NCBI GenBank assembly: GCA_008632985.1
Contig: QPGO01000122.1
Span: 186,001 to 249,225, forward strand
Origin: Psammoneis japonica
Taxonomy: Eukaryota
Length of the DNA stretch: 63,225 nt
Direction of reading: 5' to 3'
Positions 1-63,225 of this stretch are shown one piece after another (the stretch's first letter is position 1; the number at the start of each line of letters is the position of its first letter). Position numbers and translations under genes: made by a program. A model generated the notes under the pieces. The model saw only the letters and a list, made by a program, of their open reading frames with translations. It did no database searches and was not told where the DNA came from.

Positions 1-2486
1 GGGGCGTCCGTGGAACGCTTCTTGACCAGCATTCCCTTGAAAACCCCCTTTGATGGAATAAAGAGTCGAACCTGAATGGCGATGACGCGTTGTGCCGCGG
101 CTTTATTCGTCATGCCAGCTGTCTCGAGAACCGAAAGTAATTTGTCTTCCTGGATGAACCCACCTCCAACGTAACCCCTGTCTGGGATCTCTTTAATCTC
201 GGACTCGTCGAGGAAGACAATGTCCAGTTCAGACGGTGACTGAAGTAGCTCCAGTCGTGAGACGCATTTCCTAGGATTCAGTCTAGAGAAATCACCAATC
301 CGTTCAAGATATTCCTTCACAGAAAAATCGTCGTCGTCATCGCTCTTGGTTCTAGCGTACACCAACTTGGCTTCTTTGGCCTTGGAAAACGAATGCCCTG
401 ATGCATTATCCTCATCAATCTTGGATGAGACAATCTCGTAAGTTTCATTTGATTCTCTTAGAGTCCTCAAAAGTGGTTTTTGATTCTTCTTGCCGTTCAT
501 TTTTACCCGGACAGACCTCTTTCTATCGCTCAGAATATGATCAAACATGGATATTTCAGTCTTCGTCACGTCGTCCGGGTCTTGGAGGACAATTTCCACT
601 ACCCTTTGGCCGCCAAAAGAAGTAGCTTCCTTAGAATCACTTGGAGCTCGAAAAGCTGCACCTTTCTTTGAATTTTTTTCTTTTAGAATTGATGATTTCG
701 CCTTTCGCGCTGTGCTCCGTCTCGCTCTCGGTGATGCAATGGACCTTGCCACAGATCGTGTAGCTCTACCAATGTTGCGAATCACCTTCCTTCTTCCCGG
801 CGATCTGTTTGAATTCTTTGGAGCTACATTCCTTGCCCGAGGTGATGGGTTGGAGGTCTTAGGAGAAGAAGTTGTTTCTACCACCGTGTTTTCCGCAGTG
901 ACCGCCCCACCCAATAGAAATTCAAGGCTGTCGAGTCTCACCCCAAACTTTTTGCCGTCATCGCACTGGATCATCACTGTGTTTTTCGTTTTCCATTCCA
1001 AAACAACTCCTTTGGCACCTCTTTTTTTTCGATCCGTCAACGAATCTTTGACTTTGACTCTTTTGCCTATGATGGATTCGCACTTTGCGGTTACTTCGCT
1101 GGGAAACTTGTATAAGGGGGGCGTGCCATCGCTGATGATACTGTCCGAGACAGTAATCGGGATTTCCGCGGTATCATGGGCGCTATGGACATCCCTGTTC
1201 ACCTCGGTAGATGCTTCAACATGGGTGGAATATTGAATGGGCTGGACGGATGATGGTCCAGGGTTTGCTGTACTAGTAGGGGATTGTCCGGTACTCTCGG
1301 CCGGTTCTCCGAGTGTAGTCTCACTTCCAGCGTCTCGCTCAACATGAATGCTGTTCACTAGATACAAATTTTGGTTTCGTCGTTCCTCCGTTTCCACAAC
1401 CAGAGACTCTTCGGAATTGGCGGAAACGCTACTGTGCTTGCCTGGTGCTTTCCCAAGGTCTGGCAAGTCAGGCGGCTGTTCAGCACGCTCACCTGCAGGT
1501 GCAGTCTGTGCGACAGGCCCTGGCTGCTTGGTGGCACTGGTTATGACCGAATTACCCGTATCTACAAACTCGATGTTCGCAAGTCGGACTCCAAACTCTT
1601 TACTGTTCTCACATTGGAGCTCAACGGTACTCTTGGTCTTCCAGTGTAGAACAGTACCTATCTGATTTCTTTTCTTGGCATCTTTCAAAGATGACTTCAC
1701 CTTCACGCGCTTTCCCAGCAGCCAATCGGACTTGGCAGGGACCTCAGAAGGAGAAGCGTAAGGAAAGGCCTTCAGAATAGCCGTTCCATTCTCTGCGTTG
1801 GGTTCATTCGTATGGGTAGCGCTGATAGTGCTGTATGGAGAACCCGGCTCGACCTGTTGACGTTCTTCCGTTGCGTCCTCGCGAAAAGGATGAAGGAGAG
1901 GGCGTTGTTCTGGATGTTCCAACACGATTTTCTCAAGTGGTTTTCGTGTTTCCTGAGATTCGACAGAGCGTTTCAAGGCATCGTCGTTCTCCTTATTACT
2001 CTCTTCAATATTTTCAACCGTATCATGACTTTCGGCAACTTCTAGATTTTCCTCAACATCCTTCATGCGTTGTGGTTTTGGCACAGTTTCTTCAGAGACA
2101 TCATGGTAGACAGTGAGGCCTTCACTTTGGAAAGTGAAGTCTTCTGTCATAGTGGATGCTGGACTCGATCCTGGATAGTAACGCTCGAGGGCCTCCGTCT
2201 CGGTCGGAGCTGTCACTTGCTGTTTCGGAGGGCACTCGTCCAGTTCGGCTGCCTCGCACGTCCAAACAATGTTACGATCCTCGCTTGTTTCGTTCACTAT
2301 CTCGGATGCTGATTCACATTGGATAGTTTCTTTGGGAGAGGAGCTTTCCGCAAACAACCTGCCACCCGGAAAGTCCAATAGACTGACGGGAGAGGTCGTG
2401 TCGATGGCCTGAGACTTGGCAGGGTTTCCTCTCGACGATCTCCTGGTTTGGATGGACAATCGGAAACGCTTGAACAGAGATGGCAT
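1..2486 (-). CDS. Eukaryotic (RNAi-type) RNA-dependent RNA polymerase-like protein, 5' part; runs off the left edge
   Basis: Partly hand-translated minus-strand frame from ATG at 2486 (MPSLFKRFRL...), still in frame at base 3; not every codon was checked. The distal part reads IGDFSRLNPRKCVSRLELLQS ... GYVGGGFI ... AIQVRLFIPSKGVFKGMLVK, matching cellular RdRP motifs (GDFS..K..RL..S; DG.G.I; Q.R...KGML). The catalytic DxDGD would lie outside the window. Long N-terminal region with two KOW/SH3-like repeats. Normal TA content. Confidence 0.65.
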   Translation of the reverse strand, partial: MPSLFKRFRLSIQTRRSSRGNPAKSQAIDTTSPVSLLDFPGGRLFAESSSPKETIQCESASEIVNETSEDRNIVWTCEAAELDECPPKQQVTAPTETEALERYYPGSSPASTMTEDFTFQSEGLTVYHDVSEETVPKPQRMKDVEENLEVAESHDTVENIEESNKENDDALKRSVESQETRKPLEKIVLEHPEQRPLLHPFREDATEERQQVEPGSPYSTISATHTNEPNAENGTAILKAFPYASPSEVPAKSDWLLGKRVKVKSSLKDAKKRNQIGTVLHWKTKSTVELQCENSKEFGVRLANIEFVDTGNSVITSATKQPGPVAQTAPAGERAEQPPDLPDLGKAPGKHSSVSANSEESLVVETEERRNQNLYLVNSIHVERDAGSETTLGEPAESTGQSPTSTANPGPSSVQPIQYSTHVEASTEVNRDVHSAHDTAEIPITVSDSIISDGTPPLYKFPSEVTAKCESIIGKRVKVKDSLTDRKKRGAKGVVLEWKTKNTVMIQCDDGKKFGVRLDSLEFLLGGAVTAENTVVETTSSPKTSNPSPRARNVAPKNSNRSPGRRKVIRNIGRATRSVARSIASPRARRSTARKAKSSILKEKNSKKGAAFRAPSDSKEATSFGGQRVVEIVLQDPDDVTKTEISMFDHILSDRKRSVRVKMNGKKNQKPLLRTLRESNETYEIVSSKIDEDNASGHSFSKAKEAKLVYARTKSDDDDDFSVKEYLERIGDFSRLNPRKCVSRLELLQSPSELDIVFLDESEIKEIPDRGYVGGGFIQEDKLLSVLETAGMTNKAAAQRVIAIQVRLFIPSKGVFKGMLVKKRSTDA

Positions 2487-3861
2487 GGTGGCAAGAAATA
2501 CTAAGATTCATTCAACAAGCAAGCCCTGGTCACGGTCAACACAAAAGGATGAGGCAATGACACCCGCCCTCCGCCCTCGGCATGTTGTGAGTTGTGAGCG
2601 ATGGGTTTCGTGATTCGTTTTCTTTTTAATTTGTGAGGCACGCGGGCATGTGCTCCGAGCGAGCAACGCATACCCTACGCGACGTAAATCCACCAGCACC
2701 CGAAAAGGTAATGCTGTAACCAGAAATAAAGGTGTAGATGTCGCTTGCCTTGTACATACGAACTTCCTGAGAGGATGCTGTGATAAAAACACAACGGATT
2801 AAACGGATTTTTCGCTCAGTCGTGCTGGCGCAATTTTGTGCTTTTTCACAACTTTCCTCGCACCACCATGTCGGCAGCGATTCCAAGAGCCGCATCGATG
2901 TTGTTGTCTTCGCCATTGTGACAGATTCACCATGGCAGGTGATGTCCTCCATTGTCCAATTGCACCATTGATTTCATTCATGTGCTTGCTGTCACCTCTG
3001 CTTTTTCTGCTGCAGCAATTTTGCCACAGTTGCGACAAGGCTGCTGTGGCGTGTTGTTGCGGCTGGTGCTTGAGACATTGTGGCTTTGAGCCTTGCTTTG
3101 AATTGTGGATGGGGAGGGGGGGGGTGGGGGGTTAAAAGAGATGCAGGCAAGCTTTTGATTCAGTGTCAAAGAAAGCCATGTTGTTGTCTCTTGCACCAGC
3201 ATTTGTTGCTCGTCCTCGTCTGCCCTCTCAGCACGTTTCGTGTGACACCAGCTTGGCACTCTGCTGCACACCTTTTCTGTCTTTGCACTCTTCTGTTGCA
3301 TCAGAGCCAATTGAGAGTGCCATTGTTGGCATGGCAGCATTGCAGCATTGCTTTTCACTCAGACACAGGTGTCGGGAGCACTGCGGCTGCAGGATCACAT
3401 CAGAGCGCGAAACACAGTGATCCTGACCACCCTTCTTGTGGGTAATTTTTAACACCATTGCATGTGTAAATATAAAGGCATCCTTTTGAGAGAGTTGTGT
3501 AGAACGTGATTTTTTATTGTGTGTCACAGTGTGCCATTTTTCACCATGGGACCCCTCCTTTGCCTGTGGGACCCCTCCCTCAACTGTCAGAATTCCGTCA
3601 CTTTTTACCTTTTGAAAGTGATGTTCACAACGTTTTGGTTAACAACAAATTGATGCTAATCACTGCGTTGCATTGGTTTAAGAACCTTCCATTGCATGCG
3701 CTGGTTCCATTGTGTGCACTGGTTGGCAAACGAAAGGTCAGATCACAAACCAATGGTTCCCAAAACACTTCATTAAACCTTGTAACTGTTGGCACTGAAA
3801 CCCACTACATTGCTCATCCTCTTTCCATTGTCACACATTAACAAAAGCCTCCGCTACCTTT

Positions 3862-5086
3862 TCATGCCACAGCTCGCTCATCCTCTGCATCTGCACTTGC
3901 ATCGCCACCCGCATCACTTTCCTCCTCCTCTTCCTCGCTGTCCTCGTCTCCTCTGTTCTCATCTGTTGCCTCTTCCTCCTTCTCCTTGTTGTCACTTGAA
4001 AGCTCTGTCATTGCCTGTGTTCTTGCCTCCTCCACCGGCTTTTTCTTTCTTTTTGATCCCTTGCCTCTTTCGTCACTCTTCCTTTTCTTGCCTTCACTGT
4101 GCCATGTGTCGAACTGCATGCCCTCCTCACTGAACCTGTCTTTCTTTACTTCCGCCATCAGTTCGTTGAATCGCTTGATCCCTGCATCCTTCCAGGAGTC
4201 TCGTTGCCTTGACGGGTCCGTGTGCTTGGGTGTTGGTTCCAACTCTTCCTCATCTTCTTTGTTCAAACCTCCCCCTGCTGCAACAGTCTTGTCATGACGT
4301 GCCTTGTGCTCCCAACTCTTCCAGCAGTTTTCCAACATCAACAGCGCTAGAGCCTCGTCGCTCGCTGCAGCCAGACCGGTTGCCTTTGTCTCACCCGACT
4401 CTGCCTTCCTTCTCCATGTGGTGGTGCTCTTTGTGAATTTCAGGATGTTTTGTAGAACCAAGCATGTGCTTCCTTGTTCTTGCGCTTGTCCTCCACAATC
4501 GTTGTCACTGTCTCCTCCCCCCAAGTCGCCAGGAACAGCTCTTCCTCTTCCGTGTGATCGTTCTTCTTCCTCTTCTTGCTCTTCTTCCTACCTCCACCCT
4601 TTGCTGCCAGCTCCTTCTGACTGCGCATCTCCTCTGCTTCATTTCTGTCAACATGACTTCAGCAAATGAAGGTGCAGCTGTGTCAAGCACAACTGCACTC
4701 AACATGCCGTGCACCACAAAACACTTGCCAGCCGTTGCATTGTTCTTGATCACCTGAGTGACCGTGCTCCTTTTTGCACCAATTGCGTGCATGACGCACT
4801 TCTTTGCCCAGTCTTCCCACGCTCCTGCCCAGTCTCGCTTGCTGCAATTGCCTCCGGCTGTCTTTTTCCTGATGAGCCGTGACACTTTGCCACTGCTTGC
4901 CATGTCCGCCTTGACAAGGAATTTTGCCTTTGGGAAAAGTTCCTTCCGTGCCACCTCTTCTACCTCTCTCTTTGTAGACTGGTGATCCCCAGTGGCTCCC
5001 ACCCGCACCAACGCTGCGGCCAGCCTTGGGCTTGTTGGTTGATCTCCAGCCACCCCCGCAGTTTCTTTCTTCTTCTTCCTCGCCAT
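3862..5086 (-). pseudogene. Transposon accessory gene (SDEA-LL-LEN / W...GI.RFNEL motif protein), arm A copy
   Basis: ORFs 4505-5086, 4440-4628 and 3862-4524 join via an intron and/or frameshift: RKELFPKAKFL ... ASDEALALLMLENCWKSW ... SWKDAGIKRFNELMAEVKKDR, followed by an acidic tail. Nearly Tyr-free. Confidence 0.6.
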
Positions 5087-5576
5087 TGTTGCTAATTGTG
5101 GGTGGCTCCATGCCTTGTGTCCCTGGTCATTTTCGTCATTGGGAAATTTTCAAACCTCTCTTTAATGCCAAAAATCTCACAGTTGCCAACAATGATTCCT
5201 TTTTCTCAAATGCAACATGATGGAGAATCAACCAAATTTTTAAATGCACATGCAATTTGTTCATTTTACCACTCCTTGTCATCTCACGAAAATTTTGAAT
5301 CATTGCGAATTCTAGTTCAAACCTCTCTTTTGCTGCAATTTCGAAATCCACTTCCACAGTGTAAATTGCTTGCAAAAGCATTTTGTTCAAAACATCATTG
5401 TGAAACGTGTGCCTGTAAAAGTTGTTTTTACTGCAATGAACACACCCCTCACCTGCTTTGACGTTGTTCCGGTTTGCTGTTGGGGCCTGAGCACATCCAT
5501 CCTTTTTGGCGCCAAATCATTTTCTCTGGTCCAATTCGTCATCACCCTCTAACTTCGTAACTCGTAACCTGATGCA

Positions 5577-6701
5577 TCACCCGCTGTCGGAACAGTCAGT
5601 CATGTGGGTGAAAGCCCTCGTCTCTGCTCCGACCATTCTCACGAATTCGTCAACTTCAACGCGACGACGTCTCTCCACCCAATGCTTTTCCTTTCTCCTG
5701 CTTTGAAATTTCTCCCGCTCACCATCCTCCTTCCGGATGATGTCCAGCATCCATTCATTGACTGTCCCTGGAGACAACCTGAAGAACTCCATTTGCTCAC
5801 AGAACCAAAGTCTTTCATGGTTGTCTCGCATGATGTCACGCTGGAACCACTTCGCCAGTTTTAATGCATCGCAAACAATTCCCTTCTTGTCCATTGCAAG
5901 TCCGCATGTGCCTCCCCTTGCCGATGTTTCTCCCAACGGTCCGCAAGTGCCTGTCTCGTCCATGCCACAGGTCGGCATGCTGACGCTCGAATTCCGTCTC
6001 AATCTCAAAACGTCTCCCCTGTCAATGACCAGTTTTGCATCATCACACGCACCCGCTGCAAATTCATCCCTCAGCTCTTTCTCTCCTTCATTGTGCAGAG
6101 TGCTGTGGACACAGCAGATCCTTCCTTGCCTGTCTTGGTGAGTCGCAACGCAGCCCCAATGCTCCTGGCAATGGCGAGCATTGATCCCACGGTTGACGAC
6201 GCCATTCAACCAGTTCAGGTTGTTGTGAATTGAGATCATGCCTGTGCTTGCGTGCATGCACTCGATTGCTTCTGTGCTCCAATCACTCACATGTTTGTGC
6301 ACCCAAACCATGTGGTTGCACCTCTGCTTCCACAGTTCCCGCCACTTTTCTTGGATGTTCTCCTCATCAATCATGCGAAACAGGTCCATGGCGTCGCAGC
6401 GCAGGTGCGGGTTAACTGCATGTGTGCCGCTCTCAAATTCAAACAAAGCTGTGCCCGTGTCATCAGAATGCACCATCCTGCCTTGTGGCAAACTTTGCAT
6501 CAAACGATCCAATTCATCAAAAGCCGCCTCGCACTCCAATTCCATGATTTGTCGCCTTCCATCTGCCGTCATGATTGTCAAACTTTCCAATCTCCTCCAG
6601 CAGTCATTTGGCCAATGTGCCGTCAAGCGGTCATTTTGTGCAACAGCATTCATTGTTGATTGCAACGTTTGTGTCTGTTCCTGCAGTGGGTGTGGGTGCA
6701 C
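5577..6701 (-). pseudogene. Uncharacterised ~360-aa transposon-borne ORF, arm A copy
   Basis: 374-aa ORF (likely start MNAVAQND) with a frameshifted mirror copy at 20353-21458. No Tyr, excess His/Cys. Confidence 0.5.
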
Positions 6702-7016
6702 CCCTCCTGGACTTCTTGCTGCAAAGCATCACGGCTCATCACGTCACAACTCATTTTCTCCCTTCCGCAGAAAAACAACCTTTGCAATCAGTTGTTCATG
6801 CTCAAAGTTGTCAATGATCCCAATGCATTCGATTCATTCTCACCTGCCAATGTTTTCATTGATTGGAAGAACACAATGCACCCATGTTTTTGCACCAATT
6901 TGTGTCGTGTTTTCCTTCCTTGCTGCCTGAACTGTCTCACTTTTCACGAACTGAACCGGTGCTGCCATTTGAACACACATGTGTTTGGGTGGCCCACAAA
7001 CCTGCTGCAGCACCAA

Positions 7017-10000
7017 ATGGAAGGAAACGGTGGTTGGCAGGTTGGGGATTGTGTGGTGGCATGTCCCCGTTGCAAACGATCTTTCAAACGGATGCTCACC
7101 CATTTCCATCACCACCCGCAGTGTTTTTCATTTGCTCAAGAGATGTCCAACTTGTCGCATCGTGAGGCAGTCACAAACTGCCCAATGCCAGAGTTGTCAG
7201 TGAGGGTTGCGGCTAAAACTTCCAACGTCAGCAACAAATTCTCTCGCAGACGTGGGTCGGTTGATCTCGACATTTCCTCCTCATCAGATGACTCGTCACA
7301 GCCACGGCTGAGGCAGTCCAGACAAGGTGCGTCCGCAGCAAACATCAGGCTTGGGTCCACCAACAACGAAAATGACAGAAGCGATGAACCATGGTCACCA
7401 CCGTTTGATGATGACATTTCCGCTCTTGGGTCGCGATCCCATCGCAAGGAAATTCATGACATGTCCCTGGACTTGTCTTCCGAAGCCAGCTTGTCACCAG
7501 ATGACTTGTTTGATGCACTGCCAGATGTCACAATGGAGAGCTCCAAAGTTGCAAATCCTGACGAATCAAACAGCTCGGACAAAGATGATTCGCGGAGTGA
7601 AGACAGCTGATTGGGCAAGGTGCACCGCAGCCCAGCCGAAGACACGTTTGCGCGCATGCCATCTCTTGGCAACCTCAACGGTGCTTGTGCAGAGCTGTGT
7701 GAGCTCTTAGACGACTGCAGAGCACCGCTTCACCTGTGCGACAAGATCGCCAAGCTCATCGAAAGACACTGTGGCAGCACCTTCCATCTTGGAATGCAAA
7801 TCCCTCGCCGGACCAAACTGATGGAGAACCTGCACAAATCTTTTGCAGGTCCGGAATGCGAGATGATTCCAGTCAACCTAGAAAGTGTCAATGGGGAACG
7901 CGGTGAGACAACAGCAAGAGTTCCGCGATGGAATTTCAAAGATGTGTGGGAATCGTTCATGCTGGATGCTTGCACATGGGCCAACCCCAGCAATCTCGCC
8001 GACACTGCCGATCCATGTGGAATGCATGTCTCAAAGGGAAAGCACGACAAGTGTGTTTTGGCAGGAGAGTGGTGCAGAAGTGCGCATGCAGCCAGGGTCT
8101 TGGATCCTCTTAAAGAGTTCCTCGAATGTTTGATGATTTACGTTGACAAGACTGGGAAGACAGCCTCCATGTCGTCTTCCTGCGGAGAACCCGTCATGGT
8201 TACGTCGGCTCATGTTGCCTGCAACCAATGGCATGACAGAGTGAAGTGGCGTGTCCTTGGCCACATTCCCGACCTAGAAAAAATGTCCTCCTCCGCCGCC
8301 AAACAGCAATCTAATGCTCGAAAGTCGGAGAAGGGCCAAAGCATCCGGGATTGTCACAAGGTGTTGGCAACAATGCTCCAGCCTCTGCCAGACACAATGG
8401 AAAATGGTGGCTTTCGCTGCTGCGTTCGACGAGGTGATGAGACACGTTTCCTTCATGTCATTCCAACAATGATCCTAATCAACGGAGATGCGAAGAGTGG
8501 TGACTGCCTTGTGGGTGGGCATGACGCCAAGAACTGTCACCAACGTTGTTCCAGGTTTTGCGTGGCCGGATGCAATGAGCTTGATGACCCTTGGAAGGAG
8601 TGCGAACTGGTCAGGGCTGGTGACATTTTTCAGTCCAGAACCACGCAAATGATCTCAGTCTTGACAAGCAAGAAAGGAACCACTGGCTGCAGCAGCTTCA
8701 TTGCATGAAGCAGCACAATGTGCCCACCAACAGCTTGCTCAATGCAGATTTCGGAGAACAGCCATTCGGAGCAACCCTTTCCACGGCAAGCGACATGATG
8801 CACCTGTTTGAAAACGGAACTTTAAAAAGGGAGGTTGGTGTTTTTGTCGACAGCATGACAAACTCAGTGAGAAGTGAGGTCAACAGATTGGTGGAAAAAA
8901 TGTTTGGCAATCACCGATCCACTTGCAATTCTTTCTTGTGAACCAATTTCAAGGGCGGGGCCACATCACTCACCTGCCTCAACTCACATCATTGGGCGGG
9001 GATGGCCTTTGTTTTTTGTTTGTTGCTGCTGACAAAGGAAGGCAGAGATGTCTGCGAATCTTGCTTTCTCCAGGAAGACCAAGACAATCCCCCATTGCCG
9101 TCAGGGTGTGGGACACCTGGGTTCCGAACAAATCGCTGTCACACACCGGAAGAGTGCAACAATGGCAACGATCATCACTCCAATGACAGAACAGATGATC
9201 CGCACGAAACGGATGCAGACGACAATGTGGAACACCAACCGGACGAGTCCGAGGATGAAGGCAACAGCCACAATCAACGGAAAAGGAAAAAAAGAGAAAG
9301 CCCCTTAGTTGCAGTGTTGGGCAATGCATCCAGTTGCTGGAAGACCTGCTCACCTTCCATGCTTGGTGTCAACTCGGCAACCCACCGACCGACACAACTG
9401 ACCTGACCAAAATCTCAAAGAAAATTTGGTTGCTGGTGTCTCGTGTCGTACATTGCTCCCCCAGACACGAAGGGGCTGGGTGGAAGCTGCAGAAACTTCA
9501 CGAGCTTCTTCACCTTCCAATCTTTCTACATTGTTTGTGTCATGCCACGAACTTTGACTCTGGTCTTGGAGAATCTTTGCTTGAGGATTTTTTCAAATTG
9601 CCATCTGCCACGGCACAACAGTGCAGCTTTGACATCTTCCTGGGTCAGGTTGCGTCGCGCATGCAAGACCAAATGACGGTGCACCGTGCATTGTCGGCCA
9701 ACCCATGGATCACATCGAGAGTTGGACGAAAGGATGTTGCACATGGCAATGACAGTCACACACTGGGTGGCAGCACCTTGCCATCACCTGCAGTGCGACA
9801 AACAATGCAGTGAGCTTTCTCTGGCATGGAAAGCAAAAACAATGTCAGGTTCACCCGGTCCTGCTCCATTTCTTTCAAAAGAAGTGGAGGGAATGCGTTG
9901 GAGCAGGAGGTGACCTCACCGTCAACCTTGTTTGCAAAACCGAATTCCGCCACAAGAACAGGAAAGACACTTGCCGTGCACACCCAGACTGCAACAGCGA

Positions 10001-10412
10001 AGGACCGGTTCACGACTGGGCGAATGTCAACTTTGGCACAACTGGGGGGGAATTGTGCTTCCCGTCAAGACTTCACTGTTTCTTCCAAAGGGAAAGCAAC
10101 GGTGACTTGTGTGAGGTCGTTCACCCTTGCATGCACCAGCCTGACAAGCGCACCATGGTTGAACGAATGCAACACACCGACCTGGTCAGTCGCTGGCAAT
10201 TGGACCAAGTGAAGAACAACAACTTGTCCTCTGCTGAACAAACAGTGCACTCACCCAAGCTTTTCTTGGTGCCCATCGACGCTGTTGGCGACAAATTGTT
10301 GGTGCATGAGGAGCAACCTGGCATTGCTGAGACACACGACAGGACAAAGCATGTTTGGGTGGTTCAAGACCGCAGAAATGCATGGGGAGAGCTGTTTCAC
10401 AAAAGCAGGTGA
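7017..10412 (+). pseudogene. Plavaka-type (CACTA/EnSpm-related) transposase, disrupted, arm A copy
   Basis: N-terminal CxxC..H zinc-finger-like CPRCKRSFKRMLTHF, then motifs IYVDKTG..GEP, WRVLG[Y>H]IPDL, NGDAKSGD, SDMMHLFENG and KLQKLHELLHL..NFDSGLGE, split by stops and frameshifts across ORFs 6660-7610, 7611-8708, 8705-8941, 9334-9813 and 9810-10412. Confidence 0.72.
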
Positions 10413-10448
10413 AAAGCATGTGAGCATCCGACAACAGCAGCAGAAAAC

Positions 10449-13111
10449 TTAATCGGGACGACAAGGACAACAGAGACAACGTTCACTCACCTGCTTTGAC
10501 AATCCACTCACAAATCCGACTGGGAACCAGCACAGCAAACAACTCCTGGGCCATTTCCTCAACTCATCCCTCCAATCGGGAATTCTCCTCTCGAAGGACA
10601 GGAACGGGAACAGTTCCTTCTGGTTGTAATTTCCACACTCTCGCAGGAACTCCAGGACTGAATTGGCTTCTTCATGTGGTGGCGTTTCCCAAATTTCCTG
10701 TTCCGTGACTCCCAAATGTGATGCTTCCTGGTCAGATGGTTTTCCCAGCCAATCCACACGGCACTCCTCCACAATCTCCTGGGAAGCCTGGCAGAGCGTC
10801 ACCATTTCACATGCCATGTCCTGTGTCATGGCCTGCACCAGTGCGCACTCCAAAATGTCATCCAAATTGCACGCGGTTTGGGTCAGTGACCAAATGGTGC
10901 ACGGGATTATGACGCGGCACCTCTGGAGCTTTGGATGAAACAACGTTTCCATCACATCCCTTGGGTTTTCACCAAAGAAGCAATTTCCGAGTGTCGACTG
11001 CAGCCACTCCCCTTTTTGCATCCAGTGGTGGTCCATGCAGATCTGAACAAAGCCACTTTTCTTAAAATCAATCACTGTTCCAAACCGCGTCTTGACCCTT
11101 TGGGCAAAATTCTTGGCAGACATGTTGCAATTCAAGTGACAAGCGGGGCTGCCATCCTGTGGGGACACAGTGCATGCACAAACATTTGAGTTCGTGTGGA
11201 GATCCTGAACAACTTGACACCTTGCCTCATCTCTTCTTTGCTGAGTGGATCGGACAGCCTCCACGCCACGGTCCGAACATGTCTCATCCAATGTCAGGTT
11301 TCCGGCCATGACGGGCCTTGTCATGCAAAGCCACAGGACATTTGCACCTCCGTCTTGTCTGGGGATGACATGACAATGTGAAACAAAAGCACAGGAGGAG
11401 CCATGTTGCGGGTTAAGATTTGTGAAAAACATGACACCAAACAATTGCAGGAGTTCTTCGGCTGTTGACAGACTTGCGCAAAAATGGCATTCACATGTTT
11501 GTCCATGTCAAAATCTTGCACTTGTGAAAGGACCGGTGGCTCAGGTCGATCGTACGCGGTTGCATTGCTTGCATCATCTTCATCGGATTCTTGATCCTGC
11601 GACTGAAGGACAACAGAATCTGCTGTGACAATTGGAACGCGGCAGTCAGAATCAGGACACAAGCAGTCCTCCGACAACACAGACTCCTCCAAATCCAATG
11701 AACTTGGTTCTTTCTCCGCGTCAAGTCGACAATCCTCTGAAGACAATGAGCTAAGTTCATTGTTTGCGGCGAGTCTAGACTCCTCCGATGACAATGAGCT
11801 AAGTTCATTGTCCGCGGGCAGTCCATCAACAATGGAGAAAACACTGGCACCGTCGGATTGCACGGCTGATTCACACACAAATGTGCGCGATTCAGCATTG
11901 TCTTGTGATTGGCAAAGGTTGGGGTCGTCGTCAACACACTCCAAAATTTCACACTCGGTTGACCCATGTGGCTTGCGGAGACGCTGGCCAGAGGGAGAGA
12001 AGGCAAACAGGTCTTGTCCTGAACAGGGTCCTTGGAAAACACAGTGAAAAATGCAGGTGCAGCGATTGTCTGAATTCTCACAAAGTTTGTGCTCGGTTCC
12101 GTTCCAACCATGCTCTTTGGTTCCTGTTTCGGATGACATCCTTTGGTGCATGAGCGGCCTTTCTTCTGGTTGGACATGCCCCAGTTGTGCGGCAGCTCCC
12201 GAATTGAAGACAGGACAGATGATGTCGTTGAGTCTTGTGTGGTCTTTCACTGCGACACCTGCCAGCACCAGACATTGCAGCACCAACATGAGACAAATCT
12301 CACTGAAATCTGCTCCCCGGTCTGCCCAAGCATCACACGCTGCCTTGCACCGTTGTTCCATTAAGTTGGGACAGAACTCGTTGGTGTTGACATTGTTGTT
12401 TGTCCAGAGAAGCACAGCACAGATTTCTTCCACCATTGCGTCAACCAGGTCATTCGCGGTTCCGACGCAACAAGGGTCTAGAAATGCATCGCAAAATTTC
12501 TCGTGCGTCAAATTGGTGGGGCTGATCCCATCCACCTGTGGGTCACCGCATGGCACCCCAAATGTGTTCTGCAAGTGATCGGCAAAGTTGACAAGTGGGT
12601 CAGCACCTTCGCAACAAAGGTTGGGAAGATGCTTGTCCCCCACGCAGTAAAATCGGTGACATCCGGTGGGACAACCAGCATGGATCACCAAACGAATGAC
12701 TCGTTTTGGGTTGGGACCCGATCGGTGCACAATGTTCTTGAAACGGTGGATCACTGTGACTGGGGCAGACAAGTGGAAGTCCCTGACTGGGAAAGTCGTG
12801 AATTTGAGTCGATCCATGCACACCTCGACATGTGAAGAGTCGCCACCTCCACCAACAAGAACATTGTCCCACGGCCTGTTGTCGTCAAGGGAAAGATGCT
12901 TGAATGTGATGCTGGAAAGCGACACATCGGGGTGGGTGGGACCATCATGCTGCAAGTCCAAGTCTTTAAGTGCAAAATCAAGCTGAGCTCGATTGTGGTG
13001 CATGCGAGCAAGCATGGGCTTCATGTCGCACTGGTCGTCGCAGCATTCACCAATGGTCCTTCTGCTGTTGGCAACAACCTTGAAGGACCAGATGTCACCA
13101 AAGGCATCCAT
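10449..13111 (-). pseudogene. Large uncharacterised transposon-borne gene, 5'-truncated arm A copy
   Basis: ORFs 11321-13111 and 10449-11444 mirror 13894-16604. The 5' end is missing because the arm stops at 13134. Confidence 0.5.
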
Positions 13112-13515
13112 GGTGAAGAAGCAACCTGCAGCTGCACATCATTGACAAAGCCACCGACACTGATCGGGTGCTTCATCATTCCGCCGCCAACTTTCACCTG
13201 GCGGACAACTTGCGGGAAAACTGGCACACGTTCTCAAACAATGTGCCATTGTGTGATTCCGCCACCGCATCTCGTGTTCGAACCGAGTGCCCTCCTGACC
13301 ACGATCACTTCTCCGAGGAACTCTCCGTTGCCCGTCAGGCTAACTCTCTGTACAAAGGGCACTTCGGGTGCCTTCGTGTGTGCATTCCTGCCCTTCTTCT
13401 GTTTGTTTTGTTGAAGGGAGAGTCCGATTTGACACGTGACGGACCGGTTGCAGTTCAAAACGGCAAAGCACGCAGGACAAAGTTCGGTTGTGCTGGGAGA
13501 GCGTGTCACCCCAAG

Positions 13516-16500
13516 ATGCCTGGTTCTGCCAAACTGGCCAAACCAAAGGCTGCTTGCGGACTTGATGTCTTTGAGCCCGATGACAACTTTGACGCCAACG
13601 AGACCTCCAAAATCAAGGCGATGGCAGCCAACATCCTTGGCTCGATTCAGCTTTGCGAAAATGAGGTAGAGCTGAAAAAACTGAGCAATCCACCGCCATT
13701 TAACTGGTCACTTTGGTGCGAGGAATGCTCGCAAAAGTTGGGCAATGAAATGGGCTGTCTGTTCTTCAAACGTGAGGACGTCACTGTGCAGGGATTGTGC
13801 ATTTCCCGGGGTCAAGACTGTGATGGTCACTGTGACAATAAAAACTGCATCTGGCGTTGATGTGGGAAGACAGCTGCAGGTTGCTTCTTCATTGTGGATG
13901 CCTTTGGTGACATCTGGTCCTTCAAGGTTGTCACCAACAGCAGAAGGACCATTGGTCAACACTGCGACGACCAGTGCGACATGAAGCCCATGCTCACTCG
14001 CATGCACCACAATCGAGCTCAGCTTGATTTTGCACTTAAAGACTTGGACTTGCAGCACGATGGTCCCACCCACCCCGATGTGTGGCTTTCCAGCATTGCA
14101 TTCAAGCATCTTTCCCTTGACGACAACAGGCCGTGGGACAATGTTCTTGTTGGTGGAGGTGGCGACTCTTCACATGTCGAGGTGTGCACGGATCGACTCA
14201 AGTTCCCAACTTTCCCAGTCAGGGACTTCCACTCATCTGCCCCAGTCACAGTGATCTGCCATTTCAAGAACATTGTGTGCCGATCGGGTCCCGACCCAAA
14301 ACGAGTCATTCGTTTGGCGATCCATGCTGGTTGTCCCACCGGATGTCACCGATTTTACTGCGTGGGGGACAAGCATCTTCCTGGCCTTTGTTGCGAAGGT
14401 GCTGACCCGTTTGTCAACTTTGCCGATTGCTTGCAGAACACATTTGGGGTGCCACACGGTGACCCACAGGTGGGTGGGATCAGCCCTGCCAATTTGACGT
14501 ACGAGAAATTTTGCGATGCATTTCTAGACCCTTGTTGCGTCGGAACCGTGAATGACCTGATTGACGCAATGGTGGAAGAAATCTATGCTGCACTTCTCTG
14601 GACAAACAACAATGTCAACACCAACGAGTTCTGTCCCAACTTAATGGAACAACGGTGCAAGGCAGCGTGTGATGCTTGGGCAGACCGGGGAGCAGATTTC
14701 AGTGAGATTTGTCTCATGTTGGTGCTGCAATGTCTGGTGCTGGCAGGTGTCGCAGTGAAAGACCACACAAGACTCAATGACATCATCTGTCCTGTCTTCA
14801 ATTTGGGAGCTGCCGCACAACTGGGGCATGTCCAACCAGAAGAAAGGCCGCTCATGCACCAAAGGATGTCATCCGAAACAGGAACCAAAGAGCATGGTTG
14901 GAACAGAACCGAGCACAAACTTTGTGAGAATTCAGACAATCGCTGCACCTGCATTTTTCACTGTGTTTTCCAAGGACCCTGTTCAGGACAAGACCTGTTT
15001 GCCTTCTCTCCCTCTGGCCAGCGTCTCCGCAAGCCACATGGGTCAACCGAGTGTGAAATTTTGGAGTGTGTTGACGACGACCCCAACCTTTGCCAATCAC
15101 AAGACAATGCTGAATCGCGCACATTTGTGTGTGAATCAGCCATGCAATCCGACGCTGCCAGTGTTTTCTCCATTGTTGATGGACTGCCCGCAGACAATGA
15201 ACTTAGCTCATTGTCATCGGAGGAGTCTAGACTCGCCGCAAACAATGAACTTAGCTCATTGTCTTCAGAGGATTGTCGACTTGACGCGGAGAAAGAACCA
15301 AGTTCATTGGATTTGGAGGAGTCTCGACTCGCTGCAGACAATGAACTCAGCTCATTGTCTTTGGAGGAGTCTGTGTTGTCGGAGGACTGCTCGTGTCCTG
15401 ATTCTGACTGCCGCGTTCCAATTGTCACAGCAGATTCTGTTGTCCTTCAGTCGCAGGATCAAGAATCCGATGAAGATGATGCAAGCAACGCAACCGCGTA
15501 CGATCAACCCGAGCCACCGGTCCTTTCACAAGTGCAAGATTTTGACATGGACAAACATGTGAATGCCATTTTTGCGCAAGTCTGTCAACAGCCGAAGAAC
15601 TCCTGCAATTGTTTGGTGTCATGTTTTTCACAAATCTTAACCCGCAACATGGCTCCTCCTGTGCTTTTGTTTCACATTGTCATGTCATCCCCAGACAAGA
15701 CGGAGGTGCAAATGTCCTGTGGCTTTGCATGACAAGGCCCGTCATGGCCGGAAACCTGACATGGGATGAGACATGTTCGGACCATGGCGTGGAGGCTGTC
15801 CGATCCACTCAGCAAAGAAGAGATGAGGCAAGGTGTCAAGTTGTTCAGGATCTCCACACGAACTCAAATGTTTGTGCATGCACTGTGTCCCCACAGGATG
15901 GCAGCCCCGCTTGTCACTTGAATTGCAACATGTCTGCCAAGAATTTTGCCCAAAGGGTCAAGACGCGGTTTGGAACAGTGATTGATTTTAAGAAAAGTGG
16001 CTTTGTTCAGATCTGCATGGACCACCACTGGATGCAAAAAGGGGAGTGGCTGCAGTCGACACTCGGAAATTGCTTCTTTGGTGAAAACCCAAGGGATGTG
16101 ATGGAAACGTTGTTTCATCCAAAGCTCCAGAGGTGCCGCGTCATAATCCCGTGCACCATTTGGTCACTGACCCAAACCGCGTGCAATTTGGATGACATTT
16201 TGGAGTGTGCACTGGTGCAGGCCATGACACAGGACATGGCATGTGAAATGGTGACGCTCTGCCAGGCTTCCCAGGAGATTGTGGAGGAGTGCCGTGTGGA
16301 TTGGCTGGGAAAACCATCTGACCAGGAAGCATCACATTTGGGAGTCACGGAACAGGAAATTTGGGAAACGCCACCACATGAAGAAGCCAATTCAGTCCTG
16401 GAGTTCCTGCGAGAGTGTGGAAATTACAACCAGAAGGAACCGTTCCCGTTCCTGTCCTTCGAGAGGAGAATTCCCGATTGGAGGGATGAGTTGAGGAAAT

Positions 16501-16604
16501 GGCCCAGGAGTTGTTTGCTGTGCTGGTTCCCAGTCGGATTTGTGAGTGGATTGTCAAAGCAGGTGAGTGAACGTTGTCTCTGTTGTCCTTGTCGTCCCGA
16601 TTAA
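13516..16604 (+). pseudogene. Large uncharacterised transposon-borne gene, full-length arm B copy
   Basis: ATG at 13516 (MPGSAKLAK) in the spacer, one in-frame TGA at 13858, then ORF 13894-15732 and ORF 15609-16604 (intron or frameshift between them). Confidence 0.5.
15193..15372 (+). repeat. 48-bp coding tandem repeat (NELSSLSSEESRLAA), about 4 copies; about 3 copies in arm A at ~11680-11812
   Basis: aatgaacttagctcattgtc recurs with period 48. Arm B has one extra unit, accounting for 612 vs 596 aa. Confidence 0.85.
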
Positions 16605-16640
16605 GTTTTCTGCTGCTGTTGTCGGATGCTCACATGCTTT

Positions 16641-19600
16641 TCACCTGCTTTTGTGAAACAGCTCTCCCCATGCATTTCTGCGGTCTTGAACCACCCAAAC
16701 ATGCTTTGTCCTGTCGTGTGTCTCAGCAATGCCAGGTTGCTCCTCATGCACCAACAATTTGTCGCCAACAGCGTCGATGGGCACCAAGAAAAGCTTGGGT
16801 GAGTGCACTGTTTGTTCAGCAGAGGACAAGTTGTTGTTCTTCACTTGGTCCAATTGCCAGCGACTGACCAGGTCGGTGTGTTGCATTCATTCAACCATGG
16901 TGCGCTTGTCAGGCTGGTGCGTGCAAGGGTGAACGACCGCACACAAGTCACCGTTGCTTTCCCTTTGGAAGAAACAGTGAAGTCTTGACGGGAAGCACAA
17001 TTCCCCCCCAGTTGTGCCAAAGTTGACATTCGCCCAGTCATGAACCGGTCCTTCGCTGTTGCAGTCTGGGTGTGCACGGCAAGTGTCTTTCCTGTTCTTG
17101 TGGCGGAATTCGGTTTTGCAAACAAGGTTGACGGTGAGGTCACCTCCTGCTCCAACGCATTCCCTCCACTTCTTTTGAAAGAAATGGAGCAGGACCGGGT
17201 GAACCTGACATTGTTTTTGCTTTCCATGCCAGAGAAAGCTCACTGCATTGTTTGTCGCACTGCAGGTGATGGCAAAGGTGCTGCCACCCAGTGTGTGACT
17301 GTCATTGCCACGTGCAACATCCTTTCGTCCAACTCTCGATGTGATCCATGGGTTGGCCGACAACGCACGGTGCACCGTCATTTGGTCTTGCATGCGCGAC
17401 GCAACCTGACCCAGGAAGATGTCAAAGCTGCACTGTTGTGCCGTGGCAGATGGCAATTTGAAAAAATCCTCAAGCAAAGATTCTCCAAGACCAGAGTCAA
17501 AGTTCGTGGCATGACACAAACAATGTAGAAAGATTGGAAGGTGAAGAAGCTCGTGAAGTTTCTGCAGCTTCCACCCAGCCCCTTCGTGTCTGGGGGAGCA
17601 ATGTACGACACGAGACACCAGCAACCAAATTTTCTTTGAGATTTTGGTCAGGTCAGTTGTGTCGGTCGGTGGGTTGCCGAGTTGACACCAAGCATGGAAG
17701 GTGAGCAGGTCTTCCAGCAACTGGACGTATTGCCCAACACTGCAACTAAGGGGCTTTCTCTTTTTTTTCCTTTTCCGTTGATTGTGGCTGTTGCCTTCAT
17801 CCTCGGACTCGTCCGGTTGGTGTTCCACATTGTCGTCTGCATCCGTTTCGTGCGGATCATCTGTTCTGTCATTGGAGTGATGATCGTTGCCATTGTCGCA
17901 CTCTTCCGGCATGTGACAGCGATTGATTCAGAACCTGGGTGTCCCACGCCCTGACGGCAATGGGGGATTGTCTTGGTCTTCCTGGAGAAAACAAGATTCG
18001 CAGACATCTCTGCCTTCCTTTGTCAGCAGCAACAAATGAAAAACAAAGGACATCCCCGCCCAATGATGTGAGTTGAGGCAGGTGAGTGATGTGGCCCCAC
18101 CCTTGAAATTGGTTTGTAAGAAAGAGTTGCACATGGGTTGGTGATTGCCAAACATTTTTTCCACCAATCTGTCGACCTCGCTTCTCACTGAGTTTGTCAT
18201 GCTGTCGACAAAAACACCAACCTCCCTTTTTAAAGTTCCGTTTTCAAAAAGGTGCATCATGTTGCTTGCCATGGAAAGGGTTGCTCCGAACGGCTGTTCT
18301 CCGAAATCTGCATTGAGCAAGCTGTTGGTGGGCACATTGTGCTGCTTCATGCAATGAAGCTGCTGCAGCCAGTGGTTCCTTTCTTGCTTGTCAAGACTGA
18401 GATCATTTGCGTGGTTCTGGACCAACAAATTGTCACCAGCCCTGACTGGTTCGCACTCCTTCCAAGGGTCGTCAAGCTCATTGCACCCGGTCATGCAAAA
18501 CCTGGAACAACGTTGGTGACAGTTCTTGGCGCCACACCCACCCACAAGGCAGTCACCACTCTTCGCATCTCCATTGATTGGGGTCATTGTTGGAATGACA
18601 TGAAGGAAACGCATCTCATCACCGCGTTGAACGTGGCAGCAAAAGCCACCGTTTTCCATTGTGTCCAGCAGAGGCTGGAGTGTTGTTGCCAACACCTTGT
18701 GACAATCCCGGATGCTTTGGCCCTTCTCCAACTTTCGAGCGTTAGATTGCTGTTTGGCGGCGGAGGAGGACATTTTTTCTAGGTCGGGAATGCAGCCAAG
18801 GACACGCCACTTCGCTCTGTCATGCCATTGGTTGCAGGCAACATGAGCCGACGCAACTGTGACGGGTTCTCCGCAGGAAGACGACATGGAGGCTGTCTTC
18901 CCAGTCTTGTCAACGTAAACCATCAAACATTCGAGGAACTCTTTAAGAGGATCCAAGACCCTGGCTGCGCACGTGCTTCTGCACCACTCTCCTGCCAAAA
19001 CACACTTGTCGTGCTTTCCCTTTGAGACATGCATTCCGCATGGATCAGCAGTGTCGGCGAGATTGCTGGGGTTGGCCCATGTGCAAGCATCCAGCATGAA
19101 CGATTCCCACACATCTTTGAAATTCCATCGCGGAACTCTTGCTGTTGTCTCACCGCGTTCCCCATTGATGCTTTCTAGGTTGACTGGAATCATCTCGCAC
19201 TCCGGACCTGCAAAAGATTTGTGCAGGTTCTCCATCAGTTTGGTCCGGCGAGGGATTTGCGTTCCAAGATGGAAGGTGCTGCCACAGTGTCTTTTGATGA
19301 ACTTGGCGATCTTGTCGCACAGATGAAGCGGTGCTCTGCAGTCGTCTAAGAGCTTGCACAGCTCCACACAAGCACCGTTGAGGTTGCAAGAGATGGCATG
19401 CGCGCAAATGTGTCTTCGGCTGGGCTGCGGCACACCTCACCCAATCGGCTGTCTTCACTCTGCGAATCATCTTCGTCTGAGCTGTTTGATTTGTCAGGAT
19501 TTGCAACTTCGGAGCCCTCCATTGTGACATCTGGCAGCACGTCAAACAAGTCATCTGGTGACAAGCTGGCTTCAGAAGACAAGTCCAGGGACATGTCATG

Positions 19601-20037
19601 AATTTCCTTGTGATGGGATCGCGACCCAAGAGCGGAAATGTCATCATCAAAGGGTGGTGACCATGGTTCATCGCTTCTGTCATTTTCGTTGTCAGTGGAC
19701 CCAAGCCCAATGTTCGCTGCAGATGCACCTCGTCTGGACCGCCTCAGCCGTGGCTGTGACGAGTCATCTGATGAGGAGGAATGTCGAGATCAACCGACCC
19801 ACATCTGCGAGAGAATTTGTTGCCAATGTTGGAAGTTTTAGCCGCAACCCTTGCTGACAACTCTGGCATTGGGCAGTTTGTGACTGCATCACAACGTGAC
19901 AAGTTGGACATCTCTTGAGCAAACGAAAAACACAGCGGGTCATGATGGAAATGGGTGAGCATCCGTCAGAAGGATCGTTTGCAACGGGGACATGCCACCA
20001 CACCACCCCCACCATGCCAACCACCGTTTCCTTCCAT
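16641..20037 (-). pseudogene. Plavaka-type transposase, disrupted, arm B copy
   Basis: ORFs 17928-19433 (VYVDKTG, VLGCIPDL, NGDAKSGD, MMHLFENG), 16887-17912 (KLHELLH..NFD..GE) and 16641-16886; mirror of 7017-10412. Confidence 0.72.
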
Positions 20038-20352
20038 TTGTTGTTGCAGCAGGTTTGTGGGCTGCCCAAACACATGTGTGTTCGAATGGCAGCACCGGTT
20101 CAGTTCGTGAAAAGTGAAATGGTTCAGGCGGCAAGGAAGGAAAACACGACATGAATTGGCGTGAAAACATGGGTGCATTGTGTTCTTCCCATCAATGAAA
20201 ACATCAACAGGTGAGAATGAATCGAGTGCATTGCAATGATTGACAACTTTGAGCATGAACAACTGATTGCAAAGGTTGTTTTTCTACGGAAAGGAGAAAA
20301 TAAGTTGTGACGTGATGAGCCGTGATGCGCCACAGCAAGAAGTCTGGGAGGG

Positions 20353-21458
20353 GTGCACCCACACCTGCCACAGCACCAGACACAAACGTTGCAATCAACA
20401 ATGAATGCTGTTGTACAAAATGACCGCTCAACGGCACACCAACCAAACAACTGCTGGAGGAGATTTGAAAGTTTGACAATCATGACGGCAGATGGAAGGC
20501 AACAAATCATGGAATCGGAGTGTGAGGCGGCTTTTGATGAATTGGATCGTTTGACACAAAGTTTGCCACAAGGCAGGATGGTGCTTTCTGATGACACGGG
20601 TGTGGCTTTGATTGAGTTTGAGAGAGGCACACATGCGGTCAACCCGTGCCTGCACGTGACGCGATGGACCTGTTTCGTATGATGAATGAGGAAGACATCC
20701 AACAAAGGTGGCGGGAACTGTGGAAGCAGAGGTGCAACCACATGGTTTGGCTGCACGAACATGTGAGTGATTGGAGCACAGAAGTGATTGAGTGCATGCA
20801 TGCCAGCACAGGCATGATCTCAATTCATGATGACCTGAACTGGTTGAATGGCGTCGTCAACCGTGGGATTGATGCTCGCCATCACCAGGAGCATTGGGGC
20901 TGCATCGCGACTCACCAAGACAGGCAAGGAAGGATGTGCTGTGTCTGCAGCACTCTGCACAATGAAGGAGAGAAAGAGCTGAGGGATGAATTTGCAGCGG
21001 GTGCGTGTGACGACACAAAACTGGTCATTGACAGGGGAGACGTTTCGAGATTGAGACAGAATTCGAGCGTCAGCATGCCAACCCATGGCATGGATGAGAC
21101 AGGCACTTGCGGACCATTGGGAGAAACATTGGCGAGGGGAGGCACATGCGGACTTGTGATGGACAAGAAGGGAATTGTTTGCGATGCATTAAAACTGGCA
21201 AAGTGGTTCCAGCATGACATCGTGCGAGACAACCATGAAAAACTTTGGCTCTGTGAGCAAATGGAGTTCTTCAGGTTGTCTCCAGGGACAGTCAATGAAT
21301 GGATGCTGGACATTGTCCGGAAGGAGGATGGTGAGCGGGAGAAATTTCAAAGCAGGAGAAAGGAAAAGCATTGGGTGGAGAGACGTCGTCGCGTTGAAGT
21401 TAACGAATTCATGAGAATGCGTCAAGGCGGAGATGAGGGCTTTCACCCACATGACTGA
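20353..21458 (+). pseudogene. Uncharacterised transposon-borne ORF, arm B copy (frameshifted)
   Basis: ORFs 20353-20682 and 20646-21458 together match 5577-6701. Confidence 0.5.
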
Positions 21459-21959
21459 CTGTTCCGACAGCAGGCGACACATCAAGTTGAGAGTTGTGAA
21501 GTTAGAGGGTGATGACAAATTGGACCAGAGAAAATGATTTGGCGCCAAAAAGGATGGATGTGCTCAGGCCCCAACAGCAAACTGGAATGACGTTAAAGCA
21601 GGTGAGGGGTGTGTTCATTGCAGCAAAAACAACTTTCACAGGTGCACATTTCACAATGATGTTTTGAACAAAGTGCTTTTGCAAGCAATTTACACTGTGG
21701 AAGTGGATTTTGAAATTGCAGCAAAAGAGAGGTTTGAACTGGAATTCGCAATGATTCAAAATTTTCATGAGATTACAAGGAGTGGCAAAATGGTTAAATT
21801 GTGTGTGCATCAAAAGATTTGGTCAATTCTCCATCATGTTGCATTTGAGAAAAAGGAATCATTGTTGGTGACTGCAAGATTTTTGGCATTAAAGAGAGGT
21901 TTGAAAATTTCCCAACGATGAAAATGGCTGGGACACAAGGCATGGAGCCACCCACAATT

Positions 21960-22235
21960 TGTCAGAAATTGAAGGCAAATGGCAAGAATTCAAACAACAA
22001 CTCCTTGCTGCTGTCTAAACAGCAGATGAGTCTCCGCTCAGAGACCGTTGCAGGAGCCGAAAGACGTGTAAGTCGGCACAATCGGGCCACTGTCATCATT
22101 CTTGTGAGCCTTGTGGCTCGAAAGCAAACTGCATCGCGCGTAAACGCGCGGAGCTAAAGCACACAAAACTGTGCACGGCAAACTGAACAGCGCGCGATGC
22201 TTCGCGCGCACCTGAATCCTGTTCAAATCCTGTCA
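21960..22235 (-). repeat. 3' LTR
   Basis: tgtcagaaattgaagg...gttcaaatcctgtca, a direct repeat of 28802-29078. Preceded on the minus strand by the purine-rich aactggggag (22236-22245, PPT). Confidence 0.95.
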
Positions 22236-22239
22236 CTCC

Positions 22240-25200
22240 CCAGTTTGCTTGAGGAGCCACAGAAACAGATTCGACTTCGGATGGAATGAAGTTCCAGAAC
22301 ATGAGGGGGCGGAGAAGGTCCCAGATTTGGGAGTGACCCCAATGCTTGCTGAGAATGTCAGCAGGGTTGCGGGAGCCTTCGATGAAGTGGAGCTCAAGGC
22401 AACCAGAGGCAATTGCCTCACGCACACGGTGGAACGACAGTGCGGTGTGTCGCTTGTGTAACTTGGAGTGCGGGATGGTGGCACTGTCTACAACCGACTT
22501 GTTGTCACCGAACATGTAACCAACGTTGCGGATCGGGACGCCAAGGCAGCGCAGGGTGATGTGCAGGTCGATGATCTGCTCAACACAAGTCCTTGCGGCA
22601 ACAAATTCAGACCCACAGGTCGCAGTCTCCACGGTGGCTTGTTTCTTAGAGAACCAATCAGCCGGGAATTTGTTGAGGAAGTGGAGCATTCCCATGACAG
22701 AGCGTCCGGTGAGCATGCAATGGTGCAAGTTTGCATCGACGTAGTGGGTGGCAGTGACGAACTTGCCAAGGGGCGGTGGAGCATCCTTCGGGATCATCTC
22801 TTCTGCTTCACCATACACGGAATGCATCCATTCACAGGCCGGAGCAGGGAGATCCGAGTGGTCGGGCTCTTCCGTGCGAACGCGGAGAGCACCGTGTCGC
22901 ATCTTGGAGAGGCACCCACAGACGCGTTTGGCACGATCCAAGTGGCCTTGACGGGGCGCAGCTCGGAAGCTAGAGAGTGACATGACGGCCGTGGCAATGT
23001 CAATTCGACCAAGGGACACTGCCCATTGGAGTGAGCCAACAAGAGACTGGAACTTGTGAATGCCATCGGGTCCCAGCAGTTCGGAAGTGTCCAGTTCGGG
23101 GTGGTCACCCTTCTCTAGAGGTGACAGGGCGTTGGTGGCAGGTTTCTCCCCAAACAGTCAGGCACAGCTGTCGACCATGCGCTCGATGTACTTGCGCGGA
23201 GACAGGCACAAGGTTCCGTCGGGTTCCCGGGAAAAGTCGCAACCCAGATGGAACTCAATGGGTCCCGCACCCTTGAGCTTAAACTTGTGCCTTTCCATGA
23301 GAGTGTCGACGAAAGATTGAGGGTCCTTCATGGCAATGGCGAGGTCATCCACATGAACGGCAATGCATTCATGGTGGTCGCCGTTCCTGCGCATCCAAAT
23401 GTCGGGTTCGGCGCGGCAGGGGAAGAAGCCTTCAGCTCGCAGGCAGTCGGCGAAGCGCTCGTGCCAGCGGAGACCGGAGCTGCGCAGTCCATGCAGTGCC
23501 TTGTGGATGACAAGGATGTGTCCTTCGAGTTTGCCGAACTCGGGTCCAGCTACAATGTAAAGCTTCTCCTTGGTGGTGGCTTCAAGGTGGGCATTGCCAA
23601 TGTCGGTGGCCCATGTCTCCAACTCGTTGAGTTCGGCCAGGAAAATCATCAGCCGAAGGCCACGGAGGGAGACCACTCCGGAGCAGACACTGTCGACAGG
23701 TGCGTCCGTGAGGTGCCCGTCGGCTACGAGTCGTGCCTTGTGGCGACCGTCGTGTTTCACGTCGCACACTGGGTGCACTCGGATCTTCTTGTGTCCCGCA
23801 GGAGGAGTGGAAGACTTGAAGGGCCCGCAGTCATGGAAGACTTCACATTCGTCGAGTTGGTCCATCTCGAGATTAGTTGCGTCTCCCCACTTGCGGTTGC
23901 CGTTGCGTTCGTCTAGTGACATGGCGTGTTTGTAGTTCCGGGGAACTTCGTGTCCACACTTGCAGCGAGGTGCAGTGCGGAAGGAGCGAAGCTTGGCTTG
24001 GTTGGCCATGCGAAACAGCTTCTTTTGGCGCCTCGCGATGGTGCGGAACCGCTTCCAGCCATCCGTGTCGAGGAGTCCGTTCTCTCGTGCATAGATGGCA
24101 CAGGTGACGGGGTCGTCCTTGGCGATGATGGCAAGAGGCTCGGACGTGATCTCCCCACTTTCCCATTCAAGCATGATGTTGTAGCTGGAGCCTTTCCAGG
24201 TTGGGTCGTGAGGCTTCAGAGGTCCTTCGTGTGACACGATGCGTCGAAATTTCCAAACAGTGGTGTCTTCGTCTTCTTGCTCAATGTGATTCATGATGTC
24301 ATTGCAGGCAAGGACTTCTTCGTATTCGTCATTGTTGACAGAGCAGACGAACTCAGTGAGCTCGGGATTGCCGTTCACTTTCCATTCGTGGTCTTCGACG
24401 GCCTTGACGATGCGAGCTCTGTGGCGTTGTCCGTCCTCTTGTGGCTGCATGAGGAAGGTACGTCCAATGATGTCTTGCGGATCGAAAACTGGCATCTTGG
24501 GTGTCCTGATCTCCCCATCAGGAGAGTCGACGGGGTTGTCGTCATGGCGAGATTTGATGATGGGTTCAGGTGGCTCCCCATCAGGAGGATCAAGACGCAG
24601 GTTTCGAACGGCAGGATCGGGGGCAGCGGAGCGGACGTTGGACCGGTGGAGGATCTTCTGAGTCTCGTCAGATAGAATCTTGAAGGTCATCTGGTGGCCG
24701 ACGTGCTCAGCAATGCCAACAAAGCGTCCACGCAACTCACGGGATTCGGACGGCCAATCGGAGTCATCGAGGTGGAAGCACACGGGTTCCCACCAGTGAA
24801 AGCGAAGCAATGGGCTGATGTCCGGGGTGGAGCCAGTGAGAGTCTCGAGGGGCGTGCGCCAGTGGAGACGTGGGGACGCTGCATGGTTGAGTGTGAAGCA
24901 CACGTACATGAGCACCAGCAGCCATGTGTGGGCGGGCGAACCAAAACGATCCATGACAGTGTTCGCCATGCGCTTCACGGTCTGGTGTCGACGCTCGGCA
25001 AAGTTTTGGTGTTGCTGGTGAGGCTCACTTTGCCAGCTAGAGATGAAGAGGGCGCGTGGGATCCCGAGCACTTTGTTGCTGATCTCAACTTGAGCACGGT
25101 CGCTAATGAGTTTGGATGGGGCACCACGTTCACGGATCTGATCCTCGAGTGTGTTGACAAACTCTTTGTCCGTCTCAGTGCCGCAGACGTCAGTGACGGT

Positions 25201-27852
25201 AGACTCGGTGCCAACAAACAGTTGGGCGCTGGTGCAACCAGAGTCGACGGCCGGGGTGTCGGCACAAACGGTGTCAGTGGCGACAGGCTCGTTGCGGCGG
25301 TGCACATTAAGGGCGGGGTTGGGTGATTTGTAGGCCTTGCGAAGGTGTGTACCGGCGGGCATGCGGGCGCACTGCGTGGTGCAGTCAAAAGTACGACGGA
25401 CCGTGTCGGCAGGTAGGAAGCCAAAGCAAGGTCGAAGAGACTCGAAGGGGGGGTCCTTGGGCTGTACAGTGCGCTCCGGAGGTGGAACGTCATCGCCCTG
25501 GGGGCCAATCGCATGCAGATGACACTCGTAGAACACGTCGTCGTTCGGAATGAGGTGATCATCGAGGGCGGACGCGTGATCGGCAGACAAGGAAGCGGAC
25601 ATGATGGTCTCGTTGACAACGACACGATGACGGCAGTTGCCGCATTCGTCAAATGGGTTGGCAGTGGGATCGTCCTGCAGGTCAGAGATCGCGTCGTGCC
25701 ACTGGTCGTCGTCAGTGACAGAGTGATCGAGGACGGAAGGGTCCCATGTGTCATCACCGGTGAGGATGACATGGGGCAGGGTGTCCCATTCGGCGTCAGT
25801 GTAAGGTCGCATGGCAACATGAGGCAGGCCAGCCTTGATGTCAATGGGGATGACACAGCCATCAGGAGTGGCAATGCGTTGCAAGCCGTTGGGCACCTTG
25901 ACAGAGCGATCGTTGACATCCTGTTTGTACCACTCGAGCTGGCCACAGGAATGGATGGTCTTGCCCTTGCCCGTGTGTGCGCACTGATGGAGGATGGCGA
26001 TGACGGGACCACGCTGGGTCTCAACAACGGCGCCAGCGGTGACAATGGGGATGTCCACCAATTGATGATCGTCAATGCCCTGAACGTCGACTTGGCGAGA
26101 GGTGCGTGCAATGACGCGAACATCGTCGCCAGCAATGCCGCCGTTGGCCCCACGATCGACCAGAGCGCCAGTGCGTGTGGAGCGATGAGCAGAGGCAGAG
26201 CAAATGACATTGTGGTTGTTGACGCGGCGGCAAGTGCGGCCGTTAAGTTCCATGTCATCTGCAGAAGCCGGCGGGGTAGAGGAAGCAGCAGATGGCCCCG
26301 GTCGACTGGCATTGGGGGCTTGGTCAGGAGACAACAGGCGTTGCAGATCACCGGGTGGCAGTGGCTTGCGCTTGGTGAGGTGCGCCAGGATGGGATTATC
26401 CGAAGTGGCGTCCACATGTGGAGCGGAGTCACCAGAGTCAGCAGGAGTCGTGTTGGACAAGTTGACATCACCATCACTCCCAAGGCGTTGGTCGTGAAGG
26501 TTGGCCGTAACAGACTCATGGCAGTTGCTGGCTCGCGGGTTGCGGGGAGGTGGACGAGAATGCTCAAGGATGATCGCCTTGGAGGAATCGGGCAACGAAT
26601 CCCAGAGCCGTTGGTGGTCGGGAGGGAGACGTCTCCATTGGACACCAGGGAGGCTGGGACCGCGGGTGTGGGCAGCATTGGCTTGAAGGACGTCAACGTC
26701 GCTGTCAATGTCGTAGAACGCATCGTCGGACGGTTCCTCGGAGCAGACGTCATGTGCGTGCATGGCGCGTCGGGGAGCTCGAGGTGTCGTTTTGGGTTGA
26801 AACGTGCTGTCGCACTGAGCTGCCGCGGAGAGGAGCAAGCCACAGTGTTGGTCGTATGTGAGGCTCTTGCCACTCTGCGTACGATGCTGATCAGCTTGGT
26901 TCTTGACAGCACGGAGTTCCTCGACAGGGTGCACGGCATTCTCGAGCATGACGCGCTTCTGTCCTTCAGAGAAGTGGTCACTGGCCGGGATGAGTGCCTC
27001 GCACTTGCGCAACTGATCTTGCCAATGAAGGATGAACCCGTGGGTCGGACCTTTCCAAGTGCCATCACCAAGACGCGCGGTGGTGAGGTGCGTGAGCAGG
27101 GTGGAGGACTCGACAGATGCGCGGGTGGAGGCAAGCGTGCACTCAGACAAGGAGCGGCAGACGGTCTGTGCGTCAGAGGACCCCACATTTTCGCGAATGA
27201 GAGCCTTGCCCTTGTCGGTGAGAAGGATGCGTTCGAAGACGGCGAACATGTGCTTTTGCTGTTCAGCAAAGAGCAGTTTGTCTTCGGGGCTGGTCGGTTT
27301 GTATGACGAGTCTAGAATGCACTCGACGTCTTGGGCACGGGCTTGTGCCACAAGTGAGGTGTGCCAAGTGTGCCACTGCTTGTCGGATTTGAGAGCCATG
27401 AAAGCGGTGGGATCACGCTTGATGCCTCGCTTGAAGTCCCGCACCGGGTCGCGTGCCTTGGTCGGGTTGGTGACATGTGGAGGTGCAAGGGGTGAGCTGC
27501 CGATGGACACAGAAGACATGCAGTCGGGGCTGAGGCGGCAGGCAAGGAACTCGTCATGCGTGAACAAAGAGGAGTCGTTGGCAACGTCAAGACCTTTGTG
27601 TGCTTTGACAATGTACAGACTGACCAGTGCTGCTAACATGTTCTTATAACCACGGGGCAAAGGGATTACATTAGTGCCGTTGTCGCACTCAAGCGAGTCG
27701 ATTTGGGACGGCATGAACGTGAACAGTTCCTGATGCGAGTCCGTGCCGTCTTGGGCCAAAGCCAAACGAAGAGGACTCCCAGCACCTTGGGCAAGCACGG
27801 TTCCAACCACGTGCTCGAAACCATCGGTTTGTTGCTGACGAGTGAGAACCAT
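22240..27852 (-). pseudogene. Copia gag-pol polyprotein with one in-frame TGA (23158-23160) and mutated catalytic motifs; 3' end approximate
   Basis: ATG at 27852 (MVLTRQQQ). Protease LVDRGANGG; integrase ATDT..ISDRA..NFAERR; RT KARLVADGH, DIGNAHL, KALHGL, HVDD; RNase H YVDAN, GSEFVAA, GDNKSV, NPADILSK. ORF 22096-23019 is in the same frame as 23158-27888. Confidence 0.92.
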
Positions 27853-28801
27853 GGCAGACAAAAGTGGTGTCAGGGATGGGACAATCAATTCTGGTTGGGA
27901 AGCGAAGGTAGACTCGAAACTTGGGTGAGAATGGACTTGACTTGAAATGGACTTGACTTGAAATCTTGAACTGTCTTAAAATCAGAAGTCGCCGGGCTTT
28001 GTCATGCCGTTCGTTGTCAAGTGCTGAACTTCCTGTCCGGTCCGTAGAGTTGTGCCGGCACGTCCGAACCCGCAGCCAGTGGCGCTTTGGGTTGCTTGTG
28101 AGCGGAGCAGCGGGTTGTAAACCCCTGCAGGTGAGCTGACTAGAGGTGGACAAGACCCCCAAACCATTCTTGTTTTACATCGGTTGGATTTCCCGATCAG
28201 GCTGGCCAGTTGACGTAGGCGTCAGGTGCTGTGGACAAACAAACAAACGCGGGAAAGCACCCTCGCCCCAACGTAGGCTGTAATCACGGCCACCTGCTCT
28301 CACAGTCGTCCTCGTGGACCTAGTGGAACTGCAGAGCACCAGTGGTCCGGGGTGGATCAGGTGCAATGGACTCGGTGTGCTTGTAGAGTGGCAGCAAAAC
28401 GGCAGTCCGAAGAGTGGATAAAGGTTCTTGGCCGTGAAGACATGTGTGTGTGCACACACATGTCTTCAGCGACTAAGATCCTTGAATGTGTAGGGTTCTT
28501 GACCGTCAACCGAGGAACAGGCATGTCAAGGGATGTTGATCAAGGACAGACTTGGATGTGACCGTTGAACACAAGTCTTCAGCGATCAAAGGTGGTGCAA
28601 TCAATCCAGATGTCCAGCGGCAAGGAGACTTGACGGTGACGTTAACTTCCTGCCGATGCCCTGGTTTTGAATGCGCGTAGACTTGCCGATGCATGTAGAA
28701 CACACACGGAGGTCCACGCAGAATTGAAATGGCGTTGTTGGTAAATCAACGACGACGATGGCGGTTGCTCAATGGGTTGACAATGAGCAAGACTGTCAAT
28801 C

Positions 28802-29078
28802 TGTCAGAAATTGAAGGCAAATGGCAAGAATTCAAACAACAACTCCTTGCTGCTGTCTAAATGGCAGATGAGTCTCCGCTCAGAGACCGTCACAGGAGCC
28901 GAAAGACGTGCAAGTCGGCACAATCGGGCTGCTGTTGTTATTCTTGTGAGCCTTGTGGCTCGAAAGCAAACTACATCGCGCGTAAAACGCGCGGAACTAA
29001 AGCACACAAAACTGTGCACGGTAAACTAAACAGCGCGCGATGCTTCGCGCGCACCTAAATCCTGTTCAAATCCTGTCA
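28802..29078 (-). repeat. 5' LTR
   Basis: 277-bp copy of 21960-22235. Confidence 0.95.
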
Positions 29079-29090
29079 CAATTGGCGACA

Positions 29091-30309
29091 ATGGTGAGGA
29101 AGAAGAAGAAAGAAACTGCGGGGGTGGCTGGAGATCAACCAACAAGCCCAAGGCCAGCCGCAGCGTTGGTGCGGGTGGGAGCCACTGGGGATCACCAGTC
29201 TGTGGAGAGGCAGAAGAGGTGGCGCGGAAGGAACTTTTCCCAAAGGCAAAATTCCTTGTCAAGGCGGACATGGCAAGCAGTGGCAAAGTGTCGCGGCTCA
29301 TCAGGAAAAAGACAGCCGGAGGAAATTGCAGCAAGCGAGACTGGGCGGGAGCATGGGAAGACTGGGCAAAGAAGTGCGTCATGCATGCAATTAACGCAAA
29401 AAGGAGCACGGTCACTCAGGCGATCAAGAACAATGCAACGGCTGGCAAGTGTTTTGTGGTGCATGGCATGTTGAGTGCAGTTGCACTTGACACAGCTGCA
29501 CCTTCATTTGTTGAAGTCGTGTTGACAGAGAATGAAGCAGAGGAGATGCACAGTCAGAAGCCGGCAGCAAAGGGTGGAGGTGGGAAGAAGAGCAAGAAGA
29601 GGAAGAAGAATGATCGCATGGAAGAGGAAGAGCCATTCCTGGCGACTTGGGGGGAGGAGACTGTGACAACGATTGTGGAGGACAAGCGCAAGAACAAGGA
29701 AGCACATGCTTGGTTCTACGAAAACATCCTGAAATTCACAAAGAGCACCGCCACATGGAGAAGGAAGGCAGAGTCGGGTGAGACAAAGGCAACCGGTCTG
29801 GCTACAGTGAGCAACGAGGCTCCAGTGCTGTTGACATTGGAAAACTGCTGGAAGAGTTGGGAGCACAAGGCACGTCATGACAAGACTGTTGCAGCAGGGG
29901 GGGTTCGGACGAAGAAGATGAGGAAGAGTCGGAACCAACACCCAAGTGCACGGACCCGTTGAGGCAATGAGACTCGTGGAAAGATGCAGGGATCAAGCGA
30001 TTCAACAAACTGCTTGCGGCAGCAAAGAAAGACAGGTTGAGTGAAGAGGGCATGCAGTTCGACACATGGTGCAGCAAAGGCAAGAAAAGGAAGAGTGACG
30101 AAAGAGGCAAGGGATCAAAAAGAAAGAAAAAGCAGGTGGAGGAGGCAAGAACACAGGCAACGACAGAGCTTTCAAGTGATGACAAGGAGAAGGAGGAAGA
30201 GGTGACGGACGAGAACAGAGGAGACAAGGACAGTGACGAAGGGGAGGAGGACAGTGATGCGGAAAGTGATGCGAGTGCAGATGCAGATGGTGAGCGAGCT
30301 GCGGCATGA
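29091..30309 (+). pseudogene. Transposon accessory gene, arm B copy; the copia inserted about 12 bp upstream of its ATG
   Basis: MVRKKKKETAG.., RKELFPKAKFL.., SNEAPVLLTLENCWKSW.., acidic tail; mirror of 3862-5086. Confidence 0.6.
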
Positions 30310-32399
30310 AAAGGCAGCGGAGGCTTTTGTCAGTGTGACAATGGAAAGAGGACAAGCAATGTAGCAGGTTTCAATGTTGACAGTCACAAGGTTTGACAAA
30401 GTGTCAAAGGGATCATTGTTTTATGATCTAACCTTTCGTTTGACAACCAGTGCATGCAACAGAACCAGTGCATGCAACAGAAGGTTCTCTTGACCAATGT
30501 GACGCAATGATTGGCATTAATTTGTTGTCAACCAAAACGTTGTGAACATTGCTTTCAAAAGGTAAAAAGTGACGGAATTCTGACAGTCAAGGGAGGGGTC
30601 CCACAGGCAAAGGAGGGGTCCCATGGTGAAAAATGTAACACTGTGACACATGACAAGAAATCACGTTCTACACAACTCACTCAACATGAAACTGTTGCAT
30701 TTACACCTGCAATGGCATTAAAAATTGCCCACAAGAAGGGTGGTCAGGATCACTGTGTTTTGCGCTCTGATGGGGGGGGCAAAAAAAAAGGGTGCAAGCA
30801 AGCTTTTGTTTTGGTGCCAAAGCAAGTCTCACATTGTTGTGTGTCACATCATCATTTGTTGCTCACTGAATTCTCTGCAACACCTGCCCTTTCCTCCAAG
30901 TGCACCTCAAGTGACCACAGCCTGGCCAGCAAGCTTTGCAACATGCTTTTTGCCACACTTCTCACTGCCACACAAAGATGTGTGGCATCTTTTTTCTCAA
31001 GGTGGCACAGCTGATGCCTGGCATCTTCAACAGCACCCAACCTTCATTCTTGTGCCATGGCCAAGTGTCTTTGTCACATTCTTGTCCTCATGCACAATGT
31101 CTTCTTTCCACACAGGGCTCTTTTTCCCTTTCTTTGGCTGGCGGGTCTTTCTGTGCACGTGCGAGGTTGTTTTTGCAGAAATGGCACTCTCCACAACTGC
31201 AAGCAGGTGTGTTTGCCTTCTGTCAGACCCACCTTGGCTTTGTCACAGGGCCACTTGTGTCCACCCAAAATCTGTGACAGTGCCCATTCCAAGATTGTCC
31301 ATCATCCATTTGAACTTCCATCATGTTGGCTTGGTGAATTTGCAAAAGGGGTGCTCCACTTTTGTGGCTTTTTTGTTGCAATTTTCATCACATGAGTCAC
31401 CCCCCAGTCACTCTGTCTGGGCTGCAACAGCACATGATGCACAGGTGGCATCAATTTTCCTTCAAGGCAATTGACCAGTCAGCAGTCTCCCTGCTGTCTT
31501 CTCTGTCAACTGCAAGCATAAACTTGGCACAGTCAGGAATGACAGCATGTGGGGGAGACAGAAACTTGGCTGTGCTCATTGTTGTCCCATCTTGTGGTTG
31601 TCCAGCAAAAACCGAGCATGTTTTCTGTCTTTCCAAGTTGTTGCCCCCACATGACAAACCCAGCTGCACCACTCCTGTTTCCTTTCACACCCTTCTGAGC
31701 CCAGCACAACTGCCCATGAGGCATCTTTGACAAAGCCTCTGCCAACAGTTTGTGGGAGAGGAGAAGTCACTGGCTGCCTTGGAGACTTTTTTCAACTTCT
31801 TCACAGTGTTGTGTGCCAGTTTCATGAGCTCTTCAGATCAAAGAAAATGGTCACTTGATGTTTGTACCCTTCGCCTGACAAGAGGACCCAGCTTGGGATC
31901 CACAGCCAATGACCTTGGAACAACTTGAGAGGGGAGGTGTCATCATGGTCTTTGCCAGGGCGTTCTCATTGTGTGCAGAGACACCCAGTTTCTGTGCAAC
32001 ACAAGGCCCGCACTTTCATGCCATGTTTGATTGTTTTGGCTCCAGGCATGCACTGAGCAAACTTTGCCATGCTTCCATCTGCAACATGTTTCCATGCTCA
32101 ACCAGAAGACCACTGATCAATGATCAACATGTTCACAATTGTGCTGATTGTTTTCACAACTGCCAAATTTACTTCAGCGCCAATTTTGTCTCATGATGGT
32201 TTTAACTCACAAACAATTGAAGGTGTTTTGCTCATTGAAAGTCACCTGTGTGGCTTGTTTTAACCACATTTTAAACTTGTTAAGAACAGCTGCATTTGTT
32301 CTCTTTTCCTTCCATTTCTCAGCTTGCTGCCTTTGTGGTTTGCTCTGTTTCTGCTGCACATTTGTCCTTTTTTCCCACTGGACACTGCTGCAACATCTG

Positions 32400-33540
32400 C
32401 CAACAACAATGGCACACCCCTGCCACAATCCACTCTGTCCTGGTTGGACACAATGTCTGACAACAATGACAAGCAAGCTCTCCACCAACCTTTTCAAAGG
32501 CATCCCCAGTGTTCTTCCATTTTGGCCTGAGCAATGCACCTCCCTCCCCTGACCACTCCCTGAGCAACAAATGCCACCTCATGCTCTTTTGATGCATCAG
32601 GATCTCTCAGTCATTCCTTCAACTCAAGCACCAATGGATTCATGTTCCTGTCCCTTCTTGATGGTGATCCATCACACTCATCTGGGGCGTTCTGCAATCC
32701 CCAGGTTGTCCAGTCTTGTCAGTGGTCACATGAGGAGAAGTGCTGTCCCAAAATGCTGAATGAGTGCGTTTGTGGCTCTCTTGACACCAGAGATTGGTGA
32801 GAGCAAGCAAGCTGAGAATCAAATGTTCTCTGGCTGAGCTGGGCAATGATGTTCCTTCCAGGTCACACTTTGTTTGTCCTGTTGTGTGTTGTTTGACAAT
32901 TTCACTCTCTGTGACAACACAGGTCATCTCCAAGCACAACCCATTCTTGTGACATTGGGCAATTTGAGTGACAAGGGTTGCCACAGCCACTCCCTTTGGT
33001 CAACACTGGGGATGACTCCACCACACCTGAAGACCAGCAATGACAAAACCACAGACCGGTGGTCAAAGCTGAGACAGGAGACATGCACTGAGTTCTGCCA
33101 CAGCACCTTGCAGGAGATGTTTGTTGAGTTGCTTCACCTTTTGAAGCACAAGACTGGTTTTCCCATTGTTGTTCCATCTCTTGGGTTTGTCCATGTTCAA
33201 TCTCAATTGTGCATGACAATCGGCAATGTGAAAGGTCATGACAACATGGCTTGTCACTGTGACTCCCATTCTGGCAACATGTCTCAGATGAATCAGGGCT
33301 GCAACACACCAGAGTGCTTTTGTGATGATTCAATGTTTGGCTGCAATTTGGCAGGCTGCCACAATCACTGTCAAGGAAAGGCACAATGGCAATGTGACCA
33401 CAGCTCATGAATGGTGCAAGGACATTTCACAGAACTTGGCTTGTCCTGTTTTTTGGGATGTCCCTCATGGCAGAGAAACAAGGCAGCAACTGCCCTTCCA
33501 TCACATTTGAGAAATGTTTCAGAGTTGCCACACAAATGCC
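32400..33540 (+). pseudogene. Heavily decayed Plavaka-type transposase of a second family; extent approximate
   Basis: ORF 32874-33410 reads TLCDNTGHLQAQPILVTLGNL...WSTLGMTP...EFCHSTL...IGNVKGHDNMAC, the same motif order as the arm transposases (D.T..G...P...TLGN; W..LG..P; GD..G.D). Confidence 0.6.
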
Positions 33541-33876
33541 CAGAAGGCAAAGTGATCAGAAGATGCCAACAAGAACTCCATTTAAGAACAAAGTTGCCAA
33601 CCCAACTGATCTGTCTGGTCTCAAGAGCATCTTGGTCTGTTGCTTGAAACAGTTGCTGCAATGAAATGCGTGCTTTTAAAGGAAGATGAAAGCCAGGAGC
33701 CACTGAAGAGTCCAGAAGGCAAAGTGATCAGAAGATGCCAAGAACTCCATTTAAGAGCAAAGTCACTGACCAGACTCATCTGCCTGGCCAAGAGCATCCC
33801 AGTCTGTTGCTTGCAACACTGCTGCAATGAAAGGCATGCTTTCAAAGGAAGATGAAAGCCTGGAGCCACTGGAGAG
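33540..33876. repeat. ~172-bp direct tandem duplication
   Basis: ccagaaggcaaagtgatcagaagatgccaa starts at 33540 and 33712; both units end in gatgaaagcc.ggagccactg. Confidence 0.85.
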
Positions 33877-35735
33877 GAGTCACTTCATCCACCTGATGTT
33901 CGTGTTTTTGGGATTGGATGTGGCGCTGTCCCTCTCCTCACACAAGGCTTCAGAAATGCATTCTCAAGCATCTCAAATTGTTCCAAAAATCTGGGTGAGT
34001 GTCCAGTGCTCAGCATGCACACATCAAACACTCAACAATTGCCAGTGAGGAGATTTGCTGCAGGCATGTTTGCTCTCCTGTGAAAAGTGAACCCACTTTG
34101 AATGTCCAACATCACCACACCACAGTTTTGTGCTTTTCACAACATTGTTGCCCAACCAGGGCTCACTTGTCACTTTGCTGGTCACTGCATTTGGCAAACA
34201 TTTCATCCTCAAACTCTGAATCCTCTGAAACAAACAACTCTGACTCACATTCCCAGTGGATCTCATCATCCAACCCAACACAATGCATGCCAAAGTGTTT
34301 TTCCTGGTGATTCTTGTCCTTCTGCCATGTTCTTGTTTTGACAGCCTGCATTTCTTGCACGCAACCAAGATCAAATGAAGTGGAGGGGGAGAGGGTTTCA
34401 TGTTTTGTGCCTGCCTTTTGCATCTGTCCACACACCTCCCTCCTCAAAAAGAGTGCTGGTTTGGGCATCTCTGATGAGTGGTGCTCACATGTCACTTGCA
34501 AAACTTCAGATGGGAGTGCAGGGACAATGTGCCTTGAGCTTGGTGCGCCAGCAGGACAAAGATTTCTGGATTGAAACAATCATGCAACACACATGGCTGT
34601 TCCACTTCCACTGCCACATTGAAGTTGATTGTTTGGAGTTGTTCTGCATCACATCTGGTCAAGTCACCATTGTCAGGCAGCCAGCACACCACTCTCTGTG
34701 TGCTTTTCAACCACTTTCAGATTGCCCACATGAGCAAACATTGGAAGGTGTTGTCTGATGGGAAGTGCAAAAAAAAAAGAGCTTCCTGACCCCTCTTCAT
34801 CTCAGAGGAATGAACGCAAGCCCCAACAATGTTGCCAAAATCATTTGCCTGCACACTCATGCCTCATCCACTCACTCACACTTCTGAATGAACTGAAAGT
34901 CTTGTGCACACATGTCCATGTCTGACAAAAAAAATGCAACTGCACTTCTGTCTCTGTCTGTCAGAGCCATCTTGTCATGAAAAGCATCAACAAGAAATGT
35001 TGTCACATCATGGCACTTGCCAACAGGCACATGTTTGGTCTTGCCAATCCCCAAACTCACCACATGGATTGCAGACACACCTCTGTTGCCACCGCTGCTG
35101 TTGCTGCATCAACCAGGTGCAGAAGCTAAAAAGTGAGCATGAGACCCGCAACTCATGATCATCCACTGCAACATTGTCTGTCCTGCAAAAACCACCTCAC
35201 ACCCTGATGTTGCAGCAACAGGGTCATGCCTGGAACAAGGACAAATCAATGCACTGCAAATCACGCATGGTCCCTTTCAAGTCCTGAGGATGTGGAGCAT
35301 CCCAAGCAAACATTGAGCCCAGCTCTGGATGACCAAAATGCTCAGTCATTTGTGCCACTGCAAACAGCAGCAAGCCAGCAAGAAGAAAACTGGTGCACTG
35401 GCAACCCAGCCTTCATGACTGTCCACAGCAATGCACGCACACTCCTCAAGTGTCACTCTTGTCCCCTCCTTCTATGACCAGCACATGCAGTTTTGTGTCT
35501 CTCACCCTCTCCAGGAATTCTTTGTGATGGCACACAGGGAGAGTGCAACAAAACAATTTCTTCCATGTGTTGCTGACCCACGAGACCTGAAACAAGCGCG
35601 CCCTGCAACAAACGCACAGAACATCAGAGCCGCAACAACCTTTTTGCACACACTTGCAGAGCTGCACCACGCTGTGGATTTTCTCTCTTGGTTTCATGTC
35701 TTGCCTGAAAGCAAGCCACTGAGAGCCAAGGAAGA

Positions 35736-36332
35736 GTGGCTGCACAGTTTGGGGGAAGTCTCCAGCCAGCTGCTGGCTGAAAAATGTCTGCTCGTCAGTG
35801 CGTTTGGGGGTTTTGCCATCAGAATTTTTACGTGCGCAAAAGACAACGAGTCTGTACAGCGTTCACCAAAACCCCCTAACGCACAGATTGACAGACTCTT
35901 TCAGCACAAATTCTGCACAAGATTCTTCAGCCAGCTAGCAGCTTTCAAAAGTCTGCCCGACGTAGACGCCCGTAGACTTGCACTGGTTTTTCATCAAAAG
36001 TCTGCCCGTTCGGAACGTAGCTTCTACACGATTTTTGTACTAGTGTATCTCATGAACCGTGGGCTTTTCTACGTGATTTTTTGTGTAGAATTCGTACGAC
36101 GGAAATCAAACCGAACATCTCACGAGCCAGCGTTCTTTTTGGGATTTGTTGCGTACACAGTGTACCAGATTCTCGTATGTAGATAGAAAGGTAGAAAAGA
36201 CAAACAAGCATGCTGGGAACTTTAGTGAAATTCTACGTAATCGGGCAGACTTTTGTCGCGGGCAGACTTTTGGGAGCTGCCAGCCAGCAGCTGGCTGGAG
36301 ACTTCCCCCAAGTTGTGGCACTGTGCAGCCAC
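35736..36332. repeat. Nested inverted-repeat structure around a TA/CG-retaining island
   Basis: Perfect 30-bp IR at 35750-35779 and 36281-36310; aaaagtctgcccg x2 facing cgggcagactttt x2; inner ~18-bp IR at ~35799-35816 and ~35867-35884. Confidence 0.8.
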
Positions 36333-39300
36333 ACAGCAAGGAGCAACAATCTGCCTGAGCAATCTTTTAGAGCCATCAATGATTTGCACAAAATGTGTGC
36401 TGTGCAATGCATTGGCTTTGAAACTGAGCAAGGAAGGAGAAGGGACAGTGGAGAGAGGCATCAAAGAATTGCACTGCTTGTTTTTGTGCACCTGTCTGAC
36501 ACTTGATGCACAGTGTGCGCCAATGGCATGGACTTGGCAGGGGTGCTGCTGTCTGCCATGGTGTCACTCCAACAGTGCTGATGTTCCCACTCAGGCAAAA
36601 AAGTGAGCTGCTCAGCAGCTCACCACTTTGTTTGCATGAAACTCATGACTGATGAAACAAAATGGCGGTGGCACCTCCACACATGTGACCTGTTGACTGG
36701 GGCAAAAAGCCATCACTCTCAATGCTCATTGCCCCCAGAAACACCAATTGAGCACATGACATTGATGCCATCAAATCCCCATTCTTGTCATTGCTGGCAG
36801 AGATTTTTTTGTCCTGCAGAGGGCATCAGAGAGATGGAGCAGCGCAAGAAAAAAAAATTCCAAGCCATCCAGTGGTTCAATCTGTGGAACCAGTGCAAAT
36901 CATGACATGGTTTGTGGAGCATGTGTGCAGAAATGTGTGGTGTGCAGAATTTGCACCAGAGGCAAACAACAACTGGTCAGCAGTTGGCAGAAAAATGAGG
37001 CTCACGATGAAGCAACATGACAGCAGAGCGCCGCACTTTCAAGAACCAAGTGAACTTCCAAAGCAAAGTGTGCACTGCATCAAGCAGACATTGCCACATC
37101 TGCTGATGCAAAGTTTTCACAGATGCCTTGTCATTTGGTTGCATTTCCACCCACTTCTGTTGGGTCATTTTTGGTGCACCACAAAGAACTGCCTGCTTCT
37201 GCAATGGCTCGGGGCAAAAAATGGTTTTCAATCATCTGGATCTAAGCCAGCCAATCCATTGCTGCTTGTGTGGGGGAGTGGGTCACAGGGGCCATGGTGG
37301 CAATGTAAAGTTGATGCATCAACATGAAGTGCAATGTCAGTTGGAGGTGTTGTGGTGCAAGTTGTGCGCAAGTCTGCAGCATGCAGAAGTTGTGCCATGT
37401 GCTGCACGTGACATCTGTCGAACAAAAACAAGAAATGCAGCAACAAGGCAGTCAACAAATCAAGCTCATTGCACATCAAAGACACCAGCAATGAGGTGAT
37501 CAATGAGAAGAGGCTGCAGCAATTTTGATGATTTGGTTTCAGTCAGAGGGGCCTTGCTTCCTGCAAGGAAGCCATGCTCATGACCTCACAATGACTCCAG
37601 CATGTTGCAGGAGTGACCTCCACACTGAGACTTTTTTTTTGTCATTGAGTTTGTTCAGCAACCCAACAAATGCTGTTGTTCACAGAATCCAGTCATCCAA
37701 CAGAGTTGTGTGAGATGTCCAAACCCCAAGCAAGCAACGCACCATGGTTTGCACACAAAATCACATGGCAAGCCACCTCTGCCAAGGTTTTGGTTGCCAA
37801 GCAAGTGACCTTTTGCTTGTGGTGGGCTAAAAAATCATCCAGAGTGATGGCTTCTGCTGCAACAGCAATGGGGCTCCCCATGCAAGGGCCAGTTGTGAGC
37901 TGACCACCATGATTGCACAGAGGTGGCAGCTCATGTCTGTCACAACTGTGGCTTGTTTGCTTTCATCATTTTTGCAGCTGCCCACAAGCCTTGCACTTTC
38001 GCTGTTGCTGCTGAGAGCTCCGCATCAAGTCTTTTGTTTTGTGCAGCTTTTTTGCACTCATTGACATTTTTCCACTGCATCTGTTGTGCCCCATCATCCT
38101 TCCCCCCACCACTGCCACACCACAGGAAGAACATTGCTGAAGATTGACGATTGATGATTGATGATGCGCCCTGACTCAATGTTCATGCTTGCACATGTGT
38201 TGGACATCTGAGAAATGCAAAAATGGGAAACAACTTCTTCTTGCCTTTTTTCCACTTTTGTTGGAGGTTTTCAATCTAAATTTGTCACTTTTTCATTTTT
38301 GCAAGGGCAGTGCAACTGTCAGTGTCTTGATTTCATGTGGACAAAAAAGTGCAGCAGCACACTGCGGCTCAAGTTTGGCCCACTCCTGCTGCACCACATT
38401 GCAAAGTCAAGTTCTTTCTCTCTTTTTCTCATTGTTGACATGCTCTTGTTGCTCAGATGCTGGAACAGTTGCGTGTCACAGGCTGAGCCTGCTGTGCTCA
38501 GCACTTGGTTGAGAGTCAGCTGTGCAGCTGGCACCAGCTTCACCCTGAATTTTGTGCAAAAGAAAAAAAAGAGCACAGAGTGGGCAGCAGAAGAGAGCTC
38601 CTCTCCATCTCTTTTTGGGAAAGGAGAGCAGTGGGTGGTTTCAAGAAGCAAAGTGAGAAAGGAGAAGGAGAGCCTCTCTGTGTCTGTCTCCCAGGCTTCT
38701 CTGAAAATGGCACTCCTTTCCCTTTTCAGCAGACAGTGCCTGTGACTTTCCCCACACCATGCACCAACAACAGCCACAGCAGTGCAGAGCCAGTTGATGG
38801 GATGAGCAGCCAAAGCTGTGCTGTCATGCTCTCCAGCTTTGCAGCCACAAAGCCCCATTGTGACTGCCAGTTGTTCTCACAATTTGAACAAGATCCTCCT
38901 GCCCTGCAGTGCTCTCTCTGTCTGAGACTGTCAAAGCTGAGCTTGTCCAAGACAAAGCCACACAGACCTGCATTTTTGAAAAGCTTGTTGCCACTCTGAG
39001 CACATCCCTGGTGTGCACAGTGGAGCCCACAGCACCAGCACCTTTTTCCCGGACAATGACGCCCTTCTCTCATCGTGTCAACTCTCTGGAAGATGTCGCT
39101 GTGTGAGAGCGAGCAGCTCAGAGAGTTGTGTGTTCTCAGATTTTCAGCCCCTCCCCCCACATGGGCTTTCACCATGTCACCATCAAAAGGGGGTGAAGAA
39201 ACCTGCATGATGCATGTGAGGTCATGTGCGCCTGGACGGAGGGGCAAGAGAGAGTTCTTTCACAACCAGAGCCAGTGGCACAAGCTGGGGGGCATGCTGT

Positions 39301-39595
39301 GTGAGATTTTCTCCAGATCTCTCCAGTGCTCTAGAGATGAGAGCGAACATGTGTCCAGCGCACTGGCTCTGAATGAGTGCAAAACAGCCAATCTGCCTAA
39401 TGCAATGGCCATTTTGGCAGCACACATGTTTCGAATTTCGAGCTGCACTTGTCTGTTTGTTCGCCTGTCCGACATTTCGCGCAGATGACCCATCTCTCCG
39501 ACTCACTCGACTAAGAAACTTTGTCACCGCGGTTCCGCAATGGCGTCGTGGTGACCATAGTTTTGACGGCAACGACAGCAACCTATTGCAACATC

Positions 39596-41512
39596 ATGAT
39601 TGAAACAAAAGAGGGCGGTTTCTTTGTAGTGTCGTCCAGTGATGTCTTTCGACTGCACGGATCTGCAGCTCTTCGTGCTGTATTGCCTGCGTCCGTGTCG
39701 ACAGCCATTCTTCTTTTAGCCGTGGAAATTGCAGACAAGGACCTGGAGGAGAGTGACGTTGAAGACTGGCTTGTTCACCCATATGCCATTCAGACATCCA
39801 TTGTAGCGACTACCTTTCTGGTGTCGTACAGAGCCAATTTTGCCTATGGTAGAGTAAGTCTGTATGTATGTGTGTGCCGTTTGCGAAACGCGGAACGAGA
39901 AACGTATGCTCAACTCTCTCACCGATTTCTTTACACTCTATAGTACTGGGAGGGAGCCACTGCGGTTCATCAAATGCTCTCAAAGTGGCTAGGTGAGCTT
40001 ACGATCGTTTAGTCGAAGTGGTGTCGCTCGCAATCTCAGTTTATGCTAACTTCTTTCTTTGCCAGATGTCGGCACTCTCATGTCTAGTTTTCATTACCAG
40101 TCGAGACGTCATGATGCAGAGCGCCCGACATCTTTTGGGGATCACCCAGAAGTCAAAGATGCGACTCGGGAGCGGCAGCGGTTTAATAAATTCACCCATT
40201 CTGAGTACATTGAACAATTACCGCCTGAGCCCAAAAGGAAACGAAAAAGCGGTCGTCTTCTTCGAAAGTTCTTTGGAAAACGAAAACAAGGGCTGGCAGA
40301 AGAAGAGGAAGCGGAACACCAAGAAAGTGAAGACGTGCCCCCTTCCGTTTCGTCCATGCTGCCACAAATCCCAGAGTCAACCCAGTCCGTACTACCCGAA
40401 CACGATGTTCCAACAATTCAGACGTTGCCGTACTCCAAAGTTTCCAGTCTTGACGAGCATGACCAGACCGTCGAGTCGTCTAGCCTCTTTCTGCAAGAAT
40501 TGGTTCATTTGATTAGCTTGCTATCTGCCGTTGCCATGTCGACGCTCCGAAATGACATTGAAGGTTCCGAGAGTCCGCTCGTTCGGTACATTCCGGGTGC
40601 TCCGTGGCCTCCTGTCGATCCAGATGATTTGGGCCAAGCTATACGATACCAATACCACGAAGACTCGCGGTTTTGGACATGCGTCAACTTCATCCTTGGG
40701 CTTGATAGATCGGCTAGACATACGACATTGTACAATGCAGCCAGGCCCTTTGGTGTGCTGGGCGGCGTTTCAGATGCCGAGATTGAACAGCTTCAAGATG
40801 CTCGGGGTCCGTATGCTAAGGTCGCGCTCTGCACCATGTGGCTACAAGAGTTCATGACGAGGGAGCATTTGAATGGTGCGGTCGGCGACATTCATCCTGC
40901 ACTCATGAGCAGGTTGTTTCAGTATACCAGCGATGGAATGATTGGGTGAGTAGGATAATATTGTGTGCATTTTGTCACTTGACCTGTGAGCTTTGAGGCC
41001 TGACTTGTCTTTTATTCTACACTCTCGACTATAAATACCGTAGGTACAACCAATCAAGAAAGATTGCATACATTCCATTCCCTTTTTGTCACGAACAAGC
41101 AACGATCTTTGTTCTGTGCGTGCTTGTCTTTTTGTTTCCGGTGCTATATGTCTCTTTTGTCAATCAACTGGCCATGGCATGTGTCTTGAACTTTGTAACG
41201 GTCTTGAGCTTTGTCGGTCTCCACGAAGTTGCAAGAGAATTGGAGAATCCCTTCTGGAACGCACCCAATGATTTGCCCATGACTACGTTTCAAGCGCAAT
41301 TCAACGAAGCGCTCATCACCACGTGCTTTGGATTTCACCCTGATTTTTACTGGGAAGTGCCGCGCCGTGATGGCGACAACGAGACTGAGAAGAACGGATT
41401 CTCAGAAGAAGATAAACAGACTGATACGCCTCTGACCGAGTCCCATGGTGACGACAATAACGAGGAATTGCTCCCCGACCTGCAAGAGATTGAGGATGCT
41501 ATTCAAACCTGA
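39596..41512 (+). CDS. Bestrophin-like (UPF0187/VCCN-type) anion channel, 4 exons
   Basis: Exons 39596-39853, 39944-39992, 40066-40945 and 41044-41512 with GT-AG introns. Motifs FLVSYRANFAYGRYWEG, KIAYIPFPF, ELENPF..PNDLP. Confidence 0.88.
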
Positions 41513-41835
41513 AGACGCAGTTGATCAGTCATTTTAGAGATAGGGATAGTGCGCTCGTGATGCGCGCGGCACCGCAAGCAAATAAAAGAACATTCGTGAG
41601 TGTTCTTGAAGCCATCATTTTTTGGATCGACAACGAACAACGTTGTCTTCCAGAGAATCCATTTCCAACTTGGCTTGTGCATCTTTGTCCTGATTTCAAC
41701 TACGAAGGATCACTAAAGAGCGTTTCTGATAGCCTCAAAACAATCTTACACTACTTCAGTATTGTGAAGCTCGCCACAAAATCAAAGACACATCAAATCA
41801 AACGCAACTCTTTTTTTCGTAACCAAGTCACCACC

Positions 41836-42798
41836 ATGATTACCGCAAACCAATGGTTCCAGCTAGGACAACGCGTTCTTTATGACACCAAGAACAGAAG
41901 GATCACTGATAAATCGAACAGCAATACGTACTCGGTCTTTGAACGACTAGTCACTCCTTCCGACATGTCCAGCGATGGCGCTCGCTGGCTAACCATGCTG
42001 CCCGGATTTCCCGATGGATCCTACGGTTGGTCCAAGGTAGACGGCTGTATCCAAGACAAGGTGAATCCTCGTCTTTACATTGAATATATTGGTCAAGGGG
42101 ACTCCGACAAGCCTAACGACTACCATTATGGTACGATGGAACGTGCCGATCTCGTCGAAGCGCAATGGGAAGCACATGGCGTTGGGAAGACTGTCGTCGT
42201 TTCATTTGACTACTCATCACTTGTCCTTTTGGAGTTACTCCAGCGTCAGCGCGAGCGTCTCCAGAAGGGCATGGTGTTGACGACAACAATTGAGCACGTG
42301 CTTCTCGTCAACGGTGGTTATTTTGCCGACGGTCACAGCCATCCAATCATGACGACTCCTTTGTTGCAAACTTGGATGGGCCGCATGGGCTGCTGGATGG
42401 CTCAGCGGTCTCATTTTGCATTCAACATGATGATTCGCCCACTGTTTTCCACGGAGTATCATGTTTCCGATGCTGAGCTCAATGAAATCTTTCACGCCAT
42501 TACTCGCCGGAACGGGGCACTGTTTATGAGCAATGCTTCAGGCTTTGTTCGTGAGCACAAAGAATTGTATTCACAGCGTTGGAACCTCGAGAACGTCTAT
42601 GATGGAACTGTCAGAGTACATTTGGTCGGGAGCGAGAAGGATCAATTCGAACCCAAGCAGCTTGTCCTTGCACGCGAGCGTCTTGGCCAAAATATTGAGA
42701 CAACTTTGATTGGTGGAGGACACATGGCAACTTCGGAACAAGCCGACGTTCTTGCAAATCTTGTCGATAAATTGATTGTGAAGAAGTCACTACGTTAG
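41836..42798 (+). CDS. Alpha/beta hydrolase, MEST/epoxide-hydrolase-like
   Basis: ATG at 41836 (MITANQWF). LPGFPDGSYGW, GQGDSDKP, VSFDYS elbow, GGH catalytic His region; intronless. Confidence 0.85.
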   Translation: MITANQWFQLGQRVLYDTKNRRITDKSNSNTYSVFERLVTPSDMSSDGARWLTMLPGFPDGSYGWSKVDGCIQDKVNPRLYIEYIGQGDSDKPNDYHYGTMERADLVEAQWEAHGVGKTVVVSFDYSSLVLLELLQRQRERLQKGMVLTTTIEHVLLVNGGYFADGHSHPIMTTPLLQTWMGRMGCWMAQRSHFAFNMMIRPLFSTEYHVSDAELNEIFHAITRRNGALFMSNASGFVREHKELYSQRWNLENVYDGTVRVHLVGSEKDQFEPKQLVLARERLGQNIETTLIGGGHMATSEQADVLANLVDKLIVKKSLR

Positions 42799-43368
42799 CG
42801 GCAAATGTGAACTTTCGGTTGATGTTTTTGAGTGTTCGCCTTCACCAGAAACAAGTTGCACGAGTCGTCTCTAGGCACCGTGCGCCTTGGACGAAACTTC
42901 TCCTGCGGTCTGGTAGCATGCTTGTATTCAAATTAGAATTTTATAGTGCGACAGAATCATTATAGAAGTCTGCAAATATGTTCTTAGAATGAGCCAGCTA
43001 TTTGCTTCATCATTCAGCAAATCTCGCTCGAGTCAGTCAGGGAAGCCAGACCTCGAGGAAGACATGGATGAGCAAAATGGAGTCAAGGAAACATAAGCGA
43101 TCAGGTATCTTAGCACACTTTCGTGTATGTTACATTCAATATGGCTTCAAAACAATACCATGCAACACAAAACAGAAGCAGAATGATGATACAACAGTGT
43201 CAGGAATACCTATCGAACTAGACGTTTATGTATCGACCATTTCTTCGAAAGCGGTTACCGGAACTATAAGCGTGTTAACAGGGCAGAGCTAAAGAGGGAA
43301 GGGATCCGTTAAAAGCAACATATTTGTGTTCCTTTCTGAAACTAAGGAAGAAGAGGCTGACTGAATGA

Positions 43369-44835
43369 TTACATAAGACCGCATATGTTTTCATTTCCTC
43401 TCTTGTCGTTTTGACGGAGAGTTCCTGTCGATCCAATCGCTGCGAGAAAATCTTTGACAAACGAGTACCTATTCGTACACGCTTTCAGAGCATTGGCAAC
43501 CTCGCTCGCCAAGGGCTTTTCCTCCTGCAAAACTTTCAACGCAACATCGCACGATTCAGGGTCGCCAAACGCGGAAAAATCCAGATCAACTCCAGCAACT
43601 TTCGCAGCGAGCAATTGCTGGACGAACTTGTGCGCTGCAATCCCACCGAATGCTCCGCATCCCCACTTCCCCGTCGAAATGACAGGGCGTTTATCTGTGC
43701 CCAATGAAACAGAATGTGCATAAAAGGCTCCAAAAGCCTTGTTGAGATCTCTCTGGATTGATTCTATGGTAAAATGCTTGTCGTAACATGCGTCCATGGT
43801 CAAAATGTCATGGACGACTCGCTCAGTCGTGGGTCCTTGACAACGAAACGAGTCGAGATACCCAGAGTAAGTTGAAAAGCGACGGACATTGCGTACATTC
43901 ACCACTTCGTCATCCTTCATTTTGCCTATCCAAAGCAATCCAATGGTGAATTCCGGGCAACAACTTTCAAGGATCTCCTCTTGCGTGCAAGAGCGAATGA
44001 ACTTTCCGTATCTAGTCGTAGTCACCCCAAAAAAGAGAGTGCAGTGGTCAGATTAAAATGACACTGAATGGCTCGTTCGAGATACTCTTTCAACGGCTTA
44101 CCCAAAGTTTGGATTGGCAAAGTTCACAAAGGCCGTTGACGCGCGTGGGGGGTTCTCCATGACGTCTCCGTGCAATACTATACCTGTTCCATCCACCGGC
44201 AGCAACGCAGCACGACTAGTAGTGTCTATATCGCCACCCAGAAAGTCTATCGGCCTGTATCGAATGCGTTCAAAGATGATTTGGCGATTTTCGTCATTTT
44301 CGATGGAACGCGACCAAGCTTCAAAGTAGAGTAGGTGACATTTCATTCGCTCAATTCCCACCATATCATATTCGCTGGCGAGCAACGGGCGCCAGTCGAG
44401 ACCCCCCTGATTCCACCTGTCCTTCTTGTTTCGCATGGGGTCCAAACCATTTGCAAAGAAGACATTGGCGAGAATTCCACGAGCCTGTTGCGCGGTAATC
44501 TCTTTCGTGTTGGCCTGAAAGTCGCCTTGCTGAACCGAGTCTGCGAGAGACGGACTATCCAGCGGAGTTCGGACCAGTTTTTGAATAGCCTCATCCTTCA
44601 AGCACTCCAATGCCCACTGACGAATATCCTTCAAGACTTGCAAGGGTGAATTTGACAAGATTTTGCACGATTTCTCGAGTCCCGCACGCAAAAATGACTC
44701 GTCGAATAGCTCGTCGCTGTTCATTGCGTGACAAGCGGCTGAAACAGCCGTGTCGAGGCTGTCAAAGGCCGAGAGAGGAAGCAGAGATTCAAGCTGCTCA
44801 TTCGAAAGTTTGAATACAGTTAAGGATTCGCTCAT
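43369..44835 (-). CDS. PARG: Poly(ADP-ribose) glycohydrolase, 2 exons
   Basis: Exons 44835-44102 and 44011-43369. Motifs VNFANPNFGYG..CTQEEIL..CPE, MDA, RDLNKAF, ISTGKWGCGAFGG. Confidence 0.9.
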
Positions 44836-45302
44836 GGTGTCAAGCAAGCACACTTTTTTCTATCTCCTCTCTATTTTTTGTGTGTGTGAGGAAACGCGAA
44901 ATCATCAAAGCAACGCGGAAATGCGGTTGAGTCCCGCTAAAAAGTAAAACGAAACGCGACTGACAGGAAACCCGGATATTAGAAACCGGCTGCGCGAGTT
45001 GCGAGAGATTATTCAAGACGATGCATTAGACTACGCAGTCTCTTCACAATGTCGCGCTCTTCCTTTCCAATAAAACAGACACATTGTTTCTCTCTCAAGG
45101 GGAGCACAATCATTGATACAAACAGAAGGCATACGAACACTTTTGATGCTGTCGTTTGTCGTGTGGATACTATTCGCTTCAACGTTGGAACATGCATGTT
45201 GTGCACGCCATGTTCAGCTTCGCGCGTCATCGCGCGACAGCGTAGATAGGTCGGCGTGCGATGCGTTTCTGCGAACCTGATGCCAAAATCTCGATCATCA
45301 CC

Positions 45303-46656
45303 ATGACCATGAAGTCGTCGCTAGAAAGCGGTTTGAAGGACTCATCATCCAACAGGGACTCTAGCGGTGGACAGTTGGAAGCCAATGTCCTTCGACATAT
45401 CCGTTCCATGCCAAAGGTGAGCGAACCGATATGGAATTGAGGCTGACGTGCAAAGAGTTTTTTAGGATCTCACAAAAAAGCCGTGCACGTTTCTTGATAT
45501 GTAAGGTGGAATTGCATCGACACCTGGAAGGATCTGTTCGGTTTTCAACCCTTCGAGAGCTTTATGAGACACACGTCTATTCAGGAGAACTTCCTTCGCA
45601 TCTCGAAGGACCTGAAAACAGTATGTGTTACCGTTAAAACTTCTTTCAAGTGTAGTTGATGCGCTACTTTTCAAGAGCTTGCTTGTACTTACATTCTTGT
45701 TCCTCCCATTCACAGCGCTTGCGTTGGATGCTGCCGTCATGCGTCATTTCTGTGTCGATGGAAGAATCCAGAATCTGACGGACTTTCTTGATAAGTTTGA
45801 GCACACTCAACAACTATTCGCCACGACTAAAATAGTGCAACGTCTTGCCTTTGAAGCTTGCGAGGACGCAGCTCGGTGTGGGGTTGTTGTTTTGGAGCTT
45901 CGATACTCTCCTGTATACATTCTTAGAGGTCATACCGACACCATGACTGTAGAATCCGTCCATGCTGCGGTTGTTGCCGGGGTCCAAAAGGCCATGTCGA
46001 CCTATCCAATTGCGGTTGGTTTAGTTGGAATTTTGGATCGGTGTTCTTCGCTGGAGGATGCGACCGAGGCTACAGACTTTTTCATTGCAAACCGAGATAC
46101 CTTTGTAGGTGTTGATCTCGCTAATGATGAAGAACGATTTGACGGAAAACATCTCACTTCGCTCTTTGAAAAGTGTAAAAAAGCTGGGTTGAGCATTACG
46201 ATTCACGCAGGCGAAGTTCCAAGTCCAGCAGCTCCCAAGAATGTGTCCATTGCCATGAATAAATTCTCTGCCACTCGCATTGGTCATGGGATCCATGTCT
46301 TGCGTGACGATAAAGTGACGGATGAGGCAAAACGAAGAAATGTCGTGTTTGAAGTATGCCCCATGTCAAACGCTCTGATTGGAACGGTCGAGTCCCTCCG
46401 GGAGCATCCACTTCGAAACATGCTGGACAGTGGGCTGCGTGTCACAATATCGACCGACGATCCGGGCCTTTTCCTCAATGATATGAATAGCGAATGCATC
46501 ACCGCTGTCAGAGACTGCGGAATGACTCTCAAAGAATTGTGGGAGTCCCAACTTCAGGGCTACGAGTCGTCTTTTGTGTCTGATTCTGAAAAGAGATCAA
46601 AGTGGCAAGAAGCAGTCGGAGCCTGGTTGATTCATGAACACAATATACTGCGATAG
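45303..46656 (+). CDS. ADA: Adenosine deaminase (amidohydrolase fold), 3 exons
   Basis: Exons 45303-45416, 45506-45620 and 45716-46656 splice to MPK/VELHRHLEGS; also ELRYSP, IHAGE, RIGHG, EVCPMSN, STDDPG. Confidence 0.92.
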
Positions 46657-47136
46657 GACCGACTGCCTGTTTGTATTATAGAAGTTCGTGCCATTGCAGA
46701 CAAGAAAACTAAAGAGTGATCTTTCGCTTCTCAATCGGCGTAATTCATGGTTGCTGATGCCTCACGAGCACAAGCTATCGTAAAATGACAATGTTTGAAT
46801 AACTAGAGCTAGTCACTGGTTGGAGTTTGTTCCTTGTCAGTTCCTGTGCATGTGTGTGGGGCTGCAAAGTCTATTTACTTGCTTTACGATCTGCAATGGC
46901 TTCTGATGTAGCAGCGAGTGGCATACTCGCATTGAAATTCAGATAGATAGCGCCTAAATGCGATCTTTCGTTGCCGCTGGCTTGGTGTTTCTGATGGTAA
47001 CATGAGTTTTTTATTGTAATGAGACCCTACGTAGCTATGTATTTCTATGTTATGAATATTCTAAAAATCTACTGGAGAGCTGAATCAATCTGAGCCTCTC
47101 TCGTAGATGGACGGCTAGCTAGCCTAATATAGCAAT

Positions 47137-48950
47137 TCAAAGCGTGTACTTTCGTAGAATGTCGAGATAGCGAAAGGCGTAACCTTCATACTCAACATCC
47201 TTTGTCAGATGAGACGGCCCGCTGGAAGAGAACCCAATGACAGGCTCAATCTGATGAGACAGTGAAGAATCGGAATTCAATCAGTATTACGTTCAGCCAT
47301 ACGAAAGCATTTTGATCTACATAACGCAACGTAGAACTTACCTGAGTGTCCTCATGCCATTCATTCCAGGAATTGATGAGTAACATGTTTCCAGTAGAAG
47401 GATCCACCATGTCCATTGCCGTCTTCAGAGATTCTTCAAAGAGCGAACCGAATGGTGCATCAGGTGAAAGTTTGCGTGACAACGGCACATGGTCAGCCTC
47501 CAGGCGTACGGATCGGTCGTTAAAGCCTGGACTGGCGGCTGGAATGAAACCTTTCCCCTCTTGCTTTGCGTGGCCACGCCAGTTGTCTTGCATTGCAACG
47601 TACTGGTTCATCCCGGTTTGTTTGGCATAGTACTCCCCATTGGAATACGCCTGAATACTTCCGTATACATCGTAGTTTGTTATAGCGTCGAGGTAGTCAA
47701 GAGGCAAGAGAATGTCGTTGAATGCGTGATCGCCAATAAGGTAAATCCCACTTTCTCCACAATTGCGAGCTGCTTCCTTCATAACCCTTGATGTTTCTCT
47801 CATTAGACCTGGCTGGAGCTCTGGTGCACTCTCATAATAGCGACTCAAGTAAAAGACAATGACTGGTTTACCGCGAATTCGCATATAATTCGGATGAGAG
47901 AAGTAGTGCTGACAAAGATGGGTAATGTCAGAATCAGCACGCTCCAAGATGAGTGTTTCATCCAGCTGTCCGGTGGAGTTTCTGCCTCTGCCTGTTGACT
48001 CGTAATGAATGGCAATCTTGAGGTCACCAATATCGCTGTGGGGTAGAATGACATTGCGAATCGTCTTGTCTTCATATGAATCGGGACCCCACCAACTGGT
48101 GACCCACGCGCGAATGTTTGCATCCTTTGACCATTCGAGATGCTTGGCAATGACCGATGGATCGCTGTCGTCATATTCTCCCAGCACTGGTGGCTGTCGC
48201 ATTTCAAGATCGTGCCTAAATGGACATTAATAATTCAAGCAAGAGAACGAAACGTAGTGATTGAGTATTTCGTCGGAAACTAATCACAAAATCACGGATG
48301 AAAACTACGACTTACCGCAGATATTTGCCGCCATGGAAATTGTTGCCATACCATGGATAGTAGTAGACGGCGACTGTGACACCTGTCACTGGTACATCCA
48401 GAGCTCTCCAGATGGCTCTATCGCCAACCACACCACAGTTCTTGAGGATAATCTGGGAAACATCCTTGATAGGCGGATTGCCTTGAGCAATCAAGCAAAG
48501 GTCGCTGCGCATCTTTAGCTTGATCTTGCCCGAGGGCGTCACAGTCTCAAACTGTTGGGTTGCCTTGTTTGCGTCGCAAGAGGCGAAACGCACTTTAGAT
48601 CCGTCATTAACTACATTGCCCCACGCAGCTTGTAAACAAACATCGTCCGAGCCGGAGTGGAGCAAACCGGCACTGTCCTGATACCAATGGGTGTTGGTGT
48701 TTGAGTCAGCGGGGTACTCGCACGAAGCAAAGAAGGCTCCACACTCGTTACCGAGGCACTTTGGGACAATACAGCCATTTTCATGGCCATACAGGATGAT
48801 TCCGGTGTCGCTGTTAAGGTGTCGGGCACGTAAATGCCCGTGACCTTCCTCCTCGTTGGCAAGAGAATACGCGACAAACAGAGAAAATGCAAAAAATAAC
48901 TTCATTGTTCCTGTCATGGGCGGCAAAAGCGGAAGCTCTTTGTTAGACAT
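47137..48950 (-). CDS. Secreted ricin-B-lectin + GH99-like (endo-alpha-mannanase-like) glycosidase, 3 exons
   Basis: Exons 48950 (or 48905)-48316, 48215-47342 and 47250-47137. Signal peptide MKLFFAFSLFVAYSLA, Cys/QxW-like ricin repeats, YYYPWY, SWWG, PGFNDR, NSWNEWHEDTQ/IEP. Confidence 0.85.
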
Positions 48951-51134
48951 TGATTATGACAATAACCTACACATCACATTGTTCACTATAGTGCACTCAC
49001 GGAGCTCAAGAAGGGTAAAATATTGAAAAGAATTTGTTTTTGAGAAGGTCGATTGTAGATGGTGCTTTCGTATTTTTTATGAGCCTGTCACTTGTAACAC
49101 CGATAGTTTCTGCGTATTCGGAAACGACCTGCAGCCCATTTCGCGCAAAGAAGAAGAGGCGTCGCATTGTTCATTCGCGTCTCTATAAGCACCATTATGG
49201 AACGACTCATGTCGCGAGACGGCCACATTAAGAATAACTTAGAACTTGGAAATTGTCGACATTATGGAAATGTCATCCGCGATGGATAACTAAGCCGGGG
49301 ATACGTAGACATGTGGGATTTCTCATACCAACCACGATCAAGGGCGATGATGGTTTAATCGTCTCTTGTGCATTTTATGAGAGTATCGTGCGAGTGAATG
49401 CGTGTGTCATTTCGCGGAAACCAACAGCGTCTCGCAAAGGAAAATGCGACCACTGACATTCCCGCAACGATTCAACATCGCATTATTGTTTCAGCAACAT
49501 AAGGGCTTTATCAGGACATGAGTATCTGCGTCTCGACTCGAAAGCAAAATGGAAAGAGCGATGATGAAACGTGAGTTCCAATGACGATGATGGAATCATC
49601 ATCGTGTCCGTGGTCGCGTTTTGGACCTTCCGCGCCTGGAACGGTGGAATGACAGACAAATTCATGACGGACGCGCGCACGCCTACATTATTTGACGTCT
49701 ATCGCCGTTCCTCTTCTTGCCACTCACTATGCACGCGAGAAATCCAGTAATCCGTTTATTTTTCCCAGTAATTTGCGTTTTTTCTGGAACTTTTTAACGG
49801 ATTAATTACTGGATGAGGCATTTTGGGTAAAATAATGACCTAATTACTGGGATATTCCAGAAAACGACCTTTTTTTACCGGAATTATTTCTGGATGCCTT
49901 GCATCGTCCGTTTTTCCGTTAGATAACGCGCGATAACATCAACGATCATCAACGGTCACATTGCGCACCTGTGCTTGCACCATGATGATAAAAGCCGCAG
50001 CCTCATTCTTTAGTCTATCTCTTTCGTTGCTGTGTTCCGTTTGATACAAACAATGATAGAATGACAAAGCGTTGGCTCTGCAAGTGTTTTCTGTTTCTTT
50101 GGCCATCAACGCATCTTCGATGAGGGCGAGTTGTTGCACCATCATGCCGTGCAGCGAGTGAGAACATGCACAGCGGGATGGATGTGGCCGACTCCCTAGC
50201 CTTCAATGATGGAGTATAGAATACCTGTTTTTGTCGTCTTCTTTATGGATGGTGAGTGAATGTTTTGAGGCGGATCGTGCTCTGCTCTCACATTGTGCAC
50301 TTGCCAGCCCCGTCGTGTTCTCTCCATGTCTTCATGTGGCGCGCCCACATGCTTTGTTCCGCAGCGAGGCAAGTGTTGTGGTGATTGATGGCCCTATTCC
50401 ACCCAAGTTCCCAAGAAAGCCATCTCCTGAGCTTTTGTTTTTCGCGCATTGTGGTGGTCCCCTTCTCTTGTGGCAAGGATCTACGACGGTGCACACATCC
50501 GCAGGGCTCCGTGCTTCTGCGCTCCGTCACACATGCGGCGGATGTGCGTGATGCGCGTGGTGATTGGCATCTCCCCACCACCAATGCATCCAAGAAAGAC
50601 CGCGTGGTCATGCTGTGCTTTTTTCATTGGTGGGAGCTACATCGGTCCATCGGTCCAATGATTTGCGTCAGCCGATGCGAGCGCAGTGTCGCTCCGTCCT
50701 TGTCGATCCCCATCCGTGGCAGCGGTGTCGCGCAACGTGACGATTGATGCCATGTATCTACCTCACCTTCTGGCTCTCCCAACTTTTGGTCTGTCACCCA
50801 GAGGACTGTTGTTCCTTCGTCAGCTTGTCCCACAGCATTTGTCCGTCGTCTGATTTGGGCGGTGCACCGAGTGAAGCTCTGCACGGAGGCCCCACTGACG
50901 AACCTTCTAGTGCAACTCCTCTGATGCGTGCCAAGCCAATGTCCAACCGGCTAATCTAGTGTGGCACCATCTTTTTCCTCATCAACAGCACACCCAGTGA
51001 CGTGCCTGCACCATTGCCCTTTGCTCGTTGGATCCCTTTCAGTTGTCAATGATGAACTCGGTTCCTCTAGGACGCAAAATGTGCACGGCACGCACCAAAA
51101 TGTGTTGTTTGTTTTACCAGTTCTGACATATTTT

Positions 51135-54100
51135 CTAACACGCGTGGTGTGCTTTTGGCTTTACAATTTCCCCTGTGCAGTCCATCTCCCTCCACTCCGA
51201 GGTTGCAACATGGCAATCTCTTGGTGATTCATCATCTGGACTTGTGATGCGCTTTTTTAGCCGCGGCAAGAAGAGGCACTCGTGGAGAATGTCTTCTGCC
51301 GTGAAGTCGCCGGATGCATTGTCACAGACCGCCGCCGCAGTGCACTCCGTCCACCCAAAGTGCGTTGCCCCGAAAATTTCCTCTCCCTCATCTTGCACAC
51401 GTTCAATCTCAATGTGCCTTTCTCCTTTTACAGGAATCCCATGCTTGCCATTACGAAGACATAAAACAGACAGCGGCTTGTGTTTCCGAAGAGAAGCTCG
51501 AGCTTCCTCCTCATCCTTGCACAGGTGACAGGGCTTGCAGCGGATTCTTTCTTTGCAACGAGCATCTGAACCATTGTCGTCAGTGCCGTTGCAATCGTCT
51601 GCTTCATCTTCATCAAACTCGACCTCAACTTGTTCTGTTTCGCCTTCGCCCTCGCCTCCCTCTTCCTCCATCTGTTTGTTGCAATCGTTCAGGATCCGCT
51701 GGATTCCTTTAAACTTCAGGAATTTGGTGAGTGCATTGCATGGCCAGTTGCCTTTCAACCCCTGCAAGAACGGCCGGATGCATCTGATGATTGCTTCTCC
51801 TAAGATTGATCCTTCCCAGTGAGCCCTCAGTGGACCAAACCTCGCCATCTGTGCTGCGAGATTGAGCAAGCATAAGAAGTTCGTAGCTTGGATCCATTTG
51901 GCCTTTTTCTTCTCTGACTCTGTCCGCATGTGTTCGTTGAACTCAACAAAATCGTTGAGAAACATCTTCACGTGGCGATCCAGTTGCTCACACGTTTCCG
52001 GCGATGACGTGTTCTCCATCGCCCATGCAATCACAGAAACCATTGAAACAACTGCAGCCGCAAGGGAGTCAAGCAGCCCTCTGCACGGTCCAACAAGGTC
52101 CGGTGGCCCTTCGGGGCGATTCATCAATTCTCTCACCCGGGCTTGCAATTCCGCTTTTTTACCGCTGACCGGTTCCCCATGGGCACGAAGCCAATCCTGA
52201 AATTCCATCTTCTTCCACTGTGACATGGGTGTTCGGAGCTCTTCGAATGGTTCCTCGTCATCCCTTGCATCTTCCAACAATGAGTAGAACCACTTTGAAA
52301 TGCGAGCAAGACCCAGCAAGTTCTCACTCACCCACCCTCCAAATTTCTCATTGTGCTTTCTAACCTTGCACCAATCCAGCTGCAGCTTCTGTGCCTCCTC
52401 CAGCACGCCTCCAGTGGACCGAGCAAAGGATGCATTTTTCTGCTGTTTCTTGCACCACTCCGTTGCTTGAACAAAGATTGTTTTGGAAACTCCCAGAAAA
52501 AGGAGATGCATCGGCACGTCCACATGTGTTTCGATGCTGTCGCAGTGTTCCCAGCATGTGGGGTGCTTCCAACGCTCAAATGGACTCGGCTCCTCTAGTT
52601 GTTTCTGATGCAACCTGTCATGTTGCATCTGATCTTCTTGCTCTTTTGCTTCCTTGAGGTCCAGACAGTTCTTGGCGCACGTCATCACTTTCTCTACAGT
52701 CTCCTTGTTGATGGCACGTGTCTTGAGGCAGCTCTCCAATTTTGTCTTGGTCCATGGCTTCTCGACATGATTGGCATGGGTCGTTTCCATGGCCTCCATT
52801 GGCACTTGGCAAGACAGCTCAAATGGAAACATTGCTTCATCAGGCAGGGGACAATCTGGTGGTGGCTCGAATGAAACTGCGTCTCTGTTCGGAGTCTTGT
52901 AATTCCAGTTCACGCAAATGCGACAATGATTTCCCTGTGGTCCGCGTTGATCCTGCAGAAGCCTGTCACGGCATTCCTTGCATGAAGGGAGCGTGTCGGC
53001 AATGGAATTTGCACTGCAGGAACAAAGCCACCGGCCCGCAAACAAACCATTCCCCAGTGCCAGATGATTTCGCGTTCGCCGTTCGGGTTGGTCCTCTAAG
53101 TGCGTCGCAATGCTGTGGCAAACCCGAACGTTCTTTCGCAGCTGCTTACAATGGCAGGTTTTCCCATCTGTGTTCATTGTCTCCATGCTCTCGTGAATCC
53201 TTCGAAGGACGTCATCGTTGTCCACCTTGTCGGGGCCCATTGCAATGACGTGCGTGCTGTCGGTCAAATGTTTCGACGACGATCTGCTGCAACCTTTCCG
53301 CAGTGCAAACGCAGTGGTGTGAATCCACACACTGCCTCTGTTAGCTTTTGACTGAGCATTTGGTTCAAAGCCATCGCTCCATGCATCAGACACAAGATTG
53401 ATGCTCCCATCAGTTCCAAATGTTTCTACAGCTTCTTTGTGTAGTTCTCGACCTCTTTCTGTGTCAAACACGTCCAAACTGGTCGCACCTGTGTCAGTCA
53501 GGTCTGTTGATTGGAAAACAAGCAAAGTGAACTCCCCCCCAGAAGCCAGAAAGTCAGCAACAACATCGTCAATTCTGGTGCAGGCAAACTGACCCTCTTT
53601 GTGAACTTTTGGGTGAGGAACGTTCTCCCAGATGGAGTTTTTCCCATTGCCTGTCATCTGAGATCTGATTTTTCCAAGAGTTGTTGGCACTCCAATTGTG
53701 GTGGTGGAGGTTGGGGCACCATCCACAACCTCATCCCCAGTTTGTTCTAAAGTCATCACAGTTGCACCCACAAGAACCTCATCCCCAGTTTGTTCCAAAC
53801 TCATCACAGCAGGACACAGTGGGTTGGGCATCACATCAGAGTCAGTGTGAAGACCTGCTGTCTCTCCTCTCTGCCTTTTGTTGTTCCTGCTTGTGCTCTG
53901 CTGCTCATCCTCATCTTTCTTTCCAGCCTCCAACTCTTTGATTCTTGCCTTCAACTTTTCAACCTCAGCACCTGACTTCTGCCTTTCTTGCTGTGCAATG
54001 TCTCTCTGCTGTTCTGTGACCAATCTGAGGACATTTGCCAACTGGCCACGCTTCTGCTCTGGGAGGCTCATGGCAAGCTGAGCCACCTGCATGTGCAGAT

Positions 54101-55046
54101 GGGCATCCTTGTCAGAAATGTCATTCTCCCAGCCTGTGCCATCATGAAACACACTTCTGGCAACAATGTGCCTCATGCCAAGATTTGCTTGCTGGTGCTC
54201 TTTCTGAAAAAATGTTCTGCTGGCATCCCTTTCAAAGTTGGAGAAGTCTGGTGGGTGAGTTGACCCTGCCTTCTCCAGGCACTCCAAGGGATCTGCAGGT
54301 GCCTCCTCTTCCTGAGCCACAGGGAAGTGGTCAGCATCAGCAGCATCTGCCATCTCAATGTTCTGGTCATTGCCCCTGGGGTGACTTGGTGGATCATCTC
54401 CCCCAGCATCTGCAAGACTGGAGCTCTCCCTCTGGTTGTGGCGCCTTCGTCTGTGTCCAGACAGCTGGGTTTTTGTCACAAGGTGTTTTGTTTGCCTGTC
54501 ACAAACAATGCAGATGTGCCAGGCAGAATTGCATTTTTCACAACTGACTTGTCTGCACCAGCTGGACATTCCATGCTCACCCACAATGTGCACCCTGTCC
54601 CTTTGAGCAAACCCACTGCAACTCACCTTGTGGCAGCAAGTCAAGAGCTCTGGGCAGTGCCCAAATGGGTTGTCATTGCTGTTCACAGAAGATGGGGGGT
54701 CTTGAGCTGCAGGTCTGGGAGGGCAGCTTGCATGTTGGTGCAGATGGGCCTGGTCTTCAGGAGGTCCAACACCAGAGGACAGCAGTGGGTCATCATTGCC
54801 ATTCACAGAAGATGGGAGGTCTTGGACTGCAGGTCTGGGAGGAAAATTTGCATGTTGCAGATGGGCCTGGTTGCCAGTTCTGACAGGGGGCAGTGATGGC
54901 AGGTTGTTTCCTGCTGCACCAGCAGCACCAGGAGCTTCTGCTGTCATCTTGTTGAAGCCAAGAACAGGGGTTGTGGCACTGATTGGTGCATTGGTGTGAG
55001 ACCAGCAAATTGACAATGCCAAGAAGAAGAGCAAATGTGGTTGCAT
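51135..55046 (-). CDS. EnSpm/Plavaka-related transposase (1303-aa open but hypermutated frame) with a SAP motif
   Basis: WSDGFEP..SVW, DQPERR, DVPMHLLFLG, GWVSEN, NFLCLLNL..M.RFGPLR.HWEG..GE; SAP-like WKKMEFQDWLRAHGEPVSGKKAELQARV. Only 2 Tyr. Internal ~120-bp (54668-54871) and ~50-bp (53720-53810) duplications. Confidence 0.72.
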   Translation of the reverse strand: MQPHLLFFLALSICWSHTNAPISATTPVLGFNKMTAEAPGAAGAAGNNLPSLPPVRTGNQAHLQHANFPPRPAVQDLPSSVNGNDDPLLSSGVGPPEDQAHLHQHASCPPRPAAQDPPSSVNSNDNPFGHCPELLTCCHKVSCSGFAQRDRVHIVGEHGMSSWCRQVSCEKCNSAWHICIVCDRQTKHLVTKTQLSGHRRRRHNQRESSSLADAGGDDPPSHPRGNDQNIEMADAADADHFPVAQEEEAPADPLECLEKAGSTHPPDFSNFERDASRTFFQKEHQQANLGMRHIVARSVFHDGTGWENDISDKDAHLHMQVAQLAMSLPEQKRGQLANVLRLVTEQQRDIAQQERQKSGAEVEKLKARIKELEAGKKDEDEQQSTSRNNKRQRGETAGLHTDSDVMPNPLCPAVMSLEQTGDEVLVGATVMTLEQTGDEVVDGAPTSTTTIGVPTTLGKIRSQMTGNGKNSIWENVPHPKVHKEGQFACTRIDDVVADFLASGGEFTLLVFQSTDLTDTGATSLDVFDTERGRELHKEAVETFGTDGSINLVSDAWSDGFEPNAQSKANRGSVWIHTTAFALRKGCSRSSSKHLTDSTHVIAMGPDKVDNDDVLRRIHESMETMNTDGKTCHCKQLRKNVRVCHSIATHLEDQPERRTRNHLALGNGLFAGRWLCSCSANSIADTLPSCKECRDRLLQDQRGPQGNHCRICVNWNYKTPNRDAVSFEPPPDCPLPDEAMFPFELSCQVPMEAMETTHANHVEKPWTKTKLESCLKTRAINKETVEKVMTCAKNCLDLKEAKEQEDQMQHDRLHQKQLEEPSPFERWKHPTCWEHCDSIETHVDVPMHLLFLGVSKTIFVQATEWCKKQQKNASFARSTGGVLEEAQKLQLDWCKVRKHNEKFGGWVSENLLGLARISKWFYSLLEDARDDEEPFEELRTPMSQWKKMEFQDWLRAHGEPVSGKKAELQARVRELMNRPEGPPDLVGPCRGLLDSLAAAVVSMVSVIAWAMENTSSPETCEQLDRHVKMFLNDFVEFNEHMRTESEKKKAKWIQATNFLCLLNLAAQMARFGPLRAHWEGSILGEAIIRCIRPFLQGLKGNWPCNALTKFLKFKGIQRILNDCNKQMEEEGGEGEGETEQVEVEFDEDEADDCNGTDDNGSDARCKERIRCKPCHLCKDEEEARASLRKHKPLSVLCLRNGKHGIPVKGERHIEIERVQDEGEEIFGATHFGWTECTAAAVCDNASGDFTAEDILHECLFLPRLKKRITSPDDESPRDCHVATSEWREMDCTGEIVKPKAHHAC

Positions 55047-55493
55047 TGCAGGCTGATTAAAAACAACAACAACAAAGACATGTGCACCATCACGTTCCGT
55101 GGATGTTGGTCATTGCGAGAAAAGGTACGAAAGACAAACTACATTCATGGTTGGACACAATTGTTCAAAGGTGGGTCACTGTTGACATTTGAGAGGCTGT
55201 GATGTGTAAATGTTGACTTTAAATGATGAAGGAAAATGAACTGGATTGTCATTTGAACATGACCATTTTCTCTAATGTCTGTGTCAAAAATCACGAAATT
55301 TTCGAGTCTCGACTTCACGTCATGGAGATGCAATGTAAAAATTTTTGCACACTTGACACCACACACAATGGTCTTCTGTTGCTTGGCCCATGCCAACAAT
55401 GGCAAAAAAATGGACAGAACACAAATCTTGCAAAGCGCAGCCCACCATCACAATCCAACAAGATGAAGAAAGCTGCAACAACATCAACGATGC

Positions 55494-57752
55494 AATGGCC
55501 ACCGCAACCGTTGTTTGGCCGCAGCTCCCGGAATTCGTCGGCCTTCCTGGGCCCGATGGACATCATGGCATTCGAAAGGACTTCGTTCGAACAGAAAAAA
55601 ACCCAAGAGGGACAACCGATGACGAGAAGGAAGCAACATTGCACCGTCACATTGCTCTCATTTCCAATGAAGTGCATGGGCCGGATGTCTTGATGGTGAC
55701 GAAGCAGTGCAAGGCCTGCGAGAAAGCTTTGCGAGCTGCCACATGCCTTTGGCCACAAAAACGAATCGTCAAGAGGGCGAGGGAGACAGGTCACACTGGA
55801 CCAGGAGGAAATGAGGTGAACACACTCCGGGACTTCACAAATGCTTGTGCCAACCGAGACACGAAGAACAAAGAGAGCAACGAAAAAGTGCACAGAGCCC
55901 ACTACGACGTCGCTTGTGAACAGTTCGACAAGGACCCGAATTGGAAGAGAGACCTTGTGAACAACGCAAGGGAGCAAATGAAGATGAAGTTCATTGACTT
56001 GGAAACTTCCAAAAAATGCTTCATTGAAAGGATCATCACAGAACAAAGCAGTGAAGTGTTGAGGTCCATTCGCAAAAAGTCGGAGAGACTAACCCCAGCC
56101 TCGTTCAAGCGATGACGCGACAACGGAGAGGCATGCAAAGGTGGGAGTTGGAAGAAACCACGTGACAAGGCATTCTCTAGAGAATGCATTGTGACAAAGG
56201 AGCCCAACACGGTGGTGGAAAACGAATCGGTGTTGACAACTGTGATTGACGAAAACACCGTCAATGCAATGTCGCCCACCCAACGGAAAGCACTGCTTGA
56301 TTTGCTTCAGTGAGTTCATTGTTGTCATTGCTGTTGCAGCTGTTGACTCTAATTGTTTCTCAACTGTGTGCCTTTCAACTGTGCAGATCAACGGTGGCAG
56401 CGAGCAACGAAAGCCAAGAGGCTTCTGTGTCGCGTGGTGCAGCGAACCCCGCCACCAATGACGTTGCTGCGAGTGCGAGCAATGGAACCCAAGAAGTGGA
56501 AGAAGAGGCGGAGCCCCATCAGTGAGCACTGCATGGTGTTGTTGTTGTTGCTGCTGCTGCTGTTAAATCCAATCATTTGTTTTTTGCGTGCCTTTAAATT
56601 CTGCAGATCAACGGAGGCAGCGAGCGATGAAAGTGAAGAGGCTTCTGTGTCGCGTGGTGCAACGAACCCCGCCACCAACAACGATGCTGCGAGTGCGAAT
56701 GCTGGAACCCAAGAAGTGGAAGAAGAGGCAGAGCCCCATCAGCAAGCACTGTGTGGTGTTGTTTGTGTTGTTGCTGCTGTCAAATCTAATCATTTGTTTT
56801 TTGCGTGCCTTTCAATTCTGCAGATCAACGGAGGCAGCGAGCGACGAAAGTGAAGAGGCTTCTGTGTTGCGTGGTGCAACGAACCCCGCCACCAATGACG
56901 TTGCTGCGAGTGCGAATGCTGCAACCCAAGAAGTGGTGGAGTCCATCATGACAGGGACGGTGAATGGATTGCAGGGTGAAGTGGACAAAGAGAATCATGT
57001 TGACGACAGGAACGCTGGAGAAGACGAGATGACTGCAACTCAACCACAAGAAACAGACACACCGGTGCGCAACATCAGGTTCGTGCTGTCTTGCTTTTTT
57101 CTTGACAATGTGTGCATCCTTTTCCAAGTGTGCTCAATGGTTCTGCTTTTTGTGCATCAGCAGAGCCGGGGAGACTGCGCAACTGACTTCCAACGAGAAC
57201 AACCCGCAAGTCGTCCTCGGAACAGTTGCTCCTTTCCTTCCATGGCGGCTCACACCACATGTTTTCCCTCTTGTGCATGCTGCCTGCAGAGCATCCGATG
57301 AGGTGCAAAAGAAAAATGCATGCGAGCACCATTCTTGCATGCAGAACCACAATGAATCCTTTGCCTGCAAGTGTCAGGATGATGGCGCGCACTGCAAGAC
57401 GGAGACGCAGCACAAGCAATTGCACCCTTCTTGCTGTGACTGCAAGGCACTGTTCATTCACAAGAAGAGTGGTGGTCACATTTCCAACAGCACAGGGACA
57501 GTGAAGGTCGTAGACAAGAAATCTCCCATGTGGCATTGCCAAGAGTGCGGCCATGCCCTCTGCAATGACTGCAAGAAAAAGGCGACGGATGAAACGGAGA
57601 ACGTTGCGAACACCAACTCGTCCCGCACTTCCAGTGGGATGAGAAAACCGAGGAAGAGACTTGGCGATCAAATGCTTTCTGCATTGAGGAGCGTGAGAAA
57701 CTGTGTGGTGGAGTGCCATGTCGAACGCCAGTTCCACCACAATGTGTGCTGA
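55494..57752 (+). pseudogene. Second, divergently oriented intron-containing gene of the CACTA-like element, with a C-terminal CxxC..CxxC finger
   Basis: ORF 55390-56115 continues past a CGA>TGA-type stop, then repeated exons and a final segment with WHCQECGHALCNDCKK. Confidence 0.5.
56380..56960 (+). repeat. Three tandem ~220-bp exon+intron units
   Basis: tgcagatcaacgg.ggcagcgagc starts at ~56382, ~56602 and ~56819. Confidence 0.88.
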
Positions 57753-58590
57753 CTCAGTTGGTTCAACTGCATTTTATTTTGGTGAAACTCTCCATTGATG
57801 CAGTGTCGCAGTTTGCCAGCGACACAAATGAATGCGTTGCACCACACAGTTGAGAACAATGCTGCACCAGAAACATGGTCCAGGAACAAATGAGAGCACC
57901 GATTCCTGGTGTTCCAGAAATGGGCCGCCCCCCAGCAGATTGGAGAAACCCTCAAACCAAGAAATGTGAGACAGCAACTTGGCGTCCAGGAATGAAAACC
58001 AGTGACATCCGGGAAGGACGACCCAGAAATCGACCCAGAAAAAGGTGAGAAATCCAGTAATGTGTCCAGCAAAACCCTGTTTATCCAGTAATTCCTCCAG
58101 AAAAGCGCCACACTGCATCCAAAGTCACGCGCGACGAAGATTGCGCAGGAAATCCAGGAATGGCAGAAACATTGCTGGACCTTTCGCGTGCAGTGCTCCT
58201 GCACAATGCCTTTCGAAACTTTGTAACATCATAAATGAAGAATCACTGACTGCCAAATCAAAAAATAGCTACAGTAATCTGTACATCATAGCCCTTTTAC
58301 CATTGTTTTGCACTGCAAGGTCTGCTGCAGTCAGCGTGGGTGCACGACGCCGACGTCGCACTGTGTGTTGTGTGCGTTTGTCACGCTTTTGGGTGTCTGA
58401 GCATGGCTCATTCGTGTGACCCACATGCAGAAACTGTCGGGGCGTTGACATATTATTTGTACTACTTGTAAAGGAAACGCAATAGAAGGAAAGGTTGCAT
58501 GAATAACTTTAGAGCTGGCCATAGGTAGAAGTATGATTCCATGGAACCTTGTACTTCTCAAGCAGCTTTATCGACGCTACGCACAGTAAC

Positions 58591-60253
<1,663 letters not shown>

Positions 60254-60295
60254 CGAACGTCTGCCCGTCCCACCTGGAAAGAAGGGCGTTGTTTC

Positions 60296-63037
60296 CATAG
60301 GCTCAAGTTCAAGAAATAGCCCCGCTCGCGCTGTGCATAGCATGCTATGCACAGACATTTTTGCGAAGTATCGCCAAAATCGCGCATGTGCATAGCATGC
60401 TATGCACAACTCAATTTTTTGGCGCCTTTTGGTCATCCTGTTAATCAACTACTTTGAAGTGTCTGGAAAGACCTCATTGTGTCAAACATGTCAGACGCCT
60501 TTGACGTTCGATGTGGCACACGTGTGATGAGATTCAGCGATTCACGTAGAAATGACGTAGAAAAACACTTGTGTGACTCCTCGCACAAAAGCTGCGCGTT
60601 GGCCTCGCCAACAAGTGACTCCACTTCCAAGGTCATTGGAGCAAGAAAGCTGCTGTTTTAAAGGCTGTCCATTAAACATGCTAACAAGCATTGACTCATC
60701 GTCAACAAACGCCATCTGTGTCCCACTGAAACGAGGCACTTGGAACTTGAGCGACTCAAACCTTGTGCACAGCACACTGTGCACAACGTAGAATTCTGCG
60801 TAAAAAATCCCGCCAAAATTGACCAACTTCTGTGGCATTAAACAGCCATGCAAGCCCCATGGCGGAAGCTGTCCTTTTCAGCCTGTTTCGACCGTGGAGT
60901 GTGCTGAAAGGTTCGGCATGTCTCAAGAAATGCAATGTCTCGGGGAAGTTTCACGACACCTCTGAAACATTGTGCACAGCATGCTGTGCACAGTGCGCGC
61001 GGAGTGGGGTCAGGCTGGCATGTCGTCTCAACAGAAAAATCATTGACACACATGTCTTAAAACAATTTCATGTGTGAGTTGGCCGGGGTGTGGCTAGTTG
61101 GTCGCGCACGTTTGGGTTCGATGCAGCCGTGCAACTGGCCACACCCTGCAGGAAAAGCTGTTGGTGGCACGCGAGCAGAAGCAACAAAGCAAAGAACACG
61201 GCGTGGGTCAAAATGTTGTAAAATGACGCAACAACAAGCAGCGAGAAGAAACCCAACTTGACCCATGAACAAAGCGCATGCACACTGTCCAACCACTTCA
61301 ACAGTGTCTCGCATTCCCAGCTTGTAGATGAGGGGATGGCATTCGCGTTTCTCGCCATGGTGTTGTTGTGCGTTGTCGTGTTGTTTGCGCGCGAAGAACA
61401 CGGGATCCATTTATCCGACAGTGACTCTGTTTTGCCAATGGCAGATGTTTTGCCACATGCAATCTCTGGACATTTTGAGAAGCGCTTCGGGGCGACCCTG
61501 TTCGGACCGTCACACAGAAACAATTTTTGTTCATCCTCTAAAATGTGTTTCGGGGTGTTCCTCACTTTTTTGAATTTGGGTGTGCACCTCCTCAAGGTCC
61601 CAGAAATTTCAATGACATGCAAAACCCCAAGAGACCAACACAAATTTATGTTCCATGTAGACCGCGTAGATTGTGTGCCGGCGGAAAATCCACCGCCTGT
61701 CAACTCATCAGCAGTGGTTCTACGTGTTTTCCACTTGCACCTCACACACGCACACACGCCTGCACAGTCCAATGACCGCGCACACGTGCGCGAGATCATG
61801 CCAATTTGCAGCCTTTTTCGCGAATGTTTGGTCCATCATCTGTCCGTCAGATTGTGGATTTTCGTGACCCTTCATGCCTTTTTCACTGCGACACGTACAC
61901 AGCATGGCAAAATGGCGTCGTCACGCCGTCACGATTTTGAGCACAATGGAAGGTGGGGCATCGGTCGCCGACGATTGCATTGGTCCCTTTCGACACTCTA
62001 AAGGCTCGAATGTGCCATCAGCGACCGATGCCCCACCTTCCATTGTCATGAAAATGCCGTCTCTTTTTCGCCATGGCCGACCTTGCCAAGCGTTGACAAG
62101 GTGCGTGCATTTCTGCGTGATTCAGCACTCGTCATTTGAGTTTCCATTTTTCTCACACCAACATCATCAACCGTCATCGTCGTTCGTGCAGCCATGGCAT
62201 CTAGCTGGGAAAAAAGAGAGCAGTGCCACAGGAAAGAAAAAAGTGGCTGTCCTGTTAAAAAGAGAGTTGATGATGCTCTCATTCTTTTGACAGCACACGT
62301 CTTGGTGAGCTCTGATGGGAAACGGCTGATGGCCAAATGCAAGAGACATTCATCGTGTGCTCCAGAATGGCAGCATTCGAGGCAGAATAACCAAAAGTGG
62401 CACATTGGATGCAATTAAGAAGGGATCCATTGAGTCTGTTGATGCTTGCATTGCAAAACACACCGTGAGGGCATGTGACAAGGTGGATGCCGTTGATGAC
62501 GAGAAAGCTCCTGTTGCCGACGAGCCTCAAAATGACTCGACACCATGCCGTGGTTGGGGTGGAGAGAGGCACAAGCTAGCAATGTTGATGTCTGTTCAAG
62601 ACAACTTGGAGGAAATGAAAGAGTGGCAACACATTTTTGTGGAAATGGCAAGTGTGGCGGCTTTTAATTTTTTTGTAAGAAGAGCAGTTGTCAAAATTTG
62701 CATCTATTCACAGCTTCGCGTCCTCACGATTCTGTGGTAGTGTTCGACACCCACTCTCAATGTTGGGTGGAATGTCATCATATTCTTCGAAATCATAGTG
62801 TTCTTCAACATCTCAAAACGACTCAGCTACCGGTGTAGTCGTCAATGGTAAAGTACAGCGCTGCGTGGATTGGAGGGGGAGAAAAAACAAAATTCTCATG
62901 TTGCACGTAATTTTAATACCAACATATACGTAGAAAAGACAGCAAAAAAGCGCGCAGGCCAACCCGTATTCGCAGAATGGGATTCACCGTGGCGGCCTTC
63001 ATACTGTACCTGCCTATTTCTTGAACTTGAGCCTATG
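60296..63037. mobile_element. 2.7-kb TIR DNA transposon, probably non-autonomous and P-element-like
   Basis: Perfect 24-bp TIR CATAGGCTCAAGTTCAAGAAATAG (60296-60319 and 63014-63037) flanked by the 7-bp direct repeat TTGTTTC. TA-depleted interior, no recognisable transposase. The superfamily call rests only on TIR/TSD geometry. Confidence 0.82.
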
Positions 63038-63225
63038 TTGTTTCTGCGCTTTGTTCGTTTCGTCGGGTTCAGGTTGTCAACATCAGATGCTTTTACAGCA
63101 TCATTCAAACAAATTTATGAGCATTAGATTGCTTGGATGGTTGGTATAGGTTTCTGGAACGGCATGGCATGTTTGACAAGCACAGAAAAGGACGATGCAG
63201 TCCTCTCTACTCTCTAGACTATAGT

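Follow-up and report, generated by a model that had tools for sequence, protein, structure and literature searches.

Several described processes resemble the one we report here. The fungal process RIP, which is homology-dependent and premeiotic, likewise hypermutates the DNA of repeats and mobile elements in place within one dinucleotide context, irreversibly disabling the elements and distorting their dinucleotide content. 5mC deamination at CpG turns a palindromic dinucleotide into TG or CA in silenced elements, and APOBEC3 (on retroelement cDNA) and ADAR (on repeat RNA) are deaminases that act against mobile elements. In dinoflagellates, a SAR lineage, TET/JBP enzymes form 5hmU that is enriched in transposons and, according to older reports, favours the T in TpA (PMC11572971). 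Closest to our locus is the TpA>TpG/CpA hypermutation that affects NCLDV and virophage DNA integrated into the genome of Bigelowiella natans, where mutation-accumulation lines also yielded new mutations of this spectrum (Mettrop et al., 2026 preprint, bioRxiv 10.64898/2026.01.13.699255). As far as these sources go, the signature has so far been reported once, in that unrelated alga, and a preliminary description of the present DNA, which had known of no such system, is superseded on this point by the preprint.

The DNA that we analysed (the window) comprises 63,225 nt from Psammoneis japonica (assembly GCA_008632985.1, contig QPGO01000122.1, positions 186,001-249,225 of the forward strand). 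Its blocks and elements, with TpA given as observed over expected (O/E), are:

2800..39400, no strand: main island, repeat-derived, TpA-depleted and TG/CA-enriched (O/E 0.00-0.38 in 36/36 one-kb bins; edges from 200-base bins)
3398..13134, plus strand: copy 1 of an unclassified repeat of ~9.7 kb, forming an inverted pair with copy 2 (blastn self-hits)
13871..30772, minus strand: copy 2 of the same ~9.7-kb repeat, split by a nested copia element at 21955-29079 (self-hits and CAATT duplication)
21955..29079, minus strand: nested Ty1/copia LTR retrotransposon with LTRs at ~21955-22236 and 28797-29079 (5-bp target duplication; LTR pair 94% identical)
22096..27975, minus strand: copia polyprotein frame, interrupted by a single in-frame TGA (23158-23160; Pfam RVT_2, E = 3.9e-25)
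30773..39400, no strand: old remnant, mostly single-copy, with TpA and CpG both nearly exhausted (most bins TpA O/E 0.00-0.13, CpG O/E 0.06-0.37)
39596..50000, no strand: spared host genes for an alpha/beta hydrolase, PARG, adenosine deaminase and a GH99-like protein with ricin lectin domain (TpA O/E 0.48-0.76; Pfam)
50400..58200, no strand: second depleted block, beyond the span first described (one-kb and 200-base TpA bins)
58400..60400, minus strand: spared host gene between two depleted blocks, for a GCN5-type histone acetyltransferase with bromodomain (TpA O/E 0.51-0.52; bromodomain E = 1.6e-19)
60400..62800, no strand: third block, more weakly depleted and likewise beyond the span first described (TpA O/E 0.20-0.33)

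Throughout the main island TpA is scarce, with an O/E of at most 0.38 in every one-kb bin from 3001 to 38001 and of at most 0.13 in 27 of the 36, whereas the ten bins of host genes (40001-49001) range from 0.48 to 0.76. Pooled, the repeat-derived blocks hold 325 TA in 46,803 bases (6.9 per kb, O/E 0.11) and the gene blocks 551 in 14,802 (37.2 per kb, O/E 0.54), while CA and TG reach 1.60 and 1.56 in repeats as opposed to 1.17 and 1.15 in genes; at gene density, the Poisson probability of the repeats' TA count is zero to machine precision. A TA-free stretch had been placed at ~32283-33582, and indeed no TA occurs between 32281 and 33583 (1302 bases), a run exceeded by two others (33752-35127 and 53748-55058). 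The edges of the depletion, at ~2800 and ~39400-39800 in 200-base bins, are sharp (within ~200-400 bp), and Tyr makes up 0.2-1.0% of six element ORFs as against 1.2-5.2% of eight host ORFs. This bears out the earlier view that the elements are almost without TA and rich in TG/CA, that adjacent host genes are normal in TA and Tyr and, with genes 200-400 bp away being spared, that mobile or repeat-derived DNA is targeted. The process thus keeps to the elements, its boundaries being a few hundred bases wide, and we consider it very probable that a targeted TpA process is real.

As for the elements themselves, the copies of the ~9.7-kb repeat align in blastn over 5094-13134 versus 21959-13871 (94.5% identity) and over 3398-5100 versus 30772-29077 (90.6%), and the nested copia is flanked on both sides by the target-site duplication CAATT. 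Copia is the only verified class among those named in the window: the ORFs labelled in the preliminary description as two Plavaka families, CACTA-like and P-like matched no Pfam family, nor did the two queried against the PDB find a match there, so these labels are not supported. The old remnant, where a Pfam search found no protein family and the 36001 bin is somewhat higher (TpA O/E 0.26), is presumably of mobile-element origin. Depletion of TpA is also seen at ~50400-58200 and, weaker, at ~60400-62800; the former block holds a 1324-aa minus-strand ORF at 51135-55109, in which Tyr makes up 0.2% and a SAP domain is the sole Pfam match.

The host is, to judge from its genes, probably a diatom and not a fungus, which leaves the fungal framing of the preliminary description unsupported: homologues of the GCN5 protein reach 85% identity and, among the best 120, the four that carry organism names are all diatoms. 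Contigs from sequencing runs differ from the TA-poor single-copy part by one letter over 30743-32439, and by six letters and one gap over 36287-40000 (word depth ~61); word depth is ~61-76 over 36.7-39.3 kb, and a spliced contig connects 39853 to 39944. Since all supporting runs, the sole ones found, come from one sample (X1) that is possibly the source of the assembly, their match is not independent support, a point in favour of an artefact of sequencing, base-calling or assembly. Such an artefact nevertheless seems exceedingly improbable to us, because contigs at ~61x reproduce the TA-poor sequence, a context-driven error would not make a given site read CA in one copy and TG in its partner (see below), and the same footprint is found in three unrelated metagenome contigs and three database proteins.

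The direction of change is revealed by the copia RT. Comparison of a 480-aa region with 147 Tyr-normal homologues yielded 131 conserved columns, and while 117 of the 120 non-Tyr columns are kept, only 2 of the 11 Tyr columns are (Fisher p = 4.9e-10). The nine altered ones read His (five) or Cys (four), always through CAY or TGY codons, and the motifs HVDD, ALHGL and NAHL, which replace the versions with Tyr, and ATCGSE, claimed before, are all present in the copia ORFs. As had been proposed, the change is therefore TA>TG/CA, i.e. A:T>G:C on either strand. An inherited composition, with element lineages avoiding TA, for example under selective pressure from a TA-targeting nuclease or from RNA decay, might draw on the under-representation of UpA/TpA in most genomes (host genes here: 0.54). 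It is contradicted, however, by Tyr-normal relatives, lost catalytic Tyr and diverging sister copies: environmental loci with related copia show TpA O/E values of 0.47-1.02 in 66/69 and at most one His/Cys at the conserved Tyr columns in 58/61 scored loci, the changes destroy conserved catalytic Tyr, non-coding LTRs are hit as well and sister copies differ in what one and the same site has become. We find this explanation scarcely credible.

Sister copies also show that the change follows integration and arises separately in each of them. The two copia LTRs have 16 differences, 14 of them TA-derived and accounted for by four CA-versus-TG sites (two differences each) and six sites with TA versus TG or CA, and their CpGs are unchanged in 20/20 cases. 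Between the inverted repeat copies there are 71 + 23 CA-versus-TG sites, the 71 lying in the 8-kb arm B, where no other double difference exceeds four and ~6.8 such sites would be expected from CpG decay (p = 1e-46), the copies being separated there by 110 sites with CpG versus TG or CA. Similarly, a conserved-Tyr codon at 23371-23373 reads CAT in the window and TGT in most of the other contig depth of the family (8098-8202 of 8365). A family that already had His/Cys would, in the terms of the preliminary description, have refuted the process; what we find is copies with different derivatives of one ancestral TA. Both strands are equally affected, TA being partnered by TG in 12 and CA in 8 cases in arm B, by CA in 11 and TG in 10 in arm A and by three of each in the LTRs. 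RNA editing, in which an ADAR-like enzyme would edit UA in the transcripts of elements and the change would enter new copies through reverse transcription, would suit a retrotransposon as the best-verified element and shares with our locus the ADAR preference for U 5' of the edited A (bioRxiv 10.64898/2026.01.13.699255). It would, however, pass on only sense-strand A>G, whereas T>C (Tyr to His, five) and A>G (Tyr to Cys, four) are equally common, the TA-derived differences between LTRs of one insertion run both ways, and the unclassified non-copia repeat (two copies) and the single-copy remnant are even more depleted. Strand symmetry and post-insertion divergence contradict RNA editing fixed by retrotransposition, which we hold to be highly improbable.

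In arm B, each copy has lost ~80% of its TA (our estimate from site counts) as opposed to 19% of CpG, and ~90 of 362 differences are of other kinds; TA loss hence outpaces background substitution by far and CpG decay several-fold. The young nested copia has lost most of its TA (TpA O/E 0.13-0.38) at a CpG O/E of 0.86-0.97 and with LTR CpGs intact, which upholds the earlier argument against RIP and 5mC deamination, and the oldest parts of the depleted DNA have a CpG O/E of just 0.04-0.14. Trinucleotide frequencies in elements relative to genes are 0.04 for ATA/TAT, 0.19 for GTA/TAC, 0.23 for CTA/TAG and 0.34 for TAA/TTA; the 28 other classes all remain at or above 0.58 and TTAA stands at 1.15 of its gene density. 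TAT is therefore most affected, TAC and TAG about equally and less so, TAA least, and TTAA is refractory. These figures bear on the idea that there is no dedicated editor, just an error-prone polymerase (e.g. of Pol-eta type, WA>WG) or escape from mismatch repair in silenced chromatin. Pol eta does make A>G at WA motifs, and the process is limited, with sharp edges, to apparently silent DNA. Against this, AA is not depleted (O/E 1.24 in elements, 1.16 in genes), only TA-containing trinucleotides fall below 0.58, near-saturation with TTAA intact is hard to obtain, and TA loss in young copia without CpG decay means that the process is no by-product of 5mC repair. All told, such polymerase or repair errors appear quite improbable.

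Single changes at TA go to TG or CA in 41/45 cases, a purity that matches the expectation for deamination, and it is DNA adenine deamination that we favour, albeit tentatively, as the mechanism of TpA loss. An enzyme would be recruited to silenced or foreign DNA and deaminate adenine to hypoxanthine, which would pair with C so that replication could then fix A>G. Tyr codons, including that of the catalytic YVDD of the RT, would thereby likely become His or Cys, TAA and TAG stops would be lost and TA-rich signals (TATA boxes, AATAAA, GTAAGT) destroyed, so elements would be disabled by missense changes and regulatory decay and not by new stop codons. That an enzyme is the agent, perhaps such a deaminase, and that it reads repeats, silencing marks or foreign DNA is what we infer. 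The TadA-type T-A-C preference suggested before does not agree with the order seen here (T, then C and G about equally, then A), nor does the 3'-G preference of ADAR, and we know of no natural eukaryotic enzyme that deaminates adenine in double-stranded DNA. For B. natans an ADAT2-like deaminase has been proposed, in a preprint that also cites activity of amphioxus ADAT2 on DNA (bioRxiv 10.64898/2026.01.13.699255). The main rival to adenine deamination is thymine oxidation: a TET/JBP-type dioxygenase would oxidise T at TpA to 5hmU/5fU as a silencing mark that mispairs with G (T>C), TA decay being a by-product of an epigenetic mark, like CpG decay from 5mC. TpA being palindromic, a hit on A and a hit on T leave an identical footprint and cannot be told apart from sequence alone. 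However, 5hmU opposite A is not known to be strongly mutagenic, transversions would be expected as well from oxidised T and from its repair, contrary to the 41/45 transitions, and TC shows no depletion (O/E 1.08 in elements). Dinoflagellate TET/JBP homologues do make repeat-enriched 5hmU, whose inhibition de-represses transposons, and in older work T was replaced preferentially in TA and TC (PMC11572971); on balance we think thymine oxidation rather unlikely. What stands of the preliminary interpretation is thus the direction, the confinement to elements and the distinction from RIP and 5mC deamination; its fungal framing, element labels and T-A-C preference are not supported, and its claim of novelty is outdated.

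Set against the known systems, RIP differs in changing C:G>T:A mainly at CpA, which creates TpA and stops where here TpA, TAA and TAG are removed, and in its fungal host. 5mC deamination, which operates here too, cannot remove TpA, is slower (in arm B each copy has lost 19% of its CpG versus ~80% of its TA) and is absent from the young copia LTRs (0/20 CpGs changed). The substrates of APOBEC3 and ADAR are single-stranded cDNA or RNA, and their footprint lies on one strand, while ours is symmetrical, post-insertion and present also in non-retroelement DNA. Dinoflagellate 5hmU is described as a modification, not as a mutation process, and also targets TpC, which is not depleted here (PMC11572971). 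With B. natans, as the preprint presents it, the likeness is closest: A:T>G:C transitions as the sole change, restricted to TpA and affecting both strands, invading DNA targeted in an otherwise normal genome, low TpA with high CpA and TpG in the long term, and low-TpA coding sequences enriched for DDE and RT domains. Yet that host is a chlorarachniophyte, on a different supergroup branch from the probable diatom here, its targets are viral inserts as opposed to copia and other repeats (we recognised no viral insert), and new mutations are on record from its lines where ours are known from their footprint. The footprint is far stronger in our window (O/E 0.11, down to 0.00, versus 0.45 in the NCLDV region of B. 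natans) and displays a flank hierarchy, with TAT hit most strongly and TTAA spared, of which the main text of the preprint describes no counterpart.

The depletion of TpA in the repeat-derived DNA of the window is real and strong. Between 3001 and 38001 all 36 one-kb bins have an observed/expected ratio (O/E) for TpA of 0.38 or less, with 27 of the 36 at or below 0.13, against 0.48-0.76 over the ten one-kb bins of the host-gene stretch at 40001-49001. Pooled by kind, repeat-derived and gene blocks differ in the same way (0.11 against 0.54), which bears out the depletion first noticed in the preliminary description; the TA-free stretch reported there is present too (32281-33583, 1302 bases without TA), and two longer ones occur in the window.

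Dinucleotide composition of the pooled blocks (repeat-derived; genes)
Bases pooled: 46,803; 14,802
TA count: 325; 551
TA per kb: 6.9; 37.2
TpA O/E: 0.11; 0.54
CA O/E: 1.60; 1.17
TG O/E: 1.56; 1.15
CpG O/E: 0.60; 1.03

In 200-base bins, the main depleted stretch (hereafter the island) has its edges at ~2800 and ~39400-39800. The depleted state is found again at ~50400-58200 and, more weakly, at 60400-62800 (one-kb and 200-base bins), and the 2-kb GCN5 gene lying between these two blocks (edges ~58200 and 60400) is spared. Within the window, TpA loss is confined to foreign or mobile DNA and nearby host sequence is normal. Depletion is strongest at 36.7-39.3 kb, in sequence that is single-copy by contig depth and possibly an old, diverged repeat. 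Contigs of one sequencing run (X1) match the TA-poor single-copy part with one other letter over 30743-32439 and depart from the window by six letters and one gap over 36287-40000, a match that is not independent support, as the reads (three runs of one sample from one study) are possibly the source of the assembly. Our analysis covers this one window and the runs of that one sample.

Self-comparison of the window identified an unclassified repeat of ~9.7 kb in two inverted copies, which are 94.5% identical over 8 kb (arm B, 5094-13134 against 21959-13871) and 90.6% identical over 1.7 kb (arm A, the outer arms, 3398-5100 against 30772-29077).

Repeats and elements of the island
3398-13134, repeat copy 1 (from self-comparison)
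30772-13871, other strand, repeat copy 2 (from self-comparison), split by a nested copia
21955-29079, nested copia LTR retrotransposon, inside repeat copy 2

The nested element is of the Ty1/copia type by its reverse transcriptase (RT; Pfam RVT_2, E = 3.9e-25), its LTRs, which are 94% identical, and its intact 5-bp target duplication (CAATT). One in-frame TGA breaks the polyprotein frame, and the Pfam rve model did not pick up the integrase region with E allowed up to 1, which is probably due to mutation load. Over the copia, contig depths add up to ~1000-2000 times the depth of the single-copy flank, a sum that is not a copy number and that may point to a very large family. The names Plavaka, CACTA-like and P-like, which had been given to other elements from the sequence alone, could not be upheld in that no recognisable transposase domain emerged from Pfam and PDB searches: in Pfam the other element ORFs matched no family except a SAP domain, and a PDB sequence search of two of them gave no match. 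Heavy mutation may hide such domains, and homology searches miss the proteins of these elements, the RT being the only other domain to score in Pfam. A homologue search with the 623-aa ORF carried by the inverted repeat found none. The depleted blocks also contain short direct repeats, tandem or dispersed, of 83-87% identity (56319-56936 and 33527-33876). Besides TA, CpG is lost at 31001-35000, 37001-39000 and 54001-55000 (O/E 0.04-0.14), which suggests that the oldest parts have long been heavily methylated at cytosine. The bin at 54-55 kb falls within one apparently continuous ORF of 1324 aa that is probably a composite of elements differing in age.

The direction of change was read from the copia RT. 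A region of 480 aa was searched against 1.84 billion representative proteins and the best 150 were taken; three Tyr-poor proteins (P0156, P0164, P0173) were set aside, and the other 147 gave 131 columns at a consensus of at least 70%. While the window retains 117 of the 120 conserved non-Tyr columns, it retains only 2 of the 11 conserved Tyr columns (Fisher p = 4.9e-10), and all nine changed ones have become His (five, CAC or CAT) or Cys (four, TGC or TGT). Among metagenome copia relatives, TpA O/E is 0.47-1.02 in 66 of 69 loci, and 58 of the 61 loci covering at least three of the Tyr columns have no more than one His or Cys there, findings which contradict a composition simply inherited within the family. 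Because the Tyr columns were lost while relatives keep TpA and Tyr, the ancestral state is TAY and the change is from TA to CA or TG, so this protein comparison shows the polarity put forward in the preliminary description. The exceptions (L035, L045, L050) have the lowest TpA O/E of the loci (0.31, 0.27 and 0.13, respectively), and the three proteins set aside carry His or Cys at 9/9, 7/9 and 5/5 of the Tyr columns they cover, in patterns unlike that of the window. Low TA with His or Cys in conserved Tyr columns is thus seen in 3 of 69 environmental copia loci and 3 of 150 database proteins, and the process therefore also occurs in records beyond this window.

At integration, an element should have two identical LTRs. 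Between those of the copia, 16 of 280 aligned columns now differ, all 16 by transitions, and 14 of these differences come from four sites where one LTR has CA and the other TG, together with six sites of TA versus CA or TG. An insertion date drawn from LTR divergence would hence be badly inflated. All 20 LTR CpGs are unchanged in both LTRs and, because CpG decay is nil there, the CA-versus-TG sites can descend only from TA. In arm B there are 71 such sites, no other kind of double difference exceeding four, where ~6.8 would be expected from CpG decay at the rate of the arms (257 CpGs common to both copies, 118 gone from one; p = 1e-46); arm A adds 23. As the 623-aa ORF is without homologues, the arm sites lack polarisation by protein, and the CpG-decay expectation and the analogy with the LTRs suggest that they, too, derive from TA. 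Arm A is unequally mutated, with six TA shared, 17 private to copy 1 and six to copy 2; in arm B private TA are equal (10 and 12).

At a conserved-Tyr codon of the RT (23371-23373) the window reads CAT and 8098-8202 of the 8365 contig depth of other family members reads TGT, i.e. two different one-step derivatives of TAT in one family. An active master copy already carrying His and Cys had been named beforehand as the finding that would speak against hypermutation. Sister LTRs, arms and this codon hold differing derivatives of TA instead, and the His and Cys codons are not simply inherited from such a copy. Mutation is thus shown to have struck each copy separately, in place and once it had inserted. 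Differing derivatives in sister copies cannot come from a sequencing or assembly artefact, and unrelated records show the footprint as well.

The two strands are affected to the same degree. The partner of TA is TG at 12 and CA at 8 sites in arm B, CA at 11 and TG at 10 in arm A, and each at three in the LTRs; the order of CA-versus-TG sites gives no sign of processive one-strand events (36.4 runs expected, 34 counted). RNA editing of the ADAR type, made permanent by retrotransposition, would lead one to expect A>G on the sense strand only and before integration, and is contradicted by the His to Cys ratio of 5:4, by post-insertion LTR differences in both directions and by the affected DNA that is not copia. 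The process is also pure, since 41 of 45 single changes at TA lead to TG or CA, and it appears to be fast, a rate we read indirectly from LTR and copy divergence. In arm B, 28 TA are shared, 22 are changed in one copy and 71 in both, counts from which we estimate a loss of ~80% of TA per copy against a CpG loss of 19%; differences of other kinds make up ~90 of 362 over 8035 columns. The young copia has lost most TA with its CpG intact (O/E 0.13-0.38 and 0.86-0.97, respectively), and in the oldest part (bins 31001-34001) the corresponding values are 0.00-0.07 and 0.06-0.10. The footprint is near saturation.

What surrounds the TA matters considerably for its loss.

Frequency of sequence contexts in elements relative to genes
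ATA/TAT: 0.04
GTA/TAC: 0.19
CTA/TAG: 0.23
TAA/TTA: 0.34
28 other trinucleotide classes: all at least 0.58
ATAT tetranucleotide: 0.025
TTAA tetranucleotide: 1.15

The only trinucleotide classes below 0.58 are the four with TA (0.04-0.34), and the dinucleotides AA, AT, GA and CA are undepleted in elements. This hierarchy of flanks is newly seen here, and L035, L045 and L050 follow the order of the window (ATAT 0.07, TTAA 0.76, from small counts). We reject GC-biased gene conversion and a general AT>GC pressure, AA, AT and TT being undepleted, as well as avoidance of transposons that target TTAA, which alone among the TA contexts is retained. A polymerase making WA>WG errors is an unlikely source given that AA is undepleted and TTAA spared.

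Together, these findings show that A:T is changed to G:C specifically at TpA, on both strands and after integration, only within the elements and to a degree set by the flanks. We favour adenine deamination of DNA, whereby an enzyme brought to DNA that is silenced or foreign, with repetition, silencing marks or foreignness as its possible trigger, would convert adenine to hypoxanthine, which pairs with C, because the transitions are so pure and because there is a precedent in Bigelowiella natans. The main rival sees thymine at TpA oxidised by an enzyme of the TET/JBP type. Dinoflagellate enzymes of this type are described as making 5hmU that is enriched on repeats and silences transposons, and older work cited in the same source has T preferred in TA and TC (PMC11572971), while TC is undepleted in the elements of the window. 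As TpA is palindromic, sequence cannot separate the adenine from the thymine model, and by our own reasoning both would have the 3' flank set the TG outcome and the 5' flank the CA outcome.

Whichever base is attacked, the process makes no new stops, so the elements would be disabled by replacement of Tyr with His or Cys (YVDD to HVDD among them), by other missense changes and by loss of TA-rich signals; disabling an element may thus be possible without stop codons. Per kb and strand, TAA falls to 2.6 in elements from 7.7 in genes and TAG to 2.0 from 8.6, with TGA steady at ~21. Overlapping ORFs of up to 778 aa occur on both strands in 2800-39400, e.g. at 24975-27311 (-) and 25417-27306 (+). 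Since their length follows from the loss of TAA and TAG, they are not to be read as genes, and gene finding in such DNA will meet long false ORFs on both strands.

The host genes beside the elements encode an alpha/beta hydrolase, PARG, an adenosine deaminase (PF00962), a GH99-like protein with a ricin lectin domain, and GCN5 with a bromodomain. Among the best 120 homologues of GCN5, the four whose names bear an organism are all diatoms (Asterio..., Conticribra weissflogii, Cyclotella cryptica as CCRYP, and an MMETSP entry; 75-79% identity), which leaves a fungal framing unsupported. The adenosine deaminase (45616-46656, +, E = 6e-60) lies 6 kb off the island and adjoins PARG (43369-44853, -). 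Enzymes of the PF00962 type act on free nucleosides and nucleotides, and we treat its proximity to the island as coincidence. Its best homologues have 57-64% identity, and no near-identical protein, from B. natans or otherwise, occurs in the searched collection. By these two genes the host is probably a diatom, and neither a fungus nor the sequenced B. natans. A contig from run X2 passes directly from 39853 to 39944 and so marks a 90-nt GT..AG intron (39854-39943) in the gene immediately right of the island; by this spliced contig X2, labelled 'DNA?', is RNA-like, and that most element bins are uncovered in it is no evidence of silence.

According to the preprint of Mettrop et al. on mutation-accumulation lines of B. 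natans, integrated NCLDV and virophage DNA received 231 of the 302 nuclear mutations, all but one of the 231 being A>G or T>C and each of these on TpA; the raised rate in this DNA appeared in some of the lines only, coding sequences of a low-TpA subset are enriched in DDE and RT domains, and an ADAT2-like deaminase is proposed (bioRxiv 10.64898/2026.01.13.699255). A system with this spectrum has therefore been described, although the preliminary description knew of none, and the window shares its transitions, its restriction to TpA and its confinement to mobile or foreign DNA. The main text of the preprint names neither diatoms nor flanking preferences (bioRxiv 10.64898/2026.01.13.699255). A full-text search of the literature retrieved no further paper with the TpA signature, and a term search of some diatom transposon papers did not find it. 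We thus report a second, distant lineage and the first transposon case of TpA-specific A:T>G:C hypermutation of invading DNA, a kind described once before. Two distant hosts allow a search for the enzyme by presence or absence of candidate genes, and a natural TpA-specific DNA adenine editor, if true, would be of interest to the base-editing field.

The process differs from the systems it most resembles. Fungal RIP changes C:G to T:A and so raises TpA and lowers CpA and TpG, the opposite of what the window has (TpA O/E 0.11, CA and TG ~1.6, Tyr to His or Cys). Decay of 5mC, which also runs in the window, concerns another dinucleotide and is slower than TpA loss; CpG loss explains only part of the TG and CA excess, and the copia has lost most of its TA at a CpG O/E of 0.86-0.97 and with its LTR CpGs unchanged. 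It is conceivable, although we would sooner bet against it, that diatoms and chlorarachniophytes share an old arm of genome defence against mobile and viral DNA, be it a natural editor of adenine at TpA in dsDNA or a heritable, symmetric base mark at TpA decaying to TG and CA, which would form a counterpart of 5mC or RIP with the opposite mutational direction.

Follow-up and report, generated by a model that had tools for sequence, protein, structure and literature searches.

The 63,225-nucleotide stretch of DNA analysed here (the window) carries a Ty1/copia-type LTR retrotransposon and surrounding repeats whose changes are best explained by conversion of TpA to CpA or TpG at the DNA level after integration, through a process of the type described in B. 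natans. We put the probability of this reading at about 80%, with a mechanism inferred from the pattern of changes. After the element integrated, such a process would have turned most TpA into CpA or TpG, the A of TpA undergoing an A:T>G:C transition on either strand, and left nearly all other positions, CpG included, unaltered. It would act on repeat and transposon domains, spare gene islands, and outpace background substitution several hundred times.

A single Ty1/copia-type insertion

The element is a single insertion of a Ty1/copia-type LTR retrotransposon (Table 1). Paired LTRs, TG..CA ends and a 5-bp target-site duplication (TSD) were all present, together with an RVT_2 domain. The polyprotein frame had 1361 relatives at E ≤ 0.001, and PF07727 was found in 120/120 of the relatives listed. 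No rve, gag or protease domain was detected by Pfam at E ≤ 0.001 in the frame, and the listed relatives likewise carried PF07727 only. Because there is one 5-bp TSD and the paralogous inverted arm holds an empty site with a single CAATT, the two LTRs must have diverged in place, which supports the claim of the first-pass annotation that the mutations arose after insertion. The summed word depth (run X1) was far higher in the element (67,000-155,000) than in its flanks (860-2,500), and the places of change were mostly transitions (455 vs 52), those listed lying outside both LTRs.

Table 1. Coordinates of the element, the inverted duplication and the compositional domains of the window
Feature	Position	Strand	Basis or remark
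Target-site duplication CAATT, left copy	21955..21959	.	Sequence; same 5 bases 3' of right LTR
3' LTR, 276 nt, TG..CA ends	21960..22235	-	9/10 variable TA-type sites mutated
Candidate polypurine tract GGGGAG (minus strand), abutting the 3' LTR	22236..22241	-	Inferred from sequence
Polyprotein frame, 1960 codons, one internal TGA at 23158-23160	22096..27975	-	
RVT_2 copia-type reverse transcriptase	23170..23802	-	Pfam PF07727, E=3.9e-25, residues 1392-1602 of 1605-aa frame
5' LTR, 277 nt, TG..CA ends	28802..29078	-	5/10 variable sites mutated
Target-site duplication CAATT, right copy	29079..29083	.	
Empty insertion site, single CAATT, in paralogous inverted arm	5094..5098	-	Self-BLAST and sequence
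Left arm of large inverted duplication, TA o/e 0.06-0.19	3398..13134	.	Self-BLAST, spectrum, profile
Right arm of inverted duplication, interrupted by element 21960-29078	13871..30772	.	Self-BLAST
Repeat domain, TA o/e 0.05-0.11, CG 0.17-0.20, CA/TG 1.66-1.93	30001..39500	.	
Gene island, TA o/e 0.46-0.60, CG 0.9-1.1	39501..50000	.	
Second TA-depleted domain	50001..58000	.	
Stop-free frame, 1324 aa, 0.2% Tyr	51138-55109	-	Within second TA-depleted domain

TpA-type differences dominate the LTR pair

The LTRs form a direct repeat of 94-96% identity with a spacing of 6842-6843. MAFFT alignment with automatic classification gave 12 differing sites, namely six TA vs CA/TG sites, four adjacent CA vs TG doubles, one one-base indel and one A/G difference outside TA, which reproduces exactly the 6/4/1/1 split previously reported. 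Ten of the 11 substituted sites were therefore of TA type. The TA<->CA/TG class makes up 20-22% of the possible LTR transitions, yet it accounted for 6/7 single substitutions (binomial P = 5e-4). Similarly, TA-type events were significantly more frequent in the LTR pair (10/12) than in control pairs of repeats from related elements on metagenome contigs (5/53; Fisher P = 9e-7), a control count that leaves out three more diverged pairs and becomes 66/502 with them. The excess of TA-type changes in the LTR pair is thus greater than chance. The LTRs had two TA in common by strict count, with a third adjoining the indel. A loss of ~0.6-0.7 per LTR would account for the numbers of TA sites that are shared (2-3), changed in one LTR (6) or changed on opposite strands in the two (4). 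In the 5' LTR the mutated sites all lay in the inner ~130 nt, and TA was kept in the outer part. A 26-nt LTR probe matched nothing in either viral_contigs or metagenome_contigs.

All 20 CpGs common to both LTRs were identical and no CpG difference was found, in agreement with the earlier count of about 20; CpG methylation decay was accordingly rejected as an explanation of how the LTRs came to differ. In principle, each of the four CA vs TG sites could descend from an old CpG that was hit on one strand in one LTR and on the other strand in its partner, since the older arms show frequent CpG decay (arm 1 has 98 such events), which leads to the same CA/TG end states. However, 0 of at least 20 LTR CpGs had decayed singly, and four doubles without any singles would be very improbable. 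Ancestral CG at these four sites is therefore unlikely, and we consider the old-CpG explanation very improbable; an ancestral TA requires one transition in each LTR.

Fifteen of 276 positions were substituted when the TA-type changes are counted, compared with one background substitution, so LTR dating would overestimate the age ~15-fold, as the first-pass annotation had anticipated. Its further claim of a TA rate far above background also held, with a long-term ratio of roughly 10^2-10^3, which is an order of magnitude only because the background rests on one substitution. The description of the element as otherwise young needs one limit: the open frame is no sign of youth, because TA loss destroys TAA and TAG and cannot create them, so that the killed element keeps a long open frame.

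Lost Tyr codons indicate the direction of change

Relatives carry Tyr (TAY) at 44 columns; there the copy had Cys (TGY) in 20, His (CAY) in 12, Tyr in 9 and Phe in 3, whereas the other conserved columns were kept in 753/824 cases (91%). The 32/44 columns changed to Cys or His give an A:T>G:C direction. The Tyr content of the frame was 0.97%, whereas 76 full-length relatives had 3.83% and all 120 relatives lay at 3.03% or above, and the frame was enriched in Cys (2.8-fold) and His (1.4-fold). Judged from these sequences, the polarity is loss of TA to CA/TG and not a RIP-like gain, with the LTR sites polarised indirectly, through the Tyr columns and the regional TA depletion rather than through an LTR family consensus.

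The reverse polarity, a RIP-like C>T change at CpA (CA/TG>TA), had been raised as a proviso in the first-pass annotation, and the TA vs CA/TG differences by themselves are symmetric in direction. On checking, the reverse polarity was contradicted: the copy has lost conserved Tyr codons rather than gained them, the affected domains contain hardly any TA and a surplus of CA/TG, and each CA vs TG site would take two steps. We regard this alternative as scarcely credible.

The sense strand of this one copy carries both A>G (Tyr>Cys, 20) and T>C (Tyr>His, 12) changes, and the single LTR differences were divided 3:3 between T>C and A>G, confirming the proposed action on both strands. Alteration of both strands within one copy argues against sense-strand RNA editing or reverse-transcription error, as had been claimed. 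Change before integration, by ADAR-like A>I editing of the transcript, reverse-transcription error or cDNA editing, might be expected in that ADAR favours a 5' U, according to the B. natans preprint (10.64898/2026.01.13.699255), and retroelements are described as known targets of editing enzymes (PMC4866542). However, LTRs copied from one template are alike at the start, yet these differ at 10 TA sites, and the matching TSD and empty site argue against LTRs derived from different elements. The non-retrotransposed flanks and the palindrome arms carry the same TA-type changes as well. Together with the two-strand pattern, these observations make change before integration highly improbable.

TpA loss is confined to repeat domains

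TA o/e was 0.05-0.23 in the repeats compared with 0.46-0.60 in the gene islands, and CA/TG o/e in the TA-poor domains was 1.3-1.9. A fungal RIP signature (TpA excess with CpA/TpG deficit) was rejected, as these values are the opposite. TA loss was confined to the repeat domains, sparing the gene islands, and its edges were sharp: at 39.5 kb the count of TA per 500 nt rose from 0-2 to 21, and at 58 kb it rose from 2 to 17. ORFs of the 39501-50000 island included bestrophin, alpha/beta hydrolase, PARG, adenosine deaminase, GH99-like and ricin-B, and further gene islands were located at 1-3000 and 58001-60500. The 64 non-copia frames from TA-poor domains (12/18 and 52/53 of two frame sets, the remainder lying in the gene islands 1-3000, 39501-50000 and 58001-60500) gave no Pfam match except one SAP domain. 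Scanning the window for Rfam families and tRNAs gave 0 matches. A viral origin of the palindrome arms was considered and rejected, two arm frames having no relative in viral_contigs.

CpG decay and site preference in the older inverted arms

The inverted arms differed by 84 CA/TG doubles and 33 TA singles. In arm 1, there were 52 CA/TG doubles vs 14 TA singles, and CpG<->TpG/CpA was the largest class with 98 events; by arithmetic on the spectrum, a homogeneous CpG model accounts for ~6/52 of these doubles. The claim that CpG is untouched therefore stands for the LTR pair (0/20 changed) and fails for the older repeats, which show decay (98 arm 1 events; CG o/e 0.17-0.20 at 30-39 kb). About 37 TAs survived in common between the copies, mainly in TTAA and CTAA/TTAG, so a simple one-rate model does not fit. 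As for the flanking bases, ATAN/NTAT was saturated, and TTAA and CTAA/TTAG survived most; no motif is claimed because the two strands are confounded in these data.

Passive decay is the alternative to be weighed most seriously here. A mutagenic modification of T or A at TpA in heterochromatin (e.g. 5hmU/5fU or a modified adenine) would mispair as 5mC does at CpG, and 5fU is mutagenic. The depletion is regional and in places (30-39 kb) overlaps with a scarcity of CpG such as methylated DNA typically shows, and a runs test found no strand-coordinated tracts among the CA/TG doubles (P = 0.28, 0.54, 0.73), which also favours passive decay. However, such decay would have to proceed at hundreds of times background and at >10x the CpG rate in the same arms, and the B. 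natans process was on in only 11/15 lines, which the authors of the preprint read as regulated. We consider passive decay unlikely, at perhaps one chance in five.

The excess of doubles over singles in arm 1 (52 vs 14) is also what random strand-dependent miscalling would give, if a modified TpA base were miscalled in sequencing or assembly, with the strand deciding at random whether the consensus became CA or TG; runs X1-X4, all of them contigs from a single sample and study, have no recorded platform. Against such an artefact, the same signature occurs in three contigs of other metagenome assemblies, and the B. natans process was seen with Illumina data, according to the preprint. Contigs of run X1, which may be the source of the assembly, hold 58% of the sampled 31-mers of 20000-29999, and one contig from this run, subject to the same reservation, matches a TA-poor stretch without any difference over 258 nt. 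An artefact is accordingly very improbable, and conversion of TpA in the DNA itself remains the preferred reading.

Comparison with known systems

TpA-directed A:T>G:C hypermutation has been described once so far, in a 2026 preprint on integrated viral DNA of one alga; a literature search found no other natural case of TpA>CpA/TpG. In B. natans, this hypermutation strikes DNA of NCLDVs and virophages that is integrated in the genome, and it is restricted to TpA (Mettrop et al., bioRxiv 10.64898/2026.01.13.699255). According to the same source, mutation-accumulation lines (Illumina) acquired 230/231 A>G/T>C mutations within two viral regions, each of them at TpA, the rate was ~1000 times background, and an ADAT2/TadA-like DNA adenine deaminase is proposed, unproven, as the agent (10.64898/2026.01.13.699255). 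As far as the preprint describes them, both cases involve TpA>CpA/TpG only, on both strands, in particular foreign or silent regions and at orders of magnitude over background; B. natans likewise has TpA-poor, CpA+TpG-rich clusters, with reverse-transcriptase and DDE domains enriched among TpA-poor genes. The target here is a copia LTR retrotransposon and multi-copy repeats, whereas the preprint deals with integrated viral DNA, and its text contains none of the words LTR, retrotransposon and copia. The evidence here is evolutionary (LTR pair, paralogous arms and lost Tyr codons) and that in B. natans consists of de novo mutations; the depletion here is far deeper (TA o/e 0.05-0.2 vs 0.45 in the B. 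natans NCLDV region as reported), and CpG decay accompanies TA loss in the older repeats, unlike the case described in the preprint. The window looks like a further case of this hypermutation, on an LTR retrotransposon and probably in another organism, as no protein above 64% and 72% identity to two of its host genes, respectively, was present in the collection searched.

RIP in ascomycetes resembles the present pattern in being a both-strand transition hypermutation of repeats and transposons with a dinucleotide preference, which kills elements and skews dinucleotide content regionally. RIP is, however, a C:G>T:A change, mostly at CpA, that yields TpA-rich, AT-rich DNA (PMC2621366), whereas A:T>G:C at TpA yields TpA-free, GC-richer DNA with open frames kept. 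As in 5mC decay at CpG, a self-complementary dinucleotide is converted to CA/TG on either strand and opposite hits give CA vs TG doubles, but the target here is TpA and CpG is unchanged in the LTR pair; in arm 1 both CpG decay and TpA loss are active, with TA nearer saturation. APOBEC and ADAR footprints are also deaminase-type transition clusters in retrotransposons, and ADAR prefers a 5' U, but these enzymes modify a single strand (cDNA or RNA) prior to integration, whereas the changes here are post-integration, on both strands and in the flanks too.

Proposed mechanism and significance

Adenine would be converted to hypoxanthine (read as G) by enzymatic deamination in a TpA context, aimed at silenced foreign or repeated DNA in a RIP-like defence of opposite polarity. 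Targeted adenine deamination is, we infer, the most likely mechanism. We tentatively propose, with somewhat less than even confidence, a programmed RIP-like defence outside B. natans, in which a TpA-specific DNA adenine deaminase would target new retrotransposons and repeats, erasing ~70% of TpA within ~0.2% background divergence, patchwise, and leaving stop-free 'zombie' frames.

An LTR insertion with an empty paralogous site provides independent evolutionary proof that the process alters both strands of the DNA itself after integration; the window also shows that it can push TpA in repeat domains almost to extinction. Ages from LTR dating in such regions would be inflated to the extent calculated above, and open reading frames there are no evidence of intact genes. 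A natural TpA-specific DNA adenine editor would be of interest to base-editing work.

Related elements in metagenome contigs

The TA-loss signature was present in three metagenome contigs with related elements (L058, L055 and L001) and absent in eight others. If the organism of the window is another one, the process is not peculiar to B. natans, with which the metagenome contigs agree; if the reading is true, the same signature in copia copies from several metagenomes would imply that the process has a wide distribution in uncultured protists. In a quick RT-segment tree, the window grouped with L055 and L058 (SH-aLRT 96) and L001 was placed elsewhere; this grouping could reflect parallel Tyr>Cys/His changes. 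Tyr columns were kept in 2/17 cases in L058, 1/19 in L055 and 13/28 in L001, the remainder being mostly Cys or His, whereas the eight control loci kept 19-48 Tyr with at most one His each. Tyr loss with Cys/His gain thus offers a simple screen for TpA hypermutation. Between L058 and L055, 41/70 differing events were of TA type.

Differences between the two LTRs

Differences between the two LTRs of the Ty1/copia-type retrotransposon were classified automatically on a MAFFT alignment. The LTRs (identity 94-96%; spacing between repeats 6842-6843 nt) showed TA versus CA/TG at six sites and adjacent CA versus TG doubles at four, with one one-base indel and one A/G difference outside TA, reproducing exactly the tally of the first-pass annotation. 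The TA versus CA/TG class accounted for 6 of 7 single substitutions, compared with 20-22% of possible transitions (P = 5e-4). All 20 CpGs common to both LTRs were unchanged (0 differing), so the earlier claim of untouched CpG holds for this young pair but not for older repeats, where CpG decays.

The element's frame carried a copia-type RVT_2 domain (E = 3.9e-25) and a sole internal stop, TGA at 23158-23160; the domain search matched no integrase or gag model in it. Its protein had 1361 relatives at E ≤ 0.001, mostly from metagenome assemblies, the best being 60-71% identical among the matches listed. Self-comparison of the window revealed an inverted duplication in three blocks (Table). Both flanks of the element match one continuous stretch of it and are thus contiguous in the other arm, which reads ...CCACCCACAATT and then at once the right-flank sequence, with a single CAATT. 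This junction is an empty insertion site. The two LTRs thus stem from a single integration and have diverged where they stand, supporting the post-insertion timing proposed earlier. Arm sequence was multi-copy in run X1, a sequencing run with the window's sequence (summed depth ~900-2500 vs ~60 for one contig at 30743-31000).

Table. Features of the element and its surroundings
Feature	Position	Strand	Details
Inverted duplication	3398-13134 / 13871-30772		arms ~9.7 kb; spacer ~740 nt; identity 91-96%; copia insertion in one arm, empty site in the other
Duplication block	15242-21959 vs 11811-5094		94.8%
Duplication block	13871-15324 vs 13134-11681		96.5%
Duplication block	29077-30772 vs 5100-3398		90.7%
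LTR	21960-22235		starts TG, ends CA; CAATT on outer side
Polyprotein frame	27975 to 22096	minus	1960 codons
LTR	28802-29078		starts TG, ends CA; CAATT on outer side
TA- and CG-poor domain	30001-39500		TA o/e 0.05-0.11; CG 0.17-0.20; CA/TG up to 1.66-1.93
Degenerate tandem repeats	near 33540-33876		inside the 30001-39500 domain
Alpha/beta hydrolase ORF	41494-42795	plus	closest named relatives bacterial (Planctomycetota and others), 50-55% identity
Adenosine deaminase gene	45616-46653	plus	intact; PF00962, E=6e-60; in TA-normal gene island
1324-aa stop-free frame	51138-55109	minus	TA-poor domain; Tyr 0.2%; SAP domain, E=1e-5
Degenerate tandem repeats	56319-56936		period ~220 nt; identity 84-88%; within TA-poor domain

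Direction of change

A 26-nt probe from the LTR had no match in viral_contigs or metagenome_contigs, and the polarity of the LTR sites was taken from three other lines: Tyr codons, composition and parsimony. The polyprotein was aligned with 40 of 76 relatives (at least 1750 aa), and columns with Tyr (TAY) in at least 70% were scored. At these 44 columns the element had Cys (TGY) in 20, His (CAY) in 12, Tyr in 9 and Phe in 3; 753 of 824 other conserved columns (91%) were kept. Tyr content was 0.97% versus a mean of 3.83% in relatives (lowest among 120 listed of the 1361: 3.03%), with Cys at 2.60% versus 0.93% and His at 4.95% versus 3.46%.

The opposite polarity, a gain of TA from CA/TG as in repeat-induced point mutation (RIP, C>T at CpA), is contradicted by the composition of the affected domains, which are TA-poor (o/e, the dinucleotide ratio, 0.05-0.23) and CA/TG-rich (1.3-1.9), the end state of TA loss. 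Parsimony agreed: with ancestral TA at the four CA/TG sites, one transition per LTR suffices, whereas ancestral CG requires four double decays, yet 0 of 20 CpGs showed a single decay. The three lines thus bear out the TA-loss reading, with the LTR sites polarised indirectly. Loss per LTR was ~0.6-0.7 (from 2-3 shared TAs, six singles and four opposite doubles, assuming the ~4 hidden same-state doubles that the latter imply), in accord with the Tyr codon loss of 32/41. The rate of TA loss was roughly 10^2-10^3 times a background that consists of one substitution. Surviving TAs were chiefly TTAA and CTAA/TTAG, and ATAN/NTAT sites were saturated, a weak detail.

Both strands and the DNA level

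Editing of sense RNA would yield A>G alone, but T>C was found as well, on the same strand within one copy (3:3 among the LTR singles; Tyr>His 12 vs Tyr>Cys 20 in the element). The palindrome arms, which are not retrotransposed, showed the same change classes. Spectra of their aligned blocks comprised 52 CA/TG doubles, 14 TA singles, 98 CpG-type changes, 28 other transitions and 38 transversions (arm 1), 21 doubles and 17 TA singles (arm 2), and 11 doubles and 2 TA singles (arm 3). Because only ~6 doubles are expected in arm 1 if CpG decays homogeneously (205 shared, 98 single), most of the 52 would derive from TA near saturation. Both results support the earlier claim of a double-stranded, DNA-level process.

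Relatives in metagenomes

TA o/e was 0.5-1.0 in most of the 76 metagenome loci encoding relatives, and 0.13, 0.27 and 0.31 in L058, L055 and L001. In the Tyr-column test, done on 11 of the 76, these three kept 2/17, 1/19 and 13/28 Tyr columns, the remainder being mainly Cys/His; Tyr was retained at 19-48 columns in the eight others, none of which had more than one His. L058 and L055, from different assemblies, were 94.5% identical, and 25 TA singles plus 16 CA/TG doubles were among their 70 events. The TA-loss process is thus visible in environmental data, where these TA-depleted copia fragments differ mostly at TA-type sites (such singles or doubles).

Among the 29 loci that were 5.5 kb or longer, 17 had direct repeats at LTR spacing, and 6 of the 17 pairs were identical. 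TA-type events made up 5 of 53 in the eight differing pairs of at least 94% identity (66 of 502 on adding three dropped, more diverged pairs), against 10 of 12 in the window's LTR pair (Fisher P = 9e-7 vs 5/53); this control is imperfect, as many of its terminal repeats are found at the ends of contigs, where they could be overlaps left by assembly.

A known process

In mutation-accumulation lines of Bigelowiella natans, according to a bioRxiv preprint, two integrated viral regions held 231 of the 302 single-nucleotide mutations of the nuclear genome. Of the 231, 230 were A>G or T>C, and TpA was the context of every one; the rate was ~6e-7 per site per generation versus 3.5e-10, and only 11 of 15 lines were affected (10.64898/2026.01.13.699255). 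That genome has 124 TpA-poor, CpA+TpG-rich clusters, and its TpA-poor genes are enriched for reverse-transcriptase and DDE domains; its authors suggest that an ADAT2-like DNA adenine deaminase is at work and liken the process to RIP, and the words LTR, retrotransposon and copia are absent from the text (10.64898/2026.01.13.699255). Our literature search found no natural case beyond this one. The window is supported as a fresh instance of the same kind of process, here targeting an LTR retrotransposon and its repeat surroundings; overall, the first-pass observation was confirmed and its interpretation supported. The enzyme and its targeting are putative. A34, edited by TadA/ADAT enzymes, directly follows the conserved U33, so an enzyme of this kind working on DNA would naturally favour TpA.

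Random CA/TG would also result if a modified base at TpA were miscalled according to strand. The same signature in other assemblies (L058, L055, L001) and the Illumina-based observation in B. natans argue against this, as do contigs of run X1, which carry 58% of sampled words of 20000-29999, one being identical across 258 nt of TA-poor sequence. Run X1, whose platform is off record, may itself be the source of the assembly, which leaves a small doubt.

Regional pattern

TA o/e, taken in 3-kb bins, lay within 0.46-0.60 for 1-3 kb and for 39-51 kb, and was 0.37 at 57-60 kb (a TA-normal stretch at ~58-60.5 kb holds a bromodomain ORF) and 0.05-0.23 in all others. Pfam-recognisable bestrophin, alpha/beta hydrolase, PARG, adenosine deaminase, GH99-like and ricin-B ORFs lay in the TA-normal 1-3 and 39-51 kb. 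Edges were sharp: TA per 500 nt rose from 0-2 (37,001-39,500) to 21 (39,501-40,000), and at 58 kb it jumped from 2 to 17. With CG o/e of 0.17-0.20 at 30-39 kb, 30001-39500 looks like an older domain in which TpA loss and CpG decay are both near completion. Within the element, the right LTR had five mutated sites, all in its inner ~130 nt, and five unmutated in its outer part (post hoc P = 0.008), and TA count was 7-11 per 500 nt at 27,460-29,078 versus 2-8 elsewhere, weak hints of patchy action.

Open frames and age

Stop-free frames of TA-poor domains contained 0-0.6% Tyr and 4-6.6% Cys. Long frames were present in all six phases because TAA and TAG are erased, so an open frame is no evidence of an intact gene. 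At 21500-29500, the six reading frames together gave 29 stop-free stretches, each 100 aa or longer, that overlapped the element, among them ones of 629 and 778 aa that run antisense to the polyprotein or in another phase; gene finders would over-call such by-products. The earlier view of an otherwise young element is upheld by the one non-TA substitution between the LTRs and by non-Tyr columns as well conserved as in intact relatives, but the open frame is no sign of youth. Language-model look-alikes of the 1324-aa frame included Plavaka/Transposase_21 clusters (scores 0.86-0.93), which is no more than a lead, and the frame may come from a DNA transposon hit by hypermutation.

Host genes

Free nucleosides and nucleotides are the substrates of the adenosine deaminase family, and the gene's position beside an A>G signature is therefore probably coincidence. 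No protein in the collection searched exceeded 64% identity to its ORF or 72% to the alpha/beta hydrolase ORF, so this proteome is absent from that collection, a weak hint that the source is not the sequenced B. natans strain. The closest named relatives of the hydrolase ORF suggest that it may be a transferred gene.
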